IMG/VR virus record: IMGVR_UViG_3300044641_005618 | Length of the DNA stretch: 64,000 nt | Direction: 5' to 3' (one strand) | DNA from: a virus | Taxonomy: Duplodnaviria > Caudoviricetes | Shown: positions 1 to 64,000 of the stretch, one piece after another | Layout: the number at the start of each line of letters is the position of its first letter | How positions within the stretch are numbered: the first letter of the stretch is position 1 | Position numbers and translations under genes: made by a program | Notes under the pieces: generated by a model | The model's database searches: none | Seen by the model: the letters and a program-made list of their open reading frames with translations, nothing else | Told to the model about the DNA's origin: nothing

Positions 1-151
1 TTCGGCAAGTTCCCGCTGTGCCGTAGGCCGTGCCGTTGGGGCGAACACAGCGAGTGAAATCATAGCTTGACCCGTAAAGGGAATCTACAAGTTTTTCTTT
101 CGCCACTTCTTGGTAGTGTTCAAGAGCCGTGTTTGAGAAGTTGCCTTGCAT
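1..151 (-). CDS. 5' part of another modular-family gene (leader + YDFTRC module), running off the window edge
   Basis: Manual translation from ATG 151: MQGNFSNTALEHYQEVAKEKLVDSLYGSSYDFTRCVRPNGTAYGTAGTCR; GGGTAAAT motif 21 nt upstream. An alternative ATG lies at 157. Confidence 0.85.
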   Translation of the reverse strand, partial: MQGNFSNTALEHYQEVAKEKLVDSLYGSSYDFTRCVRPNGTAYGTAGTCR

Positions 152-172
152 GTACATACCGTCCTCTAAGTA

Positions 173-180
173 ATTTACCC
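173..180 (-). promoter_or_regulatory. GGGTAAA late-type promoter motif
   Basis: GGGTAAAT, 21 nt before ATG 151. Confidence 0.7.
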
Positions 181-402
181 GCAATTGCTTCGCAATTCGC
201 TGAGAATGTGGTCTATGCTAGCAGGGTGGAGTAGTTCGGTTGTGGTTGGCGAGGAATAGCGATAGCCATGGGAGCGAGCCCATTTGAGTAGGGACTGTTC
301 AAGGTCGAAGCATTCTCCGAGGGTGGCGTGGTGATTTCTACACTGAACTGTCTCCCGGTGACTATTTAACACCAGGTTTTCCAAAAAAGACGTAGTAGTC
401 AA
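175..402 (-). CDS. hypothetical protein
   Basis: 75-aa ORF on the coding strand with a TTG start; no recognisable motif. Confidence 0.35.
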   Translation of the reverse strand: MTTTSFLENLVLNSHRETVQCRNHHATLGECFDLEQSLLKWARSHGYRYSSPTTTELLHPASIDHILSELRSNCG

Positions 403-966
403 AGAAAGTGTCGCTAAGACTTAGTCTGTCTTCGGAGGAATACTTAATTTTACCAAGGCCCTCTATGCGAAAACCTCTACGTTTGATTCCACTGGATCTC
501 CCACTTTTCGCTGCTTGCCCTGGAGCATAAATTCCTACTCCTCTTTCTTTGATGACTTGATTACCTTTAGCTCCCCCTACCCTTTTTTCCTCCTGCACTC
601 TTCAGTGTTTCCCTTTAAGGCGTTTAGTCTTTGCCGATCTGAACTCCAAAAACCGGTTTTATTTCTCTTACAAACTTCGTGGGTTGCATAGGCGCCCAAC
701 ACAGGAATAACAGAGTCCCCTCCTGCTTTAACCCTTCCTGTCATCATATTCACTGAGGCTAAATCTTTAGTCTCTCCGTAAACTTCCCAACGAATCCTAT
801 GCGCTTTTATGTGGTCTTTGACTAAGCACTCGACTATGTTGTCCTCTTTGTATTCGCCTCCAGCGTGACCCGGTAAAATGCGATGAGTTTGAGATGATAT
901 ACCATGACCTAGAAGTGCTTTCTCTTTTTCTTTGAGATGTAGTATATAAGAAGTGTACTTGTCCAT
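362..966 (-). CDS. free-standing HNH-like homing endonuclease, apparently split by a frameshift near 577-598
   Basis: ORF 577..966 has an HNH-like pattern (THRILPGHAGG..N.V...H..AH); ORF 362..598 continues the same K-x-x-G-x-G repeat style (KRNKTGFW / KERGVGIY); the two overlap by 22 nt across an A6 run. Confidence 0.55.
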
Positions 967-1023
967 AGAAAATCCTCCACGCTTGTTATAGCGCAGAGGA
1001 CAGTGCAGTAAAGATTGCTAAAA

Positions 1024-3044
1024 TTAGCCTACACTTGGTGCGGTCAAAGCAACTGGCGTTGCAGCGACAGAGGCCAAATCAAGGGGAAAATTATGGGCAT
1101 TCATTACCCGGTAGGGTAACCGCTGTTTCCAACGGGATCGGACTATATCATCAAATTGCTTTTGCAATTTGTCGGGCGCTAATCTGGTTTTACGTAGCAC
1201 GCTTGTTACACCCAGTAGTCTCTGAACCTTCCTTAGAAGCGTCTAAGGCTTGGCTGCTGATTGGCCCTTGGGCTTTCCAGCAATTCACCCGATTTAAAGA
1301 GCGCAATGCCTAGTTTCACGCTCGTGCATAACTTCTAAGCCTAAATTTGCTTTATTAAGCAAATCTGCCCAAGTGTTAACCACACGACCCTGGCTATCTT
1401 GAATGGACTGGTTAAAATTGAAACCATTTAAGTTAAATCCTGCGACAAAGATACCGCAAGCAGCAAACCAGATTCCAATCACAGGGAGTGCTGCCATAAC
1501 AAAGTGCAGAGAGCGACTATTGTTGAAAGAAGCGTATTGGAACAAGAGGCGTCCCAGATACCCGTGAGCGGACACCAGATTGTAGGTTTCTTGGTTTTGC
1601 CCAAATTTGTAACCGTAGTTCTGACTTTCATTCTCAGTGGTTTCTCTTACCAAAGATGAGGTTACAAGAGAGCCATGTGTGGCACTGATTAAAGCACCTC
1701 CGAACACACCGGCAACTCCAATCATGTGGAAGGGAGACATTAGTATGTTATGCTCCGCAGAAAAAACCAACATGAAATTGAACTGGCCGGAGATTCCCAG
1801 AGGGAATCCGTCAGAGAATGATCCTTGGCTGATGGGGTAAGCCAGGAAAATTGCGGTTGCCGCTGCTACGGGGGCAGAGTAAGCCACGCAAATCCAGGGT
1901 CTTTGGCCGAGGCGATAAGAAAGTTCCCACTCACGCCCCATGTAGCAAAAGATGCCAATAAGGAAGTGGAAAACGATAAGTTGGTAAGGGCCACCATTGT
2001 AGCAGGGTGGCGTCCGCTAGTTCCCTAACGGCGTGGACTATATTATCGTTTTGCTTCGCAAAACAAAACGTCGGGAGCTCTAGCCTGTCATTAAGAAACA
2101 CTGTAGTTTCTCAGGTAGTCTCTGAACGTTCCTCCGGTGTACCGAAGGCTTCGCTGCTGATTGCCCGTTTTGCAGAAGCAAAACTAGGGTTCCCAGTCAA
2201 TTCACCCGATTTAGGGTGGCCCTACAGGCTGAGCCACTCATCAAGGGAAGCAGCTTCCCAGATTGGATAGAACACCTACCCGTAAGTTTCCTTACGGAGC
2301 TGACTATATCATCAACTTGTAAACAAGTCGTCGGGCGCTAGCGGTGTATTACATCCCACGCTTGGGAAACCACCTAGTCGATGAACGTTTCCTAGAAGAT
2401 CGTCTAGGACTTCGCTGCTGATTGCCCGTTTTGCTAAGCAAAACTAGGGTTCCCAGTCAATTCACCCGATTTGCTTACGGCCTCACGGCAGTAAGGCACT
2501 CCTTTACGAATGCAATCCAATCGCATTAGAACTTGGTACTACGGCACCACTGATGCTTTCTCTGTGAGAAAGTGGACTATATCTTCATCTTTGTTTTTGC
2601 AAAGAGCTGGGCGCTCTGTTTACTTCTTTTCGATGTAAAGCCTGTTATTAAGAAACACTGTAGTTTCTCAGGTAGTCTCTGAACGTTCCTCCGGTGTACC
2701 GAAGGCTTCGCTGCTGATTGTCTTAGTATCCCAACTTTGGAGTTGAATACTCAAGGTATCCCAGCAATTCACCCAGTTTACTTCTGCGAATCACTTCGCA
2801 GTGACACCATCTAGATGTTGTTGCCGTACATAAGCGAACCAGCAACTGGCTCACGAATTCCGTCGATATCGACAGGAGGTGCTGCGACGAACGCAACGAT
2901 GAAGCAAATAGTTGCAGCTAGCAACGTGGGGATCATGATTGTACCGAAATTTCCGATATATAACCGGTTGTCGGTACTCGTGACCCAACTAAGGTAACGC
3001 TCCCAAAGATTACTCTGAGGACGTTGTAAAACTGAACTAGCCAT
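1024..3044 (-). CDS. psbA: photosystem II D1 protein, 5 exons (3044-2815, 2555-2510, 2272-2232, 2002-1318, 1101-1024), 359 aa
   Basis: Exons sum to 1080 nt and restore canonical D1 across each junction: YGNNI|[15 protein letters not shown]|[14 protein letters not shown]|YNGGPYQL...VMHER|[10 protein letters not shown]. Confidence 0.97.
1102..1317 (-). mobile_element. group I intron 4 of psbA (216 nt, ORF-less), between codons R334 and N335
   Basis: 5' exon ends in U (CGU), intron ends in G; conserved elements AAAUCGGGUGAAUUGCUGGAA, AAUCAGCAG, GUUCAGAGACUA and GAUAUAGUC. Confidence 0.93.
2003..2231 (-). mobile_element. group I intron 3 of psbA (229 nt, ORF-less), within codon L106
   Basis: P1 pairing of exon GUGGCU with intron GGCCAC places a U.G pair at the splice site; terminal G; core elements present. 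Confidence 0.92.
2273..2509 (-). mobile_element. group I intron 2 of psbA (237 nt, ORF-less), after codon H92 (nt 276)
   Basis: Exon ends CAU, intron ends G before UUC UAU CCA; core elements present. Confidence 0.92.
2556..2814 (-). mobile_element. group I intron 1 of psbA (259 nt, ORF-less), within codon I77
   Basis: Exon ends AU, intron ends G before C AUC AGU GGU; core elements present. Confidence 0.92.
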
Positions 3045-3240
3045 TTAGCATGATTAAGTAAGTGATCTTAGGGAAAGATCTGTTACAAAACCCTCACTAC
3101 CCTAAGGTGAGGCAGGATGAGAGACAGATTGACTTGCCTAGTCCCGGTAGCGGCAAGGCGGTTGAAAGAATCAACCGCGACACAGGTAGTATAGGGTGCT
3201 TAGCGATCGGTAAACGTTGGTTCCAAAACTTTGCTGGAGG

Positions 3241-3379
3241 AAAACTTTACTGCTGTACCGTCCGGTCTCACACGCCGTGTAAAGACATACTCACCACCTT
3301 CAGTAAAGTTTACAGACTAAGTATGAGTTGCAAGCTGAGCAAACTGCTCAAGTACGGTTTCGGAAAAAGACCCTTGCAG
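3241..3379 (-). pseudogene. decayed copy of the leader + YDFTRC cassette
   Basis: Reads (L)QGSFSETVLEQFAQLATHT*SVNFTEGGEYVFTRRVRPDGTAVK: CTG in place of ATG, in-frame TAG at 3319-3317, D>V and C>R in the module. Confidence 0.75.
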
Positions 3380-3472
3380 GGGTAATTTGTTTCTATACCC
3401 GCTTATACCACCTTCTCTAAGTCTGGTACGCACCCCTCAGAATCTCCTCCCAGGTTAAGTGCCAAGGCTCAT

Positions 3473-4630
3473 TCAGGTAGTGGAGTTAAAGGTCCTATGA
3501 GTCGTATAAGGGGTAGCTTTCAGAGACTCTTCGAAGAATCCGGGTTTGTTTGTCTTAAGCCCTGCCCCAAAAATAACCGTATGCCAAAGGGATATCTCTC
3601 TAGAGCTTTCTTTAAACATGTAAGTTTGATCCAGACTCGCCTCGGAAGAGGTGGAGGGGACCATTTTCCCGTTACTTTTCTTGGCATACTGGTTCATCCC
3701 TGGCGGTCCATCAATTTCTTCCCCGTCCTTCGTCGTTTTTGGTCTGGAAAATCCCATCTTAACATAAGCGTCCATTCTACTCTGACCCCTACCGTCTTCC
3801 GTCCAAGCTTTCGTCGTCACTACGGCGCCCTCTGGAAGAGACTTAACAAGAGCTTCGTACGTACGACGGACGGTGTTTGCCACTTCAATTTGCTCCCCTC
3901 TCTGCGTTACTGTACCCGCGTCATACTTTCCGTTAACCTTAAAGTCGAAGTGTTTTCGCCCAAACTCCGTCTTCACACGATGTCCTGACTTTGTTGTGAC
4001 TTCAGTGACGATGCTCGCAAAGGGGGAAGAAACGAAGACTTTGGTTCCCGCCGGAACGTTGTCCACCATACCGCTTAGGATTTTTTCGTTAGTCTTAAAT
4101 TTGTTTAGTTCCTTGTTGAGCCTTTCCAGCTCAAAGTCTAGGTATTCGTCAGGTTTGGGGTGCTTCTTCTTATACTCATTTAGTTCTTTTATCTTCTCCT
4201 CTATACTCTTCCTGGGCAAACCCCCTGTTAGCTTAGTGGTATCACCTACCAACTCACCTCCGATTTTGGGCTTAGTTGGTTCCTTTGGCTTGGGAGGTAT
4301 CTCTGAACCTTTCTTCTCGTCAATTAGCTTCTGAATCTTGGCGGCCTGGTGAGGCTTTACTCTCGGATCACCTGGAAGCTTTTCCAGGTCCCCGACGGAA
4401 GGGCTCTTAACCGTCTTCCCAACGCGCATTTCTCGAACCCTCGGTGGGACTTCACCCTTGGCCTCTTCCGTACCCTTCCTACACTGCCCCGCCGTCCCAT
4501 ACACAGTACCGTCCGGTTTCACACAGCGTGTAAAGTCATAGGTTTCCCCCTCAGCAAAATCCGCACCTTGCAGTTTAATCACAAGATTCCTGTAGGAATC
4601 TAGCGCAATTTCTGAGAAGTAACCACCCAT
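3473..4630 (-). CDS. modular-family protein: leader + YDFTRC + DPR module + GNAT-like C-terminal domain
   Basis: Start revised to ATG 4630 (MGGYFSEIALDSY); DFAEGETYDFTRCVKPDG; C-terminal GRGQSRMDAYVKMGFS resembles the GNAT R/N-x4-5-Y-x-K-x-G-F motif. Confidence 0.7.
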   Translation of the reverse strand: MGGYFSEIALDSYRNLVIKLQGADFAEGETYDFTRCVKPDGTVYGTAGQCRKGTEEAKGEVPPRVREMRVGKTVKSPSVGDLEKLPGDPRVKPHQAAKIQKLIDEKKGSEIPPKPKEPTKPKIGGELVGDTTKLTGGLPRKSIEEKIKELNEYKKKHPKPDEYLDFELERLNKELNKFKTNEKILSGMVDNVPAGTKVFVSSPFASIVTEVTTKSGHRVKTEFGRKHFDFKVNGKYDAGTVTQRGEQIEVANTVRRTYEALVKSLPEGAVVTTKAWTEDGRGQSRMDAYVKMGFSRPKTTKDGEEIDGPPGMNQYAKKSNGKMVPSTSSEASLDQTYMFKESSREISLWHTVIFGAGLKTNKPGFFEESLKATPYTTHRTFNSTT

Positions 4631-4652
4631 CTGTACAGAGTCAAGTACCAAC

Positions 4653-4660
4653 TTTTACCC
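4653..4660 (-). promoter_or_regulatory. GGGTAAA late-type promoter motif
   Basis: GGGTAAAA, 22 nt before ATG 4630. Confidence 0.75.
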
Positions 4661-4667
4661 TACGACC

Positions 4668-6152
4668 TCAGACGGATGAAAGCAGTGTAAGGTGTTTCTT
4701 CGCCCGAGTAACCTGTACATAGCACAGATTGCTTTCCTGAGCAAGCTCCCACGGCTTCTTCGCCCAGCGGCTCGGGCTCAGGCGGTCCATATCCAGTGCA
4801 AACACGCGGTCCCACTCTCGCCCCTTGGCCCGGTGAATGGTAGACAGTGTGAGGACCTTTCTCTGGTTTCCTTCGCTGTCCGAGAAAAGCTCTCGAATGT
4901 TGTTCACAAGAACCTCAATCGAGTCGCCAGGATCGCAGTTTTCAATCAGAACACGAAGCGTCCCCACCTGGTCTTCTACCGTGGAGCACCGGTCGTTGTT
5001 GCCCTTCGCCTGGGCTTTGGTCATTTCGGCACCTTCCCACTGCTCCAGCCTCTCTTCAAGCTGAGCAACCGTGGTAACTTTTTTCCATCGCTTTGCCAGC
5101 TTGATTAGGCCCTCCCCGATGGCCCGCCCTTCAACTCTGCACGCTGTGCCCTCACGCAGCAATTTGTAGGCAAGTTCGATAAGGGGCTTCGTGGTGCGGC
5201 ACAGGATGGCGTCCGACGCCCCAAATTCCCCTTTGCCTATGGCTTTTTTGACGGTCGTGCTATCCACAACTCCCTCTGGAGCACTTTCGTGTGCCTCAAT
5301 GTGGCTGACCCACTCCTGGGCTTTTGAAACAATCTTCTTGGGGCACCGGTAGGTGACAGTGAGTGGAAGCTCTGTGGCTTGAAACTCCGTTGCAATGTTC
5401 TCTAGGGAGGCATGGTCAGCCCCGGTGAATCCGTAGATCGCCTGGTGTTCGTCACCCACGGCGACAAAACGCCCAGTCGGCTTCAGCATTTTCTTCATCA
5501 TTGCTCGACGGACGAAGTTCGCGTCTTGCGCCTCGTCTAGAAAGCACCAGTCGTACTGACGAAATGGAAGGTTCTTCACCAGCGGTCCATAAATCATGTC
5601 GTCAAAGTCCACGACTTTGCCCAGCATGGAGTTGCTTTTGCGCACCAGTTTCACCGTTTCACGAATGGCATCGTCGTAAGAGACGTCTTCAGGGAGCAAG
5701 TCTCCGAGAGAAAAATGGCTTACCATCGCGTCCCAACTGAACGCAGGGTCAATTTGGTAGCCGAGTTGCTTTGCCATTGCCGCTGTGGCGACGCAAAACC
5801 GGCGAATTCCCCAGTTTTCTATCGTGTCCTCCGCAATGTTTCCCAGTTTCTTCCCGTCAACCTTAATGTTTTTATGAGCAGCACGCAGCGCAGCGAAGCC
5901 GAACGAGTGACACGTCCCGGTCCGCACTCGGCTCTGCAGCCCCAAAGGTGCTACACGCTGAGCAATCTCCTCAGAAATTGCCTTGTTGTACGCACAGAAC
6001 GCCACTTCCCCTTCTGTCTCGGGGAGCATTTCCACCAGCAGGGTGGTCTTTCCAGACCCCGCTACTGACCTTACGATGAGGTTACCGGATCCGGTTCGAA
6101 CCCAACCCTTGGCGGCTTGCTGCTGAGGGGACAGGGAGAGAGTGGTTTTCAT
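4668..6152 (-). CDS. UvrD/Rep-like superfamily 1 helicase
   Basis: AGSGKT, DEAQD, VGDEHQAIYGFTGA, TYRCP, STIHRAKGREW and YVQVTRAK motifs. Confidence 0.93.
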   Translation of the reverse strand: MKTTLSLSPQQQAAKGWVRTGSGNLIVRSVAGSGKTTLLVEMLPETEGEVAFCAYNKAISEEIAQRVAPLGLQSRVRTGTCHSFGFAALRAAHKNIKVDGKKLGNIAEDTIENWGIRRFCVATAAMAKQLGYQIDPAFSWDAMVSHFSLGDLLPEDVSYDDAIRETVKLVRKSNSMLGKVVDFDDMIYGPLVKNLPFRQYDWCFLDEAQDANFVRRAMMKKMLKPTGRFVAVGDEHQAIYGFTGADHASLENIATEFQATELPLTVTYRCPKKIVSKAQEWVSHIEAHESAPEGVVDSTTVKKAIGKGEFGASDAILCRTTKPLIELAYKLLREGTACRVEGRAIGEGLIKLAKRWKKVTTVAQLEERLEQWEGAEMTKAQAKGNNDRCSTVEDQVGTLRVLIENCDPGDSIEVLVNNIRELFSDSEGNQRKVLTLSTIHRAKGREWDRVFALDMDRLSPSRWAKKPWELAQESNLCYVQVTRAKKHLTLLSSV

Positions 6153-6172
6153 GAATGGGCTTTCATGATCTA

Positions 6173-6201
6173 ATTATACCGTTTCTGACGAGCAGAAACA
6201 A
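6173..6201 (-). promoter_or_regulatory. sigma70-type (early) promoter of the helicase
   Basis: TTGTTT-17 nt-TATAAT, 20 nt before ATG 6152. Confidence 0.7.
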
Positions 6202-6293
6202 GCCGGGAAACCGGCCAAGGCTGGGCGGTAAACCGCCTTCCCCCCGCGAACAGCACAAAAGTATTTGCATACTTAGTTGTGTAAGAGCTGTCT

Positions 6294-6461
6294 TCAGCGA
6301 GCTTGGTTGAGCAATCTCTGTCCGAACTCTCGTAGGTCTTGATTTCTTTCCAAATTGCCAATCATCATCGCCATTCTCCCCACTTCAGCACTCCCATCCG
6401 TTTTTAGAGCGTCCTGGACCAGGGGGTCGGCCATGAATTTTTTGATTGAGTCTTTGTTCAT
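6294..6461 (-). CDS. 55-aa ORF translationally coupled to the 758-aa modular protein (candidate immunity/partner)
   Basis: Manual translation MNKDSIKKFMADPLVQDALKTDGSAEVGRMAMMIGNLERNQDLREFGQRLLNQAR; ATGA overlap with the upstream stop. Confidence 0.7.
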   Translation of the reverse strand: MNKDSIKKFMADPLVQDALKTDGSAEVGRMAMMIGNLERNQDLREFGQRLLNQAR

Positions 6462-8734
6462 AGGAATAGTTCTCCGGCGACATCAAGATTAGGGAAAGAC
6501 TTGCACGCTGCATCCAGCAGCTTGTTGAATCCGGGTGTTTTCTCCATTTCCCTGTACTTTCTTATAAATTTGTCCCAGTTGGCTCGCTCGTATCCATCTT
6601 CTTCTGTAAAGAAGTATTTTGTACGGTACTTTACTTTGATATTGTTCCTCTTGTCTAAGACCTGAATGTCCCGTGAAACGTATCTTTTTAGATCTCTGTC
6701 AGTTAACTCGGGGCTATCCCCACGACCCTTAAGGGAAGCTGAACGGTGGAGCAGGTTGACTAAAACTTCTTCCGCAGGTGAGGGACTAAACGAGCCAATA
6801 CCAAACCACTCTCCAATTTTTTCCGGGCCACCGAGAAAACTGTGTAGTAAAACGTGGACTCGGTCGTGCTCCCAGTCGACTGAGCCCGGATACGCAGTTA
6901 GGCCAGCTTTTTTCCTCCATTCCTCCGCAGCGGCTTCCACAGCGACGAAGTCCAAGTTGTTCCCCCCTTCAAACAACCTTTTCGGTGCTTTACTTGTTTT
7001 GGGTCGAGGTTTTTTCTTGTCTGCCGCCTGCTCTACCCCTTTGCGACACTTTCCTTTCGTGCCGTACGCAGTGCCATCGGGCCTCACACAACGTGTAAAG
7101 TCATAGCGTTCCTCTTCGGAGAAGCACTCATCGTTTAGCTCAGAGGTGAGCTGTGAGTAGGCAACTAGTGAACTTTCGGAGAATGTTCCGTTCATTTTGC
7201 TCTTGGCGAGGGCTGGGGCAACAGGGTCTTTTGAGGTCGTTTTGCTCTTAGGGGGTGGTTCCCATGAGTGGTCCTTCATGAGCTGATTATACCGTCTTTG
7301 AGCCTCTAACATCCTTGTAATTTCCTCGCGGTTGAGCGCACCCTCCTTGTCGAGTGCCGTTTGCAGTTCAGCCCTGGCTTTTTTCGTCGCCAGGGTGCCC
7401 CCGTAATTCGCCCGCACACGCTCGGTAATGTTCGCGTTAAGAACCATTGCGTTACCCAATTCCTGCCCTCTCAGTTCTCTCTTCGGTGCAAGTTCCTGGC
7501 GCCTTTGACCTTCTTTCGCCGCTCCCCTGGCGGGAGAGGAGTCCCCGACCATCGTGTCTTTCTTCGCCCCTCCAGGGTTCCGATCGTCCATTGCATCGTT
7601 AACACGTCGCATCCGTATTTGGGCCAGTCGATTTCTGTTAGCGTACACAACTCGCCCTGCTCGCCCTTCTGCGTTGGATAACCTGCTCCCCAAAGGTGCC
7701 TGAAGCGCACCACGGTCTCTAAGGTAGTCTTGTGCTTTAGCGCCTATCTGTTCGCCCCTTTTGAACATAGCTTCAGTTCTTCTTGCCATTGCAACTGAGT
7801 GTGGTAATGTACCCCCCTTGGAAGTTGCCGCTTGAGGTCCCTTTAACCCCTCCCCCTGCTTCTCCTTCAACAACTTATTCAGCTGCCCCCTTTGCCTATC
7901 ATTCAGTCTCGGGTCACTCAGAACTTTCTTAAGGTCCTCAGCCCCCAAAGCCTTAATCTTCTCAGTAACCCGCATTCCACCCGGCTTCGCCCCCCTCTTC
8001 TTCTTGTCCGACACCATCTCCTTGCTTGGAGTGGGGTCCGCAGCCTGAGAAATTCGGGCCTTGCTCGGAAACTTTGTGACCCCGCTCGGAGTCAGGTTCT
8101 CTGGTACAAGGGGAACCATCACACCGGTCTCAATTCTCCCTTTGTCCAGGGAGTCCCGAATTTGCATCTTCGTCTGATTGAGCTTTTTATAGGCACTACT
8201 CAACTTTTCAATCTTATCCTGTGTGGTTTTCCTTAGGTCATCAAACTTCGGTGAGTCTGACATGCGCTTCAGCAACCCCTCCTGGCGGCTTAGCTTCTCT
8301 CCCACCTCTTTCATTTTCTCGTTAATTACAGCCCAGTGCTCACCGGTTAGAGCCGCTTTGACTTTGCCCTTTGCACCCACCGTTTGAGTCCGCCCAGAGC
8401 TTTCTACAATCTTCGACCCTTTCGGGAGCATTCCCGCAAGTTGGCTTATTGCATCGTTCTCTCCCTTGTCCTCTTGGACCCCCTTGCGGCAGGTCCCCCC
8501 GGTGCCGTATGCAGTGCCATTGGGGCGGACGCAGCGGGTGTAGTCGTAGTTCTCAATGTATTCTCCGCGAGCCTCACCGGATTTTGCAACAAATTGCTGC
8601 TCTCCACGACTCCTAGCCCCTTCAGAGAAATCTTGAAGTCCCCCTACACTTGAGATGGCGGACGCTTCGTAGCCTGCATCCCGCATCATCGCGAGAAACT
8701 TTTCGGCGGAGTCAGGGGTGAAGGAGCCTTGCAT
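6458..8734 (-). CDS. modular-family protein with two leader + YDFTRC units, a DPR module and a C-terminal HDxxH domain
   Basis: MQGSFTPDS...YDYTRC at the N-terminus; internal MNGTFSESSLVAY (ATG 7195)...CFSEEERYDFTRC; C-terminal WEHDRVHVLLH...AEE. Confidence 0.8.
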   Translation of the reverse strand: MQGSFTPDSAEKFLAMMRDAGYEASAISSVGGLQDFSEGARSRGEQQFVAKSGEARGEYIENYDYTRCVRPNGTAYGTGGTCRKGVQEDKGENDAISQLAGMLPKGSKIVESSGRTQTVGAKGKVKAALTGEHWAVINEKMKEVGEKLSRQEGLLKRMSDSPKFDDLRKTTQDKIEKLSSAYKKLNQTKMQIRDSLDKGRIETGVMVPLVPENLTPSGVTKFPSKARISQAADPTPSKEMVSDKKKRGAKPGGMRVTEKIKALGAEDLKKVLSDPRLNDRQRGQLNKLLKEKQGEGLKGPQAATSKGGTLPHSVAMARRTEAMFKRGEQIGAKAQDYLRDRGALQAPLGSRLSNAEGRAGRVVYANRNRLAQIRMRRVNDAMDDRNPGGAKKDTMVGDSSPARGAAKEGQRRQELAPKRELRGQELGNAMVLNANITERVRANYGGTLATKKARAELQTALDKEGALNREEITRMLEAQRRYNQLMKDHSWEPPPKSKTTSKDPVAPALAKSKMNGTFSESSLVAYSQLTSELNDECFSEEERYDFTRCVRPDGTAYGTKGKCRKGVEQAADKKKPRPKTSKAPKRLFEGGNNLDFVAVEAAAEEWRKKAGLTAYPGSVDWEHDRVHVLLHSFLGGPEKIGEWFGIGSFSPSPAEEVLVNLLHRSASLKGRGDSPELTDRDLKRYVSRDIQVLDKRNNIKVKYRTKYFFTEEDGYERANWDKFIRKYREMEKTPGFNKLLDAACKSFPNLDVAGELFL

Positions 8735-8753
8735 ACGATTTCCCGTGTATGCC

Positions 8754-9041
8754 TTATTTTACCCTGTTTGCTTCGCAGGCGTAAAGGGGTGGTTTACCCC
8801 TCACCTTGATCCCCCCCCCCCCTCCGCAACCACTCTTAATCTCCTCGGACCGCACCCACTCCTTCAACCCAGCAACGTACGCCCTTAGCAACTCAGCTTG
8901 TTGCAAGTTCTGGGGGCACCCCGTTCTAAGATGCAAGGACATGTGTCGGTCTATTGCATCTAGGCAGGTTTTGATAACAGGGTTCCACGGTTCCCTGACC
9001 TCGGTGTTGTATGTTCTTTTTGTCTCGTCAAAGTTTTCCAT
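8754..9041 (-). CDS. hypothetical protein with a G12 tract near the 3' end
   Basis: 95-aa ORF; REPWNPVIKTCLDAIDRH segment resembles small cyanophage hypothetical proteins. Confidence 0.6.
   Translation of the reverse strand: MENFDETKRTYNTEVREPWNPVIKTCLDAIDRHMSLHLRTGCPQNLQQAELLRAYVAGLKEWVRSEEIKSGCGGGGGIKVRGKPPLYACEANRVK
8757..8764 (-). promoter_or_regulatory. GGGTAAA late-type promoter motif
   Basis: GGGTAAAA, 22 nt before ATG 8734. Confidence 0.75.
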
Positions 9042-9218
9042 TGTCTCGGGAGCTACGTGCTCAGGTTAAGAATCCGCTTCGTGAAGCAGCTAATTTCCAA
9101 GGGTGCGACCTTTGGTTTCGGGCTCCGAACAGTCACAAATAGTCCGTCATTTGCCAGAATTCGTACACAAATAAGGAGTGGGAGCGCAAAGAGCCGGGTT
9201 CTTCTACCGCAAGCACAA

Positions 9219-9935
9219 TCAAACAACTTGGAGTGTGCGATTGTAGTACATTTTGCGGTCTTCAAGACCGTTGTAGCCGCCGTTAACTCTCCTGGTAACC
9301 TGCTCCACCGAGGGGTTCTTATCACAAAGCTGATTCATCTTGTTGTTTTGCCACCAAAATCCTGCCGAGCTAAAGGGATAATTATCGGCAACATAGTCAA
9401 CACCCTTCATCACAGCAGGATCTTTGATGAAGTCGGCAAAATCTTGGTAGTTGGCTCGTCCAGTCAGTTGAATGTAGCCGGCTCCCTTGAAGCGAGGCCC
9501 GTCTCCTGGCTGGGTATTGCCGAGATCAGCCCTGTCCTCATAGTCCCAGCCGGAGGCGAGCTCCTTTTTGTAACGTCCGCCCCCTGATTCATGGGCGGTC
9601 TGGCTGAGGAAATGGCGGAGCCTGGGCTTTGTGGTTACGCCAAAACGTTGCAGGCATTCGTTGAGCTCGGTCACTTCCTCGTCCTTGATCATCCCTGGTC
9701 CGCAGATCCAAATGCTTGCCAGTTGCTGTTTGGTGATCAAAGCCGCACCAGAGGCCCGGTCGAGACCAGGGGAATCTGGAGAGGTGCGGAATTGGATGAC
9801 CCAGGGGGCAGTGTCATCCATGAGGGCTGGATCTACCTTGGCGGCAAAGGCCTTCATCGCTTCCACATGATTGCGATTATCCTTACGAAAGTAGGTGATG
9901 AAGTCGAGGAATTTTTCTGGTGTAATTCTGGCCAT
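9219..9935 (-). CDS. glycoside hydrolase family 19 (chitinase-like) endolysin
   Basis: [52 protein letters not shown]; start revised to ATG 9935. Confidence 0.9.
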
Positions 9936-10133
9936 GATCGGGGAAATTAATGACAAAAAGACTTCAATCAGAATTCAAAACCGGAATCAAGCTGATGACA
10001 AGCCATTGAGAAGGTTTCTTCACGCCAACGGCTGGACCCGGGATGGTTCAAACCTCCGCCTGCTAGAACTCAAGAAACTTGAAGCTTGGTTTGCGGCGAG
10101 CCTTTCGATGCCGGAGCCCCAGTTGGCAAGTGG

Positions 10134-11153
10134 TTAGAGGCCGCTCTTGAGTCCGGTGGGCTTGCCCTTGACGCTGGTGACGATCCGACCATCACCGCTA
10201 CCAGGACCCCGATCCCAGAAGATGCGATCAAAGGTGTCGTAGCTGTATTCGTCGTAGGCACCGCCGATGCCGATGTCGTAGCTATCGGAAGCACCATGGC
10301 GGGTGCCAAAGGGATCGTGGACAAGCCAAAGCTTGCGTTCGAGATCGTGCCCAACCAACAACACAATATGGCCACCACTCTTATACTTAACGCCGATCAC
10401 CACTGGAATATCCTTGCTCAAAGAGAGTAGGAGATCATCGGCTGAAATGCTCTGCTGGGTGTAATAAGATTCGATGCCTAGATCCTTGAGGGCCTTGGTC
10501 TGGCAATTGTGATCTATGGTGTCACCGTAGGGGGCAAGCAGCTTCTGGTAAGCCGATTCCGGTTCCTTTAGACCCTGGCTAGTAGCGGAGCGGCTGAGCT
10601 CGCCATTGAGGAGAAAATCAGCCAACATCGTGCAAGAGGTAAGATTGCACTGGCGGTATCCGTTACCAAAGGTGGGATGCCAGTCGTTATCCGTTTGGCC
10701 AAGATATTTGACAGGAAGCTTGATCGCCTGCGGCTGACCCTCAAGCTCGACATGGGGCTGATAGGCATACACCGTATCCAGTTTGGTTTTGCCATCGCTA
10801 GCCAGGATGGGGGTGACAAGCTGGAGCTTGACGTGTTGAAAACGGTCGGGGGTGATAGCGCTGACCGGCAGCCGGGTGCCCGCCTGGACCAAAGTCTTTT
10901 CAGAGGGTTCCAGATCTTGGGAACCGACTGGATGATTTTTAAAAATGGTAGTGATACGGGCGGTTACAGGTTGTGTGGGCGGAGTGTAGGGCGTGCGGTA
11001 TTTTCGCACCCATTTTGCTTCGTCGGTGAGCAGCTCGGGTTGCTTCGCAAAAACTTGCTTAGCAAAGTCGAGGAAAGCAGCTTCTTGGTTGGGGTTATCG
11101 CTTCTACGGTGTCGAACGAAATCGAGAAACTTTTCCGGTGTGAATTGTGGCAT
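10134..11153 (-). CDS. C39-like cysteine peptidase (putative cell-wall hydrolase) sharing an N-terminal module with the GH19 lysin
   Basis: YRQCNLTSCTM (Cys), GGHIVLLVGHD (His), WLVHDPFG (Asp). Confidence 0.8.
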   Translation of the reverse strand: MPQFTPEKFLDFVRHRRSDNPNQEAAFLDFAKQVFAKQPELLTDEAKWVRKYRTPYTPPTQPVTARITTIFKNHPVGSQDLEPSEKTLVQAGTRLPVSAITPDRFQHVKLQLVTPILASDGKTKLDTVYAYQPHVELEGQPQAIKLPVKYLGQTDNDWHPTFGNGYRQCNLTSCTMLADFLLNGELSRSATSQGLKEPESAYQKLLAPYGDTIDHNCQTKALKDLGIESYYTQQSISADDLLLSLSKDIPVVIGVKYKSGGHIVLLVGHDLERKLWLVHDPFGTRHGASDSYDIGIGGAYDEYSYDTFDRIFWDRGPGSGDGRIVTSVKGKPTGLKSGL

Positions 11154-11188
11154 TGTTCCCTGGTTACTTAGTTACTTGGTTACTAAGG

Positions 11189-11196
11189 TTTTACCC
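11189..11196 (-). promoter_or_regulatory. GGGTAAA late-type promoter motif
   Basis: GGGTAAAA, 35 nt before ATG 11153; three 8-nt repeats lie in between. Confidence 0.65.
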
Positions 11197-11246
11197 TCGG
11201 CCCCGTAAGAGGAGTCCCTGAGAGCACAAGGAAAGGTTCCCCCGGC

Positions 11247-11411
11247 CTATGTCTCAGTAGTATCCGTCTTGTACCTGTTAATGCCCCTGATGAAGGAGTC
11301 CATGTTGGTTGCTTTCTCGGCATCTTCGATGAACTTGCGCCTATCCTCGAAAAGGACCGGTTGAATAAGAACAGCGAGAATGCGGCTGATTGTGGGGTCG
11401 TTGATGTTCAT
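11247..11411 (-). CDS. 54-aa ORF translationally coupled to the ART-like protein (candidate immunity/partner)
   Basis: Manual translation MNINDPTISRILAVLIQPVLFEDRRKFIEDAEKATNMDSFIRGINRYKTDTTET; ATGA overlap. Confidence 0.7.
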   Translation of the reverse strand: MNINDPTISRILAVLIQPVLFEDRRKFIEDAEKATNMDSFIRGINRYKTDTTET

Positions 11412-12787
11412 TCGTTTTCGTCGGGGATTTGTGAGTCCATGGCGGCAATGATTGCTCCACGGTTAAGGAGAACCAAATAGTCTTTCCCAAGTGAGGGGAA
11501 AGTGAAGGCGTGGATTCCCACTGCCGCTGCAGCTTCCCCCAAGTCCTTGAAGCGGTACCCGGTCTTATTCTGAGCTTCGTTCAGGGTTATTTCCCTCCAC
11601 CCCATGAGCTGTTCCATTCCCTCTTGCGCTGTTTTACCACTGAATTGTACTATATTTGCGTCTTTTCTAAGTGCAAAAGCCGTAACTTTTGAAGAAAGAT
11701 TATTCCTATCCCCTGCATACTCTTTTGCTGTCTTAATGGCTTTACGGGTAGACGCTTCGCTCGGGTCGTGGTAGGAAGGTGCTGCGGCGTAGGACCCATT
11801 GCCGAATATTCCTTTACCAGGGTAGTGACTACCCCCCTCGCTCCCCAACCCCTTAAATTGATCCGCGAATTTCTCGTCCCCAACACCACGATAGAAGATT
11901 AGAGGTGACCCGTCCGAGTTTGTTACAATGTCCTTTCGTTTTCGTAAATCGTCAACCGTTGCAACAAGTTCGGGCTTGGCGTTGAATCCCTGCTTCTCGT
12001 AAAGGGACTTTAAACTTGGCGACCACGGTAATTCTGTTTCACCGGAATCTTTCGGGACTCGTTTAGGAATCGGGGAGCTACTTCCCGGAGTCTTGTCATA
12101 CTTAGGGGAATTCTTTAGATCCGCTTCGTACGTCTTCGGGTCTCTGCCTGGCTTCTTCCTTTCCTTCAGCTCTCTTTCCTTCTGATAAATCAACAGTCGA
12201 AGATTAATCAATCGAGCCTTATTTGCAACCGTGTCCAACTCCGGCGACTTGACCAGGGTTTGCATCATCCTGTAACTTCTTTTTATTTCCGCCACTGCTT
12301 TGGGGCCTGACCCAACCCAATCGTATTCATCCTGCACCTTAGGGTTGTTTTCTGAGACTGCTTTCCTCAGCTCTTCCCTGCTGGTTTTCCTATCTGGCCC
12401 GCTACCCTTCTTGGACATCTGGCCCTCAGGAGCTTTCACTCCCCCTTTGCTCTTGAGCAAACCTTCTAAAACTGCCCTTTGCTTTGGGGTTACGCGAGGG
12501 TCCTGGAGAACCTTCTTAAGGTCTTCAGCTCCCAACCCTTTTATTTTTTCGGTGAGCCTCATTCCCCCTGCCTTAGGGCCACGCTTTCCTTTTACTTGAC
12601 TCTCCTCTTTCGCCCCAATTTCTGTACCCTGCTTACACTTTCCTCGGCTACCGTATATAGTACCGTCCTTCCTCACACAACGTGTAAAGTCGTACGTTTC
12701 CCCCTCGGAGAAGTTCAAAGGGTGCGTCTCGGCGACGAGAGCTTCGTACGCTTGGAGAGCTTCAAAAGAAAAAGAACCGTGTGCCAT
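11408..12787 (-). CDS. modular-family protein: leader + YDFTRC + DPR module + ADP-ribosyltransferase-like C-terminal domain
   Basis: Start revised to ATG 12787 (MAHGSFSFEALQAY); LNFSEGETYDFTRC; IFYRG...GKGIFGNGSY...AKEYA...YLVLLNRGAI resembles ART/PARP-fold motifs. Confidence 0.7.
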   Translation of the reverse strand: MAHGSFSFEALQAYEALVAETHPLNFSEGETYDFTRCVRKDGTIYGSRGKCKQGTEIGAKEESQVKGKRGPKAGGMRLTEKIKGLGAEDLKKVLQDPRVTPKQRAVLEGLLKSKGGVKAPEGQMSKKGSGPDRKTSREELRKAVSENNPKVQDEYDWVGSGPKAVAEIKRSYRMMQTLVKSPELDTVANKARLINLRLLIYQKERELKERKKPGRDPKTYEADLKNSPKYDKTPGSSSPIPKRVPKDSGETELPWSPSLKSLYEKQGFNAKPELVATVDDLRKRKDIVTNSDGSPLIFYRGVGDEKFADQFKGLGSEGGSHYPGKGIFGNGSYAAAPSYHDPSEASTRKAIKTAKEYAGDRNNLSSKVTAFALRKDANIVQFSGKTAQEGMEQLMGWREITLNEAQNKTGYRFKDLGEAAAAVGIHAFTFPSLGKDYLVLLNRGAIIAAMDSQIPDENE

Positions 12788-12804
12788 GTTTGTAATAGGT
12801 GAAG

Positions 12805-13341
12805 TTATTCGTTGCAAACCGGCAATGTTGGCTTCCTTTCAGCTTGGCCGCCTTGCCTACCTAAGTCTTGTACTTGTTGCTGAGGCTGCTGGTCGAAAGT
12901 TTGGCCTTGCTGCTGTGCCGCTTGCTGCGCTTGCTGGGTGGCCTGGCGTTGCTCTGTGCTTCGAGGCTGGGGCCTCGGACGGCAGTTTTCCTCATAGCTT
13001 GCCGAGAGTTCCTTGCCCTTTTGCCCCAACTCATCAAACATTGCGAGTCCTTTAAGATCGCTACGCGATCTTGGGCCTTGCTGCGGGTTTCCTTTCGGGA
13101 GAGAAACAGGGAAGATTGACTCTGAACTTTGCTCTTTTTGCTTACCCTCACTTCCTTTTTGTTTCCCCGGACGACTATCAATGTCCATGCCTTGTAAACT
13201 TTGGGCGTGCGTAGTTTTGTTCTCTCTCGGAAGCTTCTCTGTGGTCTTGCCCGTCAAAAACTGCTGTTCCCACGGAGACTCCCCGTATAGCATTTCTTGT
13301 ACTGCAGCTAAAGACTCGGTTGTAAATCCGGGGACGTTCAT
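12805..13341 (-). CDS. Gln-rich protein with a leader-like N-terminus
   Basis: MNVPGFTTESLAAVQEML; QQAQQAAQQQGQ low-complexity tail. Confidence 0.6.
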   Translation of the reverse strand: MNVPGFTTESLAAVQEMLYGESPWEQQFLTGKTTEKLPRENKTTHAQSLQGMDIDSRPGKQKGSEGKQKEQSSESIFPVSLPKGNPQQGPRSRSDLKGLAMFDELGQKGKELSASYEENCRPRPQPRSTEQRQATQQAQQAAQQQGQTFDQQPQQQVQDLGRQGGQAERKPTLPVCNE

Positions 13342-13426
13342 TCTTACTAGTTCTTTTTCGATTGGATCTGAGTGGAGGTTAGCGTTCCGTGCTCCAAGGT
13401 ACTCCCGCTCTTGCGGTGAGTTCTAC

Positions 13427-13993
13427 TCATCGCATTCTTCCACTAACTACTCCACCCTTAATACCCGACTCTACTCTTTTACGGAAAGAGTCTCTCTTTC
13501 TCTCTTCCGGGGTCATAGCCTCACGCTCTTTCGCTTCCTTGGTCCCAGCCTCGCTTCTACCCTCAAGTTTAAGCCTTTCTGCCATAGCCTTCTTTATGGC
13601 TAAGGCGTGGCCCTCTTTCACATCGGTTTCATCGTTGTCTATGGCTTTAATCACCGCCTTATGAATTGCCCCCAAGTGCTTCACTGACTCTGCCTTTGCG
13701 TAAATCTTGTTAAAGGTCTCGTCCGCGTCACTATTCCAGCTTATATTTCGTTTAGCGTCCTCTCTCGCTAGCTCCAGTTGTTCCGGCGTCATTGGGCCGA
13801 ACCCATGGCTTTTTGTTATGGCCACCTCTATTCCCTTGCGGCATTGTCCCGCCGTCCCATATGCGCTACCATCAGGTTTTACACATCGAGTGTAGTCGTA
13901 CGATTCTCCCTCAGAGAAGTTCTGGGGGTATCTTTGAGAAACAAGTGCTTCGTAAGCTGAGAGGGCTTCACAGGAAAAGGAACCGTTTGCCAT
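13427..13993 (-). CDS. short modular-family protein (leader + YDYTRC + basic helical tail)
   Basis: MANGSFSCEALSAY...QNFSEGESYDYTRCVKPDGSAYGTAGQCRKG. Confidence 0.85.
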   Translation of the reverse strand: MANGSFSCEALSAYEALVSQRYPQNFSEGESYDYTRCVKPDGSAYGTAGQCRKGIEVAITKSHGFGPMTPEQLELAREDAKRNISWNSDADETFNKIYAKAESVKHLGAIHKAVIKAIDNDETDVKEGHALAIKKAMAERLKLEGRSEAGTKEAKEREAMTPEERKRDSFRKRVESGIKGGVVSGRMR

Positions 13994-14014
13994 GGGGGGT
14001 CTGCTTTAAACTTA

Positions 14015-14022
14015 TTTTACCC
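14015..14022 (-). promoter_or_regulatory. GGGTAAA late-type promoter motif
   Basis: GGGTAAAA, 21 nt before ATG 13993. Confidence 0.75.
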
Positions 14023-14057
14023 CACTTCCTTTCAACAAGGCCAATAGCCGTCCAACC

Positions 14058-14375
14058 TTACCCCTGGCAAGAACCGTCGGGACGTCCACAAGTTGCGAAA
14101 TCCAAGGCACCGCCAAGCATCGAAGCAACCTCTTGAGCAACCTCTTCGGAATAACCTATAGAAGTTAGCCGCTCTGCATGATCCTTCGACTTACCTGCCA
14201 TTGAAAGTGCTATGGCAATAGCCTGGTCTTGAGACTTAACAACCTTACCTTCTTTCCCTTTCTTTCCTCTCCCAGAGTGCAACGGCTTCGGGTCGCCGTG
14301 CTTCCACCGGTGCATCACTTGCCCCACTTTGTCTTTGTGAGAAGACATCGAGTGGTCGTCAGGAAGCTTCGACAT
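14058..14375 (-). CDS. small basic phage protein (DUF6496-like) ending in a truncated DFxxC module
   Basis: KVGQVMHRWKHG..LHSG..G..VKSQDQAIAIALS; ends LDFATCGRPDGSCQG; start revised to ATG 14375, with a GGGTAGACTT variant motif upstream. Confidence 0.65.
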   Translation of the reverse strand: MSKLPDDHSMSSHKDKVGQVMHRWKHGDPKPLHSGRGKKGKEGKVVKSQDQAIAIALSMAGKSKDHAERLTSIGYSEEVAQEVASMLGGALDFATCGRPDGSCQG

Positions 14376-14467
14376 TTTACGTGAACCGGACTTACATAAG
14401 TCTACCCTGTTTAGGGTAAGGTAACCCTTTCGCAGGAAAGGTGTGGAAAACCGTACCGCCATTGGGG

Positions 14468-14641
14468 CTAGAGGTAAGCCCCGCCTAAGAGCGCATCTTC
14501 ACTCACATCCCCCTTCTCTCGCAGCTTCATTGCAGCTTCAAGGTACGGATTTGCACCTTCACCAAGCTCGCCGCGCCGTTCTTTGTAACGAGACATGAGC
14601 GCGATATACTGCGCGTCGTTTTTTCCTGTGGTCCTTTTCAT
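14468..14641 (-). CDS. kinase-partner small protein A (57 aa)
   Basis: Manual translation MKRTTGKNDAQYIALMSRYKERRGELGEGANPYLEAAMKLREKGDVSEDALLGGAYL; TAATG overlap with the kinase stop. Confidence 0.8.
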   Translation of the reverse strand: MKRTTGKNDAQYIALMSRYKERRGELGEGANPYLEAAMKLREKGDVSEDALLGGAYL

Positions 14642-16206
14642 TAGATCCCCTCGTAGAGTGTGTTGATCACTTCCATCGCTTGCTTGTCGCTTAGCTTAGC
14701 CCAAGGTCCCACCTTATACTTCTCGTCGCGAGTGCTAGTTTTAGTGGTAAGGACTTTAGTCATGTCTTCACCGTCTATTCCAAAACTTCGGAGTTTCTCA
14801 ATGGCCTTTTCTTTGTTTATGTATGCTTTGTAGGCTAGCGGGGCGTCTTCTTCGAGAAATGCCAAGTAGTTTGCTTTTTGTTTCGGTGTGATATTCTTTC
14901 TTTCCACATCTGAAATCATGTTTCCACCTGGACCCCAACTCGAAAAGGTAGAGTCTGCGCTTTTTCCTCTGGGTCCCGGAAAGGCTCCTAGTGCCTCCAC
15001 AAGAGCAGCTTTCGGATTGTCTTGCGCCAGCCCCATATCAACGAATCGCCCTTTACCCTTCTCATCTACCAAAACATTGCCCCCATGCATATCATTGTGT
15101 GCGACCCCCATCCTGTGCAGATCTGCACGAGCCTTCCAATAGGCGTCGGTATTCGCTTTACTGGAATCTCTACTCGGATTCATACCTAGAGGGGTCCCTT
15201 GAACTTTCGACATAGCGATACGACCGTTCCTCAGGTCTACCCCCGTTCCCTTAGGTCCAGTGGGTCCGCCAATATCCGCAGCAATCAGCTTCGGCCCCAG
15301 GTCGGCTTTACCAACTTTATCGACGATAGCCGCCTCTGTACGGCTAACCATACCTCTTTTAACAACTTCGCCGTCCGGACTTAGAATCGCAGTGCCGAAC
15401 ATACCCGACCCCAGCATCTTAGCCTTTTCGCCAAAGGTTCGACTCCAACCATCGTACTTCGGGTCTCCCTGTCTCACATGGTTGCTCTTTTCGATCTTAG
15501 AGTCTATGATCGCGGCTATTTCTTCCTCGTAGGATAAACCATCTGAGTTCACTTTCTTGGAGGCCTCTCTTGGCCCCCGATTCTCCTCAAGAATGCTCTT
15601 GATGTCGTCCAGAACTTCTTTCTTCGTTACTTTTGCTCCGCCGCTCTGACCCCCACCGGGTCCTAACCCTAACCCTGACGCTTTTCGTTGTGACACAGCC
15701 GAAACTTTTTTAGCGATCGCCGGTGAAAGTTGCCGTTCGGCCAGCAGCTTGTTTACTTGCGCTCTCTGTTTGTCGTTCAGCCTCGGGTCATTTAGAACCT
15801 TCTTCAGTTCTTCAACGGGTAGCGCCTTGACTTTGGCTGTCAAACGCATTTTTCCCTGCGTTACGGCCCCCTTTGACGGGTCCGGTACCGCTTTCTTACT
15901 CAACAGCTTCTCTGAGAGTTTTGAGAGTGATGAGTGGAGCTCAGGAGGGAGAGGTTTCCCCGGTAGCGTTGGTTTCACCCCCTTCTTCACCCCTTTGCCT
16001 TCACCTCTTACTTTTTTCCCTGGAGCGTCTTCCTTAACTTGCTCTGTACCCTTCCTACACTGTCCCGCCGTCCCATACACAGTGCCATCTTTCCTCACAC
16101 AACGAGTGAAGTCATACGTTTCCCCCTCAGAAAAGTCCGAGGGGTGCTGTTCGGCGATCAGTGTTTTGTACGCCTGAAGAGCATCGGACGAGAAGGAACC
16201 TTGCAC
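14641..16206 (-). CDS. modular-family protein: leader + YDFTRC + DPR module + protein kinase domain
   Basis: Start revised to GTG 16206; LGSGMFG glycine loop, VVK, HNDMHGGNV catalytic loop, FVDMG. Confidence 0.88.
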   Translation of the reverse strand: MQGSFSSDALQAYKTLIAEQHPSDFSEGETYDFTRCVRKDGTVYGTAGQCRKGTEQVKEDAPGKKVRGEGKGVKKGVKPTLPGKPLPPELHSSLSKLSEKLLSKKAVPDPSKGAVTQGKMRLTAKVKALPVEELKKVLNDPRLNDKQRAQVNKLLAERQLSPAIAKKVSAVSQRKASGLGLGPGGGQSGGAKVTKKEVLDDIKSILEENRGPREASKKVNSDGLSYEEEIAAIIDSKIEKSNHVRQGDPKYDGWSRTFGEKAKMLGSGMFGTAILSPDGEVVKRGMVSRTEAAIVDKVGKADLGPKLIAADIGGPTGPKGTGVDLRNGRIAMSKVQGTPLGMNPSRDSSKANTDAYWKARADLHRMGVAHNDMHGGNVLVDEKGKGRFVDMGLAQDNPKAALVEALGAFPGPRGKSADSTFSSWGPGGNMISDVERKNITPKQKANYLAFLEEDAPLAYKAYINKEKAIEKLRSFGIDGEDMTKVLTTKTSTRDEKYKVGPWAKLSDKQAMEVINTLYEGI

Positions 16207-16230
16207 TGTGCAGAATCTATACCTACACAA

Positions 16231-16238
16231 TTTTACCC
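16231..16238 (-). promoter_or_regulatory. GGGTAAA late-type promoter motif
   Basis: GGGTAAAA, 24 nt before GTG 16206; overlaps the upstream stop codon. Confidence 0.7.
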
Positions 16239-16442
16239 TTCGACATCAACCTCTAGCTCTTCCAGAAAGTCTCGAAGCTGCCGCGTCTGGTGTGACAACC
16301 GTGAAAGAAGCAAAACGGAGTCCGCCAGGAACTCTTCGAGTTCGTCACGAGACAACTCCTTGAGTCTCTTTCGCACAGATTGGGCGCGGAACTCAATCTC
16401 CAGGGGAAGCGGTGTTACGCTAAATGTCCTCGGTGAATCCAT
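16233..16442 (-). CDS. NblA-like phycobilisome degradation adaptor (divergent)
   Basis: PLPLEIEFRAQSVRKRLKELSRDELEEFL fits the NblA L-x-L-E-x-x-F two-helix pattern; start revised to ATG 16442. Confidence 0.5.
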   Translation of the reverse strand: MDSPRTFSVTPLPLEIEFRAQSVRKRLKELSRDELEEFLADSVLLLSRLSHQTRQLRDFLEELEVDVEG

Positions 16443-17097
16443 GTGCAATTGCCTGCAATTTGTAGAATTTGTCTGCGGCCCACTCTCTCTCTTCAGACGA
16501 CAGGTCTTTGTCCTCAGCATATTTGACCACAGTATTGAGTTCGGACTCTGAAAGTTCTTTCATGGACCTTACGAGTTCGGGAGAAGCCACGTAAGGCTTA
16601 ACATCGTCGTCGTTAAAAATAAACTCTCGTGTGGTCCAATCTTCAGGGTTAGAGTCGTAGGAAACATGGTAGTTATGAGTTGTCATATCAACCATAATTA
16701 CTTTCGATTCAGGTAATCCCAACTCTGTCGCAATTTCGGTGTAAGTCTTCTTTTGCTTCAGTAACTCGTCTACCTTGGTTTTATACGTCGCAACCCATCG
16801 CGGGGTTTTCACCATTCGGGAGTAGTCTCGCAAAGCGTGCTGGATATAGCCTCTGGCGGTTCTCCAAGCAAAGGTGCTAAACTGAACTTTTTTGTCGGGA
16901 TCATATCGTGTAGCAGCAACGCAGAGTGCGAAATTCGCTATTGACTCGAGGTCCTCTCTTGTGAGAGATCCGGTGTATCCGCCTGTCGAGCACTTGGCAC
17001 CGTAGGCGAGTCGTCCAGCGATCCATTTGTGGTCTCTTACCAAACACTGTTGCTCTTTTGTGAGCTCAGGGTAGCGCCTGTAGCGTCTTTTTGCCAT
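16420..17097 (-). CDS. SigF/sigmaB-like (group 3) RNA polymerase sigma factor
   Basis: YDPDKKVQFSTFAWRTARGYIQHALRDYSRMVKTPRW parallels the SigF/sigmaB region 2 (FDP..G..FSTYA...I.H.LRD....VR.PR.W); HTH TYTEIATELG; start revised to ATG 17097. Confidence 0.8.
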   Translation of the reverse strand: MAKRRYRRYPELTKEQQCLVRDHKWIAGRLAYGAKCSTGGYTGSLTREDLESIANFALCVAATRYDPDKKVQFSTFAWRTARGYIQHALRDYSRMVKTPRWVATYKTKVDELLKQKKTYTEIATELGLPESKVIMVDMTTHNYHVSYDSNPEDWTTREFIFNDDDVKPYVASPELVRSMKELSESELNTVVKYAEDKDLSSEEREWAADKFYKLQAIAHGFTEDI

Positions 17098-17098
17098 A

Positions 17099-19042
17099 TT
17101 AAGCCTCGCAGCTTTTGCATTCGTTGTAAGCGCCGTCTGAATCGTCATGGGCGCTGACCGTCTCGGTGTTATTCGATTGTTTGTATGCTATGTAGTCGGT
17201 ATAACCTCCAATGTGTTTCTTGAAAAGCCACAGTTGGGGTACAGTTGTCCACTCAGGGTTCCAGAAGCCTTTCTCCTCCGCTTCCACTTTAGTAATTTCT
17301 TCGTACCGAACTCCCTCCATAGATAGCTCGTTCTTAAGTTTCACACACCACGGACAACCCTCGCGGGTCACAATCAAAGCAGGAACAACTTCTTTATTCG
17401 TAAGAAGGCTGCTTGACTTTAGGTAATAAAGCGACTTTAGCTTCATTTTCCATGCCGCTAGGTGCAGACGAGTAATATACGATGCATCCGACTTCGGGTC
17501 GGGAAACAGATTTAGCGATTGACCCTGACACACGTAGGGTTGCCGATCTGCCGCCTGCTTAATAAGCTCAAACTGGTCTACCTCTCGTGCAGTCTTGAAC
17601 ACCTCTTTCTCGTGCTCAGTTAAGCATTCAACACCCTGAACACTCCCCTTGGCCACTAGAATTTGATCCCAAACTTCCGGACCTACTCCTCGATCGCAGA
17701 AGATTTTTTCAAGGTACTGGTTCTTTCGAACATAAGTGCCCTTGGCTTGTTTGGCGACGTAGTAGTTTCGGTCTCGTGGCTCTATGCCTTCGGTGCCTGC
17801 CCCGCAAATCACACTATTTGTTTTGGTCGGTGCGATCGCGATTAAGTGCGTGTGACGCATTCCGGTGCCCTTGCACCATTCTGGTTCCCCAAACCGCTCG
17901 GCCAACTCCTTCGACGCTTTGACTGCTTCTTCCTTCATCCACCGAGTTGTTTCAACATTCAACGCTCGCGCCCCTTGTGACTTCACGGGTAGTCCATGCA
18001 GTTGATAGAGGGAGTGAAGTCCCATGACTCCCAAGCCAAGAGCACGGCTTTTCTCTGCGAAACGAACGGATCTACCCATGCCAACCTTGTCTTTGGCTTT
18101 GCGTATAAACTCACTAACGACCGCCTCAAGGAAGTGGATCCCAATTTGAGGAACAGTGCGGCCTGAGACAGGGGACTTCCAGTCCTTAAACTCGTCGTAG
18201 CGACTCAGGTTTAAGCTGCTGAGGACGCACACGAATGAGTGGTTCTCGTCAGTGTGTAGGAAGATTTCCGAGCACAAATTACTGGTCTTTACAGTCAGTC
18301 CCCTTTCTTTGTAGCAGTCCGGGTTCTGGTTATTAGCATTGTCAATAAAGATTAGGTACGGGGTCCCCGAGATCATTCTTGTTCTCAAAACCTCTGCGAA
18401 CAACTCATGCTTTTGTTTGTCTCCCTTTATCATGGACTCAACCCACTCGTCGGTTATTGTGAGTGCTATGTTTGAGTCTACCCATGTCCTCGGATCCCCT
18501 TTTGTGTGATCCTTTGCACGAAGCAGTTCTGGAACGTCCGGGTGATCAATAGGCAGGTAAAAAGCGAATGATCCTCTCCTGACTCCCCCTTGGCTCACAA
18601 CTCTCGCACAAATGTCGTATTGCTGCATCCAGGGCACAGCACCAATTGATTTTCCACCCCCGGTTATAGGCGACCCTGCAGGACGAATTTCCCCGAAGTA
18701 GTTGCCCACTCCGCCCCCACTCTTGCTTAGTTGAGCTACTTCTTTTAAGTGTGAGTAGATAGAGGAAATGCTATCTGAAGGGTGAACAGAGAAGCACGAT
18801 ATAGGCTGACCACGGTATGTACCGAAGTTGGAAGCCACCGGACTCGCCGCGCCGATCCATCCGGACCATAGGCAGTGGAACAAGTCTTCGTCTAGTGTCG
18901 GATCTTCGTTTATCTTTGACGCCGTTTTTGCGAGACGGCTAAACATATCCTTCGGAGTCTCACCTACTAATAAGTAGCCATTAGAGAGAGTATGAAGGGC
19001 CTCTTCATTCATCCAATGTGGGCGGGTAAGTTCTGTATTCAT
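17099..19042 (-). CDS. nrdA: class Ia ribonucleotide reductase alpha subunit with an inserted glutaredoxin domain
   Basis: SNLCSEI, CVLSS, APTKTNS; CPWC...TVPQ..IGGY glutaredoxin domain before the terminal CKSC; no N-terminal ATP cone seen. Confidence 0.95.
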   Translation of the reverse strand: MNTELTRPHWMNEEALHTLSNGYLLVGETPKDMFSRLAKTASKINEDPTLDEDLFHCLWSGWIGAASPVASNFGTYRGQPISCFSVHPSDSISSIYSHLKEVAQLSKSGGGVGNYFGEIRPAGSPITGGGKSIGAVPWMQQYDICARVVSQGGVRRGSFAFYLPIDHPDVPELLRAKDHTKGDPRTWVDSNIALTITDEWVESMIKGDKQKHELFAEVLRTRMISGTPYLIFIDNANNQNPDCYKERGLTVKTSNLCSEIFLHTDENHSFVCVLSSLNLSRYDEFKDWKSPVSGRTVPQIGIHFLEAVVSEFIRKAKDKVGMGRSVRFAEKSRALGLGVMGLHSLYQLHGLPVKSQGARALNVETTRWMKEEAVKASKELAERFGEPEWCKGTGMRHTHLIAIAPTKTNSVICGAGTEGIEPRDRNYYVAKQAKGTYVRKNQYLEKIFCDRGVGPEVWDQILVAKGSVQGVECLTEHEKEVFKTAREVDQFELIKQAADRQPYVCQGQSLNLFPDPKSDASYITRLHLAAWKMKLKSLYYLKSSSLLTNKEVVPALIVTREGCPWCVKLKNELSMEGVRYEEITKVEAEEKGFWNPEWTTVPQLWLFKKHIGGYTDYIAYKQSNNTETVSAHDDSDGAYNECKSCEA

Positions 19043-19078
19043 AGTGATTTCAAGAGTTAAGAATGTGGTTGTAGCGTA

Positions 19079-20059
19079 TTACACCAAGTCTAGAACCAGA
19101 TCCTTTAAGTTAACTCTCAAAAAGTCCTGAGTCGGTTTTGCAACGTAGGCGTCCCCCGACTTTGCTTGAGCGAAAACGTCTGTACTTGTCGCGCCTGCAG
19201 CAATAGGGTCGAACCACTGTTTAATCCTGTTCGCAGACTCTATGTCGACTTGGAACAAGGGTACGGATATTCCAAGCTTAGTCAACCTGTCGTTTGCTCG
19301 CCAGCGAAGATAATGCTTCGTGTCCTGCAGAGTAATGGTGTCGAGAGTACGTCCTTCAAAGATCTGGTTAAGGAACGCATCCTCATTTCGGAGTACCGCG
19401 TCAAACCCTTGGAAAATCGCCTCGGCCTCACTAGGGGTTAACGGGTCCTCCTTGATTAGCTCACGAAAGAGTTGTATTCCGGTATCGCTGTGCTGTTGCT
19501 CGTCTTGAATTGACCATGATATAATTTGCGATAGCCCTCTGTACCTTCCGTTGAGATTCAAGGAAAGAAGGACTGCGAAGGAAGAAAACAGCGAGACACC
19601 CTCGGCAGCGCCACTGAATACCGCGAGGGACTCTTTAATGTTTTTCTTTCCTAGAAAGAACCCAATCTTTTGACGGGCTATGGGGTCACCAAGGAAAGCC
19701 TCAAATTCGTCTAGACCCAGGGTGTCCGATAAGAGATTATATGCTTCGGCGTGAACAACTTCAGAGAAAGCAAAGGTTCGAGCCACTGCCGCAATCTCAT
19801 GTTTAGGAAACCACTCCGGAATCTTTGACCAGTAGTCCCCAATGTGTGTCTCAAGAATGGTGAAACCACGCAAAATTCCCCCAACAATCTCACGTTCGCT
19901 TTGAGTTGCACTTTGCCAGTCTCGAACATCACTTTCAAATTGTGCTTCTTCAGGACCCCAAAGAGAAAGGCGAGCTTTCTGATAAGTTTTGAAAAAATCA
20001 GGGTATTCAAATTCCCCGTTAAGTTTGTAGGCTTCTCGATACTGAGTTATGCTTGGCAT
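19079..20059 (-). CDS. nrdB: class Ia ribonucleotide reductase beta subunit
   Basis: Diiron motifs ETHIGDYW, EVVHAEAY, EGVSLFSSF, DEQQH. Confidence 0.95.
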   Translation of the reverse strand: MPSITQYREAYKLNGEFEYPDFFKTYQKARLSLWGPEEAQFESDVRDWQSATQSEREIVGGILRGFTILETHIGDYWSKIPEWFPKHEIAAVARTFAFSEVVHAEAYNLLSDTLGLDEFEAFLGDPIARQKIGFFLGKKNIKESLAVFSGAAEGVSLFSSFAVLLSLNLNGRYRGLSQIISWSIQDEQQHSDTGIQLFRELIKEDPLTPSEAEAIFQGFDAVLRNEDAFLNQIFEGRTLDTITLQDTKHYLRWRANDRLTKLGISVPLFQVDIESANRIKQWFDPIAAGATSTDVFAQAKSGDAYVAKPTQDFLRVNLKDLVLDLV

Positions 20060-20657
20060 TTAGTCGTTCTAAGCGTTTGCGTTCTTTTTCTGCGAGATAT
20101 CTGTCTCGTGCAGGTTTGTGTTTTTCATGGCTCCACCACTCGGGTTGGTTTCCGTGTTTCCAAACAGCGTACCCTTTCTCGCCCATTAGGTAATTTCGGT
20201 ACGCTTGAACCGGGTTTGCTGGATCTTTGTACTGGTCCGGCATAGCTTGAACGAACGGTGAGTGGTCTCTCGAACTCGCCGCGTTGAAGTTTTTGTAGAG
20301 CAAGGTCCGAACTTCATCTAAGCCGAACAAAGCACCGTGGTATTTGTTGTATCGTTCCCAGTACTCCTGAGCCATACCGAAAGCGTGCTCCACGACCCAG
20401 TGAACATTGGCTGGCGTTTCGTACAGCCACTTTGAACAGGGGTGGTAAGCGAAACCTTTCGTCCCGTAGAACAACTTTTCAGACTCCAGGAGAGCCAGTT
20501 GCCTATTGAGTCCGGGCTTCTCGATTTTCACCTCAAAGGTGTTAAACGCCCAAGGTGCCAGTAACTGCAAGCTCTCAGTCGTCATTTTTACGACGAGCTT
20601 GTCAGGCAGGGATGCTCCCGCGATTTGCGGGTCTTCATGCACTGCAAAGATGTTCAT
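20019..20657 (-). CDS. pyrimidine-dimer DNA glycosylase-like protein
   Basis: MNIF....DP..A...L.DK.VVKM..E..QLL, HPC..W, EY..RY.K.H, QAMPDQYK, AYR.Y. Confidence 0.7.
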   Translation of the reverse strand: MNIFAVHEDPQIAGASLPDKLVVKMTTESLQLLAPWAFNTFEVKIEKPGLNRQLALLESEKLFYGTKGFAYHPCSKWLYETPANVHWVVEHAFGMAQEYWERYNKYHGALFGLDEVRTLLYKNFNAASSRDHSPFVQAMPDQYKDPANPVQAYRNYLMGEKGYAVWKHGNQPEWWSHEKHKPARDRYLAEKERKRLERLNAKHNSVSRSLQT

Positions 20658-20723
20658 TTGTTTCGAACGAAGTAGTTTAGTTTAGCGTGAAAAAAGGTAA
20701 ACTCTTCCGAATTTGTTTCAACC

Positions 20724-20758
20724 AAAGAAAAACCACCCCCGGTTATCCCGAAGGCGGT
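20724..20758 (-). terminator. intrinsic terminator after hli
   Basis: ACCGCCTTCGGG-ATAA-CCGGGGGTGGT followed by a U-rich tract. Confidence 0.6.
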
Positions 20759-20780
20759 CACTCGATCTCTTATAAAGATC

Positions 20781-20984
20781 TCACCAAATTCCTGGTATAA
20801 TTTGCCCAGTGACTGCGTAAGACCCAAGTGCAGCGACTATTCCAATCATCGCCGCTCTCCCATTCATCCTTTCTCCTAAAAAGTCCCAGTCTATCATAGG
20901 CCGGTAGTTTGAGTCTACGGGAGTAATCGGGGGCTCAATTGCAAAGTTGTTGAGCCGACCCTTTTCATCAGAAGTGACTGTCAT
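20781..20984 (-). CDS. hli: high-light-inducible protein
   Basis: ERMNGRAAMIG chlorophyll-binding motif; MTVTS..GRLNNFAIEP N-terminus and GQIIPGIW end typical of cyanophage Hli. Confidence 0.92.
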   Translation of the reverse strand: MTVTSDEKGRLNNFAIEPPITPVDSNYRPMIDWDFLGERMNGRAAMIGIVAALGSYAVTGQIIPGIW

Positions 20985-21047
20985 TTTGTTTGTTCAGTGT
21001 TTAAGTTTAGTGGTTGCTAGAAGAGGTGAAACAGCTTTGTCGTACGG

Positions 21048-21299
21048 TCACAGAGTGGACCCCGAATTCGAGACAACTTGCTCCAAAGGAAGGGTCACCT
21101 CGCCGGACTGCTGGTGCTGGCCCAAAGCAGCTAGGCCCGTGGTGAGATTTTCGTAGTCTTCACCCACGCTCTGCCCTTTTCTCTCGGCTTTTCTGCGCTT
21201 ACGCTCATTCAACCACAGTTGCATGTAAGCAAGTTCACCGGGAGTGTGAAGCTCAGGGTGCTTCAGTGCTTCTTTTACAAGCTTTTTTGCTTTTGTCAT
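21048..21299 (-). CDS. cyanophage-type small hypothetical protein
   Basis: KLVKEALKHPELHTPGELAYM. Confidence 0.6.
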   Translation of the reverse strand: MTKAKKLVKEALKHPELHTPGELAYMQLWLNERKRRKAERKGQSVGEDYENLTTGLAALGQHQQSGEVTLPLEQVVSNSGSTL

Positions 21300-21634
21300 C
21301 GTTTAATCTCCTGAACAGTGAAGAAAGTGCACCCGAGGTGCATGCAAAAGGTTTGTGCAATTTCCGACGAGGACCGCCCGCCGCAGGTGAACACGTCCAC
21401 AGCTGCCTGGCCTTTCTCAGGCCACGTGTGAATCGAAATATGACTCTCAGCAAGCAAGATAATGCCTGTCAAACCTTGCGGGTCAAACTGATGAAGGATC
21501 GGCTCGCTAAGGGCCACCAACTCGTGTTGGAGCACTGTGAGTCTGAACGCATCTCGAAGCCGATCGATGCAATTTAGCTTGTCGAAGTCAGCGTCGAAAA
21601 TGCGAACTAGAGCATGAGTTCCAAGACTTTCCAA
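21296..21634 (-). CDS. speD: S-adenosylmethionine decarboxylase
   Basis: F.PQG.TG..LLAESHISIHTWPE, VDVFTCG. Confidence 0.93.
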   Translation of the reverse strand: MESLGTHALVRIFDADFDKLNCIDRLRDAFRLTVLQHELVALSEPILHQFDPQGLTGIILLAESHISIHTWPEKGQAAVDVFTCGGRSSSEIAQTFCMHLGCTFFTVQEIKR

Positions 21635-21650
21635 TTCATAAATACCTCAA

Positions 21651-22007
21651 TTATTCAGAAGTGTGCTGTTCTAAAATTTGTTTTACCCCCCCTCTTAGTT
21701 CCCTTAGAGACAGGGCACCTTGCAAGAATCCTAGGTACTTTCCCGTTGAACTCAGGAAGAGGTAAGTAGGGAAGTCTATCTCGTAGGTGTCTGAAACTGC
21801 GTAGCGTTCGAGACACTGGTAGATTCGAGTCCGTGTTGCGTTCCCATTAAAGTCTCGAAGGGTGTCAAAGGGTATCTCTTGAAAAGAAACTTCGGGAAAC
21901 CCCTCAAACATGGACTTGTCGAACCGGGACATCGTGTCACAGACTGGACATCCAAGGTCGAACACCTTGGTTACAACAACCGCTGCGTTAGGCTTATTTT
22001 CTGTCAT
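21651..22007 (-). CDS. thioredoxin-fold protein
   Basis: CPVC motif and downstream FPTY cis-Pro loop. Confidence 0.65.
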   Translation of the reverse strand: MTENKPNAAVVVTKVFDLGCPVCDTMSRFDKSMFEGFPEVSFQEIPFDTLRDFNGNATRTRIYQCLERYAVSDTYEIDFPTYLFLSSTGKYLGFLQGALSLRELRGGVKQILEQHTSE

Positions 22008-22016
22008 TATCCCGCC

Positions 22017-22631
22017 TCAAATAAAGTTTCGAAGTTCGGGACTAACCTCACGCACTTTTTTGGTGAAACGTGAAATGTGGCCGTTTGTAGCCTGTTTCGT
22101 AAGCCCATACTTTTGAGCAACTTCCCCCTGTCGCATTGCCTTTCTGCCAAGTAGTCCGAAACGGTCGCAGACGATTTGTGCTCTCTTGCTGTCAAGAGAA
22201 CCACAACCCTTCTTTATAATGTCTGCAATGTCTATGCGAGCAAACTCTTCTTTCAGCTCGTAAGCGTTCGGGTCTTCAAGGTTGTTCGACCAGTCTGACT
22301 GCTCTAAGGATAGCGCAAATTTGGGGTTCTTTTTCTCTTTTCGTGCAGCACCTTGAACCGCACCACGAACATTAGGGTAGATCCACGTCATTGGGCGAAT
22401 ACCTCGCCCGTTGACCCTGTAGTTAAGGTCAAACGTTTTGATAGCCTTTACGATGCCAAGTAAACCCTCTTGAACAAGATCATCGTAGATATAATCGTGA
22501 CCCATAAATTTGTACCTTATAGCAAACTTATGAACAAGGGGTGTGAACTGCTTCAGAGTCTCTGTGACCGCTAGAGAATCTCCTCGAACTGCGTTGTAAA
22601 AGGTTTCGTCTGTGTACATGGTGTTTTTCAA
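22017..22631 (-). CDS. second sigma70-family sigma factor
   Basis: DDLVQEGLLGIVKAIKTFD (region 2), RFGL.G...MRQGEVAQKYGLTKQ (region 4). Confidence 0.85.
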   Translation of the reverse strand: MKNTMYTDETFYNAVRGDSLAVTETLKQFTPLVHKFAIRYKFMGHDYIYDDLVQEGLLGIVKAIKTFDLNYRVNGRGIRPMTWIYPNVRGAVQGAARKEKKNPKFALSLEQSDWSNNLEDPNAYELKEEFARIDIADIIKKGCGSLDSKRAQIVCDRFGLLGRKAMRQGEVAQKYGLTKQATNGHISRFTKKVREVSPELRNFI

Positions 22632-22639
22632 CTACAATA

Positions 22640-22668
22640 AGTATAGCGCCTCTGAGGGGAAAGGCAAA
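22640..22668 (-). promoter_or_regulatory. sigma70-type (early) promoter of the second sigma gene
   Basis: TTTGCC-17 nt-TATACT. Confidence 0.6.
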
Positions 22669-22708
22669 GCCGGTATCCCGGCGTTTTTAGGCGGGTATCC
22701 GCCATCCC

Positions 22709-22936
22709 TCACGCTTGTGAATTGTGATATTCTTCCAAAAGGTCTTTGGAAGGCAATCTTTCGTGGTTTTGCCGCATTACCCAAACGCAAGCTGCTTTCT
22801 GAGTGACCCAAGCCGTGTAGAGCTGCTTAGTCAGTACCTTCAGCTCTTCAAGGTTAGTACAAGAATCAATGTCCCTGTGAAACCTCTCCATCTCAAATGT
22901 TTGGGTTAAAGTCAGGGAGATGGCATCAGAACTCAT
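22709..22936 (-). CDS. nblA: NblA-like protein (cyanophage type)
   Basis: LTLTQTFEMERFHRDIDSCTNLEELKVLTKQLYTAWVTQKAACVWVMRQ; start revised to ATG 22936. Confidence 0.65.
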   Translation of the reverse strand: MSSDAISLTLTQTFEMERFHRDIDSCTNLEELKVLTKQLYTAWVTQKAACVWVMRQNHERLPSKDLLEEYHNSQA

Positions 22937-23435
22937 GGTTTTCGTCAAAGTAAATAACTTGAACACGAACCTCACAAAGAAGGTCGCTTGCAATTTTGAA
23001 ACTGTCGGACCACTTGGACCCGGACAGAACTGGTGCTGGGCAGATAATCTTCTTAACACCTGCCTGAGCGAGCATGCTTGCGCAAGGCGAACACGGATGG
23101 CGAGTTATGTAGGCTGTAGCCCCGAGCAGAGTGGATCCCCTGCGTGTGGCGTCGATTATCGCATTCCGTTCGGCATGAATAATCACCTTGTTCTTGTAAT
23201 CTGAGTCTTTTAGGCGGTGAAGATCATCAGACAGTCCTTCAGGAAAACCGTTGAATCCCTCGCAGATTGCCCTTTTGTCCTTAACCATTACACACCCAAC
23301 TTTTTGCTTCGGGTCTTTACTCCAGGAGGAAATTTCCTGGGCCCGGCGAATAAATCTTCGGTCCCACACAGACAAAAAAGGGTTGATGTCCGGTGTGAAA
23401 TCAGCGATTGTCACCGCTTCCTGAAAGAACACCAC
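22926..23435 (-). CDS. dCMP deaminase
   Basis: SKDP..KVG, HAE..AI, PCSPC zinc motif; start uncertain. Confidence 0.9.
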   Translation of the reverse strand: MVFFQEAVTIADFTPDINPFLSVWDRRFIRRAQEISSWSKDPKQKVGCVMVKDKRAICEGFNGFPEGLSDDLHRLKDSDYKNKVIIHAERNAIIDATRRGSTLLGATAYITRHPCSPCASMLAQAGVKKIICPAPVLSGSKWSDSFKIASDLLCEVRVQVIYFDENHEF

Positions 23436-23730
23436 GTGCGGCTCGAGAGGCTAGCTTGTCCAAGTTCATTTGTGCAATATCCTCAAGGGAATAGTCAATT
23501 TCTGTCGCGAGTTGCGACAAATACCAAAGCACGTCTCCAGCTTCTTTCGCAATTTGGTCTCTCTTTTCATCCGTGATAACTCCCTGGTCGTCTCGAATAA
23601 TCTTCTTAACTTTCTCCGCTATCTCTCCAGTTTCCCCACTCAATCCCAGTGTCGGGTACACGAAATTCGACCCTAGATTAGGATAAACTGCAGTGGCTCG
23701 TGATTTTTCTTGGTAAGTGTTTAGATCCAT
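23401..23730 (-). CDS. mazG: MazG-like nucleoside triphosphate pyrophosphohydrolase
   Basis: LGLSGETGEIAEKVKK, KEAGDVLWY. Confidence 0.9.
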   Translation of the reverse strand: MDLNTYQEKSRATAVYPNLGSNFVYPTLGLSGETGEIAEKVKKIIRDDQGVITDEKRDQIAKEAGDVLWYLSQLATEIDYSLEDIAQMNLDKLASRAARGVLSGSGDNR

Positions 23731-23773
23731 TTTGTTTCAGCTTGTTGAAATGTGTTTGATTGTTTGGGAAGGG

Positions 23774-24274
23774 TTAGTAACTAAACTCAATTTCCTGGAC
23801 TTCGCCTTGCTCAGCCATTGTTCCGTAAGATTTGAAAACGAGCCCGAGGTTAAAGCGAATTGTTGTAGGGATTTTCCCCACAAACTTGGCCACACCCTTC
23901 AGTATGCTCTGAGCTGAAAGAATTTCGTAGTCGAACGTCTCAACGCTAGTCTCAGGGAGAAAGACATTAAGGCTCAAGTGGCCACCATCAGGAAGAAACT
24001 GGTAAGTGGTCTGTCCGACAACTATAGCCCCTTGGTTATCGTTCAGCTGGGAGCGCAAGGTTACTAGCAGTACCATCCACTCAACATTATTATAGTTCCC
24101 CTCAAACGGAGATAGAAGGTCGAAGGTCGAAGGTGAAACCCGGTAGCCGTAGTCAGCTTCAGACTCCGCCACCACTGCAACGTGGCTCAGATGAACTCCG
24201 TAGTGACCGGACTTTCCTCTTTTAACGAGGCTCTCGTTAAGGTAGCTGTGGGGGTCCTTGTAAGTTTGTGCCAT
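23774..24274 (-). CDS. hypothetical protein
   Basis: 166-aa ORF tightly packed on the coding strand. Confidence 0.6.
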   Translation of the reverse strand: MAQTYKDPHSYLNESLVKRGKSGHYGVHLSHVAVVAESEADYGYRVSPSTFDLLSPFEGNYNNVEWMVLLVTLRSQLNDNQGAIVVGQTTYQFLPDGGHLSLNVFLPETSVETFDYEILSAQSILKGVAKFVGKIPTTIRFNLGLVFKSYGTMAEQGEVQEIEFSY

Positions 24275-24818
24275 TTGGTTCAGGATGTTCGTAAACTACG
24301 TAGCCGCCGTTTGTGACGTTTCGGAAAGGGTCGTTTGGGAGCACTTCCGCTGTATTATTGCGAATGCGGTTCTTTCGTAAACTCCCCTCATCGCCGAACT
24401 GAGGGTGCTTTCCGAGCAGGTCCCAGACGTGTCGCTTTGACTCAATGCTGAAAGACCCAAAGTAGCGGTCAACAGCGTTGTTTTCAGACCCTGATGTTGT
24501 TCTCAGGGGGTTGGCTTCTGAAAACGTCTTCTCTCGGGGCTGAGAGAGGTCGTCTCGCGACTTCACTTTACGACTTAAAGATCTCTTCAAGCCGAAAGTA
24601 CCCGACCCATTACCATACCCGCCCTGAGAGTTTATCGGAGTGGGTAGGTCGGGTTGAGACTCTTTCGGATTTTGAAAAAGTTCGTCCATCAGTTCAGAGG
24701 TAAGCGCAAGGAAGGTACGAAAGAGTTCTCGCTCACTTTGCGAACACCGACGATATACCGAGTCGTAAAGTACTGCCCAGGTTCGGGCACCAAGTAGCCG
24801 AATTTCACAATTTGCCAC
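24237..24818 (-). CDS. hypothetical protein
   Basis: 193-aa ORF; start uncertain because it overlaps the upstream ORF. Confidence 0.5.
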   Translation of the reverse strand: MANCEIRLLGARTWAVLYDSVYRRCSQSERELFRTFLALTSELMDELFQNPKESQPDLPTPINSQGGYGNGSGTFGLKRSLSRKVKSRDDLSQPREKTFSEANPLRTTSGSENNAVDRYFGSFSIESKRHVWDLLGKHPQFGDEGSLRKNRIRNNTAEVLPNDPFRNVTNGGYVVYEHPEPNGTNLQGPPQLP

Positions 24819-25069
24819 AGTGACACAAGGTGAAAGGCGTAAGCAAGATGCTCTGTCCCCTCTATGAAGGTCTTCACAAGAAGGCGAGGAGTGTACAACT
24901 CACAGAGACAACTCAGTTCCTGAACCGTTCCAATCTTGTCGTACAACCCTGCGGGGTCATCTGCCAAGACAAAACCCTCGGATTCCAGTTGCTCCTTGAG
25001 CCTAAGTTGCTTTTGGCATTCGTATGTAAAAGAATCCACGAGGGTTTGTTCAGAGTTTTGTATGTTCAT
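24689..25069 (-). CDS. hypothetical protein
   Basis: 126-aa ORF; ATGA overlap with the helicase stop. Confidence 0.65.
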   Translation of the reverse strand: MNIQNSEQTLVDSFTYECQKQLRLKEQLESEGFVLADDPAGLYDKIGTVQELSCLCELYTPRLLVKTFIEGTEHLAYAFHLVSLWQIVKFGYLVPEPGQYFTTRYIVGVRKVSENSFVPSLRLPLN

Positions 25070-27356
25070 ACTTTTACCCCTTTAGCCTCGTAGAGTTTTT
25101 TACGTGCGGATTCTCGGAACCTTTCAGCAACATCGGGTGAGTAGTTCTTGTCAAGAAGCCAATCGTCACAGCAATTTGTCTTAGGGTTAAGTAGTCTTTG
25201 TTTGTCCATGTCTTCCATGGATTCAACTAGCTTTTCCCCTTCCAAAACAAGTTCCTCTTGAGCGTGACGACAATTGTTCCAGTTTTCAATGACGTAGTTC
25301 GCCTCGCCACCAATCTTAAAACCATCCCTCATCACCAGCTTTTCCATTATCTCTCGAATTAGCGTCAGAGCTGTTTTGTCCTTGGTCTCTTGCCGCTGAC
25401 CCGTCGTTTCGTCGAACAGAAACTCTCGTGCGAGGGAAATTGCCTTTCTCACAGATTCCCACCTTAGCTCTCGGAAACCTTGGTAGTAATGTGTCGACGG
25501 ACGCCCTGCGTTCTCCCACTCTTTTTTCATGCTCGCAGTTAAGTGTTGGCACGACGGGTCCACTCCCACAAAGTAAAGAGAACTGAGATACTCGTAGAGA
25601 ACGTCCGGCGTCAGCTCGGGCATGAAGCTAAGGTCTGACCCCGTTCGAACCGAGTGAGCGAACGCCATGGCATTAACGAGTGCCTGTGTGACATCGGCTT
25701 TGAATCGGATCCTTTGTCGTGTGGTCCAATAGCGCACTTCAACCTGAAGGCGATTGATGCGGGGATCAGCTACATCGTTAATGATTTCCCAGAACCTATC
25801 GGTAGCGAGGCGGAGACACCAAAGATACAACGCATCAGCACTCACACCTAGCTTATTAGCGAGGTAAGGAATGTGTGCTCGTGGGCGAAGGTCGGGAGAC
25901 CCCTCTGACACTGTCCCTTTCGTGTTCTCGATGTTTTTTGTTACCTCGTACTCCCTATATGTACTAATGAGCTTAATTCGATCTATGATCCCGGGGTCGA
26001 GATCGTAGGCAAACTTACTGTTCCAGTCATTGGAGTTAACCAATATGACTGTCTTTGGCCAAATTTGCTCGGCCTTCTCGAACTTTTCTTCTACTTGAAA
26101 TACCATGTGTTCAGACAACCTCGCTATGGTTATCTCGGGTCTTACCCAGCTGAATGTTACCATTCAGAGCAGACTATATCTTACTCCCCTTAGGGAGTCT
26201 TCCCGTTTCGAACCGCTTGGCTCTACTCTCTTTCGAGATAGTCGTTAGGCTTTCAAACCTTTCGGTTTGTTTAGCACGGTAGATTGCCCGTGGTACACAC
26301 GGGGTTCCCCCGTTTAGGGAAGTTTGCTCTCCGGTGTTTCCACCAGAGGGGGCTATACCGTCAAGCTAACCCATTCGTAATCAGAATCTTGGTCTCCTCA
26401 GAAGCAAGGAACTTCTTGAGAGAAGCCAAGGAGGTATCATCCTTGTATGCTATGTCACTAAGAGCAGCAGCTTTAAGGCCGAAGCGATCCTCAGTCGATT
26501 TAAACGTGTGAGTTACAAAACCGCACTTGGAAAAAGCTGCGGTCATTCCATTGAAGAGAGTCGACTTTCCTAATCCAGCATCCTTACCCACAATCACCCC
26601 CGCCATACGAGCAGTGTGATCTACAGGCTGGTCCTTTCCCGGTGGCAAGTGATTTGACCTGCCGACACCAATTCGCCCAATAATTAGTCTAAGCATTTCC
26701 CTCTCGGCTTCAGGAAAGATTGAGAAAACGTCAGCTAAGGTCACCATTTGCAGAACAGGGTTGAACCAGTCTCTGTCGGGAACCCACGACCTTGGATTAG
26801 AGACAGGAACTCCACCCCACCGAGCCGCAGGGTCAAACGTATGGCCGTAACTTAGCGTGTCATGAATGCTCTTGCTCATGTTTATTCTCTTCATCTTCAG
26901 CAGCCGCTCTGTGAAAGAGACGAGATCTGAGTCACCGGCTTTCGGCTTGAATAAAGGTTCCCAGAAAGTTCTTACGTCGTCTGGACACAAGTCAGGGTGA
27001 AAACAGGATTCGATCTTCTCAAAGTCGTCGTACACTGATATGTCTTGCAAAGGGTTGAAGTCTGCCGGGTACTGAATTCCCCTTACCATTACAGGTGGCG
27101 TGGGCTTCAGAATGCGGTGCCTACAGTGATCACCTGACTCGTCAATTTCAACAACGAACCCCCTCGCCTTCAGTAGAGTAATGCCTGAGTTGTAAAGCTC
27201 GGACACTTTTGTGGGTGCTCTTTTTTTCTTCTCTTGTTTTTCCTCTCCGTCTTTCTTCGACCGGAAGGACGCTGCCTTGTTTCGCTCTTTTGCTTCGGTT
27301 AGTATTCCAATCTCTTGTTTCGTACTTCCGAGTCCCCCGGAAAAGGGATCTGCCAT
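25066..27356 (-). CDS. superfamily 3 (D5-like) helicase/NTPase, 2 exons (27356-26369, 26102-25066), 674 aa
   Basis: Walker A GKDAGLGKST, Walker B-like IAYKDD; splicing restores KILITNGLFQVEEKF and motif C ILVNSN; exons sum to 2025 nt. Confidence 0.8.
26103..26368 (-). mobile_element. group I intron (266 nt, ORF-less) in the SF3 helicase gene
   Basis: P1 GGGUUA/UAGCCC with the U.G pair at 26369; GACUAU and AAGAUAUAGUC core; P9 CUGAAUG-GUAA-CAUUCAG GNRA hairpin; terminal G at 26103. Confidence 0.85.
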
Positions 27357-27393
27357 GTATCCTCTTGTTGTTTAGGTTTGACGGTGTAGTATA

Positions 27394-27425
27394 GCAAAAG
27401 ACCCCAGCGGTAAGCCAGGGTCTTG
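27394..27425 (-). terminator. intrinsic terminator
   Basis: AAGACCC...GGGTCTT stem followed by TTTT. Confidence 0.55.
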
Positions 27426-27463
27426 TTGTCCCAAGAGTTTAACTCAGGGACTTAAATTGTTGA

Positions 27464-28435
27464 TCAAAAATCCAGAGCAAAGCTCTCAGGGTTCTGAACA
27501 AAGTTCGGACACTTCAGCGTCACTTTTGCTGCAGCGTTGCCGTTGTACTCGAAGTGCTCAAGAACCTTTAGAGTTGCGGGAGCGTCAGGAGTAATCAAGG
27601 GCTCAGCAGCAAGAATCTTCTTCATTGCGGAGTTTGGCTTGACAATCACCCAGTCGGAGACTTCGGTTTCTTGGTCTATCCACTCTCCCTCGACTTGAAC
27701 GCGAACTGGTGCCACGAATGGCTCAGTCACTTTCGCTTGCAGAAAGTAGTCGGTACCGAAAGCACCACCTTCCTTGACTCGATAAGAAGTGATTGTGTAT
27801 TCGCCTAAGGGTAGACTCGCGACTTTGACGAAAGGACCCACAAGACGCTCTCCCCCTGTGTTTTCACCACGCTTGGAAAGATCCGGTGCGGCATAAACCT
27901 TTTCAGCAATCGCTTCGGGATTTTCATCGAGCAAGAGTTCGAGAAGATCTGCGGGAAGTTCCTCCTTAATTTCCTTCTTCCGAATTGTAATAGGAAGAGT
28001 GTAAAGAGTGCCGTCTCCTTGTACGGATACAGAAAGAACGGGCTCGGTGTATTTGCCGATCTGCTCATCCTTAAAGGCGAACTTTAGTCCTTTCGGAGCG
28101 TTAGCCACTCCGACCTTGCCAGGAGCCAACAGAAGGGGAATATCCCGATCACCCCAACGAATTACAAGGCCACCTACCTCCGTAGAGAAGATTGTGGGAG
28201 AGTAAAGACGTTGAAATGTCCCATTCGGGTCAGCCTTCACAGTGAAGGTAGACGCTTCAGGGTCGAAATCCTCGCCAGTTAGCGCACGAAAGATGGTTGA
28301 CAACCCATTGCGGTAAGACTCGGGCAGAGCCTTGTTTGGAATGTCGGTGTATGCCCGTGAGTAGCTCTTTGACTCCAACCTTGCGCGGTTTTTGTCGTCG
28401 AGTTGGGGCAGAATTTTGAATGTAGTTACAGCCAT
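27464..28435 (-). CDS. hypothetical replication-region protein (possibly ssDNA-binding), C-terminus ALDF
   Basis: Start revised to ATG 28435; lies directly upstream of the helicase; function not established. Confidence 0.55.
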   Translation of the reverse strand: MAVTTFKILPQLDDKNRARLESKSYSRAYTDIPNKALPESYRNGLSTIFRALTGEDFDPEASTFTVKADPNGTFQRLYSPTIFSTEVGGLVIRWGDRDIPLLLAPGKVGVANAPKGLKFAFKDEQIGKYTEPVLSVSVQGDGTLYTLPITIRKKEIKEELPADLLELLLDENPEAIAEKVYAAPDLSKRGENTGGERLVGPFVKVASLPLGEYTITSYRVKEGGAFGTDYFLQAKVTEPFVAPVRVQVEGEWIDQETEVSDWVIVKPNSAMKKILAAEPLITPDAPATLKVLEHFEYNGNAAAKVTLKCPNFVQNPESFALDF

Positions 28436-28535
28436 TGTGTTACTTGTGAAGAACGCGATAAACTGAGCCCTATTGCCCAGCACGTTCAACACAAGTATAG
28501 GCTTGCCCCGGACTAGTAAACTCCCGTGTTGCCCC

Positions 28536-30125
28536 CTACGTTTTGCCAATGCGACGAAGATTCAACTGCCTGACCTTCTCGAACGGTAGATCAACAACAC
28601 CGCTTCCGTTCACAAACTTGATGCCCAGCTCCTTTGTCAAATAATCGTACAAGCCCCGGTCGGTCACTAAAGTCTGAGAAGTTCCAAAAAGTTTTGCTAA
28701 AAGATGAAAGGAGTCTGCAGCCTCCGACTCTTTTTGTGCAACTTGTCCACTCGATGGCTCGGGGTAGGTTTGCGCAGGGTTGTTAAACCCGAGAGAACCC
28801 CAAGCGTAGTTGTGCCAACTCTCCAGAGTTCCTGTGCTTCCAATCAAGTTTTTCTCTTTGGCTTTTCCGAGCCAGGACTCGCCGAGTGCCTTGTTCATGA
28901 GATTCCCGAGGCCGTACTGACGGCTAGCCTGAATGGAAACTTCCACTCCGCCGTCCGTCTGAGTGTACTCAATGCCATTAACAATCCAGTCTTCTATGAA
29001 AGTTCCACTGAAGTTTGGAATGAATACTACATCATTCGGCTTCACCCCGGTAAGGGCAGGGCACATAAAAACTGAGGCACTTAGCTTTGAACTGCGCTCT
29101 TGCTGTATCTCAAGTTTTCGCTTCTCCCCGTCTTGATTTTCCTTTAGGCGCACTCCGGGCCTAGCACGGGAGTTGGCCGTGTTTCCAGCTCCGCTCTTGC
29201 TCTGGGACTGTTGAGCCGCCACTGCTTGCTGGCTCTGTGGAGTTGACGTCGCAGGTTGTCCCTGTGTTCCCGGCTGCGCAGGCTGAACTTTTTCTTGTGT
29301 GCTCTCCAAACTCGTCTGAGTCTTTTGAGGGGGCTGCCATTCAGACGTTTTTGTGATTGTGTTTATGATCCCTGGCCCAAGGAAGTACCCGTACCGAACA
29401 GTGGGATCGGGGAACTGGCTCTGCGGGGCGAGTTCCTCTACTGTGGTCTTATCTGACAAGTACGGTCCCAGCACCACGCAACTTGCAGAAAGTTTTTGGA
29501 AAGTTCCCGGAGAAACAATGTTCGTCGCCATAACGAGCCCACCAGTTTGCTCAACGAGGTTTTTCACGCTGTCAAGGTAGTTGGACCCCTCGGAATAGTT
29601 TGACAGAACTTTCGTTGTTTTCAGACTTTCTTGCATCTGCTTCGTGACTTTCACAAGATCATACTTTTCGACCCCGAACGTGTAGTCAAGCTGCGATAAA
29701 TTTGCAAGAGGCGACGTTCCCTGGTCGCTAGCTTGCGCCGTACTCTTTATATTTGCATTCACGAGCCCATCAAGTTCAGACGCGAGTTTCACTTCCAGCG
29801 ACATTTCCTTCCCGTATACCTCTGTCTGTCCAGACCAAACGAACGAAAAGGTGATGGAACGTCCGTTCAAGTAGTAGTACCGGACTGTAATTGTGCGGTT
29901 GAGCGCAGTTTCCAGCAGTTTTTCGTAGACGCTGAACGCAGCGCCAGTCGGATTCCATCTCATTGAGCCAGTCGGGGTCTGCCCTGAGTCCTGTAAAGAC
30001 ACCCTCACATTGTACACCAGTGGCTGGTTCGTCAGCCCCGTTGTGCTACCGTCGAAGTTGTGGTTCATCAGGTTCACGTCCCCCCAAACAACCTCGCAGC
30101 GGGGGATTATCAAACTGTTTGCCAT
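28536..30125 (-). CDS. baseplate hub-like tail protein
   Basis: Follows the tape measure gene; beta-rich, with ASVFMCPALTGVKPNDVV..WIVNGIEYT pattern typical of hub proteins; start revised to 30125. Confidence 0.55.
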   Translation of the reverse strand: MANSLIIPRCEVVWGDVNLMNHNFDGSTTGLTNQPLVYNVRVSLQDSGQTPTGSMRWNPTGAAFSVYEKLLETALNRTITVRYYYLNGRSITFSFVWSGQTEVYGKEMSLEVKLASELDGLVNANIKSTAQASDQGTSPLANLSQLDYTFGVEKYDLVKVTKQMQESLKTTKVLSNYSEGSNYLDSVKNLVEQTGGLVMATNIVSPGTFQKLSASCVVLGPYLSDKTTVEELAPQSQFPDPTVRYGYFLGPGIINTITKTSEWQPPQKTQTSLESTQEKVQPAQPGTQGQPATSTPQSQQAVAAQQSQSKSGAGNTANSRARPGVRLKENQDGEKRKLEIQQERSSKLSASVFMCPALTGVKPNDVVFIPNFSGTFIEDWIVNGIEYTQTDGGVEVSIQASRQYGLGNLMNKALGESWLGKAKEKNLIGSTGTLESWHNYAWGSLGFNNPAQTYPEPSSGQVAQKESEAADSFHLLAKLFGTSQTLVTDRGLYDYLTKELGIKFVNGSGVVDLPFEKVRQLNLRRIGKT

Positions 30126-30126
30126 A

Positions 30127-33100
30127 TTAGTGGTTCCTAAGTTCATCCACAACCATTCCAATTCGCATAGCGACTAAGGAAGCGAGTTCCTCTGGGTCTT
30201 GGTTCGGCTGTTGATAAATAGTTATCGGGGCGTGAATAGTTGAGCTACCGAATCCTTCAGACGTGTTTGAGGTGATCGAAGTGACTTTCGCCGACGGTGG
30301 CATCATTTTTCTCTCCCAAGACTCGGCTTCCTTTTGGTTGGAGAAGAACGCAGGGGTCCCCTTCCCGAGAGCGTACGCTACGTGAACATGATCCATGTGG
30401 TTTGGAATTGTCCACGGAACCTTCACACCGTTTTTTATGCTGAATCCCAGGGGCGTGTAGTAAAGCTCTGCCATTCTACCACCCGAAGTAGAGGCCAGTC
30501 GCTGAGCATAGGCGAGCATCGCGCCAGGTGAGCCCGCTACGTCAATAGCTCGTCCGGCGTAATGATACGACCCAGGGGCGTGTTTCCCTCCCGTTGTTGA
30601 GGTTATCGTGAGTCCTAGATTTTGTGCCAGCGAACTTGCCGCCCCCAAACTCCCGGACATCATTCCGAGTGCCCCCCCAAACATTCCCCCAGCGGAGGAT
30701 GCAATTTGAGAGATTTGCTTTCCTATTGCTGAGAACATTGATGCTGTTTGGTTTTGATTGCTATTCAGTTGTTCTTGAACCTTAGAGAACATGTTATTAT
30801 TATGCTCCTGAGCTTTAGATAAGGCCGATCCAAGACTGTTTATTTGAGTTTGAGACTCAATAACTTGGCCGGAAACTTTGAACAATCCCTCTGTAAATCT
30901 CTTACCGTTTTCGGTGTACACTTGGTTGTTCTCGTTCATTGTGGTCGTGAGCTGACCGAATCCCTCTTTGAGAGTTTCCATGAAAGAGCCCACTCCAAGA
31001 CCACCCGCAGCAGGTATAACCGTTTCACTGCTGTTTGCTATCACGAGACTAGAATTTGAAGGTTTGTTTGCCATTTCAAAGCTAATTGCTTGTCCCAAAC
31101 TCCCGGAGAAAGGGTTTGCACTACCAAACGCGGCTGCTTTCGCCTTTGGCTCTCGTTCAGGTGTCTTACCGGCGGAAGGTATAATCGTCTCACTGCTATT
31201 TGCTATTACAAGGCTGGAGTTTGCGGGTTTGTTTGCCATTTCAAAGTCTATGGCTTGGCTCAAGCTCCCGGAGAAAGGGTTTGCGCTCCCAAACGCGGAT
31301 GCCTTTGCCTTCGGAGCTCTTGCAGAAGACGCACCGGCAGCAGGTCTCGGAGACGCTTTGCTACTCCCTGGCACACGGTCACTGATCCAACCCCCAACAC
31401 TAATTGCAATATCATTAATCTTACGTCCAATGGCCGTAAAAAGATTTCCGACTGCCCCGATGATTATGCCCCCTAAGCCCACCACGCTTTCCGCAGCTCC
31501 GATGAGAGTTTCAATTATTCCGCTAAAGATTTTTTTAACGCCCTGAACTATCAATTGCTGATTTCCCGTGAATATGCCCACGAGTAAATCCCAAATTCCT
31601 GTGAAGAAATTCGTAAGTCCCCGAAGTATGTCACCCAGGCCCCCCAAGAACAGTCCGGCTGCCGAAGCGACCCAGTTTGTGCTCTCGGATAGTTTGGCCC
31701 CCGTGTCCTTCAGCCAATCCGCGAGCATTCGCAACGGACCTTCGAAAATTACAAAACCCGCTACGAGCGCCACAATGGGTAAGGCAAACCCTGCCACACC
31801 CGCCAGAGCACCTCCAGCCAAACCAGCAAAAACACCCATCAGCATGTTGCCGAATCCCATGATTGCGAGGGGAACCACCCCCGCTATTACAGCACTGATG
31901 AAAGCCGGAGCAGCCAACAACAGAAAAACCTTTCCCAGGGCGTCGCCGAGCGGTGTAACACCTTGGAGTGCATTACCGTTGTTGAACAGCATCTTAAGGA
32001 TAATATCCTTGAAGGTGTCGAGTACAATTTTCATGTACCTTTCACCGTCAACTTCTCCACCCTTAAACCCTTTCATGAAGTCTGAGAGGAATTTTTGGAT
32101 ACCCGTTCCAACGTCTTTTCCTGCCTGTTCGGGGTTGAAATAGCTCGCAAGTGCCTTAAAAGTCTCTGCTAAGCCCCTGCCGAGTGCTTCAGCTAGGCTC
32201 TTCTTACCTGAGGCTATATCAGACCCTAAGTTCTCAAAGTTGTCCTGCAGTTCAGTTAAAGGTCTCGCAAGAGCCCCGATAATTGAGTTGACGGGTCCTA
32301 TCAAAAGGTTCCCCGCTGAGTTCATCATGTTAGCAAAACTTTGCAACAGCGGCCCGAATTGAGTCGCTATCACTTCGATCGGAGAGTCTGCTGACTTGTA
32401 GAAGTCATCGAGGTTTTTTATAAATCGAACCCTGTTGTTCTTCTGTTGTTCCTCAATCTTCTGTATCTCAGCCTCTTTCCTGCCTTGTTTCGCAAGTGCT
32501 TCTAAAACTTCCTTGTTTCGCCTATCGTACTTCGCTATTTGCTTGTCTCTCGCACCACTTGAGGTCATCATTGCTAAGGTCTTCTCTCCCTGTTTGCCAA
32601 TGTCTGCTGTTAATGTGAGAATACCGGACGGACCGAGAAAGGTGTCGTTTACGGACTGCATACCACCTGCAATCGTATTCTTAGCTTCTTCAAGAGCAGC
32701 CTCAGGCATTGCGATCGAGAAACCGTAACTGGCTGCCTTGATCCTTCCCTCGACAGTGTTACCGAACTTTTTAAGACCTTCTTTGAGGGATGAGACGAGG
32801 ATCGGGTTGTTTTCAAAGACGGATAATTGTCTGTTGATTGTCCCCGATCCAAGGAACTGTGTAACTCCCATAGCAGCCTGGGGTGCGTACGCTGGACTAG
32901 TAATTACAGATCCGATTTGGGAGTACAAGATAGCGAGTTTCTTGCCGACGCCGTTTTCTCCCCCCATCACTTCATTTAGTTTCTCCCTACTTACAATAGA
33001 AAGGTCTGTGATGCCTTTCTCCTTTAGCATCACAGGGAGCAGGTTGTCGCCGAGCTGTCTTGACAGAATTTGTATGGTTTTTGAGCTTACTGTACTTGTT

Positions 33101-33771
33101 CGAATAATCTCGTTAATCGCGCTATCCATGGAGCGACTAATGTTCTTCGTCTGAAGGTACATATCGTTCGAAGCGTCCTTCAATGCCTGACCCTCTTTGC
33201 CGGCCAGTCCCTGTTTGAACATTCCCTCTTTATTCAGGGACCCGAACAAGGAACCACGAGCCATGACATCTCCAAGCTGGTCTTGAACTGCCTCAGAGTA
33301 TCTCTTTCCTACGAACCCTAGACCCTGCTGAAGGATGTTTACAGCGGAAGAGGCCCCCGCTGTTAAAGCATTCGCAAACCCTTCTCCTACTTTTATGAGT
33401 GCGTTTGCCTCGAGAATTTTCCCCAGAATCTTTGCATCTTCCTGCGCTGCCTTTAACCCGGACTTATCGATGGGGAGCCCTTTCTTCGACACCGAGTCAA
33501 GGTCTTTGCCAAGCATCTGAACTTCTTCGCGAGCTGCTTGAATACCGGATTTGTCGAACTTAAACTGAAGCTTGTTCAGAGTCTTCATTTCATTCTGAAG
33601 AGTCTTCAGCTCTGAGTTAGCCGCCTTAAATCCGTCTCGCAAAGATACCGCAGCATTATCCTTGCTGAGGGGTTTGCTCAGCTTCTGAAACTCCTTATTT
33701 AGATCCCTTAGCTTCTTGGTAATTTGATCGTCAAACTTACCAATCAGTGTAAAGGTCTTATTCTCCGCCAT
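30127..33771 (-). CDS. tape measure protein with a C-terminal M15-like zinc peptidase domain
   Basis: 1214 aa, helical with a hydrophobic middle; GKHAPGSYHYAGRAID...HMDHVHVA (H-x6-D...HxH). Confidence 0.8.
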   Translation of the reverse strand: MAENKTFTLIGKFDDQITKKLRDLNKEFQKLSKPLSKDNAAVSLRDGFKAANSELKTLQNEMKTLNKLQFKFDKSGIQAAREEVQMLGKDLDSVSKKGLPIDKSGLKAAQEDAKILGKILEANALIKVGEGFANALTAGASSAVNILQQGLGFVGKRYSEAVQDQLGDVMARGSLFGSLNKEGMFKQGLAGKEGQALKDASNDMYLQTKNISRSMDSAINEIIRTSTVSSKTIQILSRQLGDNLLPVMLKEKGITDLSIVSREKLNEVMGGENGVGKKLAILYSQIGSVITSPAYAPQAAMGVTQFLGSGTINRQLSVFENNPILVSSLKEGLKKFGNTVEGRIKAASYGFSIAMPEAALEEAKNTIAGGMQSVNDTFLGPSGILTLTADIGKQGEKTLAMMTSSGARDKQIAKYDRRNKEVLEALAKQGRKEAEIQKIEEQQKNNRVRFIKNLDDFYKSADSPIEVIATQFGPLLQSFANMMNSAGNLLIGPVNSIIGALARPLTELQDNFENLGSDIASGKKSLAEALGRGLAETFKALASYFNPEQAGKDVGTGIQKFLSDFMKGFKGGEVDGERYMKIVLDTFKDIILKMLFNNGNALQGVTPLGDALGKVFLLLAAPAFISAVIAGVVPLAIMGFGNMLMGVFAGLAGGALAGVAGFALPIVALVAGFVIFEGPLRMLADWLKDTGAKLSESTNWVASAAGLFLGGLGDILRGLTNFFTGIWDLLVGIFTGNQQLIVQGVKKIFSGIIETLIGAAESVVGLGGIIIGAVGNLFTAIGRKINDIAISVGGWISDRVPGSSKASPRPAAGASSARAPKAKASAFGSANPFSGSLSQAIDFEMANKPANSSLVIANSSETIIPSAGKTPEREPKAKAAAFGSANPFSGSLGQAISFEMANKPSNSSLVIANSSETVIPAAGGLGVGSFMETLKEGFGQLTTTMNENNQVYTENGKRFTEGLFKVSGQVIESQTQINSLGSALSKAQEHNNNMFSKVQEQLNSNQNQTASMFSAIGKQISQIASSAGGMFGGALGMMSGSLGAASSLAQNLGLTITSTTGGKHAPGSYHYAGRAIDVAGSPGAMLAYAQRLASTSGGRMAELYYTPLGFSIKNGVKVPWTIPNHMDHVHVAYALGKGTPAFFSNQKEAESWERKMMPPSAKVTSITSNTSEGFGSSTIHAPITIYQQPNQDPEELASLVAMRIGMVVDELRNH

Positions 33772-33809
33772 TCTCTTTTCTCGTGCAGAAATAGCCGGGT
33801 GTTAATAGA

Positions 33810-33817
33810 CTTTACCC
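33810..33817 (-). promoter_or_regulatory. GGGTAAA late-type promoter motif
   Basis: GGGTAAAG, 38 nt before ATG 33771. Confidence 0.6.
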
Positions 33818-33823
33818 TTAGTA

Positions 33824-35347
33824 CTAAAACTGCCCTTGACCCCGAGGCAGTGTCTTTCTAACCTCAACCCCATTGTTAGTGTAACTCACGGTACTCTCTC
33901 CCTTTTTATTCACATTGACTCTCACATTCGTTGCTCCTGATGGTACTCCGGGAATTTTCGTTGTCGGCGAAACACCTTGATTAGTCTGTCCAGCCACGCC
34001 GTCTCTTCTCCGGGACGAGTTGGTTTGCTGCTGATTCACAACTACCGGACGAGTCGATAGAACACTCGCAACGGCACCTAAATTCGAGGTAGTCCCGGAA
34101 ACTGTTTTGCTTGCTACGTCTCTCCCGTCATCAACTTGGTACGAGGGAACTTGTGAAAAGGAAATGTCAACCTTGGCACGTGTTGCAAGGCCAGTCAAGT
34201 CTCTCATTTCCTCCTTCACCTTCACCTCCTTAATAAGGAAGCACCCACCATCAACATCACCATATCTCTTATTATTTGCATAGACCCAATACACGGGTAC
34301 CTTAACGTAGCCGTTTTGCGTGTCCAGTGTGAAACTCAGGAGTTTTTCCAAGTCAGAAACCTTCCCTTCAATGGTCTTCCCCCTTGTGAAACCCTCCACA
34401 AGAGCGTTTGACATACTTAGTTCCCTCATTCCCCGGCTGCCCGATATCACGGGTGGCAGGTTTGTGCCGAAAATTGGAACTCTATCCACCTGAACGGCGG
34501 TTGACCAGGAAATTTCTTCAGGTGCGCAGATAAAGTTCCACACTGAGGACTGTTGTGAATCTTGAGAGAAGGGTTGTCCTACTGTGGAGCTTGTAAGAAT
34601 CTGCGGGATCGTCGATATTGCCTTAAATGCGTCAGGGCTCCCAAACGGAACACCACGAAAGGAACCCGCTAAGTTGGCTTGTTTTGTCAAGTCTCCGAGG
34701 ACAGCTCCAGAGGCACTCTGAAATGCTGCTGAGTAGTCGGCCTTCGGTGTTGGGGGCAATCCCCCTGAAGACGGAACACTTTGCCCTGCAGGTAGAGATG
34801 TTTGAACACCACTCCCACCCCTACCCGACACTTGATCCGTAATTTCCGCCTGGGCTCCAGAAACTGCGGGCTTAATAGAAAACACCACGTCAGCACCGTT
34901 TGTTCCAGGGTTGTAAGCGTACCCTTGGTAGTCTGCGTCTGGCTCGTTTCCTGCCCCTGGAAAGAACTTGGTTGGGCTACTTACTGTTGCCGGGAATAAT
35001 GTACCCAGAAGGTCTCTCGACAAGTTACTAACCGCGTTTCCCGCAAAGTCTTGAACCAACGAACCCAGGGGGCCAAGGGCTTTTGAGTTGACGATAGAAG
35101 CCGTCAAGGACTGGGATATGGCTTGACTACCGGTTGAAATTAGCCCCGGTGTTACTGCCGAGCTCAAAAACGAAGTGAGTGACTGCGGGCTTAACCCTGC
35201 GGTGCTCGCCCACTGGTCTGACAATTTGGGGCTCAAAGCCACTCGGACCGCTGAAGACGCGAGATTATTTATTAAACCCCCTGCAACACCGTTCACAAGG
35301 GAGTTTGAGCTTACTGAGATTGTAGGAATGACTCCGGAAAAGGCCAT
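33824..35347 (-). CDS. tail tube initiator/baseplate protein (contractile tail)
   Basis: WNFICAPEEISW...VPIFGT..P..SG..GMRELSM pattern of tube-initiator-like proteins; adjacent to the tape measure gene. Confidence 0.55.
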   Translation of the reverse strand: MAFSGVIPTISVSSNSLVNGVAGGLINNLASSAVRVALSPKLSDQWASTAGLSPQSLTSFLSSAVTPGLISTGSQAISQSLTASIVNSKALGPLGSLVQDFAGNAVSNLSRDLLGTLFPATVSSPTKFFPGAGNEPDADYQGYAYNPGTNGADVVFSIKPAVSGAQAEITDQVSGRGGSGVQTSLPAGQSVPSSGGLPPTPKADYSAAFQSASGAVLGDLTKQANLAGSFRGVPFGSPDAFKAISTIPQILTSSTVGQPFSQDSQQSSVWNFICAPEEISWSTAVQVDRVPIFGTNLPPVISGSRGMRELSMSNALVEGFTRGKTIEGKVSDLEKLLSFTLDTQNGYVKVPVYWVYANNKRYGDVDGGCFLIKEVKVKEEMRDLTGLATRAKVDISFSQVPSYQVDDGRDVASKTVSGTTSNLGAVASVLSTRPVVVNQQQTNSSRRRDGVAGQTNQGVSPTTKIPGVPSGATNVRVNVNKKGESTVSYTNNGVEVRKTLPRGQGQF

Positions 35348-36018
35348 TATTTCCACCCTTGGCTACGGGTTTTCTTCACGTTAGTGTTCTTCTTATCGTC
35401 CCTCTTCACATCTTTCACAATTTGGGGAATTGCATCCAGAGAGGACTCGTCTAGGCGATATGTGCAAATCCACCCTCGCTCAGTTGGTGCAATCTCAAAG
35501 TTGAAACGGTGACTGTCGTACTGAAAAGTTCCTGCGAACGTTCCGTCGTCTACTTGCAAAAAGTCGTTCGAACTTGATGGGTACTTGCCCTTAGCATCAC
35601 GAATGCTGTTTACCGAGTCCCCGAAAACACTCTCAATAACGCTTGTAAGTACCCTTTCAACTTTTTCAGCAGTTCCCAGGTTATCCTCAACGAAGTCGTC
35701 TGAAATACTCTGAGGGTCGCTTGCGCTATCCCAGAGCTTTTCGGGGGAAATATTCTCTATGGACTCTGCAGACGGCCAGTGATCGGGGTTTACCTTTTGT
35801 AGCAACTCTAAGGTCTCGTCAACTTCTTCAGTACTCAGGTCTTCCACCCCCTCAACCTTAGAGAGTGCAGAGACTAGTGAAACGTCTCCATCGGCGAATT
35901 CGTGGGCAAAGTTATCCAGGTAACCCTGAGGAATGCTTGCAGCATTTCCTCCGCACGCTTCGAGAAGAAGGTGCGCCATTGAACTACAATGGGCGAAGTA
36001 GGATAAGTCGGACTGCAT
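35347..36018 (-). CDS. hypothetical acidic protein
   Basis: 223-aa ORF with the late motif upstream. Confidence 0.65.
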   Translation of the reverse strand: MQSDLSYFAHCSSMAHLLLEACGGNAASIPQGYLDNFAHEFADGDVSLVSALSKVEGVEDLSTEEVDETLELLQKVNPDHWPSAESIENISPEKLWDSASDPQSISDDFVEDNLGTAEKVERVLTSVIESVFGDSVNSIRDAKGKYPSSSNDFLQVDDGTFAGTFQYDSHRFNFEIAPTERGWICTYRLDESSLDAIPQIVKDVKRDDKKNTNVKKTRSQGWK

Positions 36019-36041
36019 CCCGGCACAATCATTCTCCCTAG

Positions 36042-36049
36042 TTTTACCC
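36042..36049 (-). promoter_or_regulatory. GGGTAAA late-type promoter motif
   Basis: GGGTAAAA, 23 nt before ATG 36018. Confidence 0.72.
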
Positions 36050-36060
36050 GTTTTACCGCC

Positions 36061-37044
36061 CTAAAGTCTCGTTGGTGAATCTAAACCCACCTTAGCAAAC
36101 TGAATTAGGGTCTGATCAAAGTGGTCACTCCGAAGGTTAACTCCGGGTTCATTTAAGCATTCTACAAGGTTTTCATACCATGGGGCGTCTTTTTCTATAT
36201 TGTAGTCAAGGTTGGGTTCTGTCAAATCGAATAAGGATTTTGGGCTGCCTGGTGGCAAATTATCTCCCATGTCACCAAATTTAACTTTCCAGTCGGCAAG
36301 ATTTTTGGGGTGGTCTAAGTCGAAACCCATCCTCCATTTAGTATGCTCAATTACACCTGCATTATCTACAAGTCTTGCTTGAATTTTCTCTTTTGGGAAG
36401 GGGACACGAGTGTTTGCGAAATACACTCCAATGTCTTCATCTACAAGTTGAGACCAATCTCTGTCTAGGGTGGATAGCAAAATTTGCCGGTCTCTTACAA
36501 CAGACCCTGGTTCGCTATCTCGAGAAAGCCGATAAACGGCCCCGGCAATATCATCGGCCTCAAAACCTTCCTGAGAGAACACCGGATAGTACTTGTTGAC
36601 GTATTCCCACCCTATGTCAAAGATGCGCCAAAACGTATCTGTCTTGTCCCCCCGAGTACCTTTGTAATTAGTTGGAATTTCTGATATGTTTTTTCCTTTC
36701 TTCTCGGCATATTCTACCCAGGCGGTCTGAACTTCTGTGGACTCTATCATGACCCGGTCGCGCCAGTAGTTCCCTGTGTCTTTGAACCGACTATCCGCAA
36801 CCACGACTATACGGTAGGGGTGCCTCGGGAGCATATCTGGCCCCCGGTTAATTTTTAGGGCCCAACACCCTTTTATCAGTTTGTCCTCTACATCCTTATT
36901 TACAGACCCCTCGACTTTATCTTCGAACCACCGTTTCACGTCGTGTAAATAAACGTGGAAATCAACAACTACGAGTGGGGCGGGGTTACTATCGAGCTTA
37001 AAGTAGGACTCTAATTTTGGTCTTGGCGTTTCACTTTCACTCAT
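36061..37044 (-). CDS. 5'-3' exonuclease / T4 RNase H-like flap nuclease
   Basis: VVDF, GFEADDIA, STLDRDWSQL, GDMGDNLP; start revised to ATG 37044. Confidence 0.85.
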   Translation of the reverse strand: MSESETPRPKLESYFKLDSNPAPLVVVDFHVYLHDVKRWFEDKVEGSVNKDVEDKLIKGCWALKINRGPDMLPRHPYRIVVVADSRFKDTGNYWRDRVMIESTEVQTAWVEYAEKKGKNISEIPTNYKGTRGDKTDTFWRIFDIGWEYVNKYYPVFSQEGFEADDIAGAVYRLSRDSEPGSVVRDRQILLSTLDRDWSQLVDEDIGVYFANTRVPFPKEKIQARLVDNAGVIEHTKWRMGFDLDHPKNLADWKVKFGDMGDNLPPGSPKSLFDLTEPNLDYNIEKDAPWYENLVECLNEPGVNLRSDHFDQTLIQFAKVGLDSPTRL

Positions 37045-37093
37045 ATAATTCAGCGGTAGCACCCTTATTCTAGGTTCTACCGCTATTCGTAAA

Positions 37094-37327
37094 CTATATT
37101 GTTTTCGGCATAGGTAAGTCTATGTAGTATGCCGGAAGGCCAACTTCTTCCTCGGAAAATCGCGAGTCAGATAAACTGTGCCATTCACCTGATTTAAAGA
37201 GCCACACGTCACAATTTGACACTTGAAAGTCCCCACTCCTATCCGAGAATGCGACCCAGTATTCTTTGTCGACCGGGGGGGAATCCTCCGCAATCTTCCA
37301 GAATCCTTTTGCGATTTGATTATTCAT
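37094..37327 (-). CDS. small hypothetical protein
   Basis: W.KIAEDSPP...YWV pattern common in small phage proteins. Confidence 0.55.
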   Translation of the reverse strand: MNNQIAKGFWKIAEDSPPVDKEYWVAFSDRSGDFQVSNCDVWLFKSGEWHSLSDSRFSEEEVGLPAYYIDLPMPKTI

Positions 37328-38127
37328 GTTAGGGGTAATTGTGCTCTTAAGATCTCAACTTCGGCCTTTAGTTTCAAAATCTCACGATCCTTCACGTCTT
37401 CAGCGTATAAGGGCTTTTGTGTCTTCTCATCGAACAGAGAGCGATAGATGGTCGGAAACTGTGTTGAGAAGATTGTTCGAACTGCCCGTGCTAGCTCAAC
37501 GTGCTCCCACTGTGCCACACCTTCATCGTCTCTCACTCCGATGTAGTGAATGAAGGAGCGGACGCTTCCCTTCAGGTACATGCGAGTGTAAACCCCTTCT
37601 GGTAACACAAATCGGGCCATCTCTTTTGCGATGCCCTTGTCCAGAAGGTTTGTGTAGGACTGGAGCGCTGCTTTATACGCAAACTCAAACTCAGCCAACA
37701 TAAAGTCTGTGAGGCTGGGGTCCTCGGCTACAAAACTGTTTTGCCGGTTCTTGGTGTCTTGCAACCGCGCCTGTTCAGGCATGTAGAAGAGATCCTTGAA
37801 TGTTGGTAAGTCCTCCGTATGCTTGCGCATCATTTCTTGGTTCTCATACCGCCCCGAAAACTGCTGAAATTTGAACGAACTATGCCTAAGAACCTGAACA
37901 GAAATTGCAAGCGGTGTTACAACTTCCACGGTGAGGTCGGCCTGGTCAAACACGCTCCAGTGGCCCTCTTTCGCACAGTACTTGAGCAGATGCTCAATTT
38001 TAGGGTTGCTCTGGTCTTTGCTCGTTACGCGTGCGATGTATGCTATCAGCTCCTCCCCTTGGGGGGTGGTGCTTACAAGGCGAGATTTGCTGGAGCCTTC
38101 GATGAACCACGGATTGTTATTCTCCAT
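37324..38127 (-). CDS. thyX: flavin-dependent thymidylate synthase
   Basis: QVLRHSSFKFQQFSGRY, AKEMARFVLP, SVRSFIHY..R....AQWEH. Confidence 0.95.
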   Translation of the reverse strand: MENNNPWFIEGSSKSRLVSTTPQGEELIAYIARVTSKDQSNPKIEHLLKYCAKEGHWSVFDQADLTVEVVTPLAISVQVLRHSSFKFQQFSGRYENQEMMRKHTEDLPTFKDLFYMPEQARLQDTKNRQNSFVAEDPSLTDFMLAEFEFAYKAALQSYTNLLDKGIAKEMARFVLPEGVYTRMYLKGSVRSFIHYIGVRDDEGVAQWEHVELARAVRTIFSTQFPTIYRSLFDEKTQKPLYAEDVKDREILKLKAEVEILRAQLPLT

Positions 38128-38128
38128 G

Positions 38129-38509
38129 TCAAGAAGCTCCCTGTGAGGTTAGACGGGCTTCGAGTCTATCAGCAATCCCCGCGACAATCTCAGCCATAGT
38201 GGCTACGGCAGTGGAGTCATTGATCTTAATAGCCGGATCTTGAACACTGAAAAAAGGGTGTTCCACGGGCTCATTCCCCCTTTGTGACTCTTCACCCGAG
38301 GACAATGCAAGAAACTCGTCGTAGTCTAACGGGTAGCCTATTGCTCTCAAGAACCGCTCAAAATTCTCAATCATTTCGCTAAGGTCCGCCTCAGACGAAA
38401 ACTGTATAGATACTCGTGGGTCGGATGGATCTTCGGCGTCAATGAAAGCTGGGAACCCCTCGGTGGAAGGCTCGTAGAGAAAGGTAATTGTACCAAACAT
38501 TGTATTCAA
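38129..38509 (-). CDS. hypothetical protein
   Basis: 126-aa ORF in the operon. Confidence 0.6.
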   Translation of the reverse strand: MNTMFGTITFLYEPSTEGFPAFIDAEDPSDPRVSIQFSSEADLSEMIENFERFLRAIGYPLDYDEFLALSSGEESQRGNEPVEHPFFSVQDPAIKINDSTAVATMAEIVAGIADRLEARLTSQGAS

Positions 38510-39126
38510 AAGTCGAGAGAAATTTCGTCAGAGCTTAATGCGGCAAGGTCTAAACCTTTCGCCATGAGATCCATAATACGAACGGTAGATATGCAATCTG
38601 CAAGGGCGTCGTGTGCGGGCAACCCGGACAAGTTTGGAAGTTTCTGCCAGCGCACACCGCCCTTGCTTTCGTTCCACTCACCCCTCCACTCTGAGTACCT
38701 GTCCATGCAACAACTCGCCCCCGAAAATTTGGGAACCGCCATGTTATACTTCTTATACAAGTGTACTAAAAGGGCAATGTCAAAGTCTGCGTTATACGCT
38801 ACAACGTGCTTGTTTTCGAGTACAAAGGATATTAGCTTTGCAACTTGAGGGAAGACAGGGCTCTCACTAACCATGTCGTTGGATATACCGTGTATCCCAA
38901 CTAGCTGGTCACTCATTGGCTGAGCGGGTTTTATCAGCATGGAAAACAACGGTCGCATAGCGGTGTTTGTTACAGTGAGTTGAACAATTTCCGTTGTGGG
39001 GTCGTTTCTCAGAATTCCCGTGGTTTCGCAGTCAATGACTACGGTTTTTGTATCAGCAAGGCGCTCTTTCGCCCATTCTGACGATTTTCGCTTGAGCTCT
39101 TTAAACTCTAACTCTGTTGGTTTCAC
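38506..39126 (-). CDS. DEDDh 3'-5' exonuclease (DnaQ-like), C-terminus SLDF
   Basis: VIDCETTG, AYNADFD, AHDALADC. Confidence 0.9.
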   Translation of the reverse strand: MKPTELEFKELKRKSSEWAKERLADTKTVVIDCETTGILRNDPTTEIVQLTVTNTAMRPLFSMLIKPAQPMSDQLVGIHGISNDMVSESPVFPQVAKLISFVLENKHVVAYNADFDIALLVHLYKKYNMAVPKFSGASCCMDRYSEWRGEWNESKGGVRWQKLPNLSGLPAHDALADCISTVRIMDLMAKGLDLAALSSDEISLDF

Positions 39127-39376
39127 TGTTTAGGTAAGTTTCTAAGGCGGGGTCGTCCGCTTCAGCTTCATTGTAGGTTGCCTCTAAGGGAGGTAAACTC
39201 TGGGCGTCACGGTACTCCCTCTCGATCCTTTCGTGCCATTCTATCACCTTCGTGAAAGCAACGATTAGGTCTGTTGCGTAGCCTCGGACTCTCTCACGGT
39301 TTCCCGGCCCGTCTTGCAAAACGAACTCAAAGTAAGTTCGTCCGTTATGGTCGTGGCTTTCGATTTCAATCTTCAT
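39101..39376 (-). CDS. hypothetical protein
   Basis: 91-aa ORF in the operon. Confidence 0.55.
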   Translation of the reverse strand: MKIEIESHDHNGRTYFEFVLQDGPGNRERVRGYATDLIVAFTKVIEWHERIEREYRDAQSLPPLEATYNEAEADDPALETYLNSETNRVRV

Positions 39377-39740
39377 AGTTCTTAGTTAGAGACACAGGGA
39401 GAATCCCATAATCTTCGAGTCCAAACAGGCCCCTGTCAATTGACTTCCCCCCCATCCGAGTGTAGGAGTAAACCTTACCGGTGAAGCGCACACGCTCGTT
39501 CTTTCCGGGTACGCCCCCGGCCATCTTAAACTGCCTCTTCAACACCCACAAATGGTCAAGGTAAATTGACTCTCCCAGTGGCAAAGGGGTTACAAAAACG
39601 TTCACAAGGCATAACGAATCAAGATCTTTTCTCTTACCGTGGGGGCGAAACTCTTTCACTCTGCCTGAGCAATCCACCTCAGTTCCCAGTAGGTACTTCA
39701 GATCATCTCGCTGTCGTATTACTGAGGATGTTTCTGTCAC
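39366..39740 (-). CDS. hypothetical protein
   Basis: 124-aa ORF in the operon. Confidence 0.6.
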   Translation of the reverse strand: MTETSSVIRQRDDLKYLLGTEVDCSGRVKEFRPHGKRKDLDSLCLVNVFVTPLPLGESIYLDHLWVLKRQFKMAGGVPGKNERVRFTGKVYSYTRMGGKSIDRGLFGLEDYGILPVSLTKNYED

Positions 39741-39785
39741 ATTTAGTGAGTTGTTTCTACTTGGAGTTTAGCGCTGTTAAGCCAA

Positions 39786-39793
39786 GGGTAAAG
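39786..39793 (+). promoter_or_regulatory. GGGTAAA late-type promoter motif on the plus strand
   Basis: GGGTAAAG, 21 nt before ATG 39815; orientation follows the only plus-strand gene. Confidence 0.72.
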
Positions 39794-39814
39794 CTTCTTA
39801 CACGAACCTACTCG

Positions 39815-40573
39815 ATGAGCGACACACTCGGCAAACAAACATTCGGACTAACCAAAAAAGACTACACCGACAAACTAAGTAGAATTATAGAGAACCACCG
39901 AGTAAATTCCCAGCTTATCGGTGAACCAAAGGATTTCGTCTTAAGGTCGTGCCGAGTCACACCTACATGGGAAAAGTTGTCAACAGACCCCGAAGTTAAG
40001 CTCTATCTTAGGAATGTCGATATCGCCGGTGGGATGAGAGTGAAAATGCTAAGCCTCGAAAGAGGTGGCTCCAAGCAACCTGTACCCAAGAAGAAACTTA
40101 TCGACTTTTTGTACCCTCCCAAGAAAATCTCAACCAGTGCAAGCTCAGAGGAGAAGCATTTTAATGCGGTAAAAGCAGCCATGAGGAGCGGTGTGTCTCA
40201 ACAGCTGAAGGATTTTCGAGACTCTGTGAGTCTTCCGGCAACTTGCTACCTAACGGGAAAGAATCTAAGGAGGGGCATGAAGACAGACGTAGACCACGTG
40301 GGTTTGTCTTTTGCTGAAATTGCCGATTCGTTTGTTAGACTAAACTCGTTGACCTATGTGGATATTTTCTTAGTGGGACCACCCACGGCGAAGGAGTTTA
40401 AGGACAAAACCCTGTGGAAAGAATGGAAAAGCTATCACCTTGCAAAGGCTAATTTTTCTCTGGTGTGCTCCTCGGCTAATCGGTCAAAGGGGTGCGAGGG
40501 TTACAAAACTTCTGAGGAAGTTCTGGGGTCTTTCTCCAAATGTGATACGGAGGATCTTTCCCTGGATTTTTGA
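39815..40573 (+). CDS. DCL/DUF3223-like, HNH-related putative nuclease, C-terminus SLDF
   Basis: C.LTG....DVDH....F...AD.F...W...W..YH...A...V...AN.SKG; start revised to ATG 39815. Confidence 0.65.
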   Translation: MSDTLGKQTFGLTKKDYTDKLSRIIENHRVNSQLIGEPKDFVLRSCRVTPTWEKLSTDPEVKLYLRNVDIAGGMRVKMLSLERGGSKQPVPKKKLIDFLYPPKKISTSASSEEKHFNAVKAAMRSGVSQQLKDFRDSVSLPATCYLTGKNLRRGMKTDVDHVGLSFAEIADSFVRLNSLTYVDIFLVGPPTAKEFKDKTLWKEWKSYHLAKANFSLVCSSANRSKGCEGYKTSEEVLGSFSKCDTEDLSLDF

Positions 40574-40590
40574 AATAGTACAAATCCAGG
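40561..40590. terminator. probable bidirectional terminator between convergent genes
   Basis: CCTGGATTT...AAATCCAGG inverted repeat. Confidence 0.5.
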
Positions 40591-40605
40591 TGTTCGTTGA
40601 CTTTT

Positions 40606-41317
40606 TTAGTTAAAGCAGCCTAAGTGGGTGTTCGGCCCTACTGATTGATGGTAACCGTAATCGTTCCACCACTTATTTGAGCCCCCTGAACTCTGCACAT
40701 CGGTGGACGCAGTGTATTGAAGCGTGCCTGTTTTACCCGATGCACCAAAGGTCACGCTGTAAACGCCACTAGTTAACGAGTTTCTGTTTAACCAGACGCC
40801 TTCACTGCCGGTGAACGTTGCGACACCCGTTGACGTAGCGCTGACCAGCTGACGACATTTGCTGCCCCGCAGAAGCTGTAATTACCGAAAAGATAAAACG
40901 CACCGAAAAACAAGTCAAATCTATTTGTCCATGTGTGGGCAACCGGGGGACCGCTTGCTGATGATGTCGCCGTATTAAAAAAGTAGTCAAAACGTTGTGC
41001 CTTTTGGCTAGTGTCAGAAAGCCCTGAGTTATTATTTAGATAGTCTACAGCTGCAGATAGTGACTGCCCCGAAGGGGCCCATATCACGGAATCATCGTTA
41101 CAGGTTAAGTCCTTGTATATGAAATTTCTTTGGTTTGGCGTTGCTCCTGTATCCATGGCGCCACCAGACGGGTTGAGTTGCAACGGCCTTGTATTGCCAC
41201 TTCTGCTTGGTACAGGTACGTAAACGATTGTTGATGTTGTAAACGTCAGCACGGATGGCTCAGGCCCCACGCCAACGCTGCCCAGAAACGCTGGATCTCG
41301 AAAGCCAAATCCCTCAT
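40606..41317 (-). CDS. tail-fibre-associated protein, apparently frameshifted
   Basis: ORF 40788..41270 plus an open -1 frame from about 40840 to TAA 40606 (TSTGVATFTGSEGVWLNRNS...); start ambiguous. Confidence 0.4.
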
Positions 41318-41321
41318 CCTC

Positions 41322-42611
41322 TTACCCCTGCACCGTGTAAACTGCCGTAGCGTCATCATTAGACGTCCCCCAGAAGCGCACGCTGAGAATCGCTGTTTTA
41401 CCTGCCGCAATAGTTGAGGGCACCGTAGCCGGTGACTGAGTGAATATCCAGCTCGGGAAGGTGAACGCACGGGATGTGCTGTCACAAATGATCCGAATTG
41501 ATACTTCTCGTCCGGCTTCGAGATTGCTTGTCGTAAACGTAACTGGGCCAGCAAGGACAAGGGTGGCCATTTTACCGGCTAAGACACCCATGTCCAGGTT
41601 CACCGTGGCCGCGTAAGTTAGGGTAGTTGGAGAGTCTTCGGTTGCCTGTGGCCCAGTGGGACCCACGGGTCCAACTAAAGAAACGAAAGTACCCCAAGTA
41701 CTTTCAGTCTTTGGCCCATAGAAAGTTGAATTGGTTGTATCAATATAGAAGTCCCCCACGAATCCAAGAGCTAAGCCTGGCGACCCTGGCCCAGAGAGTA
41801 TAGTTTTTCCACTCACTCCCGAGGCACCAGTCGCACCCGCCGCCCCCACTCCCGTCGCTCCCGTGGCCCCCGTGGCCCCCGCCCCGGTTGCGCCTACCGC
41901 CCCCGTGGCCCCAGTTGTTCCAACCCCCGTCGCCCCGGACGCACCAATTAGACCGGTTTCACCGACTGGGCCAGTTGGCCCTGTAACCCCAATCGGACCG
42001 GTTGCTCCAGTAGCCCCAGCTACTCCAACGCCTGTCGCCCCCGTCGCCCCGGTTGCACCAACGGCTCCCGTCGCCCCGGACGCACCAATTAGACCGGTTT
42101 CACCGACTGGGCCAGTTGGCCCTGTAACCCCAATCGGACCGGTTGCTCCAGTAGCCCCAGCTACTCCAACGCCTGTCGCCCCGGTTATTCCAACGCCCGT
42201 AGCACCAACGGCTCCTGTCGCCCCTACAACTCCAACACCCGACGCACCCGTTGCCCCGACTGCACCCGTTGCCCCGACTGCCCCCGAAACTCCTGTGGCA
42301 CCTTGGGGAGGGTCCCGTTGAATAGAGTTCCATGAGAAGCCATTCCAAACATTGAGAGACCCTTCAGTTGTGTCGTACCATAGCTCCCCTAGGCACAGAC
42401 CCAAGAAGTATGGGGCTGAAACCCCAGAGTTTGGGGGTTCTGGGCCAACATGGCACGGACCGACCTTTCTGAGATTACCCTCAGTGTCTGCGAAGTATAA
42501 ACCAGGTTCTTCAGTACCTATGTTTGCAGCTAACTGCCCGTCCTGTAAAGTAAGGGGGTTCGGTCTTTTTTTCTCGTCTGTACTTCGTAGAACCAAGGTG
42601 GTTTGAGACAT
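41322..42611 (-). CDS. collagen-like (GATG repeat) tail fibre protein
   Basis: N-terminal LRS..KKRP.P..L.DGQLA.N...EPGLYF domain; long G-x-T repeat region. Confidence 0.85.
41926..42181. repeat. direct repeat with 141-nt period (about 115 nt identical) in the collagen-like gene
   Basis: ccgtcgccccggacgcaccaattagaccgg... occurs at about 41927 and 42068. Confidence 0.85.
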
Positions 42612-42673
42612 ACTCTCCTTAGGGTTTTTCGACTCTTATTGAAAGTTATACCCTTTGGGACAACGGGGCAGTG

Positions 42674-42949
42674 TTAACTAAAGCCTACTGGCCATATTTG
42701 GCCGGTGGATCTTAGTACAACTTGAAGGGTGGCAACAACAACTGGATCAAATCCGGCTGTTACAAAGTTGATGCCCCCGGCATTTCCGATACTAGGTGTC
42801 ACAGGGTTAACGCCGGTAATTTGTGTGGTAAATCCCGCTGGAGCTACTCTCGATTGTGGGCCAAGATCTCTCAGAGCAATAATTGACCCCGCAAAAGATC
42901 CACTATCCCAAAGTGCTCCCGATATGCTCTGCGCTGTGGTTATTGACAT
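42674..42949 (-). CDS. small tail-associated protein
   Basis: 91-aa ORF coupled to the upstream gene. Confidence 0.55.
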   Translation of the reverse strand: MSITTAQSISGALWDSGSFAGSIIALRDLGPQSRVAPAGFTTQITGVNPVTPSIGNAGGINFVTAGFDPVVVATLQVVLRSTGQIWPVGFS

Positions 42950-43923
42950 CAGACTGTTCGTGCGAGGAATACGGGGTTGCTAGTTATACCATTCTGGGAC
43001 CCGCTGTTTGCAAACGTTAATATCTCGTATTCTTCTACCCCGGCAGTTACCGTGGCATTGTCTTGTATCGCTAAGATGTTACTATTTTTAATGGAAGAAA
43101 TGCCGAAGTCTGTCGGTAAATCCGTTGAATGTACGCTAGTGAGCCGAATACCATTGAATACCGGGTTAAAGTTTGTGCCCGCACTCGGATTTGCATCTGT
43201 TGTCCAACCGGGCAAGACAAAACCTTCTTGAGGAAACTCTGCAATGCCAGTTGAACCAAAATTAACTGGAATGCTATACACCGTGCAGTTTACATCAAAA
43301 GAATGCCCCTGAGAAGACGTGCCTATACTTGAACCAAGAAGAAGCTCCCGCCTATTACGGTGAATGGAGTTTATCCTAACTCGCCTATCAGGTGCAATGA
43401 CCCGATAGATGCCACTATGGTATCCAAGATTTAAGTTGTAAAACGCCCTAAAAGTTGCACCGGGAGGGTCAATCGTAATCGTCTGATATGTTGTACCAGT
43501 TCTAAGTACAAAAAAGCTTCGCCCACTTGATGTGTAACGGGTAATTGAGAAGCTAATTGATGTGGAAATCGCCAGAAGTGCAAACGCTGAGTCAAGATTA
43601 GCAGTATTAGTGCTAAACCAATCTACATATTGCGTACCAGCACCACCAACACCTGCTGGAATCTTGGATGTAACATTCCACCCTGTACTGGTTCTAACCC
43701 AGACTCCAGTTCCATCGAACGAGAACCAGTAGTATGTTTTACCGTAAGTTTTGGCGGCATCATAAGTAATCTCTAAAACCCGGTGTTCTCTGCCACCAGA
43801 AGAAAAAGAGTCGTGCCAGGCTGTCATTAACCCGGCGCCAATAAAGGCATCTCGTACTGCATCTGTGACTTGAATGATTGTCCAAGGCGCAACGGCGGCA
43901 TATGATTGTTTGGTGACGGCCAT
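42949..43923 (-). CDS. tail-fibre-associated structural protein
   Basis: 324 aa, S/T/G/N-rich, between fibre genes. Confidence 0.6.
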   Translation of the reverse strand: MAVTKQSYAAVAPWTIIQVTDAVRDAFIGAGLMTAWHDSFSSGGREHRVLEITYDAAKTYGKTYYWFSFDGTGVWVRTSTGWNVTSKIPAGVGGAGTQYVDWFSTNTANLDSAFALLAISTSISFSITRYTSSGRSFFVLRTGTTYQTITIDPPGATFRAFYNLNLGYHSGIYRVIAPDRRVRINSIHRNRRELLLGSSIGTSSQGHSFDVNCTVYSIPVNFGSTGIAEFPQEGFVLPGWTTDANPSAGTNFNPVFNGIRLTSVHSTDLPTDFGISSIKNSNILAIQDNATVTAGVEEYEILTFANSGSQNGITSNPVFLARTV

Positions 43924-43928
43924 AATTG

Positions 43929-44861
43929 TTAGTTCTCCTGAGGATGAGTTGTTGTGGTTAAGGTTATTGCGCTGGACCCCTCGCTACGTTTGACTAATCT
44001 AACGTAAACAAGGCCGTTTGAGTCTCCCTGAAGAAGTGGGACAGGGTTTTGAATAATTGTTTCGGGTGTCAGGGTTGTTACATTTTCCGAGTATGGCTTA
44101 TTGTCCCCGAGGTTTATAATAGACTGCAAAGGACCGCCGGGCGTTGATCGGGGGTCTGCCGATCTTTGTGCACTTGACCTGTACATTCTGACCCATGCTG
44201 GGTCGGAAACTTGAATGGCGACTAGTTCTGAAAGTTTTCCTAAGTTCATTGTAAAGTTTTCCTCGTCCCCTTGGGACAGCAAACTGGTGGTGTGGGTGGT
44301 GTTTACTCTCATGGCCCCCACAGGACCTGTAGCTCCTATGTCGCCCGCAGGACCCGTAGCCCCGATGACACCTACACCCGTAGCCCCAGCAGGGCCCGTA
44401 GCCCCAGTAGCTCCAATCGCACCAGAAGTTCCTACACCTGTAGCCCCAGCAGGGCCCGTAGCCCCAGTAGCTCCAATCGCACCAGAAGTTCCTACACCTG
44501 TAGCCCCAGCAGGGCCCGTAGCCCCCGTGACACCGGTTGCACCGGGTGACGGACCGCCATCCCCAAGAATTGCAAACCACGAGAAGCCATCCCAGATATT
44601 GAGTGCCCCTTCAGTTGTGTCATACCACATTTCGCCGACACAGTTTCCACCGTGGTAAGACTGGGGGACACCGGAGTTTGGTGGCTCTGGACCAACGTGA
44701 CACGGCCCAACTTTTCGAAGACTCCCATCAGTGTCGGCAAAGTACAAACCTGGCTCTGCAGGGTCTATGTTTACTGCTAACTGCCCTGGAAAAAGAGTTT
44801 CAGGGTTCGGACGCTTCTTTTCTACCCCGCTTCTAAGAATCTGAATTGTTCGAGTCGTCAT
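43929..44861 (-). CDS. second collagen-like tail fibre protein (paralogue of 41322..42611)
   Basis: Same N-terminal KKRP...GQLA.N...EPGLYFADT domain; GATG repeats; SD-like GAGGGAG before ATG 44861. Confidence 0.85.
44380..44520. repeat. 60-nt tandem repeat (2 full copies plus a partial copy)
   Basis: gtagccccagcagggcccgtagccccagtagctccaatcgcaccagaagttcctacacct x2. Confidence 0.85.
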
Positions 44862-44885
44862 GGGTACTCCCTCGTTCAAGGGAAA

Positions 44886-45368
44886 TTAAAGGTGAACTTC
44901 GACCGTGAAGCTTTGGGAGGTAGAGCTGACTTGCCCAACTGAGTTAAAAGCATTGACTCTGCAAGTGTAAGTGCCCGTGGAGTCTTGCGTAGTATCTTCA
45001 AGAGTCAAAGAACTAGATGTAGCGTCGGGGACTACCAGCCCACTTAAGCCCACCCATTGGTACGTAACCTCACACTCCTTTGACGAGTACTCGCAATTCA
45101 GAACTATGTTGCTACCAACATGGGCTCGTTGGAATGAGTTGCTAATGTTGAGGGGAGTGAGACTAGGGGAGCCGAGAATGGCGTTGGTGGTGAAAGATGG
45201 GTCAATTTCACGAGCACGGTTGACGGCGTCTTCCAAGGTTAAAAACTCCTCGAACGTGGATTCGTCCGGGGCTCCGGTGTTGGCACCAGCAATGTGGATG
45301 AGTGAGACTCCAGTGGGCAAAATAGCTAACCCGCAAGTGTTGGGGGTTTGCACGGTGTAATTTTTCAT
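44886..45368 (-). CDS. Ig-like domain virion protein
   Basis: VLNC...VTYQW....ATSSSLTL...DSTGTYTCRV. Confidence 0.75.
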   Translation of the reverse strand: MKNYTVQTPNTCGLAILPTGVSLIHIAGANTGAPDESTFEEFLTLEDAVNRAREIDPSFTTNAILGSPSLTPLNISNSFQRAHVGSNIVLNCEYSSKECEVTYQWVGLSGLVVPDATSSSLTLEDTTQDSTGTYTCRVNAFNSVGQVSSTSQSFTVEVHL

Positions 45369-45372
45369 AATT

Positions 45373-45993
45373 TTAGTTGTTAGTTACAATCCAACCGGAG
45401 GAAACGAGAGTAGCTTTTGCCGCTAAACCAGCTGGTCCCGGTGGGGAATTTGTCCCACCGGAAATGTTTATTGAACGATTTCCGGTTGATGAGCCCCGTC
45501 CAGCCGCAATAGCAACAAGAATAGCATCAACTGAGGATTGATTTAAGGCATTATTGTTAAAGTAGTATTGAATGGGGAAGCCAACGGTACTCGTTTTAAT
45601 AATTCCTATTCTCGTGATGGCCGTTAGAAGGGGGCAGTTGGCAATACTTACAACTCCCCCATTAGTTTCAATGTTAAGCCCGTCTATGTTTTCCAATCTT
45701 TCTGCATTAATTATAAATGTAGACTCCGGCGCCGTATAATATGGAGAGTACCAAACATCCACCATTTTAGTCACAAATGACCCGCTTACCGCACCGCCGC
45801 CGCCCAGGGTGAGAATTCTAAATGAGTTAAAAGTTACAGTTCGATAGGGGTCTGGACAAGACACGTTCGGGGTAATATCCGACCCCAGGAAAAGGATGGG
45901 AGGATAAACAGCTGACACCGGGTCGGATGCGTAAATACCGGGATAAGACCCAATATTGCTATCATTACCATAAAATTGTGAAAGTGAAGACAT
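45373..45993 (-). CDS. tail-associated structural protein
   Basis: C-terminal NNALNQSSVDAILVAI...INISGGTN.PP...AAKATLV..GW.V cap. Confidence 0.6.
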   Translation of the reverse strand: MSSLSQFYGNDSNIGSYPGIYASDPVSAVYPPILFLGSDITPNVSCPDPYRTVTFNSFRILTLGGGGAVSGSFVTKMVDVWYSPYYTAPESTFIINAERLENIDGLNIETNGGVVSIANCPLLTAITRIGIIKTSTVGFPIQYYFNNNALNQSSVDAILVAIAAGRGSSTGNRSINISGGTNSPPGPAGLAAKATLVSSGWIVTNN

Positions 45994-48900
45994 TAGCTAA
46001 GCCTCCAACCGTTTGTAGAGTCAATGTAAGTAAAGGTCATAGCAGCATACTTTTTGTCAAGGGTGAGGTTTTGTGAAAGTCCCATTATGTTTGAGCCGTT
46101 GCGGCCAACTACAGTATTCAACCAAGTGCCAGCAACAACTACAGTCAGGGCGTCTCCAGGGGAGGGTGTTGCTGGTAATGTAATCGTTTTTCCTGAGGCG
46201 GTGACAACCACGTAGTCGGGTACTGAAGCCGTGTAGTTGTCATTAACTACTACAACTGGAATTCCACCGGTTGAAGTCTGAACCCACTGCCTCGATGTTC
46301 CGTCGTTGTACAGAATGAAGAGGGCTCCGGAGTTAGGATTCCAGTACAACGACCCGTCTATTGCCCCCTCGGGGGAACTTCCAATCGAAGGTGCAGTGGT
46401 AAGGGCGGGAACTTTGAGCTTGACTGTCGAGTCCGAGACATCAATACCCAACCCCCCTGTAATATCCGAGGAAATATTCTGGTTGTTGCTCTCGGGGAAG
46501 TAGCTCCCAAGGTCGGCTACACCCAGGGTCTCATTCGTGCTTAAGTCAGTTAACCCTGCAGCAGTTACAAAATAACCTTCCTGATTTGAGCCTGTTGCGT
46601 AAACACGGCCCCCAAGCTGGTTGGTGAAGTAGTAAGTGAACTGGTTTTGAATTGACAAGTCCCCTTGATAAGACGGTAAAGCTTTCGTGTAGTTTAAGAA
46701 ACCCGCCCACTCCCAAGAATGGCCAAACATGCGGACTGTGGATGGCCTACGGAAGTCAATAGACCAGTGTGCCAAGGCATTCGCCACTCCCGACGGCGCA
46801 TACCCTTTCATGTCCTCACTATTTGATGTGTCAAGCTCCCTGTTAGGGGTTGTGGTAGGAGTCAATAAGCTTCTGGCTTGGCTATTAGTAAAGCCGATGC
46901 CAACTAGAAACTGGTAGAGACCACGGTAGTCAGTAGCAGTAGTATACTGGCCCTTAATTGCTTCGTCGTTCGTCCAGCATGTTGTTAAGTTGTATCCACA
47001 ATTCGAAGTTCCGGCTAAACCGTCCGTGTCGTTGTCAAAGACAACTACAGGAGTGGTGTTCAGGAAGAAGTCGTAAGCATTGTAGTCAGACTCCATGTGA
47101 ACGTACGACTCTTTCCACTTCTCGAAGTCGAAAACAGTGTCGAAGTTTTTAAGGACACAACTATAGTGTTTATTCAGGTGGCGTACTGTTTCTCCCTTGC
47201 GGTAGTACTCACCAGGGGTCCAAGTTTTGACTGCGTTGGACCGCTGTAAAACAACTCTGGACTTTTTAGCAACAGCGTCTGAGCCAATTGGAACCAAGTC
47301 CGACTTTTTCACAATAACCAAGTCCGAGTCTGACATGAGGCTTAGAACAGGTCCCCCAGGAGAGGTTTGTAGAACGTAGTCTCTCATCGGAGAGCGAACA
47401 TTCGGGTTCGTGTTTGTGATGTTTACGCTAAACTGCCTCTGGCTCGGGGACCTTGTGTCAACTAGGCGACGAATAAACACTCGACTACCTGAAAGGCTCG
47501 CCTGGTTACCCGTACCCCCAGGCACACCACCGATCTGATTCTGCATTGCAGCAGATATCTTAATTTGCTCGGGGTTTGCAGCATCCCAGGCGCCCGTAGC
47601 TAAAGGTGCTCTCCAGGAAAAACCTCGTGGGTTTTCTATCCAAAGGTAACTTCCAGCTTTGAACGTGTAATTTCTGGAAGCCAGAATTTGAGGCTCTCCT
47701 GAATAAACTTCCGACTCCAAAAGTGGTTTGTCTAGAGTTATAATAGTTGAGTTGTTCACCTGACCGGAAGAGACCTTGCCGATCTCAATGGTTCTGACGA
47801 CAGTTTGCTGATCCGCTAAGTTGGTGGCAACGTTTATGGTTGCAACGTCCCAATTCGTATCTTGAGGAAAAGCCTCAGACTTGTAACCTTCGGCTAAAGC
47901 AGCACAGCCACCGAAGGAACTATTGGAGTTAGTTATTGAGATTTCTCCGCCGCTTTTCACCCAGTGGTGCACACCTTGCCCAATGGCAAACACGGAAACC
48001 TCCTGAACGAACGCGTCGTTAATAGCTCGTATATGGTAGGACCTTCGAGTAGGGTCCATTCTCAGGTTGTTGGGGTCTAGGGTAATATAGGTGTTGTAGT
48101 TGGAAATCGTGTTCCCCCAAACGTTCGTGAAGGCGTTATATCTCTGCCAACAGTACAAGTCTCTCTGCAGGGAAACTCCAGTGAACTGAGATGTTACGAT
48201 GGACTTAAACCCGGTCACATCATTCCCATCCGCGTTTATGCCACAGAGGCCATAGCTGGATCTTATGGAACAGTTAAAAATGTACGGAGAGGAGCCGGTG
48301 ATTCCGTCAGTGGTCTCCTCCGGAATCCCTGAGGGTTGGGGTGCAACAATTTCGGTCTCTCCTGGGTTTGTGATGAGGTTTGGACTGAGTTGAGCGAAAA
48401 TTGTCTGAGCTTTAGCGTAGTACGCAGTTAGGTCAGTGTCGGAGACGAACGAGAAGCAATCGAGCAAGTGGTGGCTAGCCGCTAAACCCAGCTTGTCCTT
48501 GAAAGTAAAGTTGAAGAAGAACCCTCCCCCTGTAACGCGAAGAATCGAACCCCTGTTCGTGTCAATGTTCCCGGTCTTGGCCGGAACATAGTTCGGTCTA
48601 ATTATGGTTTTTCTCAAGTCCGCACCAATAACAGACACCCCTCGGGGAAGTATGACCCCGGCGTAAGAGTTGCTGTTCATCGCACTTAACTGGGACTCCG
48701 TTGGAGTCGTGCCGCTAACCCACGGGCTAACTGTAGCGCTCCCTGGCGTCCCATCAATGATGTGCTCTCCTGCCGAGCATTTTATCACAAAGCGGTCAAA
48801 TGCTAACGGGTTCGGTTGTGTTCCCACCTGGAATCGAGCAACCTCAAGAGCGGCTCTTTGAATTGTCTTGAATGGCTTCTGAGGAGTGTACCCTGACACA

Positions 48901-49481
48901 GCCATCTGATTTGTTACAATCGGTGAAACGGTGTTATCATAAATTCCTGAGACAAAAATGTCACTCCCAATCTGAGGGTTAACGTAAAGGGTGTAAGTCC
49001 CTGTGAGAAGTGCCTGGTTTAAGTCCGGTGGCCCATAAGATGCCGGAACCCAAGAGGTTCCTGTGCAAATGTACAGTCGCTCACTTTCACTGTTCCAGTA
49101 CAGACTTCCGATTGTGGCTTCGTCTTCGTTTGTTCCAATTTCAGGGACATTTTCAACTGTCCCGAAAGGTAGCGAGACTTTTATCGCCGTGCCGACTAAA
49201 TTTAAGCCAAATCCCGGATTCCTAACAACCCACGAAAGCACCCCGTTGGTGCCAACGGTGAGCTGACCACCAACCACCGGGGCAGCGGGCCAAACATACG
49301 AGTTAAAGGCTGTATTGCTGTTAGTTTTAATCACCCCTGACGAGGTCGAAGCATTGAAGGAAATAGTCCCGTCCAGCCCTATTGTTACGCCAGCCCCCTC
49401 CTTAACCCCCTGGGGCTGACCAGATAAAACAGCGCCCTTGCCGCTGTCTCCCATGAGTAGTTGAGCTCTTGTTAATGCCAC
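45993..49481 (-). CDS. large virion structural (tail fibre/baseplate) protein
   Basis: 1162 aa; LYVNPQ.GSD...PFKTIQRAALE and SPYIFNCSIRS.YG..G..ADG motifs; GTG start. Confidence 0.75.
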   Translation of the reverse strand: MALTRAQLLMGDSGKGAVLSGQPQGVKEGAGVTIGLDGTISFNASTSSGVIKTNSNTAFNSYVWPAAPVVGGQLTVGTNGVLSWVVRNPGFGLNLVGTAIKVSLPFGTVENVPEIGTNEDEATIGSLYWNSESERLYICTGTSWVPASYGPPDLNQALLTGTYTLYVNPQIGSDIFVSGIYDNTVSPIVTNQMAVSGYTPQKPFKTIQRAALEVARFQVGTQPNPLAFDRFVIKCSAGEHIIDGTPGSATVSPWVSGTTPTESQLSAMNSNSYAGVILPRGVSVIGADLRKTIIRPNYVPAKTGNIDTNRGSILRVTGGGFFFNFTFKDKLGLAASHHLLDCFSFVSDTDLTAYYAKAQTIFAQLSPNLITNPGETEIVAPQPSGIPEETTDGITGSSPYIFNCSIRSSYGLCGINADGNDVTGFKSIVTSQFTGVSLQRDLYCWQRYNAFTNVWGNTISNYNTYITLDPNNLRMDPTRRSYHIRAINDAFVQEVSVFAIGQGVHHWVKSGGEISITNSNSSFGGCAALAEGYKSEAFPQDTNWDVATINVATNLADQQTVVRTIEIGKVSSGQVNNSTIITLDKPLLESEVYSGEPQILASRNYTFKAGSYLWIENPRGFSWRAPLATGAWDAANPEQIKISAAMQNQIGGVPGGTGNQASLSGSRVFIRRLVDTRSPSQRQFSVNITNTNPNVRSPMRDYVLQTSPGGPVLSLMSDSDLVIVKKSDLVPIGSDAVAKKSRVVLQRSNAVKTWTPGEYYRKGETVRHLNKHYSCVLKNFDTVFDFEKWKESYVHMESDYNAYDFFLNTTPVVVFDNDTDGLAGTSNCGYNLTTCWTNDEAIKGQYTTATDYRGLYQFLVGIGFTNSQARSLLTPTTTPNRELDTSNSEDMKGYAPSGVANALAHWSIDFRRPSTVRMFGHSWEWAGFLNYTKALPSYQGDLSIQNQFTYYFTNQLGGRVYATGSNQEGYFVTAAGLTDLSTNETLGVADLGSYFPESNNQNISSDITGGLGIDVSDSTVKLKVPALTTAPSIGSSPEGAIDGSLYWNPNSGALFILYNDGTSRQWVQTSTGGIPVVVVNDNYTASVPDYVVVTASGKTITLPATPSPGDALTVVVAGTWLNTVVGRNGSNIMGLSQNLTLDKKYAAMTFTYIDSTNGWRLS

Positions 49482-49507
49482 TGTTCAGAACTAACATATA
49501 TAAAGAG

Positions 49508-49515
49508 TTTTACCC
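49508..49515 (-). promoter_or_regulatory. GGGTAAA late-type promoter motif
   Basis: GGGTAAAA, 26 nt before GTG 49481. Confidence 0.7.
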
Positions 49516-49518
49516 TAG

Positions 49519-52500
49519 TCATAGCACACCCGTCTCGTTCGCCAGAGATAGGACTATACCCGGCCCCCACCTTAAGAAACTACTCCCGTACTTACCCTGG
49601 TTTGGACAGAAAATAAACTCTGCGTTGGACACTACTCGTAGGTTTGCTACGGTGTTAGGTAGAGGGGCGTCAGTCGGGTCTAAGAAAGTCAAAACAGAAT
49701 TTTCCACAGTGTAGGATACACCAGGTAACTGCAACGCACCACCCAAGCTGAGCATAATATTCTCCGCTGTTACAGCAGAAGCATTCACCACCTTACCTCC
49801 GTACTTTAAGGGGAATGAAGTTCTAGCCCCGTTAAACTCCCCACTAATGTCGTCAAGTGAGTAAACTTCTACAGGGTAAGTCGAACGCAAAGACCAGTAC
49901 GAACCCGAACAAACAGATCTAATGTCTAGGGTAGTTCCTTCGGGGGGAACTCCTGTGAAGGAAAACCGAACAGTTGTTGGAGAGGTCCTCTCAACAGAAT
50001 AAGAGAACGGCAGAGAAGAGTTGACAGCGGACAAGGGTATTTGCTCCACCCCACCCAAAAATACGAACGTGTTGTTGGCGGTGACTTCCAGTGGGGCCAA
50101 TAAGCTTGGGTCTAAGGGAATGGTGGCCGTGAAGTTCGTTCTTGCTCCGTCAAAGGGCTCAACGAAGCTCAAAGACGCAACGGTTAGAGTTCGATTTGAG
50201 TCAACACTGGTTACAACCCGAATATTGCAGGACAAGCCTGCTGGAGGGGATTCTGCGAATTGGATCCTGTTCCCGATCAGAGAGTAGTTCACAAAGGGCT
50301 TTTGTACAGAAGCTCCGAGAGTTACAAATAAGGATTCTGCGGACAGCTGATCTGGCGGTATTGCTAAGCCACTGCGAGTCAAGTCAAAGGTTGAACGGGA
50401 CCCGTTGAGCTCAGGTGAGATGTCGTCGGCAGAGTATACAACAACTTGAGAAGGGAACTCAACGTATGGCTGTTCTTCATATATTTGTTGGTTGCTGGGG
50501 TTAATTGTCGGAGTAGAGTACTCGTAGAAGTTCGCTGTTAGCGCTTGACGCTGTGGGCCAAACTGAACAATTTCCCCCTTATCATTCACTCCCATTACGG
50601 TAAGTCTCCCGCTCCAAGTAGTGGTGGCTTGGTAGTCGGTAGCTAACTTTCGAGTGAAGTCGTTGCTCTGAAACTCGGGGAGTCCTCGAGAGTAGTTATA
50701 GTAACCCGCGTAAGCCCAAGTGTGGGTGTTGGCAGATATAATCGAAGGTTGGTTAAATTCAAGAGGCCATTTATCTACCGTCAATGAGTAACCGTTTGTG
50801 GGAAGATTACCAACGAGGGACATAATTGACATTAGCCGTTCCCCCCAGTACTTTGGAACCAAATAAGGTTTTAGGACCCCCTTTGAATAGCCCATGACTT
50901 CAAAGAAGCGATACATTGCCCTTTTTGTGCTAGTCCAATCGGGGTCGTAAAGCTCAGGCTGAGGGAGTGGATTTGTACTACAAACTGTGACTACAGTCTG
51001 CTGTGGCCAGTTGTTTCCCGGTAGTGTTGTCGGGTAGTAACTGTTCTCATAAGTTAGACGTATTCCTCGAACGACGGTTCCGTTCAAGTTTATGACTCGA
51101 ATGTACTCAACACCAGAAGAAGAACTAAGTCGAATCACCGACGTTGTTTGACGTGGGTTCTCAATATCAACAGACGACAAAACGGAAAATTCCACTATTG
51201 AGGGTCGGTATCTCCGGGGTAGCGGAGTTAAGGTGGCGTCTTGTTTCAATTGCACCTCAGTCAAAGCAGAGACCGTGTAGGTGGCAGCGCCATCAGCTAA
51301 GTCTTTTAGGCACAGTCCAAGACTCTCTGTGCTGTCGTCCCCGTCATAAACACTCTGAGAAGAGTAAGTTGGGTAGGGGTCAGTGGCACCTCTAAAGTAG
51401 CTCTGCTCTGAGTACCCCTCTGTACTCAGGTAGGAGTCGATCGCGTAAGAACCTTGAAAAGTTTCTGAGACCTTTTCTTGTTTTTCCAGGACACTTGTGT
51501 CAACGAACGGTGAGCAGGTCTCGATCGGAGCCACAGAGAAAGGACCAAAGCTGTCCGTGAAACTTGAAGCCTCACCGTAATAAACGCAGTTCCACAGGTT
51601 GTTTTCAGCGGCGTACCAGTTTCTGTTTCTGTATGTCGTGTACGATCCAGACGGAAGGTTGAAATTACTTCCTTGCCCCCAGGGGCGACTGTAGTCGGTC
51701 GCCGTAATTGCCACATAGTAAGTAAGATCTTGGTTACTATCCCCAATGACGTAATTAAACTGAGGGGAAGACCCTTGTCCACCCGTCTCCATGGCGTCAA
51801 CTGTGAAGAGTCTCCCCCAACCCCCCAGGACCCCTGGGTCGAATTGAACATTCGGTCTTAGCGAAATTGAACCCTGTTGTTGGCTGGTTTGGTTTAGTCT
51901 TAGTACGGATCCTATTTGTGGGGCAATAGCGTTCGGTAGGGTGTTTCTTATAAACAGACTGTACGATCTTTCAAAGTCTTGTCTTGGGTCAGTAAACCTT
52001 CGAATATAGGGGACACCAAGAATTGGTAGTAGACTCTCATCATTCGGTATCGTACTGTCTGATGACCTTAAGCGGAGTTTAGCGAAGTTTACGGGGTCCC
52101 CAAGGCCAGTAATAACCGTTGGCCCCCCGTCTGCGGCAAAAAATCCGCGGTAGGTGCAGGACTCAGTTTCAACCCAAAGTGCTGTCCCTGGCCCTAAGGA
52201 GTAAGGAAGTAAGTGACAAGGGGAAAAGTCTGAGCTCAGCTCTAGTATTTGCGTGTTCGGGTCCTCGGGGTCGATATAAATCGCCTTAATCTTTCCCCCA
52301 AGGGAAAGTATTCTCTTGTTGTCTGGGTTCTCTACCTGAGACTTAAGCAGGGCCAGTGGCCTTTGAACGCCCTCAAGAACGAATCCCTTTCCGTTAGGCT
52401 TCGCACCGCCTATTGTGTTAATTCCAAGGAAACCCTCAGACTTAAACGCAACCGATCCGAAGTTTGTCGTGCTATTTGTTAGGCTGCAGGTTCCGCCGTT

Positions 52501-54291
52501 TAGTGCCCAAACCCCAATCGCAGGGCCGATACTATACACAGATTGAAACTGCCCGTGAGCCCCATTCCTGACGCGGAACCCGAAGTGTCGAAAGTCCCTT
52601 TCGATGTCTACAATTCCTATGCTTTGGCCGCCTGGCTCCGTGAGGCTCTTGTAGTAATACCGTATGTTATTTACGGGAGTGGAGTTTAACAAGGAAAGTT
52701 GATCCTTCACTGTAACGTCGGACAGCGAAGAAGGGCGAAGCTCCACTGGAGTCGATAGAAACTTCGCTTCAGTCAAATTCCACCACTTTTGCTCTGGTAG
52801 CTTCGTGGCCGGGTTTACGAGGGTTGTGTAAATTTCGTACACGCACGGGTCGTTCTGTAAAGAAACCGCTGTGCAAGAGACTGCGACTACCGACTTAAAC
52901 CCGGAAACAGACGCCCCGTCGAAATCCCCCCAGTTCATGCCATAGTCGGATCTGAGAACAACGTCTTTTGCGTAAAACGGCGAGTTTCTCGTGGTGTTTG
53001 AATCCTCGTTGTTAGGGTAGGCCCCAACTGGGGCTACGATTGTATAGTCCCCGCTATCTACTAGGGACATGCCCTTTGTGACTTTCCCGCCAAAGAAGTC
53101 AGGAAATGCCTTCTGAACTTTCGTGAAGTACTCACCAATCTCAAATAAAGTTGCGTTTTCGAACACCTTGAGCCTGTGAGCAGACTTTAGAGTGTTTTCC
53201 ACTAAAAACTTCGGCGTTGTCTTATCACTGAATGTCGGTAAAGAGGAGAAAGGTACGTACTCCGCAGCGGGAGTCTCTGTTTGAGACCCGAAAGATAAGT
53301 AAAAGCGGTCAGTATCAATGGGGACAACATAGTAGTTCCCTGCGGTGAATGTCCCTGTGCTCTGATCCACAGTCGGCTCGAAACTTACGGACGCGACATC
53401 ATTGAATAAGTGTCCGTGCGGTCTTTCGGAAATAAAAACGGCTAGTCCGTTTTCTTCTGTAATTGAAATAACAGTTCTCGATGACAATTTGTCAACTACG
53501 GAGAAGGACTCAGCTACAGAATTTCCTACGCATTTGAAAATTGAGCTTAAGGGTTGGTCAATTCCTCGATAAGCTGCAGGAAATGCCGGGTTGAAATATG
53601 ACGGAACAAATGCCGGGGAAACAACGCACTTTTTTAGATCGAGCCCTATAATAGAGATGCCGAAGGGGACAATTATCCCTCCACTTAGTGGGTTGAACTG
53701 CTGGAGTTGCGCAGTTGTAACTTTGTCGCCTGAAGAAGAGAAATTTACAGTGAAGTCATCGAGGCTAACGCCGGGGCCATTGTTGGCTGTTATGAGAGAG
53801 GAGGAGAGAAGGATCGTATAGCGATTGCTTTCGTTCGAAGTGGGGAAACCAGCTAAAACGCGGCTTATGTATATCTTCGAAAGCTCAAGTATTGCTCGGG
53901 ATAAAGTCTGAAAGGGCAAGGCTTGCCCGTCGTTTCGAAGAGAATCCGTTGAGTACTTAAACTCAGGCGCAACAAACACTATGCTCCCCCCGCCACCGAG
54001 GAAAGGAGCGGACACCGTGCGCCATTGACTCGTTGCGTCTCCTACATTGAGTGTGCCGTCCTCGGTGTCGAACCACAACTCTCCCTTTTCCGGGAGGTTC
54101 GTAGGAGGAAGGGGCAGCACTGAGGGGGGCCCAACTTTAATTACTTGACCGTCAGTGACTGAGAAGAAAAGCCCTGGTTCTTCGCTGTTTGTGTTTAAGC
54201 CGATTTCACCTGGCGGAAGGTGAGACGCACTCGGCCTCTTTCCGGCGATTGAGGAGCGCTTCAGAACTATTCGTTTGGCTTTGGCTGACAT
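49519..54291 (-). CDS. large virion structural protein, paralogue of 45993..49481 with a fibre-type N-terminus
   Basis: 1590 aa; KRSS..GKRP...L.PGEIGLN N-terminus; shared PF.T..RA.LE and SP....L.S.YG...G.V.GFKS domains; repeated F-[D/N]-G-x-R-x-x-F units near the C-terminus. Confidence 0.78.
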   Translation of the reverse strand: MSAKAKRIVLKRSSIAGKRPSASHLPPGEIGLNTNSEEPGLFFSVTDGQVIKVGPPSVLPLPPTNLPEKGELWFDTEDGTLNVGDATSQWRTVSAPFLGGGGSIVFVAPEFKYSTDSLRNDGQALPFQTLSRAILELSKIYISRVLAGFPTSNESNRYTILLSSSLITANNGPGVSLDDFTVNFSSSGDKVTTAQLQQFNPLSGGIIVPFGISIIGLDLKKCVVSPAFVPSYFNPAFPAAYRGIDQPLSSIFKCVGNSVAESFSVVDKLSSRTVISITEENGLAVFISERPHGHLFNDVASVSFEPTVDQSTGTFTAGNYYVVPIDTDRFYLSFGSQTETPAAEYVPFSSLPTFSDKTTPKFLVENTLKSAHRLKVFENATLFEIGEYFTKVQKAFPDFFGGKVTKGMSLVDSGDYTIVAPVGAYPNNEDSNTTRNSPFYAKDVVLRSDYGMNWGDFDGASVSGFKSVVAVSCTAVSLQNDPCVYEIYTTLVNPATKLPEQKWWNLTEAKFLSTPVELRPSSLSDVTVKDQLSLLNSTPVNNIRYYYKSLTEPGGQSIGIVDIERDFRHFGFRVRNGAHGQFQSVYSIGPAIGVWALNGGTCSLTNSTTNFGSVAFKSEGFLGINTIGGAKPNGKGFVLEGVQRPLALLKSQVENPDNKRILSLGGKIKAIYIDPEDPNTQILELSSDFSPCHLLPYSLGPGTALWVETESCTYRGFFAADGGPTVITGLGDPVNFAKLRLRSSDSTIPNDESLLPILGVPYIRRFTDPRQDFERSYSLFIRNTLPNAIAPQIGSVLRLNQTSQQQGSISLRPNVQFDPGVLGGWGRLFTVDAMETGGQGSSPQFNYVIGDSNQDLTYYVAITATDYSRPWGQGSNFNLPSGSYTTYRNRNWYAAENNLWNCVYYGEASSFTDSFGPFSVAPIETCSPFVDTSVLEKQEKVSETFQGSYAIDSYLSTEGYSEQSYFRGATDPYPTYSSQSVYDGDDSTESLGLCLKDLADGAATYTVSALTEVQLKQDATLTPLPRRYRPSIVEFSVLSSVDIENPRQTTSVIRLSSSSGVEYIRVINLNGTVVRGIRLTYENSYYPTTLPGNNWPQQTVVTVCSTNPLPQPELYDPDWTSTKRAMYRFFEVMGYSKGVLKPYLVPKYWGERLMSIMSLVGNLPTNGYSLTVDKWPLEFNQPSIISANTHTWAYAGYYNYSRGLPEFQSNDFTRKLATDYQATTTWSGRLTVMGVNDKGEIVQFGPQRQALTANFYEYSTPTINPSNQQIYEEQPYVEFPSQVVVYSADDISPELNGSRSTFDLTRSGLAIPPDQLSAESLFVTLGASVQKPFVNYSLIGNRIQFAESPPAGLSCNIRVVTSVDSNRTLTVASLSFVEPFDGARTNFTATIPLDPSLLAPLEVTANNTFVFLGGVEQIPLSAVNSSLPFSYSVERTSPTTVRFSFTGVPPEGTTLDIRSVCSGSYWSLRSTYPVEVYSLDDISGEFNGARTSFPLKYGGKVVNASAVTAENIMLSLGGALQLPGVSYTVENSVLTFLDPTDAPLPNTVANLRVVSNAEFIFCPNQGKYGSSFLRWGPGIVLSLANETGVL

Positions 54292-54331
54292 TTGCTAAAG
54301 AGCTTAAGACTGTGTGCAGAGGCACTCATAC

Positions 54332-54339
54332 TTTTACCC
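54332..54339 (-). promoter_or_regulatory. GGGTAAA late-type promoter motif
   Basis: GGGTAAAA, 40 nt before ATG 54291. Confidence 0.6.
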
Positions 54340-54341
54340 CC

Positions 54342-54503
54342 TCAAATGTACCTCGCTGCCTCTTTCGCCTCAGAGCTCACTCCGCGTTTCCCAAGCTCCA
54401 TTGCCGTGTTAAGAATTTCCCGAGCGCGACTTCTTTCGCGTGGGTTTCCCCTCACCCTCTTGTAGAGGGACATTAAGTCCAGGTACTTTTGATCCTTTTC
54501 CAT
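54342..54503 (-). CDS. kinase-partner small protein B (53 aa)
   Basis: Manual translation MEKDQKYLDLMSLYKRVRGNPRERSRAREILNTAMELGKRGVSSEAKEAARYI; TAATG overlap. Confidence 0.8.
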   Translation of the reverse strand: MEKDQKYLDLMSLYKRVRGNPRERSRAREILNTAMELGKRGVSSEAKEAARYI

Positions 54504-55771
54504 TAACTAACCCCTTCGTATAGTATGGAAATAAGCCTTGCAGCGTCGTCCTTGCCGATCTTACCCCAAGCACCTTTGTTGTAAGAGCTGAGTGGTTGGT
54601 CTAAACTGTGGGTCACCACCTCAGCAATATCGTCTTTGTTAAGACCAAGCTTTTCCATCTCGGTGTAAACTTTGATTCGGTTTCGTATAATCTTCCCGAG
54701 GTTTGTTTGGGGGGTAGTACCCTTCGAAGTAGCTGTAGCGGATGGTGGCAAGTAAAACTGCTTGTTGTCTCGTGCCTGGAAATCCCCTGAGTTTTCATTG
54801 AGTGGCTTTCTGAGCATTGCACCAGGGGGTAGTAAGTACCTCACCGATAAAACTCCAATGGCCTCTGAGAGAGCTGCACGAGGGTCATCCTGTGAAACAC
54901 CGAAGTCAACAAAACGTGCTTTCCCCTTGTCATCGATAATTACGTTTCCTACGTGGGCGTCATTATGGGCAACACCTTGCTCATGGAGTTTCTTTCGTAG
55001 GGCGTAGTAAGAGTCGCCCACAGTTGTGTTTCCAACTGGGCTTTCGTAAGAGTCAAAGTCTTCAGCTGACTTACCCTTTACACGGGACATTGCTATTCTT
55101 CCAGGGTAGTACCCAGCGTTGTTGAACTCAGCAGACTTATTCATCTCAGCCGAGATTAGCTTGGGGGTTATATCCTTTCCACTTAATTTCTCAAGAATTC
55201 TCACTTCATTTTCCCCCACCTCCCCTCTTTTCACGACTACGGACGGGGGTGGTTTGGATGCAATTACCGCTCCGTACAATCCTGATCCTAGCCCTTTTGA
55301 CCCCGACTCGTACGACTGTTTCCAGTCGTAGCTACCACCTAACTTTAGGGTTGGTGTGAACTCGGTGTCGAATTCGAGTGCGTTTTGGCGTTCTTGAATA
55401 GCTGGGCGGTCCGCCCTGGTGTGCTTAACCCATGTGTCAAAGAGTGCCTTTTCAACTTTCGTAGCCCTGTCTATCTCCTCGTCCGTCATATACTCTTTGT
55501 TACGTAGCTCAGCAAGCTGGCGCTCTGCCTCCCGCTTTAACGAGGGGAAGTCACTACTGGCATTGACCGTTGCCTTCGGGCCTAAGGCTAGGGCATCAAT
55601 AAGGTCCTTGACCAAGGGGTTTGTCTCGCCATTCTTAGCAACTTTGCCTGCTAAGGACCCCTGTAAGTTTTCTACTTGGTGGGATAGTTTAGGGGTCAAG
55701 GAGGCTCTGCACTTAGCCTCGCGGCTAATGCAGGTACCTCCACAGCTCTTCCCCTTAGTGCAGCGCTTCAT
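54503..55771 (-). CDS. protein kinase with an N-terminal C-x5-C-x3-C-x6-C module
   Basis: MKRCTKGKSCGGTCISREAKC; LGSGLYG, VVK, HNDAHVGNV, FVDFG. Confidence 0.88.
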   Translation of the reverse strand: MKRCTKGKSCGGTCISREAKCRASLTPKLSHQVENLQGSLAGKVAKNGETNPLVKDLIDALALGPKATVNASSDFPSLKREAERQLAELRNKEYMTDEEIDRATKVEKALFDTWVKHTRADRPAIQERQNALEFDTEFTPTLKLGGSYDWKQSYESGSKGLGSGLYGAVIASKPPPSVVVKRGEVGENEVRILEKLSGKDITPKLISAEMNKSAEFNNAGYYPGRIAMSRVKGKSAEDFDSYESPVGNTTVGDSYYALRKKLHEQGVAHNDAHVGNVIIDDKGKARFVDFGVSQDDPRAALSEAIGVLSVRYLLPPGAMLRKPLNENSGDFQARDNKQFYLPPSATATSKGTTPQTNLGKIIRNRIKVYTEMEKLGLNKDDIAEVVTHSLDQPLSSYNKGAWGKIGKDDAARLISILYEGVS

Positions 55772-56223
55772 TTTCTATTAGCGACTTCACCTGGTTCTTT
55801 GAAGTTATGTAGCAGTTCTTGTAAGCGATCGATACGGGTACTCATAGAGTCAATCCGCTCTGAGTAGGAAGTCTCCATACCGGCAGCGATATTGTGGTCG
55901 TCATTGTTCTTTCGAGCCAGGTCAAGCGTTGCCATTTTGCCGTCAATTTCCTCGCGCTCTTTCACAAGTTTCTTTGTCGCAGCCATCTGCCTTTGAAGTT
56001 CTTGAAACGCTCCACGCTGTCGAGAGAGCTTCATGGCAAAGCCCAAGTCAGCAATTGCTCTCGATATCGCTTCGTGCCGCTCGCCCATAGCGTCGTACTC
56101 CCCGAAGCTGGGGCGGAGAGTCGAGGTGGCTGAGGGTTCCATCACAGTTCCTCGGTAGTAATCCGTCGGAGTGTGGGAGAAACCTTCAAGCTGAAGTTCA
56201 TTCTCGGGGAAGTTAGGATTCAT
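55768..56223 (-). CDS. hypothetical coiled-coil protein
   Basis: 151 aa; contains SFGE and SYSE motifs; late motif upstream. Confidence 0.6.
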   Translation of the reverse strand: MNPNFPENELQLEGFSHTPTDYYRGTVMEPSATSTLRPSFGEYDAMGERHEAISRAIADLGFAMKLSRQRGAFQELQRQMAATKKLVKEREEIDGKMATLDLARKNNDDHNIAAGMETSYSERIDSMSTRIDRLQELLHNFKEPGEVANRK

Positions 56224-56263
56224 GGGTTCCCTTCTTGAGAAAAGAGATTCTTGTTGTACATAA

Positions 56264-56271
56264 CTTTACCC
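56264..56271 (-). promoter_or_regulatory. GGGTAAA late-type promoter motif
   Basis: GGGTAAAG, 40 nt before ATG 56223. Confidence 0.6.
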
Positions 56272-56286
56272 TTCACTACTGTGGGT

Positions 56287-56808
56287 CTAACCGCCGAGCT
56301 GACGAATTTGACTCTGTATGGCCTGGCGCCCACTCTCGGTGGTTTGACTCGCTAAGGCTTTCTTAAGCCCTTCTACCCTGTTCGTTTGAACTGCGGAGGA
56401 CTGCGACTGGGTCGGCTGCTTTGCGAACGGCACTTTTTGCTTCGGGCCCACCTTTGCCTCTCCTGCAACAGACCCCCAGGCTACGATTACTGGCTTGCCT
56501 CCCTTGATGGCCCAGCCGAACTTCTTCCCCTCAACCGTAAAAGCCTTTTTATTGGCTGCGGACGCTTGCTCTTTTGTTGACGCCCCGGCACCTTGTTTCT
56601 GAGCTTCGTTGCTTAGCTGCTCTTCTTGCTTGCTTCTTTTCGACGTGTCGAAATCTTTCCCCCCGGTCCCCCCAACTTTCCTGCACACACCGTATACCAT
56701 CTTCTCATCGGATTCACACGCCGCAAAGTCCCAGTCGATAATTGTGTAGTGGACACCTTCGATTGAGTGATCAACTGAAGGGAAGTTAAAATTGTTCATG
56801 GGTGTCAC
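56287..56808 (-). CDS. basic protein with a divergent DFxxC module
   Basis: WDFAACESDEKMVYGVCRKVG. Confidence 0.65.
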   Translation of the reverse strand: MTPMNNFNFPSVDHSIEGVHYTIIDWDFAACESDEKMVYGVCRKVGGTGGKDFDTSKRSKQEEQLSNEAQKQGAGASTKEQASAANKKAFTVEGKKFGWAIKGGKPVIVAWGSVAGEAKVGPKQKVPFAKQPTQSQSSAVQTNRVEGLKKALASQTTESGRQAIQSQIRQLGG

Positions 56809-56957
56809 AGGTAGGCGGCGGCTTTAAACTCTTCTTCAGATACTGTTCCGGATTTAGCTAGTTTTTGCATAGCTTTGAAAATCACAGATGCTTCCTTCTC
56901 CTCGCCTTGAAAGAGTGCGTGTTTTCGGTAAGAGGCGAGTTTAACATAGATGCTCAT
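56805..56957 (-). CDS. kinase-partner small protein C (50 aa)
   Basis: Manual translation MSIYVKLASYRKHALFQGEEKEASVIFKAMQKLAKSGTVSEEEFKAAAYL; ATGA overlap. Confidence 0.78.
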   Translation of the reverse strand: MSIYVKLASYRKHALFQGEEKEASVIFKAMQKLAKSGTVSEEEFKAAAYL

Positions 56958-57841
56958 AGAATTCCCTCGTAAAGGGATTTGAGAAACTCCTTGACTTCGG
57001 AGTTTGAAAGATTCCTAATCGCCGGAGGTAGATCCGCTTCTTTGGTTCGTATTTCTACAGAATCATTCGAGTCGAACTTCAAGTTCGACACAACTTTACC
57101 CCAGTTCTCTTGAAATTTTCTGTATAGAACACTTCCCTGGCCGTCGTCTTCACCGAAAGCGGTTCTCGAGGAAGAGTCTTTGTTGGTAAGTAAGGCCTCC
57201 ACTAAAGCGTGACGGCTACCAATTTGAGATAGACCGAAATCTACGAACATAGTTCTCTTGGTTTTCGGGTCATAGAATACGTTTCCGTCGTGAGTATCGT
57301 TATGAGCTATTCCCGCCAAATGCATTCGAGCTCTTGCTCTCATCATGGAATCAATTTGCTCAACCTTTTGTTCCTTAGACAGGGACTGAGAAGATAGGGG
57401 CTTTCCTTTCGCTTCTTTCATTTGAATCATTCCGTCTCCCGAGGTGACATGCCCCCCAAATATAATTCTATTCACTAATTTCTCGTTTTTTAAGGGTGTA
57501 ACAGAAACTAAAGATGGGGCCAATCCTGTCCCACTTAAACGAGTTAGAGCTTCAGCTTCATGTTGACCTATTTTTCCTTTCTTAATAACTGTAGGAGGTG
57601 GACCCGCGTTCAAACGAACCTCCCCCATGTCCCCTTTTCCAAACGCTTCCCCCTCGTCAAACGCTTTCTGTATACTCCTTTTTTCGTTTTCTTGGCCCAC
57701 TTCAACCCCTTTTCTGCACCGTCCGGCTGTGCCGTAGTGCGTGCCGTCCAACCTTTCACAACGTGTGAAATCGTGAACCCCGGTGAGGAGTTCCCTCACC
57801 CTTTGAACAGAGTTATCTGTAAAGTAACCGAGTTTGCTCAT
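56954..57841 (-). CDS. modular-family protein: leader + HDFTRC module + protein kinase domain
   Basis: Start revised to ATG 57841 (MSKLGYFTDNS); FGKGDMG, VIK, HNDTHDGNV, FVDFG. Confidence 0.86.
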   Translation of the reverse strand: MSKLGYFTDNSVQRVRELLTGVHDFTRCERLDGTHYGTAGRCRKGVEVGQENEKRSIQKAFDEGEAFGKGDMGEVRLNAGPPPTVIKKGKIGQHEAEALTRLSGTGLAPSLVSVTPLKNEKLVNRIIFGGHVTSGDGMIQMKEAKGKPLSSQSLSKEQKVEQIDSMMRARARMHLAGIAHNDTHDGNVFYDPKTKRTMFVDFGLSQIGSRHALVEALLTNKDSSSRTAFGEDDGQGSVLYRKFQENWGKVVSNLKFDSNDSVEIRTKEADLPPAIRNLSNSEVKEFLKSLYEGIL

Positions 57842-57851
57842 GAGATTGAAA

Positions 57852-58193
57852 TTACCATTTCTCACGGTCTGACCAATACGCAGCAGAAGACTTCCCCTTC
57901 GCAATATTAGCAGCATGCCTCGCCTTAAACGACTGCCGTCTGGCCTTGTAAGACTCTGACTCTCCCTCTTTCTTCGGTGACCCCTTCACACCTTGCTGCC
58001 CGAATCGAATCAGCTTGCCCCCTTTGGGTGCACCGGGATAGCACGACTTTACAATATGGGAGCTTGTTGGGTGACTCGGAGTGGCGTGAGGGTCGTTACA
58101 GTCAAGAGAGCTTTTGTCTACCTTTTCCGCATACTTTTCCAGTGCAGCCTCTCGAAAAGAAGCGTAGGACGAATTGTCAAATGATCCCCACAT
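57852..58193 (-). CDS. leader-bearing small basic phage protein
   Basis: MWGSFDNSSY leader (ATG 58193); KLIRFGQQG...SFKARH..NI.KGK.SAAYW...KW, a pattern common in phage small proteins. Confidence 0.75.
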   Translation of the reverse strand: MWGSFDNSSYASFREAALEKYAEKVDKSSLDCNDPHATPSHPTSSHIVKSCYPGAPKGGKLIRFGQQGVKGSPKKEGESESYKARRQSFKARHAANIAKGKSSAAYWSDREKW

Positions 58194-58197
58194 TGTC

Positions 58198-58572
58198 TCA
58201 ATCTTCGTATTGCAACGCGTCGGCAACCGAGGTCATGCTGTTCTCAGCCTCAGCCAACTTTGCCGCCATCCACGGACTCAGATTCGTGTAAGGCCCAACC
58301 AGTTCCAGTATAGTTTCAATATTGTCCCTCATAGATCGCAACTGAGAAATGGCCATGCTGCCGTTCGGTTCGACTTCCCTGTCGTCTTCGGCAGCGTCTT
58401 CGTAGTCGGAGTCGTAGTCATCCTCGTCGTCCTCACCCATAAAGAAGGTGTCAGGGTCCCTCCCTGGCTCTTTCTCGAATGCTGGAGCAACTCCCATGAA
58501 GTTGCTGGGGTTTTCAACCCCGTACTTGTAAGCGCTGTAAGCTTCCGGTGAAAAGGATCCCCAGTGACTCAT
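58198..58572 (-). CDS. leader-bearing small acidic protein
   Basis: MSHWGSFSPEAYSAY; MA.SQL......I...L....WM..KL..A...M..V.D pattern seen in cyanophage structural proteins. Confidence 0.72.
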   Translation of the reverse strand: MSHWGSFSPEAYSAYKYGVENPSNFMGVAPAFEKEPGRDPDTFFMGEDDEDDYDSDYEDAAEDDREVEPNGSMAISQLRSMRDNIETILELVGPYTNLSPWMAAKLAEAENSMTSVADALQYED

Positions 58573-58596
58573 TTCTGTAAGTGGTTAACTACCTAA

Positions 58597-58604
58597 CTTT
58601 ACCC
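58597..58604 (-). promoter_or_regulatory. GGGTAAA late-type promoter motif
   Basis: GGGTAAAG, 24 nt before ATG 58572. Confidence 0.72.
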
Positions 58605-58605
58605 C

Positions 58606-58977
58606 TTAGTTATTCGCGTTCTCCCTATGCCTGTAAAACTGCATAGAAAGCTCTTCCACTTTATCGACTAGCCGGTTGTGGTCTGTCTTCAGAGTGTACT
58701 TCTCAGGAAGTTCCGCTCGCATATCGTTAAGAGCTTTCTCAACATTCTTAATGTGGGAAAGGACATTCTCGTTTTGAACTGTATTCGCTGCAATCAGAGC
58801 GTTAATTCTTTTGTCGTTCTCCTCAATAAGACGTTCTATCTTTTGGTCTGCGTTGTTTCTCAGGTACTGAACTCTTTTTTCGTTCTTACCTTGAATTACA
58901 AAGGTGCCACCGACACCTGCAAGACCGGCTGTGAAAATCCAGCCGCAGATTATGAGTGGTATTTCAAAAAGTCCCAT
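58606..58977 (-). CDS. membrane-anchored coiled-coil protein
   Basis: N-terminal hydrophobic helix followed by heptad repeats. Confidence 0.65.
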   Translation of the reverse strand: MGLFEIPLIICGWIFTAGLAGVGGTFVIQGKNEKRVQYLRNNADQKIERLIEENDKRINALIAANTVQNENVLSHIKNVEKALNDMRAELPEKYTLKTDHNRLVDKVEELSMQFYRHRENANN

Positions 58978-58979
58978 GT

Positions 58980-59774
58980 TTACTCCGGCAACCTTGACTG
59001 ACCAGCTTCGACCGCTGCTCTAGCTGCTTTCCTTGAGCTCCTTCTTGCACTCGGAGCCTCTTCGCTGAAGTCTGGGGAAGGCAAGCCTGACTCCCCTTGC
59101 CCCATTCGATCTTTCACCGTTTGGGGAAGACCCGACTCCCAGCCGTACTTCTTAGCAATGCGAATAATCTCGGACATAATTTTGCGCGGGTTCGCTGCCC
59201 TGCCCACGGAAGACCACGCCGCTGAGACATCTTGAGTGCTCGCAATGGGGAAGGACATACCGGGCCCAGCAAACTCTCCCCGCTCCTCTCCGGACTGCAG
59301 CTTCTGCCTTTTATTTGCGGACCACTCTCGAAAGTCTGCGTCGCTTTTCGCTGCTGCTTTGCAAGAGTCGCATTTGCATTTTCCAGTCCCTTTGCACGTT
59401 GTTTGTGAGAAGGGCTGAGGCATAGACATTAGCTCAGTGTCATCGGCGAAATTATACTCTTTTCTTTTTATTTCACGAAATGCCGCTATCCTGGCCCGTT
59501 TACGCCCGAAAATCTCTTTCATAGCAGCTTGGCCGTCTGCGTGAGCATCTCGGTCACGATTGACTAAGTTTTCTTTCTTCTGACGGCTAGCCTTGTTGGC
59601 GTCTAAGAGTGCCTCGTTGTGAAAAGACATATTACCGTCTTTGTCAGTTCGCCACTTTTTTCCTGTGCGGTTCATTTCCTCAAGTTTGTCTGTGGAAATA
59701 GCTGTAGCCGCATTCATGGAACCGCCGACTCCCGGCAGGGTTACAGACGAAAAGTCTAAGTTAGCACCGTACAT
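58980..59774 (-). CDS. hypothetical probable head-associated protein with a Cys cluster
   Basis: CKGTGKCKCDSC; FAGP..SFPI....DV..A...GRA; YNFAD, DFRE and DFSE motifs. Confidence 0.65.
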   Translation of the reverse strand: MYGANLDFSSVTLPGVGGSMNAATAISTDKLEEMNRTGKKWRTDKDGNMSFHNEALLDANKASRQKKENLVNRDRDAHADGQAAMKEIFGRKRARIAAFREIKRKEYNFADDTELMSMPQPFSQTTCKGTGKCKCDSCKAAAKSDADFREWSANKRQKLQSGEERGEFAGPGMSFPIASTQDVSAAWSSVGRAANPRKIMSEIIRIAKKYGWESGLPQTVKDRMGQGESGLPSPDFSEEAPSARRSSRKAARAAVEAGQSRLPE

Positions 59775-59797
59775 AGGGGTCTTACGTTGATTCTTAA

Positions 59798-59805
59798 CTT
59801 TACCC
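59798..59805 (-). promoter_or_regulatory. GGGTAAA late-type promoter motif
   Basis: GGGTAAAG, 23 nt before ATG 59774; GTTT 13 nt further upstream. Confidence 0.72.
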
Positions 59806-59853
59806 TCTTTTCGCTCAGAAACGGACTCCAGGGTTTACTTCCCCACGTAAACG

Positions 59854-60174
59854 TTAGACCTTACTTTCTTCGTCCAAGTTGTCGTCTTCTTTGGTCTTGC
59901 GCTTGCGGCTCCCTCGCACAGTTGAAATTATTTCCGAAACATTTTGCCCTGAGGAGGGGACTAAAAGTGCTAAAATTGTGGTGAGTGCTAGTTTCCCGGT
60001 CTCGTTAAAAGTATTGGTCGCATTGTTACAGATAAGGGTTACTTTTGTGGAGTCTTTGTCACGTTCTGCGTAGGACTGGCAGGACCACGTTTGATACCCT
60101 ACAATTAGAAACTGAATTAGAAATATACCTGCTAATGCTCGAATAAGCAGAGCTCTCTCGTTGAATTGAACCAT
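59854..60174 (-). CDS. two-transmembrane small protein (possible holin)
   Basis: Two hydrophobic segments and a highly charged C-terminal tail. Confidence 0.5.
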   Translation of the reverse strand: MVQFNERALLIRALAGIFLIQFLIVGYQTWSCQSYAERDKDSTKVTLICNNATNTFNETGKLALTTILALLVPSSGQNVSEIISTVRGSRKRKTKEDDNLDEESKV

Positions 60175-60195
60175 GCTTGCCCCGCTAGTATAGAG

Positions 60196-60203
60196 TTTTA
60201 CCC
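60196..60203 (-). promoter_or_regulatory. GGGTAAA late-type promoter motif
   Basis: GGGTAAAA, 21 nt before ATG 60174; GTTT 14 nt further upstream. Confidence 0.7.
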
Positions 60204-60878
60204 TTTCAAGGACAGCAAAACCGAGAGAAGAGAAAGATCTCCGAGAAGTTTAGCTGAGGTTGCTTGAGAGGTTTGCTCAGAAAAGGATGCCTCAGAACCT
60301 CTAAATAACTTCTGAAGCCTTAAAAGGTCGGCGCTGTACTTTCGTGATATGGCGCCCGAAATTTGGGCCACTTTGGGAAGTTTTGACCCTACAAACGCAG
60401 CACCAACTCCAGTGAACTTTCCTGCAAGTAGGGGCAGAGCTTGATGGATAATCTCACGACTTTCCTGGCTGGTTAGAAAACTGTCCACGCCCGCGTGGGC
60501 ACTTTTTCCCAGGAACGCGGCAGAAGCTTCTGTGAGCAGGTCCCTTACAAAGTCCTCACCCGACCTTAAATGGCGAGAGTGAAGTCCCGTGGCAACCACC
60601 GCTTGAACAATTGTTTCCGACAACTTTTCTGTGGTTTCCGGGGGTATGCCGTAGCGAGTTTCCAGGTACTTTGATACCAAGGGTCCAACAACTTTCCCCG
60701 CTTTCCACGACGTTACGTTGGCCCCAACATGCTCTCCAAGGTGCAACAACCTCTCGCTGTTACGCGAGAGACTGTCGCTCACTGGCGCCGGCAACTTTTT
60801 CTCGCACTTAAAATCCTTGCTTATGCAAGTCGCTGAGCAAGACTTTCCTGCTGTGCATTTTTTCCTAGGATTGCCCAC
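60198..60878 (-). CDS. protein with an N-terminal C-x5-C-x3-C-x6-C module and a helical domain
   Basis: KKCTAGKSCSATCISKDFKC; SFSE near the C-terminus. Confidence 0.75.
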   Translation of the reverse strand: MGNPRKKCTAGKSCSATCISKDFKCEKKLPAPVSDSLSRNSERLLHLGEHVGANVTSWKAGKVVGPLVSKYLETRYGIPPETTEKLSETIVQAVVATGLHSRHLRSGEDFVRDLLTEASAAFLGKSAHAGVDSFLTSQESREIIHQALPLLAGKFTGVGAAFVGSKLPKVAQISGAISRKYSADLLRLQKLFRGSEASFSEQTSQATSAKLLGDLSLLSVLLSLKG

Positions 60879-60890
60879 TGATTGTTCCCC

Positions 60891-61493
60891 TTAGTCATGG
60901 CCAGGGTCAAGGTCAGAGTCAAGGTCAGAGTCAAGGTCGTCTTCGCTTTCATTCAAGAGCTCGTCTACTATGCGGTCAATATCCTCGTCAGATAGCTCTT
61001 CGTCATAGTCGTCTTCCAGTTCTTCCAGTTCGTCCGACTCATCCAGCTCGGATTCTTCGCTCAAGAGCTCGTCGATTAACCGTTCTACTTCGTCATCGGT
61101 AAGCTCCGGCTCGTCTTCTTCGCCCGTGTCAAAATAAGCGTCATCTTCGTAGTCGTCATCTTCGAGCGAATCCTCAGAAAGCTCTTCACCGTCGCCATCT
61201 GCAAGAAGCTGATCAATAAGCTCCTCAAGCTCTTCGTCGGAGAGCTCTTTCTCGGGTTCTTCAATTCCTGGAACAAGAATTTGATTGGCTTGAAAGTCCT
61301 TGTTTGACCCGTCGTTCGCTTTCCACAAACCAGTGTGCTGAATCCACGGCGAAGTGTTCAGAACTAAGTTGGTTGGAAGGCCCGTGTATTTATCAGTCTC
61401 TTGGTCTTCCGGCTCAAGGATCTGTGCTGCGTAGGCAGCTCTGAACGCTTCAATCGAGTCAGTGTCGAAGTCACCGTTGATTCTGTTAGACAT
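60891..61493 (-). CDS. leader-bearing, extremely acidic protein with three ELsDEE..liDeLL repeats
   Basis: NGDFDTDSIEAFRAAY leader; ELSDEELEELIDQLL, ELTDDEVERLIDELL, ELSDEDIDRIVDELL. Confidence 0.75.
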   Translation of the reverse strand: MSNRINGDFDTDSIEAFRAAYAAQILEPEDQETDKYTGLPTNLVLNTSPWIQHTGLWKANDGSNKDFQANQILVPGIEEPEKELSDEELEELIDQLLADGDGEELSEDSLEDDDYEDDAYFDTGEEDEPELTDDEVERLIDELLSEESELDESDELEELEDDYDEELSDEDIDRIVDELLNESEDDLDSDLDSDLDPGHD

Positions 61494-61516
61494 TGTATGG
61501 TTTGTGGACTGCTAAA

Positions 61517-61524
61517 CTTTACCC
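61517..61524 (-). promoter_or_regulatory. GGGTAAA late-type promoter motif
   Basis: GGGTAAAG, 23 nt before ATG 61493. Confidence 0.72.
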
Positions 61525-61534
61525 TCCGATCACC

Positions 61535-61900
61535 TCAGATCGATTCGTACTTGCCTGAAACATCCTGCAGCATCTTTCCGTTGCCTTGGAGGTTCTCTCG
61601 GTACTTCTTGATCTCGGATTGGACATCGGCGCGGAACTTTCCTTCCTCGATAAGCTTTCTCTTGCGTTCTTCTTGGGTCTCTTCAGACTTTTCAATAAGT
61701 CGTCCATCTGCGGTAACTTCAAGGTCGCTTTGTAGCTTCGATGGGGCAGCAGGATTCGGATTCACCTCAAGAGTTAAACGATCAAGCAACTTGTCGAAGT
61801 GATCTCGAAGTGAGCGGCGGCAGATAGCGTTGGCGGATATGTCCATTGGACCGCACGGTACGCGATACAGCTTCTCAATTTTGTCCTTCGTCTTTAGCAT
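61535..61900 (-). CDS. hypothetical protein
   Basis: 121-aa ORF in the operon. Confidence 0.6.
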   Translation of the reverse strand: MLKTKDKIEKLYRVPCGPMDISANAICRRSLRDHFDKLLDRLTLEVNPNPAAPSKLQSDLEVTADGRLIEKSEETQEERKRKLIEEGKFRADVQSEIKKYRENLQGNGKMLQDVSGKYESI

Positions 61901-61902
61901 AG

Positions 61903-62238
61903 TTATGCTCCATTACGGGGCTTTTCCACCCATTCTTTGTCGTAGTCAGCGTAATGCCGGCCCTTTTGCTTTTCCTTGAGTGGCTTTGCCGATGCTTTGT
62001 TCGACTCTCTCATACCAAGGATCAAGGTGTCTCGCATTGCTCGAAGTTGCTCGCGGGGGATTGTGCACAGGTTGCTGTCGCGATACGAACGGAACTTGTG
62101 AGCAACATCTGAAGGGTCGTCACACTGCAAGAAAACGGACCATACCCCGTAGGATTGAGGGTGGCTGAGGGAGCCAGGCGGTAGGCTTTGCTCCAAGGCC
62201 AAGCGGTCGGGGCGAGGGAAGCGAGTGTCTCTCCTCAT
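61903..62238 (-). CDS. hypothetical protein
   Basis: 111-aa ORF in the operon. Confidence 0.6.
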   Translation of the reverse strand: MRRDTRFPRPDRLALEQSLPPGSLSHPQSYGVWSVFLQCDDPSDVAHKFRSYRDSNLCTIPREQLRAMRDTLILGMRESNKASAKPLKEKQKGRHYADYDKEWVEKPRNGA

Positions 62239-62342
62239 GGTTTTGCCTCAAGGCTGGGCTTTGGCGGGGCACAAATCACGGTGCTGTTGTTATGTCTGGC
62301 TATGGTGAGTTTTACCCCCCCCCTCTCCATTTTAACCTTAGA

Positions 62343-62356
62343 GGGGCCGAAGCCCC
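62343..62356 (-). terminator. UUCG-tetraloop hairpin, possible terminator
   Basis: GGGGC-TTCG-GCCCC just after the stop at 62359; weak U tract. Confidence 0.5.
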
Positions 62357-62358
62357 TG

Positions 62359-62943
62359 TCAATCTTCTGTGTCTACTCCGGGAATTTCTCCTCTGAACAT
62401 CATATCGTCGTCTGTTTGCCTTGCCCAGTAACTCTCTTTCAGGTCTGAAACTGAGGGAAGGCCTCTTTTCGGTATGTTAAAGTCTTTTAAGGCTTCTACC
62501 ACTTCTTTAGCAATTCCTTGTCTCTGCGATTTAGTTAATTCACTGGGCCATAACTCATCTTTTCGAATTTCTTTAACAATAGATTCAACGGTTAAATTAA
62601 CCTTGGCTTTAACCATAGACGGGGTTGTAACCTTGCCCCCACTTCTTTGAGCTGTGGCTTTCTTTTCTACCGGTTGTTTGGCTTCTTCAGTACCCTTCTT
62701 ACACTTCCCTCGGGTGCCATAGGCCGAGCCGTCGGCTCGGACACACCGTGTAAAGTCAAAAGAGCCAAGGAGTGTGTTCACAGCTTCTTCAATGAATGGG
62801 TATTTGTTCCCGTAATTTTCAGAGAAGGACAAACCTTCGGATGCTAACGCATCCGCTTCATTGCGGAGTTCTAAAGCTTCGCCTAAGTTACCTTTCAGTG
62901 CTTCTGAGAGGGCTTCGAGGTAACAGTGGTCGAGTTTGTTCAT
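62359..62943 (-). CDS. modular-family protein with an FDFTRC module
   Basis: LSFSE...FDFTRCVRADGSAYGTRGKCKKG; start revised to ATG 62943. Confidence 0.82.
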   Translation of the reverse strand: MNKLDHCYLEALSEALKGNLGEALELRNEADALASEGLSFSENYGNKYPFIEEAVNTLLGSFDFTRCVRADGSAYGTRGKCKKGTEEAKQPVEKKATAQRSGGKVTTPSMVKAKVNLTVESIVKEIRKDELWPSELTKSQRQGIAKEVVEALKDFNIPKRGLPSVSDLKESYWARQTDDDMMFRGEIPGVDTED

Positions 62944-62990
62944 GGTTGACAATCAGAAAGTTGCGGGAGAGTTTCACCCCCATCTTTTTA

Positions 62991-62998
62991 TTTTACCC
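62991..62998 (-). promoter_or_regulatory. GGGTAAA late-type promoter motif
   Basis: GGGTAAAA immediately after the phoH terminator, 47 nt before ATG 62943. Confidence 0.6.
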
Positions 62999-63000
62999 TT

Positions 63001-63022
63001 AAGAAAGGGGCCTTTCGGCCCC
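63001..63022 (-). terminator. intrinsic terminator after phoH
   Basis: GGGGCC-GAAA-GGCCCC followed by TTTCTT. Confidence 0.75.
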
Positions 63023-63060
63023 TTGTCTTAGTCATGCCACCCCGTCAAGGAAAGTAGTGA

Positions 63061-63783
63061 TCAAGCTTCGTAAGCCTCCAAGATTTCAGCTATAATTCCA
63101 TTTCTTACAATATCCTCTCTTTCAAACTTAACTCTCCCTACGCCCCGAATGGAGGAAAGTCGATGGTAGCAGTCTAAGAGTCCGTTTTCAGGTTTAAACA
63201 CATCGAGGTCAATTTGTCTAGTGTCCCCTGTAATGATAACTTTTGAATCTTTTCCAACCCTACTAATGACGGTTTTGACGTTTTCAGGCATAGAGTTCTG
63301 AGCCTCATCAAAAAGAATCAGACACTCATTTAGCGATCTTCCCCGTAAGTCCTCTAGAAGAGTGGGCTCTACAATTTTCTTATCGACCAAGTAGTCAGCA
63401 GCCCCCCTACTCTTAGTCATTACAACCAAATTGTCGTATACTGGCCCAACAAGAGGTTTCATCTTTTCCTCAAGCGTTCCAGGCAAGGCACCCCTACTTC
63501 TTTGATGAGAGCATCCTACATCACTTCGAATGTAGTAAACTTTCTGTATATTACCTTTTGAAATCTCAGTCAAACCCCACCACAGGGCCACAAGAGTTTT
63601 CCCAACTCCGGACGGTCCAATAGCTATGGTAACTGTATTTTTATTCAAAGAAGTCCAAAGATCTTCTTGGCGGTCAGACTTTGAGTAGAAGGGTATGACA
63701 TCCATACCCCGGCCATAGGAACGTTCAACCGTTTGAGCTGTTTCAGCGCGACGTGACTTGCGCTTGTCTCGACTTTTCAACAT
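63061..63783 (-). CDS. phoH: PhoH-family ATPase
   Basis: GPSGVGKT, LRGRSL, DEAQN, GDTRQID, DIVRN. Confidence 0.95.
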   Translation of the reverse strand: MLKSRDKRKSRRAETAQTVERSYGRGMDVIPFYSKSDRQEDLWTSLNKNTVTIAIGPSGVGKTLVALWWGLTEISKGNIQKVYYIRSDVGCSHQRSRGALPGTLEEKMKPLVGPVYDNLVVMTKSRGAADYLVDKKIVEPTLLEDLRGRSLNECLILFDEAQNSMPENVKTVISRVGKDSKVIITGDTRQIDLDVFKPENGLLDCYHRLSSIRGVGRVKFEREDIVRNGIIAEILEAYEA

Positions 63784-64000
63784 GGTATAAGAGGACTTGA
63801 CAACAGTGGATAGCTTGTATTCTTCGTTGATAACCAGGACTACATAATCCTCCCCCTTTTTCGAAACGAATGGTAGAGTTTATTGTGAAAGGGAAACCCT
63901 ACGGGCTAGTTTCACCCGTTGGCCCCCCCCCCCCTTTTTTTTGACTAAATGGTGGCGTTTAAGTCACTCGTGAATCCTTTCTACGAATAGATCGAAACCG

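Follow-up and report, generated by a model that had tools for sequence, protein, structure and literature searches.

A tripartite N-terminal tag on diverse proteins of S-CBWM1-like cyanophages, a candidate capsid cargo-loading label

The viral DNA analysed here (64,000 nucleotides, hereafter the window) encodes a family of proteins that combine a shared N-terminal tag with interchangeable C-termini, as the initial annotation had recognized; C-terminal shuffling proved to be real among the homologues as well. The tag is best explained as a tripartite N-terminal address of about 55 residues characteristic of cyanophages like S-CBWM1, among them a jumbo relative of the window (~277 kb). Its three parts, which are separable from one another, are an amphipathic leader helix (M-x-G-x-F-S-E-E-A-L-x-x-[YF]), a linker motif ([DN]-F-[SA]-E-G-E-T) and a small beta-hairpin (Y-D-F-T-R-C-x13-C-R-K-G) with two invariant Cys residues. 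Given that the linker motif is also found in the head-maturation protease, the tag is most likely a capsid cargo-loading label. The initial proposal was more specific, namely, that the tag is an encapsidation label for injected host-modifying enzymes; we infer packaging, cleavage and injection from sequence comparisons, and this reading is about as likely to be right as wrong.

The modules built around DFTRC were confirmed where they had been reported, with nine intact D[FY]TRC-x13-C copies, two variants and one decayed pseudogene in the window. A six-frame scan for D[FYW][TA][RT]C yielded 10 matches, all on the minus (coding) strand. Nine correspond to the intact modules, with the D codon at positions 61, 4537, 7102, 8545, 12691, 13897, 16113, 57772 and 62757, and the tenth is a truncated variant, ALDFATCGRPDGSCQG followed by a stop (14058-14102). 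A variant module of the form DFAAC-x10-CRK is encoded in the ORF at 56287-56808. The decayed copy (minus strand, ~3250-3385) is real and reads LQGSFSETVLEQFAQLATHT, stop, SVNFTEGGEYVFTRRVRPDGTAV. Nearly every module directly follows a leader of the form M-x-G-x-F-S-x-x-A-L at the very first residues of the protein. The tag is followed by a K/A/P/E-rich linker, sometimes by a second module of ~40 residues, and finally by the variable C-terminus. The features of the window are as follows ('box' denotes the promoter-like GGGTAAAR sequence ahead of a gene):

2..151, minus strand: tagged gene truncated by the window start, of which the 5' part is present, with leader MQGNFSNTALEHY... and module YDFTRCVRPNGTAYGTAGTCR; full-length orthologues (loci L040 and L044) have 571-616 aa.
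3250..3385, minus strand: decayed tag pseudogene, with an in-frame stop and Arg in place of Cys.
3473..4630 (widest span to 4651), minus strand: tagged protein, 385 aa from the leader Met, with leader, DFAEGET, module and second module; box GGGTAAAA at 4653-4660.
6458..8734, minus strand: two-tag protein of 758 aa, one tag N-terminal (with a 24-residue insert between DFSEG and YDYTRC), the other internal from 7195; box at 8757-8764.
11408..12787 (widest span to 12817), minus strand: tagged protein with second module and a putative ART-like C-terminus (YRGV...GNGSYAA...GKDYLVLLNRG).
12805..13341, minus strand: 178-aa protein with a weakly leader-like N-terminus (MNVPGFTTESLAAV).
13427..13993, minus strand: 188-aa tagged protein with a basic helical tail, the reference copy of the tag; box at 14015-14022.
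14058..14462, minus strand: DUF6496 protein ending within the truncated module; its relatives (L022; P0010, P0017, P0047) run on into a full module.
14641..16206, minus strand: tagged Bud32/RIO-like kinase with second module and a GTG start at 16206; box at 16231-16238.
54503..55771, minus strand: third kinase paralogue, without a tag, with an N-terminal 4-Cys module, CTKGKSCGGTCISREAKC.
56287..56808, minus strand: 173-aa protein with variant module DWDFAACESDEKMVYGVCRKVGG.
56954..57841, minus strand: kinase with a short leader and module (HDFTRCERLDGTHYGTAGRCRKG) and without the F-S-E-G-E linker, a subtype shared with S-CBWM1 gp39.
57852..58572, minus strand: two leader-only proteins with starts at 58193 and 58572 (MWGSFDNSSYASF and MSHWGSFSPEAYSAY; leader HMM E = 0.015 and 0.047); box at 58597-58604.
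60891..61493, minus strand: very acidic 200-aa protein with a leader-like N-terminus (MSNRINGDFDTDSIEAF); box at 61517-61524.
62359..62952, minus strand: 197-aa protein with the module at residue 66 behind another N-terminal extension, SFSEN being retained; box at 62991-62998.

The two-tag protein looks like a fusion of two tagged genes, to judge from the separate ORFs in locus L028. Genes adjoining the tag copies of the window include psbA, helicase, lysis-type and tail-fibre genes. A loose leader pattern has 13 matches in the window versus 0.87 in shuffled sequences, a count that is partly circular because the pattern was derived from these same sequences; 11 of the 13 are on the coding strand with a start Met only a few residues away. 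Among these 11 are the previously noted leader-only proteins starting at 58193, 58572 and 61493. The leader at 13341, described from the outset as weak, is not significant in the leader HMM search (E = 4).

Within the window, the module cores are 71% identical at the protein level and 66% identical at the DNA level, and identical residues are encoded by synonymously different codons in 57% of cases; synonymous sites are saturated between copies. This combination of low DNA identity, saturated synonymous change and amino-acid conservation indicates that selection acts on the protein. On the strength of these comparisons, the repetition of the module is neither a chance occurrence nor a product of gene conversion. 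Polymorphic toxin loci exchange cassettes via conserved 5' parts, and the conserved N-terminus could, by analogy, be mainly a recombination handle or a translation/expression leader that serves C-terminal cassette swaps, with no role in targeting. The shuffled C-termini, the two-tag ORF fusions and the decayed copies would all fit such a scenario. However, it is at odds with the extent of DNA divergence under strong protein conservation, the lack of long identical tracts and the AlphaFold2 (AF2) model of the tag, in which a defined helix and a three-stranded hairpin are predicted, and we consider it very improbable.

To assess the distribution of the tag, its profile was searched in metagenomes, as suggested in the initial annotation, and among 1.84 billion representatives yielded 906 protein clusters (50% identity) at E<=1e-3, including 457 at E<=1e-10. 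The match nearly always lies at residues 1-60. In nearly all of the 150 best representatives, it starts at residue 1-6, the exceptions being DUF6496 fusions and double-tag proteins, and the module begins at residue 28-39 in 129 of them. The spacing within the tag is also constant, with F-[SAT]-E located exactly 7 residues ahead of the D of DFTRC in 114/150 representatives. The average column identity is 57% in the tags versus about 5% in the remainder of the proteins. The 277-kb relative, which is 98% complete, carries 14 copies of the tag; S-CBWM1, an isolate, has 2, and other IMG/VR contigs have at most 5. No tag relative turned up in cellular genomes when 185,579 species genomes were scanned with a pattern, which points to a phage-only distribution. 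Pfam, PHROGs, NCBIfam, PDB and AFDB contain no entry for the tag, and none appears among the BFVD names, in agreement with the original impression that it does not belong to a described family. The module is not invariably N-terminal: in some relatives, it follows a DUF6496 domain, 18 of the 150 representatives contain two copies, and in some members it is internal or lacks the leader or the motif. Such modules imply that a strictly N-terminal signal cannot be the whole story.

The C-termini had been considered unrelated to one another. This holds for the most part, but once the tag is masked, some of the window proteins still share other regions: a helical second module of ~40-75 residues (genes 3473, 6458, 11408 and 14641), the kinase domain (14641, 54503 and 56954) and a 4-Cys N-terminus (54503 and 60198). 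The Pfam domains identified behind the tag in 56 + 150 tagged proteins include kinase, ADPrib_exo_Tox/ART, CTP_transf_like, DUF3626 and DUF6496. Nevertheless, the family does not consist mainly of enzymes, as had been assumed; most members are short, very basic and rich in K and A. About 85% of the representatives lack an enzymatic Pfam domain, and the part following the tag has a median pI of 9.7 (above 9 in 81% of the representatives), with 13.4% K and 11.9% A. Cargo content varies widely between related phages, and pseudogenes are present. Two assignments made in the window, the 'HDxxH' domain of gene 6458 and the 'GNAT-like' C-terminus of gene 3473, are leads only, as is a match of the latter gene to the capsid-decoration protein PhiKZ_gp244 (E = 3.8e-4, below the cut-off). 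One tagged enzyme, the nucleotidyltransferase S-CBWM1 gp39, which resembles NMN adenylyltransferases and has the Cys hairpin directly on the catalytic domain, is metabolic and no obvious effector. Such an enzyme would be odd cargo for packaging, which counts against that reading.

The kinase assignments in the window, of the eukaryotic-like Bud32/RIO type, are supported in all three cases (14641-16206, 56954-57841 and 54503-55771). Their Pfam, PHROG and NCBIfam matches all fall below the curated cut-offs; however, the HNDxHxGN and VD[FM]G motifs are visible, corresponding to a catalytic loop of the HxDxxxxN type and a DFG-type motif, and tblastn retrieved annotated cyanophage Ser/Thr kinases. 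The same kinase family is present in S-CBWM1 without a tag. The 4-Cys module of the untagged kinase (54503..55771) recurs in the product of 60198-60878 and in S-CBWM1 gp174, which is annotated in its record as a 'virion structural protein' and is encoded between the protease and the capsid gene.

For the C-terminus of gene 11408, called ART-like in the initial annotation, we sought an ART fold with the R / S-x-S / [QE]-x-E catalytic motifs. Searches against Pfam and PDB sequences gave no ART match, whereas a PHROG match and fold comparison lend the assignment weak support. The region matches positions 1120-1319, the C-terminal part, of phrog_16619, 'minor head protein' (E = 2.8e-17). An AF2 model of the domain (pLDDT 70) was compared with PDB structures, and at least 9 of the 13 chains with Z>=2 were ADP-ribosylating toxins, the best Z-score being only 3.3; one weak structural match was to a pre-ejectosome protein of cyanophage A4, and a Foldseek search with the model was negative. 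The domain has invariant YRGV and GNGSY, and an acidic GxD/GED precedes LNRG. Taken together, these results weakly suggest an ADP-ribosyltransferase-like fold. As packaged analogues, the minor head and pre-ejectosome proteins matched here count in favour of cargo loading.

The link between the tag and the capsid comes primarily from the linker motif. Its strict form [DEN]F[SA]EG[DE]T occurs once in the six-frame ORFs of S-CBWM1 (158,918 aa) versus 0.0025 expected, and this single match, also the only [DEN]-F-[SA]-EGET in the whole genome, falls in gp170, a 'peptidase' that is a Mu-like head-maturation protease/scaffold. The gp170 orthologue in genome G002 matches phrog_976, head maturation protease (E = 1.7e-64), and PF10123, Mu-like_Pro. 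The motif, as F-[SA]-E-G-E-[TS], is retained in 47 of the 49 protease homologues, 67-74 residues from the C-terminal end, and a similar F[SA]EE[GED] often follows the protease domain. A leader-only HMM gave no significant match to the head protease, leaving the short motif as the sole shared part. In a single docking test, the predicted complex of the tag with the major capsid protein scored 0.26, the mark being 0.32, a value that tells neither for nor against binding. In S-CBWM1, the gene for tagged gp165 immediately precedes the sheath-portal-protease-capsid block, a position that favours a head role, and is the only tagged gene close to a head block; the others are mostly located outside the head gene cluster, which counts against packaging.

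Further evidence comes from the GGGTAAAR box, which occurs 22 times in the window versus 5.8 expected, with 21 matches on the coding strand. It lies ~20-40 nt ahead of the tagged-gene starts at 62952, 61493, 58572, 16206, 13993, 8734 and 4630, as well as ahead of tail-fibre/baseplate genes and a tape-measure-like gene, and is absent before the helicase, RNR and PhoH genes of the window. In relatives, the box precedes portal, capsid and neighbouring structural genes. Given that some of the genes behind it have no evident structural role (e.g., the C39-like peptidase at 11153 and a number of ORFs of unknown function), the box would at best mark a time class. A role in head targeting thus gains three independent, indirect supports: the protease motif, the shared box and the kinase carrying the gp174 module.

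Two other explanations have to be weighed against this evidence. In the first, the tag docks late-made basic proteins to a non-capsid structure of the phage or host in the infected cell, without packaging, with candidate targets that range from phage DNA or the nucleoid through membranes or thylakoids to a compartment for replication or assembly or a host complex. The strongly basic, K/A-rich tails suit nucleic-acid binding, and the second helical module after the tag in four window proteins, the hairpin set straight on the catalytic domain of the metabolic gp39 and the position of most tagged genes outside the head module are all compatible with this scenario. We nonetheless consider it rather unlikely because it leaves unexplained a 7-residue linker motif otherwise unique to the head protease/scaffold, a kinase with the module of a 'virion structural protein' and a box common to structural genes. 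Less likely still, the tagged proteins could remain in the particle as structural or accessory components of the virion, for instance decoration proteins or internal head proteins of a scaffold-like or DNA-condensing kind, rather than being injected, the enzymes being minority add-ons. The predominance of short, basic proteins without enzymatic domains, the weak PhiKZ_gp244 match and the presence of the motif in the scaffold part of the protease agree with this possibility, but there is no obvious use within a particle for domains such as kinase, ART, nucleotidyltransferase and DUF3626, and highly variable content between related phages, together with pseudogenes, argues against essential structural parts.

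Under the preferred reading, a cargo-loading label, the tagged proteins would be made late, alongside the virion proteins, and the leader and the F-[SA]-E-G-E motif would interact with the same procapsid site or enzyme that acts on the Mu-like head-maturation protease/scaffold, whereby the cargo would be enclosed in the prohead. The motif may be a protease cleavage site, in which case the leader would be removed like the T4 capsid-targeting sequence. Basic cargo could then stay with the packaged DNA and enter the host with it, and kinases, ART-like enzymes and other cargo would act early in the host. In a broader version, to which we assign somewhat less than an even chance, the tag would serve large freshwater/estuarine cyanophages of a widespread clade as a new, general address for cargo loading, its leader helix and F-[SA]-E-G-E-T copying the procapsid-entry or cleavage element of the protease/scaffold and its Cys hairpin holding cargo on the DNA or core. 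If so, a single phage would pack a dozen or more proteins for co-injection, including kinases, ADP-ribosyltransferases, NAD-pathway enzymes and histone-like basic proteins, in sets swapped freely between phages, and foreign proteins could be brought into these capsids by means of the tag.

Several known systems invite comparison. MuF polymorphic toxins of temperate phages combine a head-associated N-terminus with variable C-terminal toxin or enzyme domains, and their delivery with phage DNA has been proposed (Jamet et al., 2017; PMC5576092). The tagged proteins similarly join variable enzyme domains to a constant N-terminus, and gene 11408 matches a 'minor head protein' PHROG. However, Pfam scans of the 56 + 150 tagged proteins and of the window proteins detected no MuF (Phage_Mu_F / SPP1 gp7) domain, and, unlike MuF toxins, the tagged genes are not located in the packaging module, reach 14 paralogues per genome and encode mostly short basic proteins; no integrase or lysogeny gene was noted in the tag-bearing phages. 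A logical parallel is provided by the capsid-targeting C-terminal tail of the HK97 maturation protease and the cargo-loading peptides of encapsulins, in which a short peptide common to maturation protease and cargo leads to the inside of an HK97-fold shell, but these signals are C-terminal or family-specific peptides with no sequence similarity to the tag. The Dar anti-restriction proteins of phage P1 and the pre-ejectosome proteins of podophages are reported to be incorporated into the head and later delivered to the host (PMC12810830, PMC12002296). The similarity lies in accessory protein sets loaded during morphogenesis, with no sequence or domain relation found and no common short tag on many paralogues. 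In T4, the internal proteins IPI-III and Alt bear N-terminal capsid-targeting sequences (CTS) of 10-19 residues, T4-like phages encode basic internal proteins with CTS-like sequences, and the prohead protease, which is thought to bear CTS-like propeptides of its own, cuts the CTS at a terminal hydrophobic-x-Glu site (PMC9026906). One T4 cargo, Alt, is an ADP-ribosyltransferase, and related phages swap the cargo set (PMC9026906). The tag differs from the CTS in its length of ~55 residues, the lack of sequence similarity and the extra two-Cys hairpin. Furthermore, the head protease is Mu-like (PF10123, phrog_976), rather than gp21-like as in T4; a gp21-type protease (PF03420, Peptidase_S77) was found in neither G002 nor S-CBWM1, in a search whose control was also silent, and cleavage and packaging of the tag are predicted. 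Like the CTS, however, the tag is a short N-terminal address on otherwise unrelated, mostly basic proteins, with an F-[SA]-E behind the leader helix that recurs in the head protease.

The window derives from a cyanophage-like genome, with every gene of interest on the minus strand, and encodes a split psbA, RNR, thyX, a primase, Pol-type exonucleases, tail-fibre and baseplate genes and a tape-measure-like gene. Among isolates, the closest is S-CBWM1 (Aokuangvirus, 139 kb), a phage of the cultured Synechococcus CBW1002. Megablast with the region as query gave no match among isolated phages. A near-identical relative from metagenomes, IMGVR_UViG_3300044625_001067 (hereafter G002), has 277 kb and is 98% complete. 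The psbA gene (1294-3044, minus strand) is broken into two or more coding pieces, the stretch between them containing an ORF, and psbA of S-CBWM1 contains two group I introns and a homing endonuclease. A GH19-like lysozyme (9219-9956, minus strand) and a Peptidase_C39_2-like protein (10134-11153, minus strand) have an N-terminal domain in common (TPEKFLDF...), which may serve in cell-wall binding or virion attachment.

A six-frame scan of the window recovered nine intact copies of the D[FY]TRC-x13-C Cys hairpin (the module), exactly where the initial annotation had placed them. Degenerate copies are also present:

14058-14462, minus strand: truncated module at the end of the DUF6496 gene
within 56287-56808: variant module, DFAAC-x10-CRK
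about 3250-3385: decayed tag pseudogene

The DUF6496 protein stops mid-module and looks truncated because its relatives run on with a full module and extra sequence. The leader, M-x-G-x-F-[ST]-x-x-[AS]-[LY], was likewise found directly at the start methionine of eleven proteins, three of which carry the leader only, a count that is partly circular because the pattern was derived from these same sequences. Between tag copies, 71% of the residues are identical compared to 66% of the bases, and where residues agree, 57% of the codons carry synonymous differences. The copies are ancient paralogues, with selection acting at the protein level. These values led us to reject gene conversion as the source of tag conservation and contradict the view that the tag is a mere recombination handle, an explanation which we consider highly improbable.

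The tag consists of three separable parts, namely, the leader helix, a linker motif (F-[SA]-E-G-E) and the Cys hairpin. In the AlphaFold2 model (134 sequences; mean pLDDT 71.5), residues 8-21 form a helix and residues 35-38, 44-47 and 55-57 short strands, with both cysteines located on the hairpin. F-[SAT]-E precedes the D of DFTRC by exactly seven residues in 114 of 150 representatives. A short-leader subtype, exemplified by the window kinase 56954-57841 and gp39 of S-CBWM1, lacks the linker motif, and in 6458-8734, DFSEG and YDYTRC are held apart by a 24-residue insert.

The tag extends far beyond one genome. A profile built from the nine window tags and scored against 1.84 billion representative proteins matched 906 clusters at E<=1e-3, 457 of them also passing E<=1e-10, nearly always at residues 1-60. 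The consensus reads MxGxFSEEALxxYxxLxAxxxxxDFSEGETYDFTRCVRPDGSAYGTxGKCRKGTE. Of its positions, C, G, G and C do not vary, and conservation exceeds 90% at M, G, F, L, F, E, Y, F, T, R, R, Y, G and T. At least 64 loci were found in IMG/VR, with up to five per contig; G002 has 14 matches and S-CBWM1 two (gp165 and gp39), the latter being the only phage recovered by tblastn. A pattern scan of prokaryote genomes, one for each of 185,579 species, yielded no relative of the tag. The initial annotation did not recognise the tag as a described family, and accordingly it is covered by no model in Pfam, PHROG or NCBIfam, nothing like it was found by profile searches of PDB sequences or by Foldseek searches of PDB folds and AFDB clusters with the AlphaFold2 model, and the same model matched only the two tagged S-CBWM1 proteins in BFVD, with no match of known function. 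All tagged proteins are named 'hypothetical protein' in their sources, and the tag is nowhere described in the literature searched for its motif and for S-CBWM1 virion data.

The sequences fused to the tag are diverse. Across a non-redundant set of 56 proteins encoded in the window and the IMG/VR loci, Pfam domains include protein kinase (5), ADPrib_exo_Tox (3), ART (3) and cytidylyltransferase-like (2), as well as DUF6496 and DUF3626. The 150 best representatives yielded ADPrib_exo_Tox (7), ART (6), DUF6496 (3) and kinase (3), along with nucleotidyltransferase and DUF3626, and about 85% of them lack any Pfam domain. The earlier claim that the C-termini are unrelated holds for the most part, but a comparison of the tag-masked window proteins left three shared items: a second module of ~40-75 residues in four proteins, a kinase domain in three and a 4-Cys N-terminus in two. 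The second module, MR[LV]TEKIKALGAEDLKKVLxDPR[LV]xxKQRxxLxxLL, follows the tag in 3473-4651, 6458-8734, 11408-12817 and 14641-16230; it is absent from Pfam and may be a DNA-binding motif of the helix-hairpin kind. All three kinases of the window are Bud32/RIO-like, with every profile match falling under the curated cut-offs.

The C-terminus of 11408-12817 represents a conserved family (YRGV, GNGSYAA, GEDYWVxLNRG) and matches phrog_16619, 'minor head protein', at positions 1120-1319 (E 2.8e-17). Its AlphaFold2 model (pLDDT 70) hit 13 PDB chains with Z>=2, including at least nine ADP-ribosylating toxins and one cyanophage A4 pre-ejectosome protein. Z is at most 3.3, and the ART-like domain proposed initially stands as a putative, unproven assignment. 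The GNAT-like domain of 3473-4651 and the HDxxH domain of 6458-8734 are leads, with sub-threshold ESM Atlas matches that are acetyltransferase-like for the former C-terminus and endonuclease/Ntox-like (score <0.8) for the latter; ESM Atlas returned nothing useful for 13427-13993. The region behind the tag is remarkably basic (median pI 9.7, pI >9 in 81%, K 13.4%, A 11.9%), as might be expected if the tagged proteins were resident structural or DNA-condensing components of the head. We regard this explanation as improbable.

Tagged genes appear to share a regulatory signal with virion genes. The octamer GGGTAAAR occurs 22 times in the window compared to 5.8 expected, 21 of them on the coding strand, and often just past a GC-rich hairpin:

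4653-4660, 8757-8764, 14015-14022, 33810-33817, 49508-49515, 54332-54339 and 62991-62998, minus strand: examples of GGGTAAAR, from the 21 minus-strand sites in all

Seven tagged or leader genes have the box ~20-40 nt ahead of them, and it also precedes the baseplate/tail-fibre genes 54291, 49481 and 42611 (the last reading GGGTATAA) and the tape-measure-like gene 33771. No such box precedes the window genes for helicase, RNR and PhoH, whereas some other non-structural genes do have one. In relatives, the box precedes portal, capsid and adjoining structural genes, and in S-CBWM1 it is found 38 times on the coding strand versus three on the other. We infer that GGGTAAAR is a putative late-type promoter of this phage group.

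The 4-Cys N-terminus (C-x-x-G-K-S-C-x3-C-I-x6-C and about 40 further residues) is found in the third kinase paralogue (54503-55771) and in protein 60198-60878, both of which align pairwise with S-CBWM1 gp174 at its residues 57-115 (E 1e-6 and 1e-7). The gp174 gene (locus L073, 32376-33962) lies between the protease and capsid genes. Members of one kinase family therefore have two alternative N-terminal modules, and one of these is that of a protein annotated in its record as 'virion structural protein'.

A further link to the head comes from the linker motif. Reading of the head genes revealed LEFSEGET in the C-terminal part of the S-CBWM1 'peptidase' gp170. The strict form, [DEN]F[SA]EG[DE]T, occurs once in the six-frame ORFs of S-CBWM1 (158,918 residues; 0.0025 expected), in gp170, and in the window only in tags. 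The gp170 orthologue of G002 is a head-maturation protease (phrog_976, E 1.7e-64; PF10123, Mu-like_Pro) with a long acidic middle followed by a conserved scaffold-like C-terminal domain, which in five phages reads CEGLEFGTL[DEN]F[AS]EGET. One such motif is kept 67-74 residues from the C-end in 47 of 49 homologues, and F[SA]EE[GED] directly follows the protease domain in many of them. In the portal protein of G002, no motif of the F-x-E type was detected. Initially, the entire leader seemed to resemble the gp170 C-terminus, a view that was dropped, as a leader-only HMM run on the head regions of S-CBWM1 and G002 did not match the protease significantly; therefore, the short 7-residue motif alone is in common. 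In the protease (locus L074, 1471-4047 in G002) and 49 homologues, the insertion separating the protease domain from the scaffold-like C-terminus is very long, highly acidic and repeat-like, and overall protein length varies from 627 to 1131 aa. The major capsid gene of G002 (loci L080 and L081, ~16.5 kb past the window end) comprises three separate pieces matching the S-CBWM1 capsid protein and is uninterrupted in two further relatives, G004 and G005.

The shared motif could mark a cleavage site (hydrophobic-small-Glu) in both tag and protease or serve both as a docking epitope; under either reading, the tag is connected with prohead maturation. The predicted complex of the tag with the G005 major capsid protein scored 0.26, below the mark of 0.32, a value that favours neither side. 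The tag might instead dock proteins to another intracellular target, an alternative that we deem rather unlikely. Taken together, an encapsidation address appears to be the best explanation of the tag, with an evenly balanced chance of being correct. If so, the injected 'first-strike' protein set of abundant, little-studied cyanophages would be defined, with injected proteins listed straight from sequence across more than 900 protein clusters, and the tag could be used to package foreign proteins. Whether or not packaging is true, the family is large, strongly conserved, phage-only and unannotated, and it includes kinases and ART-like enzymes for which the cyanobacterial host is the probable target.

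In T4, unrelated proteins, often basic ones, reach the core by way of CTS (capsid-targeting sequence) propeptides, which are later cleaved away, and the propeptides of the protease gp21 may act likewise (PMC9026906). If the motif common to tag and protease is a cleavage site, it would be of the hydrophobic-small-Glu type known for gp21. A search with PF03420 (T4 gp21-type protease) gave no match, the controls being silent too. If the tag is a capsid-loading address, CTS-type cargo loading would have arisen outside T4-like phages, in conjunction with a Mu-like protease. The tag is a member neither of the T4 CTS family nor of the MuF polymorphic toxins with their head-associated N-terminus, but would work like both.

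Follow-up and report, generated by a model that had tools for sequence, protein, structure and literature searches.

A conserved GGGTAAA(A/G) signal ahead of genes in a cyanophage lineage, and a phage-encoded SigF-like sigma factor as its candidate reader

A short word, GGGTAAA(A/G), recurs ahead of genes in a 64-kb stretch of DNA from a large lake-water cyanophage (in the following, the window) that also encodes two sigma factors, which raises the question whether this word is a promoter element and, if so, which sigma factor reads it. Sites of the GGGTAAAR type, including variants, are referred to as class I; a family of early-type cassettes, defined in the 93%-identical strain G002, is referred to as class II. 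The window holds 22 exact copies of GGGTAAAR where 5.77 are expected (standard deviation 2.66), a count that none of 100 shuffles reaches. The minus strand, which is the coding strand, carries 21 of the 22 (bias p = 5e-6), and GGGTAAA is the most frequent sense-strand 7-mer of the intergenic DNA in the window. A preliminary description of this DNA had listed 17 sites and proposed positional enrichment as a check: 15 of the 22 copies lie in non-coding DNA, which makes up 8.1% of the window (binomial p = 4e-12). All listed sites are present and their distances correct, the end of the 7-mer standing 22-27 nt before the start codon at the first 12 and 36-48 nt at the other five; six further exact 8-mers occur at 15051, 21681, 25072, 40731, 57094 and 62310. 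The described A or G at position 8 applies to most of the listed sites, but the site at 173 reads GGGTAAAT. Distances from motif to start codon have a tight mode at 22-25 nt, fall mostly within 21-26 nt, and span 20-96 nt. Flanks of most sites are mutually unrelated, and several sites stand downstream of terminator hairpins. These data support a real, conserved and strand-specific signal ahead of genes.

The only plus-strand copy (39786..39793) is located 21 nt upstream of 39812-40573, the only plus-strand gene of the window, so the strand flip reported earlier holds; the layout is the same in G002, and the orthologous gene of the cultured relative S-CBWM1 is preceded by the variant GGTAAAAT. 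The other sites described here are on the minus strand. An endolysin-like gene (10134-11153) has its site 35 nt ahead (11189..11196), a tape-measure-like gene (30127-33771) follows a site behind a hairpin and T-run (33810..33817), and a tail-fibre gene (45993-49481) and a 1590-aa tail-fibre/structural gene (49519-54291) are preceded by the sites at 49508..49515 and 54332..54339, respectively. The variant GGGTATAA (42646..42653), ahead of the tail-fibre gene 41322-42611, is identical in G002 despite a flank identity of 77%. Kinase-like genes follow the sites at 16231..16238 (gene 14641-16206) and 56264..56271 (genes 55768-56223 and 54503-55771). The site at 21681..21688, kept in G002, lies 47 nt ahead of the AdoMet decarboxylase gene (21296-21634) and heads the gene run speD...nrdB-nrdA-sigma 1. 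At the site 4653..4660, G002 has the variant GGGTGAAA within flanks of 82% identity; the product of the gene behind it (3473-4630, 385 aa) shows a weak likeness, under the cut-off, to PhiKZ capsid decoration. The site at 173..180 stands 21 nt before the ATG of a gene running off the start of the window and is GGGTAAGT in G002, and the one at 8757..8764 precedes a gene with no assigned function (6458-8734, 758 aa). Further sites precede 13427-13993 (site 14015..14022), 35347-36018 and 33824-35356 (36042..36049), 58198-58572 (58597..58604), 58980-59774 (59798..59805), 59854-60174 (60196..60203) and 60891-61493 (61517..61524). The site at 62310..62317 lies behind a GC hairpin, 72 nt ahead of 61903-62238, and that at 62991..62998 directly behind a terminator-like hairpin; a GGGTGAAA variant and the gene 62359-62952 come next.

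Between the window and G002, the motif differs at 2 of 152 positions, whereas the flanks differ at 119 of 1487 (Fisher p = 9e-4); judging from this alignment, the motif word is under selection. Among relatives, the orthologous site downstream of sigma 1 (16231) keeps GGGTAnnA within unrelated flanks, reading GGGTAAAA, GGGTATAA, GGGTAGAA or GGGTAAGA, and GGGTAAAA stands at the same place in a contig with a sigma of 40% identity. Contigs in which the identity to sigma 1 is about 30% gave no clear motif. In S-CBWM1 (sigma 52% identical), GGGTAAAA is the commonest 8-mer, with 33 forward copies and 1 reverse copy. Wherever a relative was checked, the motif and both sigmas were present together. The cyanophages S-CBS2 and Cr-LKS4, which have other sigmas and served as specificity control, display no motif enrichment.

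The preliminary description had assigned the motif to virion and lysis genes. This stands insofar as nearly every recognisable virion gene in the relatives is preceded by it: sheath, portal, protease, baseplate and adaptor genes in G002, where 33 of 41 promoter-like sites fall in 160-270 kb, and sheath, portal, protease, major head (capsid), tape-measure and endolysin genes in S-CBWM1 (GGGTAAAA). However, class I also heads the sigma 1 operon, as well as PhoH and NMN-adenylyltransferase in S-CBWM1, where a site is located 61 nt before nrdB. Class I is not purely late or virion.

An upstream -35 or -32 element was not found at 18 sites of the window, 31 of G002 and 28 of S-CBWM1 (at most 0.3 bit per column). 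The GGGTA-type word of SigF and SigB promoters is present and conserved, and its placement near -12 is predicted. In the public RNA data, which consist of assembled contigs only, several contigs cross motif sites, hence read-through transcripts exist. Two RNA contigs end at 59776/59777, near the site at 59798, which is a weak hint.

Sigma 1 (16420..17097, minus strand) has regions 2 and 3 and a SigF-like region 2.4/3.0 string, and its region 4.2 helix-turn-helix is deleted. Region 2 scores 34 bits with Pfam PF04542 (Sigma70_r2; cut-off 24), and all 21 aligned relatives match. The region 4 families PF04545 and PF08281 were not detected in the C-terminus of sigma 1 and nine relatives; a distant homologue, P0241, has a clear region 4 (E = 1.6e-17). 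Compared with the SigF of Nostoc and Thermosynechococcus, a deletion of 11 residues takes out the helix-turn-helix; the predicted model of sigma 1 has three C-terminal helices. The top-scoring families are SigF, SigB/F/G and FliA, and the nearest solved relatives are SigF and sigma B, the latter (structure 8x6g) being among the best fold matches. The earlier SigF-like assignment stands in part. In the alignment, the string RGYIQHALRDYSRMVKTPRW agrees with the SigF of Nostoc and Thermosynechococcus (RGEIQHYLRDK...V/IR.PRRW), and sigma 1 carries the shared string RG-IQH-LRD....V(K/R).PR.W, a pattern of our own making and not a curated one. On the other hand, the score of sigma 1 is 45.6 bits for cyanobacterial SigF (NF005644), where the cut-off is 261, and 44.8 for SigB/SigF/SigG (TIGR02980), where it is 234; true SigF proteins reach 421 (Nostoc) and 406 (Thermosynechococcus). 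Because these scores are far under the cut-offs, we infer the specificity of sigma 1 from about 20 residues. The sequence supports a place for sigma 1 nearest to the SigF/SigB-type group 3 sigmas.

Sigma 2 (22017..22631, minus strand) has region 2, with Pfam Sigma70_r2 over its cut-off, and a complete region 4, with an ECF-superfamily score at the cut-off; its alignment lacks the SigF-type region 2.4/3.0 string. A class II cassette (22632..22720, minus strand) directly precedes it, with GC-rich boxes, a -35-like TTTGCC and TATACT at 22640-22645. A second one (6153..6293, minus strand) stands before the helicase gene 4668-6152, with a GGCGGTTTACCGCC box, CTTGTT, a spacer repeat and CAGAAACGGTATAAT. 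The TATACT and TATAAT described earlier for sigma 2 and the helicase are thus both present, inside a longer repeated early-type cassette. The middle tier that had been proposed for sigma 2 is not supported, given this early-type cassette and the fact that no third motif was found. By its cassette sigma 2 is an early gene, which could just as well act as the next step of a cascade.

Several known systems resemble parts of this arrangement. SigF of Synechocystis PCC 6803 is a group 3 sigma with autoregulation which, at the pilA1 and sigF promoters, recognizes the -12 element GGGTAAG(TT) (Asayama and Imamura 2008, PMC2532724), in agreement with the preliminary description. These promoters depend on TAGGC at -32 as well as on an AG-rich tract, the -12 box being more important than the -32 box (PMC2532724). 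The -12 element is almost the phage word, and the RG.IQH.LRD...PR.W stretch is common to SigF and sigma 1; however, SigF has a full region 4, whereas the phage sites have no upstream box and sigma 1 has no region 4.2 helix-turn-helix. Sigma B and sigma F promoters of Firmicutes and Actinobacteria comprise two boxes (GTTTAA-N12-15-GGGTAT) and are under partner-switching control. They share a GGGTA-type -10 element with class I, and their sigmas share the PRR/PRW motif after region 2.4 with sigma 1, but the phage displays one box, its own sigma and no anti-sigma gene that we could see. Bacillus phage SPO1 has a cascade of gp28 followed by gp33/gp34, with middle and late promoters that have both -35 and -10 boxes. 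Both phages encode two sigma genes, which in SPO1 reprogramme the host core polymerase in temporal steps, whereas only one phage-specific class, with one box, is visible here.

Late transcription of T4 depends on the sigma gp55, gp33 and the sliding clamp gp45 at the promoter TATAAATA (PMC2988020). Class I, as a proposed promoter, shares with it an 8-bp, -10-only layout just before late genes and a small phage sigma unable to read a -35 box; this is a likeness in working, not homology. The T4 word is a different one, lacking the G-rich start, and sigma 1 still has region 3 and plainly descends from group 3 sigmas. Furthermore, T4 uses gp33 and the clamp, whereas no candidate for a gp33-like co-activator was found here and dependence on a clamp is not known. 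The small gene coupled to sigma 1 proved to be NblA-like. With a sigma that has no region 4.2 helix-turn-helix and promoters that have no -32/-35 box, the system is more like a -10-only late system.

On balance we consider it probable, with considerable room for doubt, that class I is a post-early, extended -10-type promoter, with host core RNA polymerase and sigma 1 together as its reader. In this cyanomyovirus lineage of about 277 kb, a second class of promoters, post-early and without a -35 element, would have GGGTAAA(A/G)(Y)(T) as its core; GGG would occupy about -15 to -13 and TAAARY about -12 to -7. Transcription would start some 6-7 nt past the 8-mer, at an often-conserved A, giving predicted leaders of 15-20 nt for most genes and 60-100 nt for the most abundant virion proteins. 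Sigma 1 has kept regions 2 and 3, with the SigF-type residues of region 2.4/3.0, and lost the helix-turn-helix that would read a -35 box. Its first supply would come by read-through from the early-type cassette ahead of sigma 2, after which it may reinforce itself via the class I site at 21681 in a possible positive feedback. Only two sigma genes occur in the genome, which lacks any homologue of a polymerase beta subunit; a search for a T7-type polymerase gave no match, though its positive control gave none either. The earlier proposal of late transcription driven by the phage's own SigF homologue is retained for the SigF-like sigma and the conserved motif, but by score sigma 1 is not SigF, no -35 box is present, and class I is not restricted to late genes.

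Sigma 2 could be the reader instead, with host sigma A acting on the early cassettes, sigma 2 on class I including the sigma 1 operon, and sigma 1 serving a further class. The cassette directly ahead of sigma 2, the class I site heading the sigma 1 operon (also in S-CBWM1) and the presence of both sigmas with the motif in every relative checked are consistent with this order of events. We nevertheless deem it unlikely, considering the complete region 4 of sigma 2 at sites without a -35 box, the missing SigF-type residues in region 2.4/3.0, and the lack of a third motif for sigma 1 to read. We give still less credence to a borrowed host group 3 (SigF-like) sigma, the phage sigmas then having another task, such as competition with those of the host or a change of host programmes. 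Host SigF does read GGGTAAG-type -12 boxes (PMC2532724), and in the picocyanobacterial family many genomes encode full-length group-3-like sigmas (130-209 bits). However, the SigF cut-off is not reached in any of 61 genomes from this family, the small ones lack such a gene altogether, the -32 box needed by SigF promoters is missing at the phage sites, and the phage itself encodes a sigma with a matching recognition helix.

The motif might also act in RNA, as an endoribonuclease processing site or a translation-aiding leader, long transcripts being cut to gene-sized messages. A strand-specific, intergenic word that in many cases keeps a constant 21-26 nt to the start codon, and that RNA contigs span at several sites, would fit. 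A promoter is favoured over an RNA signal by the strand flip at the one divergent gene, whose transcript has to begin within a gap of about 70 nt holding only the motif, by the sites behind terminators, and by a spacing of 20-96 nt that is not fixed; moreover, the word matches the DNA element established for the family of sigmas encoded by the phage. An RNA signal therefore appears improbable to us. That the repeats have no function, being remnants of gene-cassette borders that were duplicated or an accident of composition, we regard as exceedingly improbable: one motif-bearing leader module is indeed duplicated at three places in the related strain, but flanks are unrelated at most sites, the word persists between genomes whose proteins are 40-52% identical and changes far less than its flanks, and shuffles never reach the observed count.

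Apart from these alternatives, it is conceivable, if doubtful, that sigma 1 is a minimal SigF-derived sigma which reads only GGG-TAAAA and, like T4 gp55, needs a second input. Candidates for this input are a co-activator, replicating DNA and the hypermodified thymine of the phage itself, five T being present in the motif word and its complement. In that case late transcription would be tied to the condition of the phage DNA, and the T4 solution would have been invented independently a second time, in a widespread freshwater phage lineage.

The cultured relative, Synechococcus phage S-CBWM1 (Aokuangvirus, NC_048106), makes the proposed pairing of promoter and sigma testable. It carries both sigmas in an identical gene order, and its virion genes are preceded by the same motif; its genome measures 139 kb, compared with about 277 kb for the present lineage. 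Its record labels the homologues of sigma 1 (YP_009816510) and sigma 2 (YP_009816500) only as 'RNA polymerase sigma factor'.

The word GGGTAAAR, referred to here as class I, occurs 22 times in the window against an expectation of 5.77, and none of 100 shuffles reaches this count. Nearly all genes of the window are on the minus strand, as are 21 of the 22 copies; 15 of the 22 fall into non-coding DNA (8.1% of the window; p 4e-12), and GGGTAAA is the top sense-strand 7-mer of the intergenic DNA. A preliminary description of this DNA had stated that the motif flips strand for the sole plus-strand gene, and indeed the single plus-strand copy sits 21 nt upstream of that gene. All of its 17 listed sites are present with correct distances to the start codons (17/17), although the one at 173 reads GGGTAAAT and does not have A/G at position 8. 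The list was incomplete: exact copies at 15051, 21681, 25072, 40731 and 57094 had been missed, as had 62310, located 72 nt before a start. A variant, GGGTATAA, precedes a tail-fibre gene at 42646.

The aligned sites display the consensus purine-GGGTAAA-R-Y-T, with an A seven to eight bases downstream in 13 of 18 sites; alignment of the window sites revealed no conserved element upstream of the word. With respect to a −35 box, upstream information remains at or below 0.3 bit in 18 sites of the window, 31 of the sister-strain genome G002 and 28 of the cultured Synechococcus phage S-CBWM1. An AG-rich tract like that of SigF promoters is seen in the window only within the last 10 nt upstream of class I (p 0.002); S-CBWM1 has none.

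G002 (IMG/VR; 277,244 bases, 98% complete) is about 93–96% identical to the window and is a sister strain of the window phage. The window carries genes for ribonucleotide reductase, thymidylate synthase, dCMP deaminase, MazG, PhoH and a helicase, tail-fibre, tape-measure-like and endolysin-like genes, and two sigma-like genes (sigma 1, 16420–17097, and sigma 2, 22017–22631, both on the minus strand). Beyond this set, G002 encodes tail sheath, portal, head protease, baseplate wedge, adaptor and large terminase, which identifies the lineage as that of a large myovirus. Among cultured phages, S-CBWM1 (139 kb, genus Aokuangvirus) is the closest; its homologues of sigma 1 and sigma 2 are 52% and 48% identical, with gene order kept. 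More than 800 homologues of sigma 1 are found in metagenomes, on contigs of up to 280 kb, and lake metatranscriptome assemblies contain genes of this cyanophage group. A 274-kb entry (MW495066.1, "Microcystis phage MaAM05") was excluded from the comparison, as rpsA, ispH and fliA around its sigma match (9.8–13.2 kb) look bacterial-chromosomal. As a clue to the host, psbA exon 1 points to none, being 70–77% identical to many unrelated cyanobacteria.

The window's psbA contains four group I introns (Rfam RF00028, 67–105 bits; 1119–2858, minus strand), and a fifth, at 26150–26378, divides the DNA primase gene into 25066–26163 and 26361–27356. The repeated words GGGTGAA, CAATCAGCAGC and ATATAGTC are explained by these elements, because group I intron cores contain them; GGGTGAA and ATATAGTC, both enriched in non-coding DNA, were hence rejected as promoters.

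As judged by comparison of sequences, the class I word is functional, on four independent lines: strains, an orthologous site, G002 and S-CBWM1. Between the window and G002, differences affect 2 of 152 motif positions versus 119 of 1487 in flanks of 40 nt (Fisher p 9e-4). The two motif changes yield forms found elsewhere (GGGTAAGT, GGGTGAAA), and the word is unchanged at sites with flanks just 77–85% identical. In relatives with a sigma 61–87% identical, the DNA downstream of sigma 1 contains GGGTAAAA, GGGTATAA, GGGTAGAA or GGGTAAGA within otherwise unrelated sequence. S-CBWM1 has GGGTAAAA at the orthologous site, and a short contig whose sigma is 40% identical keeps GGGTAAAA there as well; in two contigs whose sigma 1 homologue is about 30% identical, no clear motif is seen. 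In G002, 33 of 41 promoter-like copies lie within 160–270 kb, the portion that holds the virion genes and the counterpart of the window. The commonest 8-mer of the whole S-CBWM1 genome is GGGTAAAA (33 forward, 1 reverse) and its commonest 9-mer is GGGTAAAAT (19 to 0), while the control cyanophages S-CBS2 and Cr-LKS4, which have other sigma genes, display neither word excess nor strand bias. A chance origin of the repeats is hardly credible. For one exact GGGTAAAA, at 40731–40738 on the minus strand, chance may nevertheless be the explanation: it is not kept in G002. This copy has no minus-strand gene downstream, and its transcript would be antisense to the plus-strand gene 39812–40573.

In S-CBWM1, GGGTAAAA lies 20–35 nt before about 30 annotated genes and 60–96 nt before sheath, major head and one other. 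Genes behind it include sheath, portal, head protease, major head protein and tape measure, together with the baseplate and neck operons, a tail fibre and endolysin. Class I also heads AdoMet decarboxylase and ribonucleotide reductase in the window and, in S-CBWM1, PhoH and NMN adenylyltransferase, for which reason these putative promoters are better termed post-early than strictly late. In the literature searched, no description of the motif in this phage group turned up; the genome paper of S-CBWM1 lay outside that search and may contain one.

Very probably, the class I word is a promoter. The gap before the divergent plus-strand gene is only about 70 nt and contains the motif oriented towards that gene, which must start its own transcript there; the arrangement is repeated in G002, and the S-CBWM1 orthologue has a one-base variant of the motif. 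A signal acting at the RNA level is an improbable alternative, since it does not provide for this start. It also accords poorly with the hairpin-plus-T terminators directly 5′ of several sites (62953–63060, 62239–62358, 33772–33823), with the variable distance to the start codon (20–96 nt), and with the word being a known DNA element of the family to which the phage-encoded sigma is related. Portions of window 54–63 kb are present in 17 lake metatranscriptome runs as assembled contigs. Some of these contigs end 11–25 nt inside predicted starts (59776/59777 in two studies, 54300, 54314, 62289) and others cross the sites; being assembled, they are uninformative on start sites.

G002 encodes exactly two sigma genes. 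No homologue of the polymerase beta subunit was found in it, nor any T7-type polymerase, the latter being a weak result as the control genomes were also unmatched. The preliminary description regarded the class I reader as the phage's own SigF homologue. Region 2 of sigma 1 exceeds the Pfam cut-off. In favour of the SigF reading, the families that sigma 1 matches best are cyanobacterial SigF, SigB/F/G and FliA/WhiG, and among solved structures it is closest to Bacillus SigF, S. aureus sigma B and cyanobacterial SigA. Moreover, sigma 1 displays RGYIQHALRDYSRMVKTPRW where SigF in the Nostoc/Thermosynechococcus alignment has RGEIQHYLRDK...V/IR.PRRW and sigma 2 has RGAVQGAARKEK; the stretch common to sigma 1 and SigF makes up the −10 recognition helix and the beginning of region 3.0. 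On the other hand, the family matches extend over regions 2 to 3 only, with scores far below the cut-offs (the true SigF references from Nostoc and Thermosynechococcus reach 421 and 406 bits), region 4 is lost and the −32 box is absent. In the sigma 1 family, a deletion of 11 residues has taken out the turn of the region 4.2 helix-turn-helix together with its DNA-reading part. Pfam recognizes region 4 in a distant homologue (E 1.6e-17) and finds no match to it in the C-terminus of sigma 1 and nine relatives, where the AlphaFold model of sigma 1 (pLDDT 82) has three helices. A sigma without −35 reading fits class I, as these sites have no −35 box.

On this basis we favour, with some reserve, sigma 1 as the reader of class I. 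Sigma 2 appears an unlikely reader. Its region 4 is complete, and its gene sits behind an early cassette. Rather less likely still is a group 3 sigma of the host: many of 61 picocyanobacterial-family genomes carry group-3-like genes (130–209 bits), but none of the 61 reaches the SigF cut-off.

The sigma70-type TATAAT and TATACT promoters reported before the helicase and sigma 2 are present, and both belong to copies of an early-type cassette (class II; 6153–6293 with TATAAT and 22632–22720 with TATACT, respectively). This unit of about 48 nt consists of a GC-rich hairpin box of the GGGCGGTTTACCC type, TTGTTT, a 17-nt spacer containing a small inverted repeat, and GGTATAGT; about 45 copies lie at 5–165 kb of G002, all in gene orientation. 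Matches to GGGTAAAC-CGCCC were rejected as class I, being parts of class II GC-rich boxes on either strand. The suggestion that sigma 2 forms a middle tier found no counterpart: a search for enriched k-mers, together with inspection of the upstream regions devoid of class I and class II, yielded nothing but weaker early-cassette copies.

We hypothesize that the host sigma A holoenzyme would fire the early cassettes, and that read-through from the sigma 2 cassette would reach nrdB, nrdA and sigma 1, a run of about 5 kb in which no terminator was seen. Host core polymerase with sigma 1 could then open class I sites as extended −10-type promoters, the PRW/region 3.0 end reading GGG in double-stranded form and TAAARY serving as the melting element. 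The class I site at 21681, whose S-CBWM1 counterpart precedes nrdB, would boost sigma 1 itself. Synechocystis SigF likewise controls itself and, in vitro, requires a GGTAA box at −12 within GGGTAAG, which outweighs its −32 box (PMC2532724).

By descent, cyanobacterial SigF with its GGGTAAG promoters is nearest to sigma 1 and class I; however, sigma 1 fails the family score and is without region 4, and class I is without the SigF −32 box. Phage sigmas that redirect host polymerase are well known, such as T4 gp55 and SPO1 gp28 and gp33/34. By its working, the T4 late system is nearest, in which a single 8-bp box serves as the promoter and the sigma reads no −35 element, as here, but nothing links the phage system to gp55, gp33 or the clamp. 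For these reasons it is a member of neither system. The observation of the preliminary description is confirmed and its interpretation partly supported; on comparison of sequences, the system is well founded.

This data may suggest a concrete transcription programme for widespread, hardly studied lake and estuary cyanophages: host-type early cassettes, then about 40 one-box promoters, most likely read by a phage sigma that keeps the SigF −10 reading head and has dropped the −35 reader. If true, a cellular alternative sigma would have been pared down to a phage late-gene switch, parallel to T4 gp55, and the compact orthogonal sigma/promoter pair might be of use in cyanobacterial engineering. 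The motif may also aid annotation of late genes, as most virion genes here are without a recognisable family, and with S-CBWM1 and Synechococcus sp. CBW1002 a cultured phage–host pair makes the reading directly testable.

Concerning the sigma 1 operon, an AdoMet decarboxylase gene (21296–21634, minus strand; PF02675, E 3e-25), itself preceded by a class I site, heads a run ending with nrdB, nrdA, sigma 1 and an nblA-like gene. The latter encodes 69 aa (16236–16442, minus strand) and starts 20 nt inside the sigma 1 end; all relatives keep it, with an ATGA overlap between the sigma 1 stop and its start, and the S-CBWM1 record does not annotate it. The TAA within the class I site at 16231 also serves as the stop codon of this gene. 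The product resembles the phycobilisome degradation protein NblA (PF04485; 26.6 bits in the homologue of one relative, 16.8 in the window), and its consideration as a gp33-like partner was dropped.

Two large proteins in class I units (14641–16206 and 54503–55771, minus strand) contain weak protein-kinase-like stretches; the S-CBWM1 annotation lists several Ser/Thr kinases and phosphatases. At 62686–62998, a leader module (GGGTAAAATAAAAAGATGG, then GGGTGAAAC and the first part of the gene) recurs three times in G002 (about 167.6, 205.0 and 218.6–218.9 kb) and looks like a duplicated promoter-plus-N-terminus cassette. Runs of 8–14 G on the sense strand lie just 5′ of several promoter sites (63905–63920, 62318–62325, 8800–8812 and others), and the minus strand of the window has 18 copies of GGGGGGG, 9 of these in non-coding DNA.

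Follow-up and report, generated by a model that had tools for sequence, protein, structure and literature searches.

A divergent viral D1 lineage from freshwater that retains the water-oxidation residues and carries altered ChlD1 and QB surroundings

The D1 subunit of photosystem II (PSII) is among the most conserved proteins known. A psbA gene at positions 1024-3044, minus strand, of a 64,000-nucleotide viral sequence (hereafter the window) departs strongly from this norm, and raises the question of whether its departures mark a working viral D1 and, if so, of what kind. A preliminary description suggested a phage D1 with retuned charge separation, quinone exchange or turnover, possibly a new D1 class. 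The phage origin of the gene is borne out by its surroundings, as the window encodes a tape measure protein, tail fibres, RNR, PhoH and primase. Further phage-type genes encode thymidylate synthase and UvrD helicase, and the tape measure protein shares 33% identity with its counterpart in Synechococcus phage S-CBWM1.

The 359-aa D1 in standard numbering is the product predicted after excision of four group I introns from between five exons, all on the minus strand. Exon 1 (3044-2815) starts with the ATG at 3044, covers codons 1 to 76.67, ends in U and is colinear with intronless relatives. It is followed by intron 1 (2814-2556; 259 nt, without ORF, last base G; Rfam RF00028, 74.6 bits), exon 2 (2555-2510; 46 nt, to codon 92), intron 2 (2509-2273; 237 nt; Rfam, 104.6 bits), exon 3 (2272-2232; 41 nt, to codon 105.67) and intron 3 (2231-2003; 229 nt; Rfam, 67.5 bits). 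Exon 4 (2002-1318) spans codons 106-334 and holds Y161, D170, E189, H190, H198, H215, H272, H332 and E333. Intron 4 (1317-1102; 216 nt; Rfam, 97 bits) is inserted after codon 334, and exon 5 (1101-1024; codons 335-359, stop at 1026-1024) supplies H337, D342 and A344, beyond which the protein extends by 15 aa at its C terminus. Scores of the four RF00028 matches range from 67 to 105 bits (E 6e-15 to 4e-26), and U is the last base of each 5' exon, as G is of each intron. Each insertion site is also occupied by an intron in relatives (L019 and L025 for intron 1, L006 and L008 for intron 2, L019 and L023 for intron 3, L024 for intron 4).

The spliced protein aligns with the intronless relatives L001 and L014 at 359 of 359 positions without gaps, and exon 4 matches solved D1 chains over D1 residues 107-334 (E 2e-129), gapless and in register, so the standard numbering used in the preliminary description holds. 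Pfam PF00124 relatives were found for the exon 4 product, in keeping with a Photo_RC fold. About 25 nt past the psbA stop, a consensus scan predicts a terminator-like hairpin (972-1001, minus strand; a 12 bp stem, then a T run). The PhotoRC-II RNA motif is described upstream of cyanophage psbA and occurs upstream of psbA in many relatives of the window gene; none was found upstream of the window psbA, even at E values up to 1. With this architecture the four introns would self-splice to yield an mRNA for a 359-aa pre-D1, which the host would presumably trim after A344 before its insertion into host photosystem II beside host D2, a use that we liken to that thought for marine cyanophage D1.

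Residues required for water oxidation and electron transfer are retained throughout. The window D1 carries all Mn4CaO5 ligands (D170, E189, H332, E333, H337, D342, A344) together with D61, Y161 and H190, and 27 or more of 30 clade relatives keep each of these positions. It also keeps the P680 ligand H198, the iron ligands H215 and H272, and the QB/bicarbonate residues H252, S264, E244 and Y246. With Q165, M127, G128 and the high-light type E130 (present in 31 of 31 clade rows checked), a residue-by-residue check thus accounts for all 21 residues reported earlier as retained. Because all checked Mn4CaO5, TyrZ, P680, non-haem iron and bicarbonate residues are present, we propose that the chemistry of water oxidation is kept. 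The same residues separate this protein from ChlF (G1) and rogue or sentinel D1 (G2), which are likewise divergent D1 paralogues but are without the OEC ligands: ChlF has Q127/D128, as seen in the ChlF-like P0138, whereas the window has M127/G128 and intact ligands, and the C-terminal ligands H332, E333, H337, D342 and A344 set it apart from rogue D1. Both exclusions made in the preliminary description therefore stand.

All 21 substitutions first listed, from W32N through A294G, are likewise present. Several of these positions are less near-invariant than first stated. In a set of 94 other D1, either H or W stands at position 32, 17 sequences have A at 286, 13 have F or L at 278, 9 have L or V at 274, and 4 vary at each of 211, 243 and 255. 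Yet the overall divergence lies far beyond that of ordinary D1. Of the positions conserved to 90% or more in 167 other D1, the window departs at 26, the median among the 167 themselves being 2, and agrees at all the rest. G164, M172, T179, M214, L275 and A294 are invariant in the 167, marine phage D1 included. We also found clade-wide changes beyond the earlier list, namely V115I, V157I, I248L, I259L and L288C.

The substitutions form three units, all within exon 4. The ChlD1/donor-side unit (1735-1851, minus strand; codons 157-195) comprises V157I, G164S, M172F (1806-1804), T179Q (1785-1783), Q187S and H195S. The QB-pocket unit (1486-1689, minus strand; codons 211-278) comprises F211I, M214T, E242N, E243Q, I248L, A250S, F255L, I259L, F274V, L275M and W278L and, as first noted, includes residues of the QB/herbicide niche. 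The third unit, at the lumenal end of helix E (1438-1464, minus strand; codons 286-294), comprises T286A, L288C, S291F, T292V, M293A and A294G. S164, F172 and Q179, and with them F291 and G294, are shared by 27 of 30 distinct relatives, against 0 of 167 other D1. The helix E changes constantly accompany the ChlD1/donor unit, and from this co-inheritance only we infer that the ChlD1 unit may be in structural contact with helix E residues 288-294. The QB unit is separable from the ChlD1/donor unit, because natural mosaics carry one unit only: P0035, P0055 and P0061 have it by itself, and P0018, L016, L020 and L025 lack it.

We read the locus, with a probability of roughly 0.6, as a working cyanophage psbA of a virus-only lineage in which two cofactor pockets were rebuilt and then conserved, with altered ChlD1 and QB behaviour. 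Its carrier would be a large tailed cyanophage of lake water, and a burst of change in the lineage would have preceded the conservation of both pockets. In the ChlD1 (primary donor) pocket, V157I, G164S, M172F, T179Q and H195N/S are consistently coupled with L288C, S291F, T292x, M293x and A294G. The QB niche would have become more aliphatic and more hydroxylated through F211I/V, M214T, I248L, F255L, I259L, F274V, L275M and W278L/F.

What such changes might do can be gauged from published work. M172 and T179, placed near ChlD1 in the preliminary description, are indeed both among the ChlD1-tuning residues identified by QM/MM: in these calculations M172 lies 3.7 Å from ChlD1 and stabilises ChlD1* by ~10 meV, T179 hydrogen-bonds the ChlD1 ligand-water network, and both stabilise ChlD1+ (PMC7368266). 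A natural M172L in PsbA2 shifts the ChlD1-PheoD1 charge-transfer state (PMC12107152). Engineered Synechocystis D1-T179H/V mutants identify residue 179 as controlling the spectroscopic behaviour of ChlD1 (Schlodder et al. 2008, cited by PMC10498673 and PMC5851703), T179H shifting the ChlD1 Qy band (as cited in PMC10498673). As these citing papers present them, the mutants are laboratory single changes, whereas Q179 of the window is natural, conserved and set amid ~10 co-inherited changes. Without the sulfur contact of M172, and with the axial water of ChlD1 ligated or hydrogen-bonded differently at 179, ChlD1 would be expected to change in site energy and redox potential, and primary charge separation and recombination to change in their energetics. 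Some of the lost interactions could be made good by F172 and Q179. The QB changes may alter plastoquinone binding, exchange and inhibitor sensitivity. From the residues involved we reasonably infer that charge separation or quinone exchange may be retuned, as first suggested. The likely selective benefit would be a PSII that still supplies energy, with less photodamage, during infection.

A stronger version of this reading we hold only tentatively, at somewhat less than an even chance. The lineage may constitute a virus-only D1 class in which Gln179 ligates or hydrogen-bonds at the position of the purple-bacterial accessory-bacteriochlorophyll His ligand, Phe172 stands in for the Met sulfur contact and the QB pocket is de-aromatised. 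Hybrid PSII of viral D1 and host D2 would then be altered in charge separation, recombination/ROS yield, quinone exchange and herbicide sensitivity. A conserved natural lineage in which M172 and T179 are both replaced, while water oxidation is kept, would offer PSII biophysics a version of the primary donor site that evolution has already tested. Together with the single-unit mosaics it could test QM/MM predictions on ChlD1 tuning, the separability of the units meaning that nature has supplied the single-unit controls. The rebuilt QB niche may also alter the herbicide sensitivity of PSII in infected freshwater picocyanobacteria.

Could the same pattern have arisen with PSII left essentially standard? 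A functional D1 under relaxed constraint, in a gene needed for hours, might have drifted and had compensatory changes locked in, an explanation we regard as unlikely though serious. A long stem followed by conservation suits drift and compensation as well as it suits adaptation, tight coupling between the ChlD1 unit and helix E is what compensation predicts, and several of the changed positions are less invariant than first claimed. However, the six positions fixed in the 167 other D1 are fixed also in marine phage D1, whose working life is equally short. Moreover, the new states are conserved, with a median within-clade omega of 0.069, across a clade whose synonymous sites have had time to saturate, and some of the QB changes recur, independently, in the Nostocales paralogue described below. 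Comparison of the window with L001 gave pN 0.078 and pS 0.82 (saturated). The dN/dS check proposed earlier thus points to strong purifying selection (pN/pS at most 0.10, with synonymous sites saturated), and so not to decay.

The reading of a working viral D1 is further informed by the distribution of its relatives. The window D1 belongs to a clade of about 35 D1, every member of which comes from viral or metagenome contigs. The clade is supported at 100/100 with 27 rows, on a stem of 0.29 substitutions per site, and at SH-aLRT 100 with 35 rows in a second tree. In the best tree it is nested within picocyanobacterial and cyanophage G4 D1, in a 51-row group with Cyanobium (99/98), while an AU test did not reject a position outside, as sister to, all sampled G4 D1 (p 0.37). 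These trees were built with G0, G2 and G3 sequences left out and the ChlF-like P0138 as outgroup; a search of 50%-identity representatives returned mainly fragments and frameshifted D1, P0138 and P0180 being the usable outgroups. The lineage most likely derives from a picocyanobacterial or cyanophage standard (G4) D1. The suggested new D1 class is too strong a term for a clade that the best tree nests in G4. The preliminary description had also named, as a ground for refutation, a place inside a known D1 clade with these residues; the ~35 viral or metagenomic D1 do share them, so that this ground formally applies in part, but the clade is unnamed, and our literature search found no account of it or of this residue set.

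The clade covers at least two phage types, the jumbo lineage of the window (with L001, L014 and L015) and others in T4-like contexts marked by SbcC-like gp46, PstS and an HNH-bearing intron. Four clade viral records, each 22-58% complete, carry psbA only, without psbD. In virus record G001, the nearest to the window (16% complete), there was no Photo_RC match in 45 kb. PCR surveys place lake psbA amplicons together inside the marine cyanophage cluster (PMC8891191).

These distributions bear on whether the gene was simply copied from unsampled freshwater cyanobacteria whose D1 and matching D2 have these pockets. Phage psbA generally tracks host gene pools (10.64898/2026.07.15.738324), and a deep placement is compatible with the AU test. 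Against this, the F172+Q179 motif gave 0 matches in 185,579 species genomes. Its 26 contigs (12 from IMG/VR, 14 from JGI metagenomes) are all viral or metagenomic, with phage-like flanks wherever these are long enough, and the closest cellular D1 reach 81-84% identity over exon 4, the closest isolated-phage D1 83%. The QB-unit pattern had no true match in 401 genomes of the Cyanobium order; two apparent matches were F255 sequences, since the YTN codons of the query match Phe too. We consider such a host source improbable. In a recent view, cyanophage D1 is embedded in host diversity without diverged viral lineages; the clade suggests that this view fails in lakes.

Known D1 types provide partial parallels. 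The virus-encoded, standard-type D1 of cyanophages isolated from marine and estuarine waters (S-PM2, S-CREM1, S-PRM1, S-H68, S-TIP37) likewise have all ligands; with Cyanobium they form the nearest named group in the tree. They are 80-83% identical over exon 4 and have none of the residues of the ChlD1, helix E and QB units, except A286, which S-PM2 and S-CREM1 share with the window. In S-PM2, psbA is interrupted by a group I intron around codon 334, near the site of intron 4, so that one intron in isolated cyanophage psbA compares with four, and no PhotoRC-II, in the window.

Microaerobic D1' (G3) has the signature G80A, F158L, T286A. The window has G80, F158 and A286, one of the three, while some clade members have two and P0016 all three, G80A occurring in about half of the clade. 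The window thus falls short of the full signature, and in a tree built without G3 sequences the clade nests with picocyanobacterial G4 D1. PsbA2, of the microaerobic type, is the only well-studied natural D1 changed at 172 (M172L) and has A286 (PMC7368266, PMC12107152); in the window G80, F158 and P173 are unchanged and residue 172 is F, not L. It is also changed at T179, where these two papers list no change for PsbA2.

A D1INT-like paralogue of Nostocales (P0069 from Nodularia, P0072 and P0084 from Nostoc, and P0042) shares F211I/V, F255L, F274V and W278L with the viral clade, but has W260, Q130 and a standard ChlD1 side (M172, T179, S291, A294). As the two are separate branches, the shared QB changes look like convergence. 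D1INT is reported to have changes that face the electron acceptors, and it is suspected to be photoresistant (PMC9740203). Its markers are given as W126 and W260 (Sheridan et al. 2020, cited by PMC9740203); Y126 and F260, found in the window and in all clade rows with these positions filled (30 and 31 of 31), rule out D1INT identity. D1FR, with chlorophyll d/f at ChlD1, is marked by Y120 with T155 (PMC9740203). L120 in the window, and L or M across the clade, exclude it, T155 being uninformative here since ordinary D1 in the alignment also have T.

Heavy remodelling of the QB niche raises a further question, namely whether the protein assembles into PSII mainly as a protective or throttling subunit, with slow QB turnover, safe recombination and reduced ROS, in place of linear electron flow. 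The loss of conserved F255, a residue used as representative of the QB/herbicide-binding region (PMC13475299), and the clade-wide E130 would fit such a role. Complete conservation of TyrZ/H190 and of all ligands of the OEC, the iron and bicarbonate argues instead for selection on full water-to-quinone turnover, and we judge this altered role very improbable. Finally, a decaying gene or assembly artefact, which the odd sequence and four interruptions might suggest, can be dismissed given the open spliced frame, the low pN/pS, the intron scores, contigs of two lake runs that cover identical DNA and the presence of the region in runs of 16 studies.

Many studies have lake or freshwater metagenomes that contain the window sequence. 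In two freshwater metatranscriptome runs, no psbA contig bridged an intron with 31 letters or more to either side, and the missing intron cover in these runs is uninformative on splicing. Contig pieces of exon 4 were present in both runs at ~99-100% identity, for which contaminating DNA is a possible source: 1405-1543 (no differences), 1618-1751 and 1743-2002. The last of these ends exactly at the exon 4 edge, with 16 letters unaligned.

The psbA gene occupies positions 1024-3044 of the window on the minus strand, where it is interrupted by four full-length group I introns of 259, 237, 229 and 216 nt (67-105 bits, Rfam). Exon junctions were set by D1 colinearity, the U that ends each 5' exon and the G that ends each intron, placing exon 1 at 3044-2815, exon 2 at 2555-2510, exon 3 at 2272-2232, exon 4 at 2002-1318 and exon 5 at 1101-1024, all on the minus strand. 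The resulting coding sequence of 1080 nt encodes 359 aa, and the spliced protein aligns without gaps to its intronless relatives. Exon 4 matches residues 107-334 of D1 in solved PSII structures (E 2e-129), thus standard numbering is valid for the window D1. A hairpin resembling a terminator lies downstream of the psbA stop codon.

The four introns sit after codon positions 76.67, 92.0, 105.67 and 334.0, and every one of these sites is reused in related psbA genes of the same D1 clade, on contigs L006, L007, L011, L016, L019, L023, L024 and L025. Further introns interrupt these genes near codons 60, 185 and 330, and intron load among clade relatives ranges from zero to at least three per gene. 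The window's own psbA introns (1102-2814) are without ORF. After codon 185.33, introns of ~880 nt in L011 (10496-11376) and L024 (7190-8069) each encode a 222-aa HNH endonuclease (ORFs 10622-11290 and 7316-7984, respectively; phrog_1271), and an intron of equal length at this site in L023 holds a 225-aa ORF.

The window D1 was aligned with 30 distinct relatives from its own clade and with 94 further distinct D1 sequences. The preliminary description had listed residues retained at the functional sites and substitutions at normally near-invariant positions; every entry in both lists is present in the window D1, and only the near-invariance was over-described, for positions 32, 211, 243, 255, 274, 278 and 286. 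Clade-wide changes beyond that list are V115I, V157I, I248L, I259L and L288C. Named cyanobacterial D1 brought the non-clade set to 167 distinct sequences. Of the positions conserved to at least 90%, the window D1 deviates at 26, against a median of 2 in the other sequences and a range of 25 to 51 within the clade.

Intact ligands show that the protein is not a rogue D1 and, together with M127/G128, not ChlF, as had been proposed. Likewise, Y126/F260 rules out D1INT and L120 rules out D1FR. One of three D1' markers is present. The suggestion of a new D1 class is too strong; the lineage is best described as a new variant of standard D1, restricted to viruses.

In a word-indexed search against 5.8 billion proteins, ordinary D1 came up at ~80-82% identity to the window D1, together with a closer set at 84-95% (P0005, P0008, P0011, P0012, P0016, P0018 and P0035). 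We then scanned with a degenerate DNA pattern encoding a 14-residue stretch that includes F172 and Q179. The pattern matched 12 IMG/VR contigs and 14 JGI metagenome contigs, and had no match in 185,579 bacterial and archaeal species, one genome each. Top cellular D1 in these genomes reach 81-84% identity over exon 4 and are scattered across diverse cyanobacteria; in 50,697 phage records, the top D1 reaches 83%. The window D1 is, judging from these searches, one of a sizeable virus-only lineage and not unique.

Maximum-likelihood trees place the window in a clade of 35 rows (SH-aLRT 100) or 27 rows (UFBoot 100 / SH-aLRT 100), on a stem of 0.27-0.29 substitutions per site, several-fold longer than other internal branches. 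The clade joins D1 of Cyanobium and of phages S-PM2, S-CREM1, S-PRM1, S-H68 and S-TIP37 with support of 99/98. An alternative uniting all other sampled standard D1 in one clade without the viral lineage was 8.2 lnL units worse and is not rejected by the AU test (p 0.37), and the sample did not include groups G0, G2 and G3; derivation within standard D1 (G4) is therefore the best reading, not a settled one. Three independent features hint at a relationship to known cyanophage psbA. The intron site at codon 334 is shared, S-PM2 having an intron at about this place; S-PM2 and S-CREM1 also have A286; and many clade members carry, ahead of psbA, the PhotoRC-II RNA motif known from cyanophages. PhotoRC-II (RF01717) scores 46-62 bits immediately ahead of psbA in L003, L004, L006-L008, L011, L012, L016, L023 and L024; it was not found upstream of the window psbA, even at a permissive threshold.

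Over codons 12-344, the window and its closest relative, L001, differ with pN 0.078 and pS 0.82. As pS is beyond saturation, omega can be no higher than the raw ratio, 0.095. The pair is 75.5% identical in nucleotides and 89% in full-length protein. Where dS could be measured within the clade, pairwise omega has a median of 0.069 and reaches at most 0.25, which excludes the decay that had been raised as a possibility and indicates that the clade's new residues are themselves conserved. The preliminary observation is confirmed and its interpretation supported in part: the window psbA is a real, selected viral D1 whose rebuilt ChlD1 and QB pockets are conserved. The proportion of synonymous differences from L001 is 0.82-0.88, versus 0.75 expected at saturation, a hint that phages with nearly the same D1 protein differ in their codon or base-composition preferences.

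The substitutions fall into units. Unit 1a, on the ChlD1/donor side, comprises V157I, G164S, M172F, T179Q and H195N/S; unit 1b, at the lumenal end of helix E, L288C/A, S291F, T292M/V/I, M293S/A and A294G; and unit 2, in the QB niche, F211I/V, M214T, I248L, F255L, I259L, F274V, L275M and W278L/F. The window and a few relatives additionally share M139Q, Q187S, E242N, T292V, M293A and R323K. In our table of diagnostic positions units 1a and 1b are never apart, F291/G294 occurring in every sequence with F172/Q179, and unit 2 is separable from both. Unit 2 accompanies a standard ChlD1 side in P0035, P0055 and P0061; P0018, L016, L020 and L025 combine units 1a and 1b with a segment 211-278 that is standard throughout. 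These mosaics imply recombination with breakpoints around codons 195-211 and 278-286. That units 1a and 1b stay together although the segment between them has been swapped suggests that they are structurally coupled, and one gene-conversion tract would also explain it. Four unit 2 changes (F211I/V, F255L, F274V and W278L) recur in a cellular, D1INT-like Nostocales paralogue with W260 (P0042; P0069 from Nodularia; P0072 and P0084 from Nostoc), apparently by independent convergence.

Residues 211, 214, 255, 274 and 275 belong to the classical QB/herbicide niche. In the QB region the viral lineage has lost four aromatic side chains, and the catalytic residues are untouched. F255 serves as a marker of the niche in PMC13475299. 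In QM/MM calculations M172 lies 3.7 A away from ChlD1, whose HOMO mixes with the sulfur orbital of M172, stabilising ChlD1* by ~10 meV and ChlD1+ by ~22 meV; T179 hydrogen-bonds the water network ligating ChlD1 (~4 meV for ChlD1*, ~35 meV for ChlD1+), and jointly they help make ChlD1 the lowest-energy site and primary donor (PMC7368266). Both computed ChlD1-tuning residues are therefore replaced in the viral lineage. The natural M172L of PsbA2 gives a calculated shift of the ChlD1-PheoD1 charge-transfer state, and T286, with A286 as natural variant, hydrogen-bonds PD1 (PMC12107152). T179H moves the Qy band and the triplet signals of ChlD1, as cited in PMC10498673. We infer that ChlD1 energetics and quinone or inhibitor binding would be altered; functional retuning is plausible.

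Among the genes in the window are those for collagen-type tail fibres, for a tape measure protein that shares 33% identity with its counterpart in Synechococcus phage S-CBWM1, and for thymidylate synthase, PhoH, a UvrD-type helicase and the two subunits of RNR. The primase gene is interrupted by another group I intron, the fifth (26150-26378, minus strand, 51.9 bits, Rfam), and its halves, ORFs 25066-26163 and 26361-27356, match positions 9-303 and 304-608 of phrog_25243 (DNA primase). Flanking genes are common to the window and L001/L002, L014/L028 and L015 only. In other clade members the neighbours are SbcC-like gp46, PstS, glycosyltransferases and homing endonucleases, and these phages look like T4-like cyanomyoviruses. 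The differing flanks argue that this D1 lineage circulates in at least two kinds of phage.

Metagenome runs of lake water and freshwater, from 16 studies in all, contain the psbA region; seven of the runs contain at least half of its sampled words. No description of the clade's residue set was found in the literature. This lake lineage is a counter-example to the recent view of cyanophage D1 as embedded in host diversity. In lake PCR surveys, psbA amplicons group together within the marine cyanophage cluster (PMC8891191); they may or may not belong to the same clade.

The 392-aa ORF flanking psbA gives a weak PhiKZ gp244-like match, under the Pfam cut-off. The two flanking ORFs, 2-184 and 3473-4651 (both minus), have a similar N-terminal stretch, SLYGSSYDFTRCVRPNGTAYGTAGTCR versus EGETYDFTRCVKPDGTVYGTAGQCRKG, suggesting that different proteins carry a common leader module.

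Follow-up and report, generated by a model that had tools for sequence, protein, structure and literature searches.

Probable exchange of helical parts among the group I introns of a cyanophage psbA gene

Background

Domain shuffling between the introns of phage T4 was reportedly described by Bryk and Belfort in 1990. Recombination between the group I introns of the T4 genes td, nrdB and sunY/nrdD is the subject of an earlier report (Hall, Liu and Shub 1989, Nature 340:574). The introns of the cyanophage psbA gene analyzed here resemble those of T4 in that hybrid introns appear to have formed by homologous recombination through the conserved elements of the intron core. The T4 hybrids were obtained in the laboratory from three introns of different genes, whereas those described below are fixed in natural populations; and, unlike in T4, the exchanges are short internal tracts that can be polarized with orthologues. 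Intron recombination is already known from T4, and the present locus is a new natural case of it.

The psbA gene of S-PM2 has one group I intron and, with the free-standing endonuclease F-CphI, is the model of "collaborative homing" (PMC6083498, PMC5931967). Intron 4 of the present gene lies at the same CDS position (nt 1002), is also ORF-less, and is accompanied by a free-standing nuclease gene after psbA. S-PM2 has a single intron and a partner of the Endo VII type, whereas there are four introns and an HNH-like neighbor here. For the psbA introns of the freshwater phage S-SRM01 and of S-CBWM1, one endonuclease-bearing intron is reported in the available part of the source (PMC8557907). Spliced alignment finds three psbA introns in S-SRM01, an HNH-bearing one at the site of our intron 2 and another at the site of intron 4; the available part of that source mentions one intron and no exchange between introns. 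In Staphylococcus phage Twort, three similar group I introns lie in one gene and exon skipping occurs (Landthaler and Shub 1999, via the accessible text of PMC3073962). The present psbA likewise contains several similar introns in one phage gene; directional swapping of parts is not described for Twort in the accessible text of PMC3073962. By analogy, exon skipping would be a plausible side reaction in the present psbA, with its exons of 46 and 41 nt. No report of part exchange among psbA introns was found in the literature searched, which included few subscription journals.

The psbA gene and its introns

The window, a 64,000-nucleotide stretch of viral DNA (IMG/VR record IMGVR_UViG_3300044641_005618), carries psbA at its start (3044 to 1024, minus strand), where a UvrD-like helicase region and an HNH-like gene flank it. 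The window's proteins are also found on a 262-kb contig, and the DNA is therefore assigned to a large cyanophage. Four introns interrupt the gene (Table 1), their limits being taken from the spliced reading frame. Splicing them out produces a 1080-nt CDS that encodes a 359-aa D1 protein with one terminal stop and none internal.

Table 1. Features of the psbA region, by position in the window
Feature	Position	Strand	Description
Free-standing HNH-like homing endonuclease gene	362..966	-	directly after psbA; frameshifted at ~588
psbA exon 5	1024..1101	-	78 nt including stop
Intron 4, group I	1102..1317	-	216 nt, ORF-less; after codon 334 (CDS nt 1002), S-PM2 site
psbA exon 4	1318..2002	-	685 nt; divergent D1 segment
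Intron 3, group I	2003..2231	-	229 nt, ORF-less; in codon 106 (CDS nt 317)
Intron 3, 3' part	2003..2081	-	P3 3' strand, P8, S element, P9, 3' end; P9 and 3' end site-specific
Block A in intron 3	2082..2163	-	Q, P6, R, P7.1; P6 also in L082/L039 intron 3 and site-556 introns
Block B in intron 3	2149..2212	-	P3 5' strand to Q; common to intron 2, L021/L163 site-750 intron and two G002 introns
Intron 3, P1/internal guide	2213..2231	-	site-specific; 2 differences from ORF-bearing orthologue L068
psbA exon 3	2232..2272	-	41 nt
Intron 2, group I	2273..2509	-	237 nt, ORF-less; after codon 92 (CDS nt 276)
Block B in intron 2	2410..2472	-	P3 5' strand, P4, P5, Q; probably a received tract
psbA exon 2	2510..2555	-	46 nt
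Intron 1, group I	2556..2814	-	259 nt, ORF-less; in codon 77 (CDS nt 230)
Block A in intron 1	2639..2720	-	Q, P6, R, P7.1; probably a received tract
psbA exon 1	2815..3044	-	230 nt; from the spliced frame

All four introns pass the gathering cut-off of the Rfam model RF00028 (50 bits), intron 3 with 67.5 bits and the others with 74.6-104.6. In each, a U precedes the 5' splice site and a G is the 3' end; the U of the 5' exon pairs with a G in P1, and P10 is formed with the 3' exon (pairings read by eye). P3 has 5/5 pairs in all four, and P7 is visible in the Rfam alignment. An insertion of ~36-57 nt separates the P7 5' strand from the P3 3' strand in the window introns; a P7.1/P7.2 insertion at this place is the criterion of subgroup IA. 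By their sequence and the restored frame, the four elements are group I introns predicted to self-splice. None of them (216-259 nt) contains a homing endonuclease ORF. Intron 4 has no long block in common with introns 1-3 and was used as an internal control.

Intron 3 has a stable minimum-energy fold (z -4.4), in which, however, P5 is paired with P8 and the group I core is missing; this fold was left out of the structural evidence. The P8 hairpin of intron 3 (2048-2064) is approximately an inverted repeat of the P5 hairpin of introns 2 and 3 (2428-2444), which lets the two hairpins mispair in the predicted fold. A fifth group I intron was detected with Rfam at 26150-26378 (minus strand), between the ORFs at 26361-27356 and 25066-26163; no block of at least 25 nt is common to it and the psbA introns.

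The D1 segment encoded by exon 4 deviates from canonical D1, for example at Q139, S164, F172, Q179, S187, S195, T214, L255 and L278. This divergent type is common to a cluster of 27 proteins, and a pattern search for the divergent segment gave no matches. Close relatives (L016-L020) have another divergent D1, encoded by an intron-less gene. The exons are mosaic: CDS nt 58-230 and 277-317 are nearer to canonical phage psbA and nt 361-750 nearer to the type of the divergent lineage, a pattern that homing of the intron cluster together with flanking exon would produce. The HNH-like gene after psbA lacks a base at ~588 in the window and is intact, with 201 aa, in L015/L046/L048; relatives carry it next to other intron sets, and L162 encodes a 129-aa form of the same length. 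A short protein module with two cysteines recurs in at least eight ORFs of the window (4458-4538, 7023-7103, 8466-8546, 12612-12692, 13818-13898, 16034-16114, 57693-57773 and 62678-62758), with a decayed copy at ~3255-3307, immediately upstream of psbA.

Blocks shared between introns

For comparison, ~150 loci were gathered by junction searches and their introns were placed with a spliced aligner. Intron 3 has one long block in common with each upstream neighbor. Block A matches at 80 of 81 nt between intron 3 (2083-2163) and intron 1 (2640-2720), as the preliminary description of the locus had reported; the sole mismatch is at 2089/2646, and the block extends to 82 nt with 81 identical (2082..2163 and 2639..2720). 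Block B, noted earlier as identical but for a small loop change, has 62 matches in 64 columns between intron 3 (2149-2212) and intron 2 (2410-2472), and the differences are in the P5 loop. The longest block (one mismatch or less) between psbA introns at different sites has a median of 19-20 nt, as determined from 210 psbA introns of 84 non-redundant loci. The 82-nt block of introns 1 and 3 is at the 99th percentile of matched pairs, and among the 237 co-resident pairs none has a longer one; that of introns 2 and 3 (38 nt with one mismatch or less) is at the 98.6th percentile of matched pairs. Both are far above the background and are therefore not due to chance.

The two blocks overlap at 2149-2163, which is the conserved Q element. 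The overlap on which a single crossover had been proposed is thus real, but the crossover does not account for the rest of the intron. The P3 3' strand of intron 3 is of another type than that of intron 1 and is complementary to the 5' strand of intron 3 itself, and P8 matches neither neighbor, being found otherwise only in L044. Because this P3 3' strand and this P8 follow block A, several short tracts are needed rather than one crossover. Segments of introns 1, 2 and 3 have different closest relatives, with sharp boundaries between them, so that each is a mosaic, and intron 3 itself appears to be a patchwork drawn from a wider pool.

Direction of transfer

The closest orthologues of intron 1 (L039/L041 and L082) are without block A. 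Compared with L041/L082, intron 1 differs at 2/35 positions in P1/P2 and 3/24 in P8, versus 30/47 in P4-P5, 7/28 in P6 and 31/57 in P7.1, while the L041 and L082 copies are identical to each other in P4-P5, P6 and P7.1. P1/P2 and P8 are thus native to the site, and the stretch from P5 to P7.2 is replaced relative to these orthologues. The P6 of window intron 3 is present unchanged in L082 intron 3 and with two differences in L041 intron 3; that of L082's own intron 1 differs at 7/28. Since the orthologues of intron 1 are without block A and a co-resident intron 3 has its P6, the window intron 1 is the altered one. At the block A mismatch, intron 1 has the common base and intron 3 a rare base that also occurs in L044, which fits an intron 3 tract that stopped just before the mismatch. 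The P7.1 form that window introns 1 and 3 have in common recurs in a site-556 intron of L013, where block A as a whole is 97.5% identical; L039/L082 intron 3 has another form. No donor was found for the P5 and P7.2 of intron 1. On this evidence intron 1 is probably the recipient of block A, though less clearly so for the P7.1 part.

Intron 2 equals its L013 orthologue in P1/P2, P6, P7.1 and P9, with one change in P8. Of the 14 differences between them, 13 fall in P4-P5, which makes up 38 of the 239 columns (Fisher p 7e-11, for a segment picked after inspection). The P5 ends of the L013 and L082 intron 2 resemble those of ORF-bearing copies. The likeness to L013 everywhere except in P4-P5, together with these P5 ends, marks the P4-P5 of window intron 2 as foreign. 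The same P4-P5 is present in L044 intron 3 and, with 5 differences, in the site-750 intron of the related L021/L163. It is also found at 91% and 88% identity in two introns of another gene, probably a capsid gene, of the relative G002, the psbA of which is intron-less. At the start of that probable capsid gene ~6 group I introns are clustered (G002:191794-194750; L173-L178), and two neighboring ones have near-identical P4-P5 resembling block B. Searches for exact block B in viral contigs returned one unrelated intron and then nothing.

A P4 base common to window introns 2 and 3 is absent from L044 intron 3 and from L013 intron 2, and L044 intron 3 has the loop of window intron 2. This pattern suggests repeated homogenization between introns 2 and 3 in this lineage. 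The intron 2 copies of L013 and L082 have the extra P4 base, and P4 may therefore have passed at an earlier stage from intron 2 to intron 3. For block B as a whole, intron 2 is probably the recipient, judged from the orthologues. The direction stated in the preliminary description, in which intron 3 was built from introns 1 and 2, is thus reversed: the orthologues without blocks show that introns 1 and 2 were altered.

The codon-106 site and its endonuclease ORFs

The psbA genes collected (L001-L161) have at least 18 distinct group I intron sites and a maximum of nine introns per gene, in L059; the contig L010/L082 has seven. Sixty-one non-redundant loci have an intron in codon 106, as intron 3 does, a count that does not rank the sites since this was the one searched. 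Long, ORF-sized inserts are carried by 46 of these 61 introns, and by 10/13 orthologues at the intron 1 site and 10/13 at the intron 2 site. The codon-106 insert is located in P5 where inspected. Among the 19 codon-106 introns with the P1 type of the window, 13 have a long insert. A match to a homing-endonuclease family was obtained for the codon-106 ORF of L093; L068, whose intron has the window-type P1, contains an ORF 50% identical to that of L093. Pfam gave no match for the codon-106 ORFs or for the gene downstream of psbA; PHROGs matched some.

Because the codon-106 site is old, widespread and mostly ORF-bearing, intron 3 is not a new intron at a new site, as had been thought. Its orthologues mark it as an ORF-less descendant of an old mobile lineage. 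Intron 3 was correctly described as being without an endonuclease ORF; this is true of the window copy and not of its site lineage, in which the ORFs tested are homing-endonuclease-like. Similarly, its P1 and 3' end are specific to its own site within the window, but they are common to many orthologues in other phages.

The ORF-less codon-106 introns of L055, L097 and L128 retain the start and the end of the lost ORF in P5, which shows that an internal deletion removed it. In other ORF-less copies the P5 hairpins are unrelated, and thus the ORF was lost several times. Loss through the conversions described above was considered and is unlikely: intron 2 of L013/L082 and intron 3 of L039/L082 are already ORF-less, with other P5 forms.

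Module exchange among psbA introns

Of the 210 psbA introns, 158 from 11 sites could be parsed into modules, which are 20-45 nt long; the other 52 were not parsed. The nearest neighbor of a module is at the same site in 100% of cases for P1/P2, 100% for P9, 92% for P8, 87% for P4-P5, 74% for P7.1 and 70% for P6. The P6 of 52 introns is identical to that of an intron at another site. Pairing is preserved: the P6 closing pair is complementary in 184/184 introns, and P3 is fully paired in 165/179, where some of the exceptions are due to parsing. A second conversion is seen in L039/L041, in which the P8 of intron 3 is identical to that of intron 4. With the ends 100% site-specific and P6 and P7.1 not, module swapping is, on these comparisons, general across psbA introns.

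Co-resident introns are no more alike than pairs at the same sites taken across genomes (mean percentile 0.49, p 0.71), and blocks of up to 90 nt are common between genomes. In the absence of an average co-resident excess, donors need not be neighbors. Uniform similarity of the three introns across related genomes, named earlier as the pattern contrary to exchange, was not found; the similarity is patchy and non-uniform. Recombination or gene conversion between introns, as first proposed, is still the best cause of the shared blocks.

Proposed explanation and alternatives

The explanation favored here, to which we assign a probability of roughly 0.7, is that intron 1 received Q-P6-R-P7.1, and intron 2 received P4-P5, either from intron 3 or from a third intron related to it. 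Each site lineage would be old and would usually have spread by homing with its own endonuclease ORF, and the orthologues suggest that the window copies have lost those ORFs. The short conserved elements common to the introns (P3/P4, Q, R, S) would allow homologous recombination between two copies to transfer the intervening stretch. Transfer probably occurred as short gene-conversion tracts primed in these core elements, and nuclease breaks near psbA probably promoted them. The exon-pairing parts, P1 and the 3' end, would remain with the site, whereas the hairpins P4-P5, P6, P7.1 and P8 would move whole. Selection would act such that only the swaps that leave the helices paired persist. Intron 3 would itself have acquired its parts earlier from a wider pool, including other psbA sites and the introns of another gene.

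An unlikely alternative is that introns 1, 2 and 3 each took their blocks from other introns, with no copying among the three. Candidate donors are the introns at psbA sites 556 or 750, those of another gene, or a co-infecting phage. The near-identity of block A to the L013 site-556 intron and the resemblance of block B to the L021 site-750 intron and the G002 introns (88-91%) agree with outside donors, as do the long blocks shared across genomes when co-resident pairs have no average excess. The window pairs, however, are closer to each other (1 and 2 differences) than to any outside donor found (2 and 5), and the P4 base of introns 2 and 3 that is absent from L044 intron 3 and L013 intron 2 argues for homogenization within the lineage.

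The reading of the preliminary description, that intron 3 was newly made at a new site without an endonuclease, intron 2 supplying its 5' half and intron 1 its middle, is improbable. The window taken alone shows exactly such a pattern. The P4-P5 and P7.1 of intron 3 differ from its own L039/L082 orthologues, so that parts were indeed received, and other intron 2 copies also carry the extra P4 base. A newly built intron is nevertheless at odds with the age and mostly ORF-bearing state of the codon-106 site and with the intron 1 and 2 orthologues without the blocks; moreover, the P6 is present in L082 intron 3 although no intron 1 there matches it, and the P3 3' strand and P8 came from neither neighbor.

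It is very improbable that no recombination occurred, i.e., that one intron was recently copied to new sites and that its ends and some hairpins then diverged fast while the blocks were conserved. All psbA introns do form one related family with short conserved elements, but modules within one intron have different nearest relatives, the blocks contain hairpin stems and loops that vary freely from one orthologue to the next, and intron 2 is otherwise identical to that of L013.

An assembly chimera of near-identical repeats, an artifact raised in the preliminary description, is hardly credible: two contigs, one of 90 kb (L015/L047) and one of 202 kb (L046), differ from the window over 301-3300 by 1 SNP and 1 indel, three shorter Logan contigs match it in every overlap, L044 bears the same mosaic intron 3 with its own substitutions, and the blocks are shorter than one sequencing read, so that misassembly is excluded as far as assemblies can tell, all comparisons being with metagenome assemblies. 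The point in its favor is that the repeat may collapse or recombine, as seen in the very close relative L162 (2233-2479), where the first 74 nt of intron 2 and the last 210 nt of intron 3 are joined in the common 37-nt stretch. This fusion removes the 41-nt exon 3 and would frameshift D1; from its sequence it could be either a real deletion recombinant or an assembly collapse.

Significance

The preferred reading, exchange with intron 3 or its relative as the donor, would make these introns a natural and polarized example of ribozyme domain shuffling, hitherto documented chiefly by experiments with T4. A single tree of phage group I introns blends several histories, and the direction of a mosaic is unreadable from one genome. 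The 200-odd psbA introns are a natural set of helix swaps with which the modularity of group I folding can be tested. The psbA genes of these cyanophages, mostly from fresh or brackish water, are often multiply split and are therefore mis-annotated or missed in surveys.

A broader proposal, which we hold tentatively and at a little under even odds, is that cyanophage group I introns form one recombining pool of interchangeable parts, common to at least 18 psbA sites, to other genes and to several phage lineages. If so, the identity of an intron would rest only on its exon-pairing ends, the catalytic core being continually rebuilt helix by helix, and endonuclease ORFs, located inside the P5 module at two of these sites, could also be lost or gained through such swaps.
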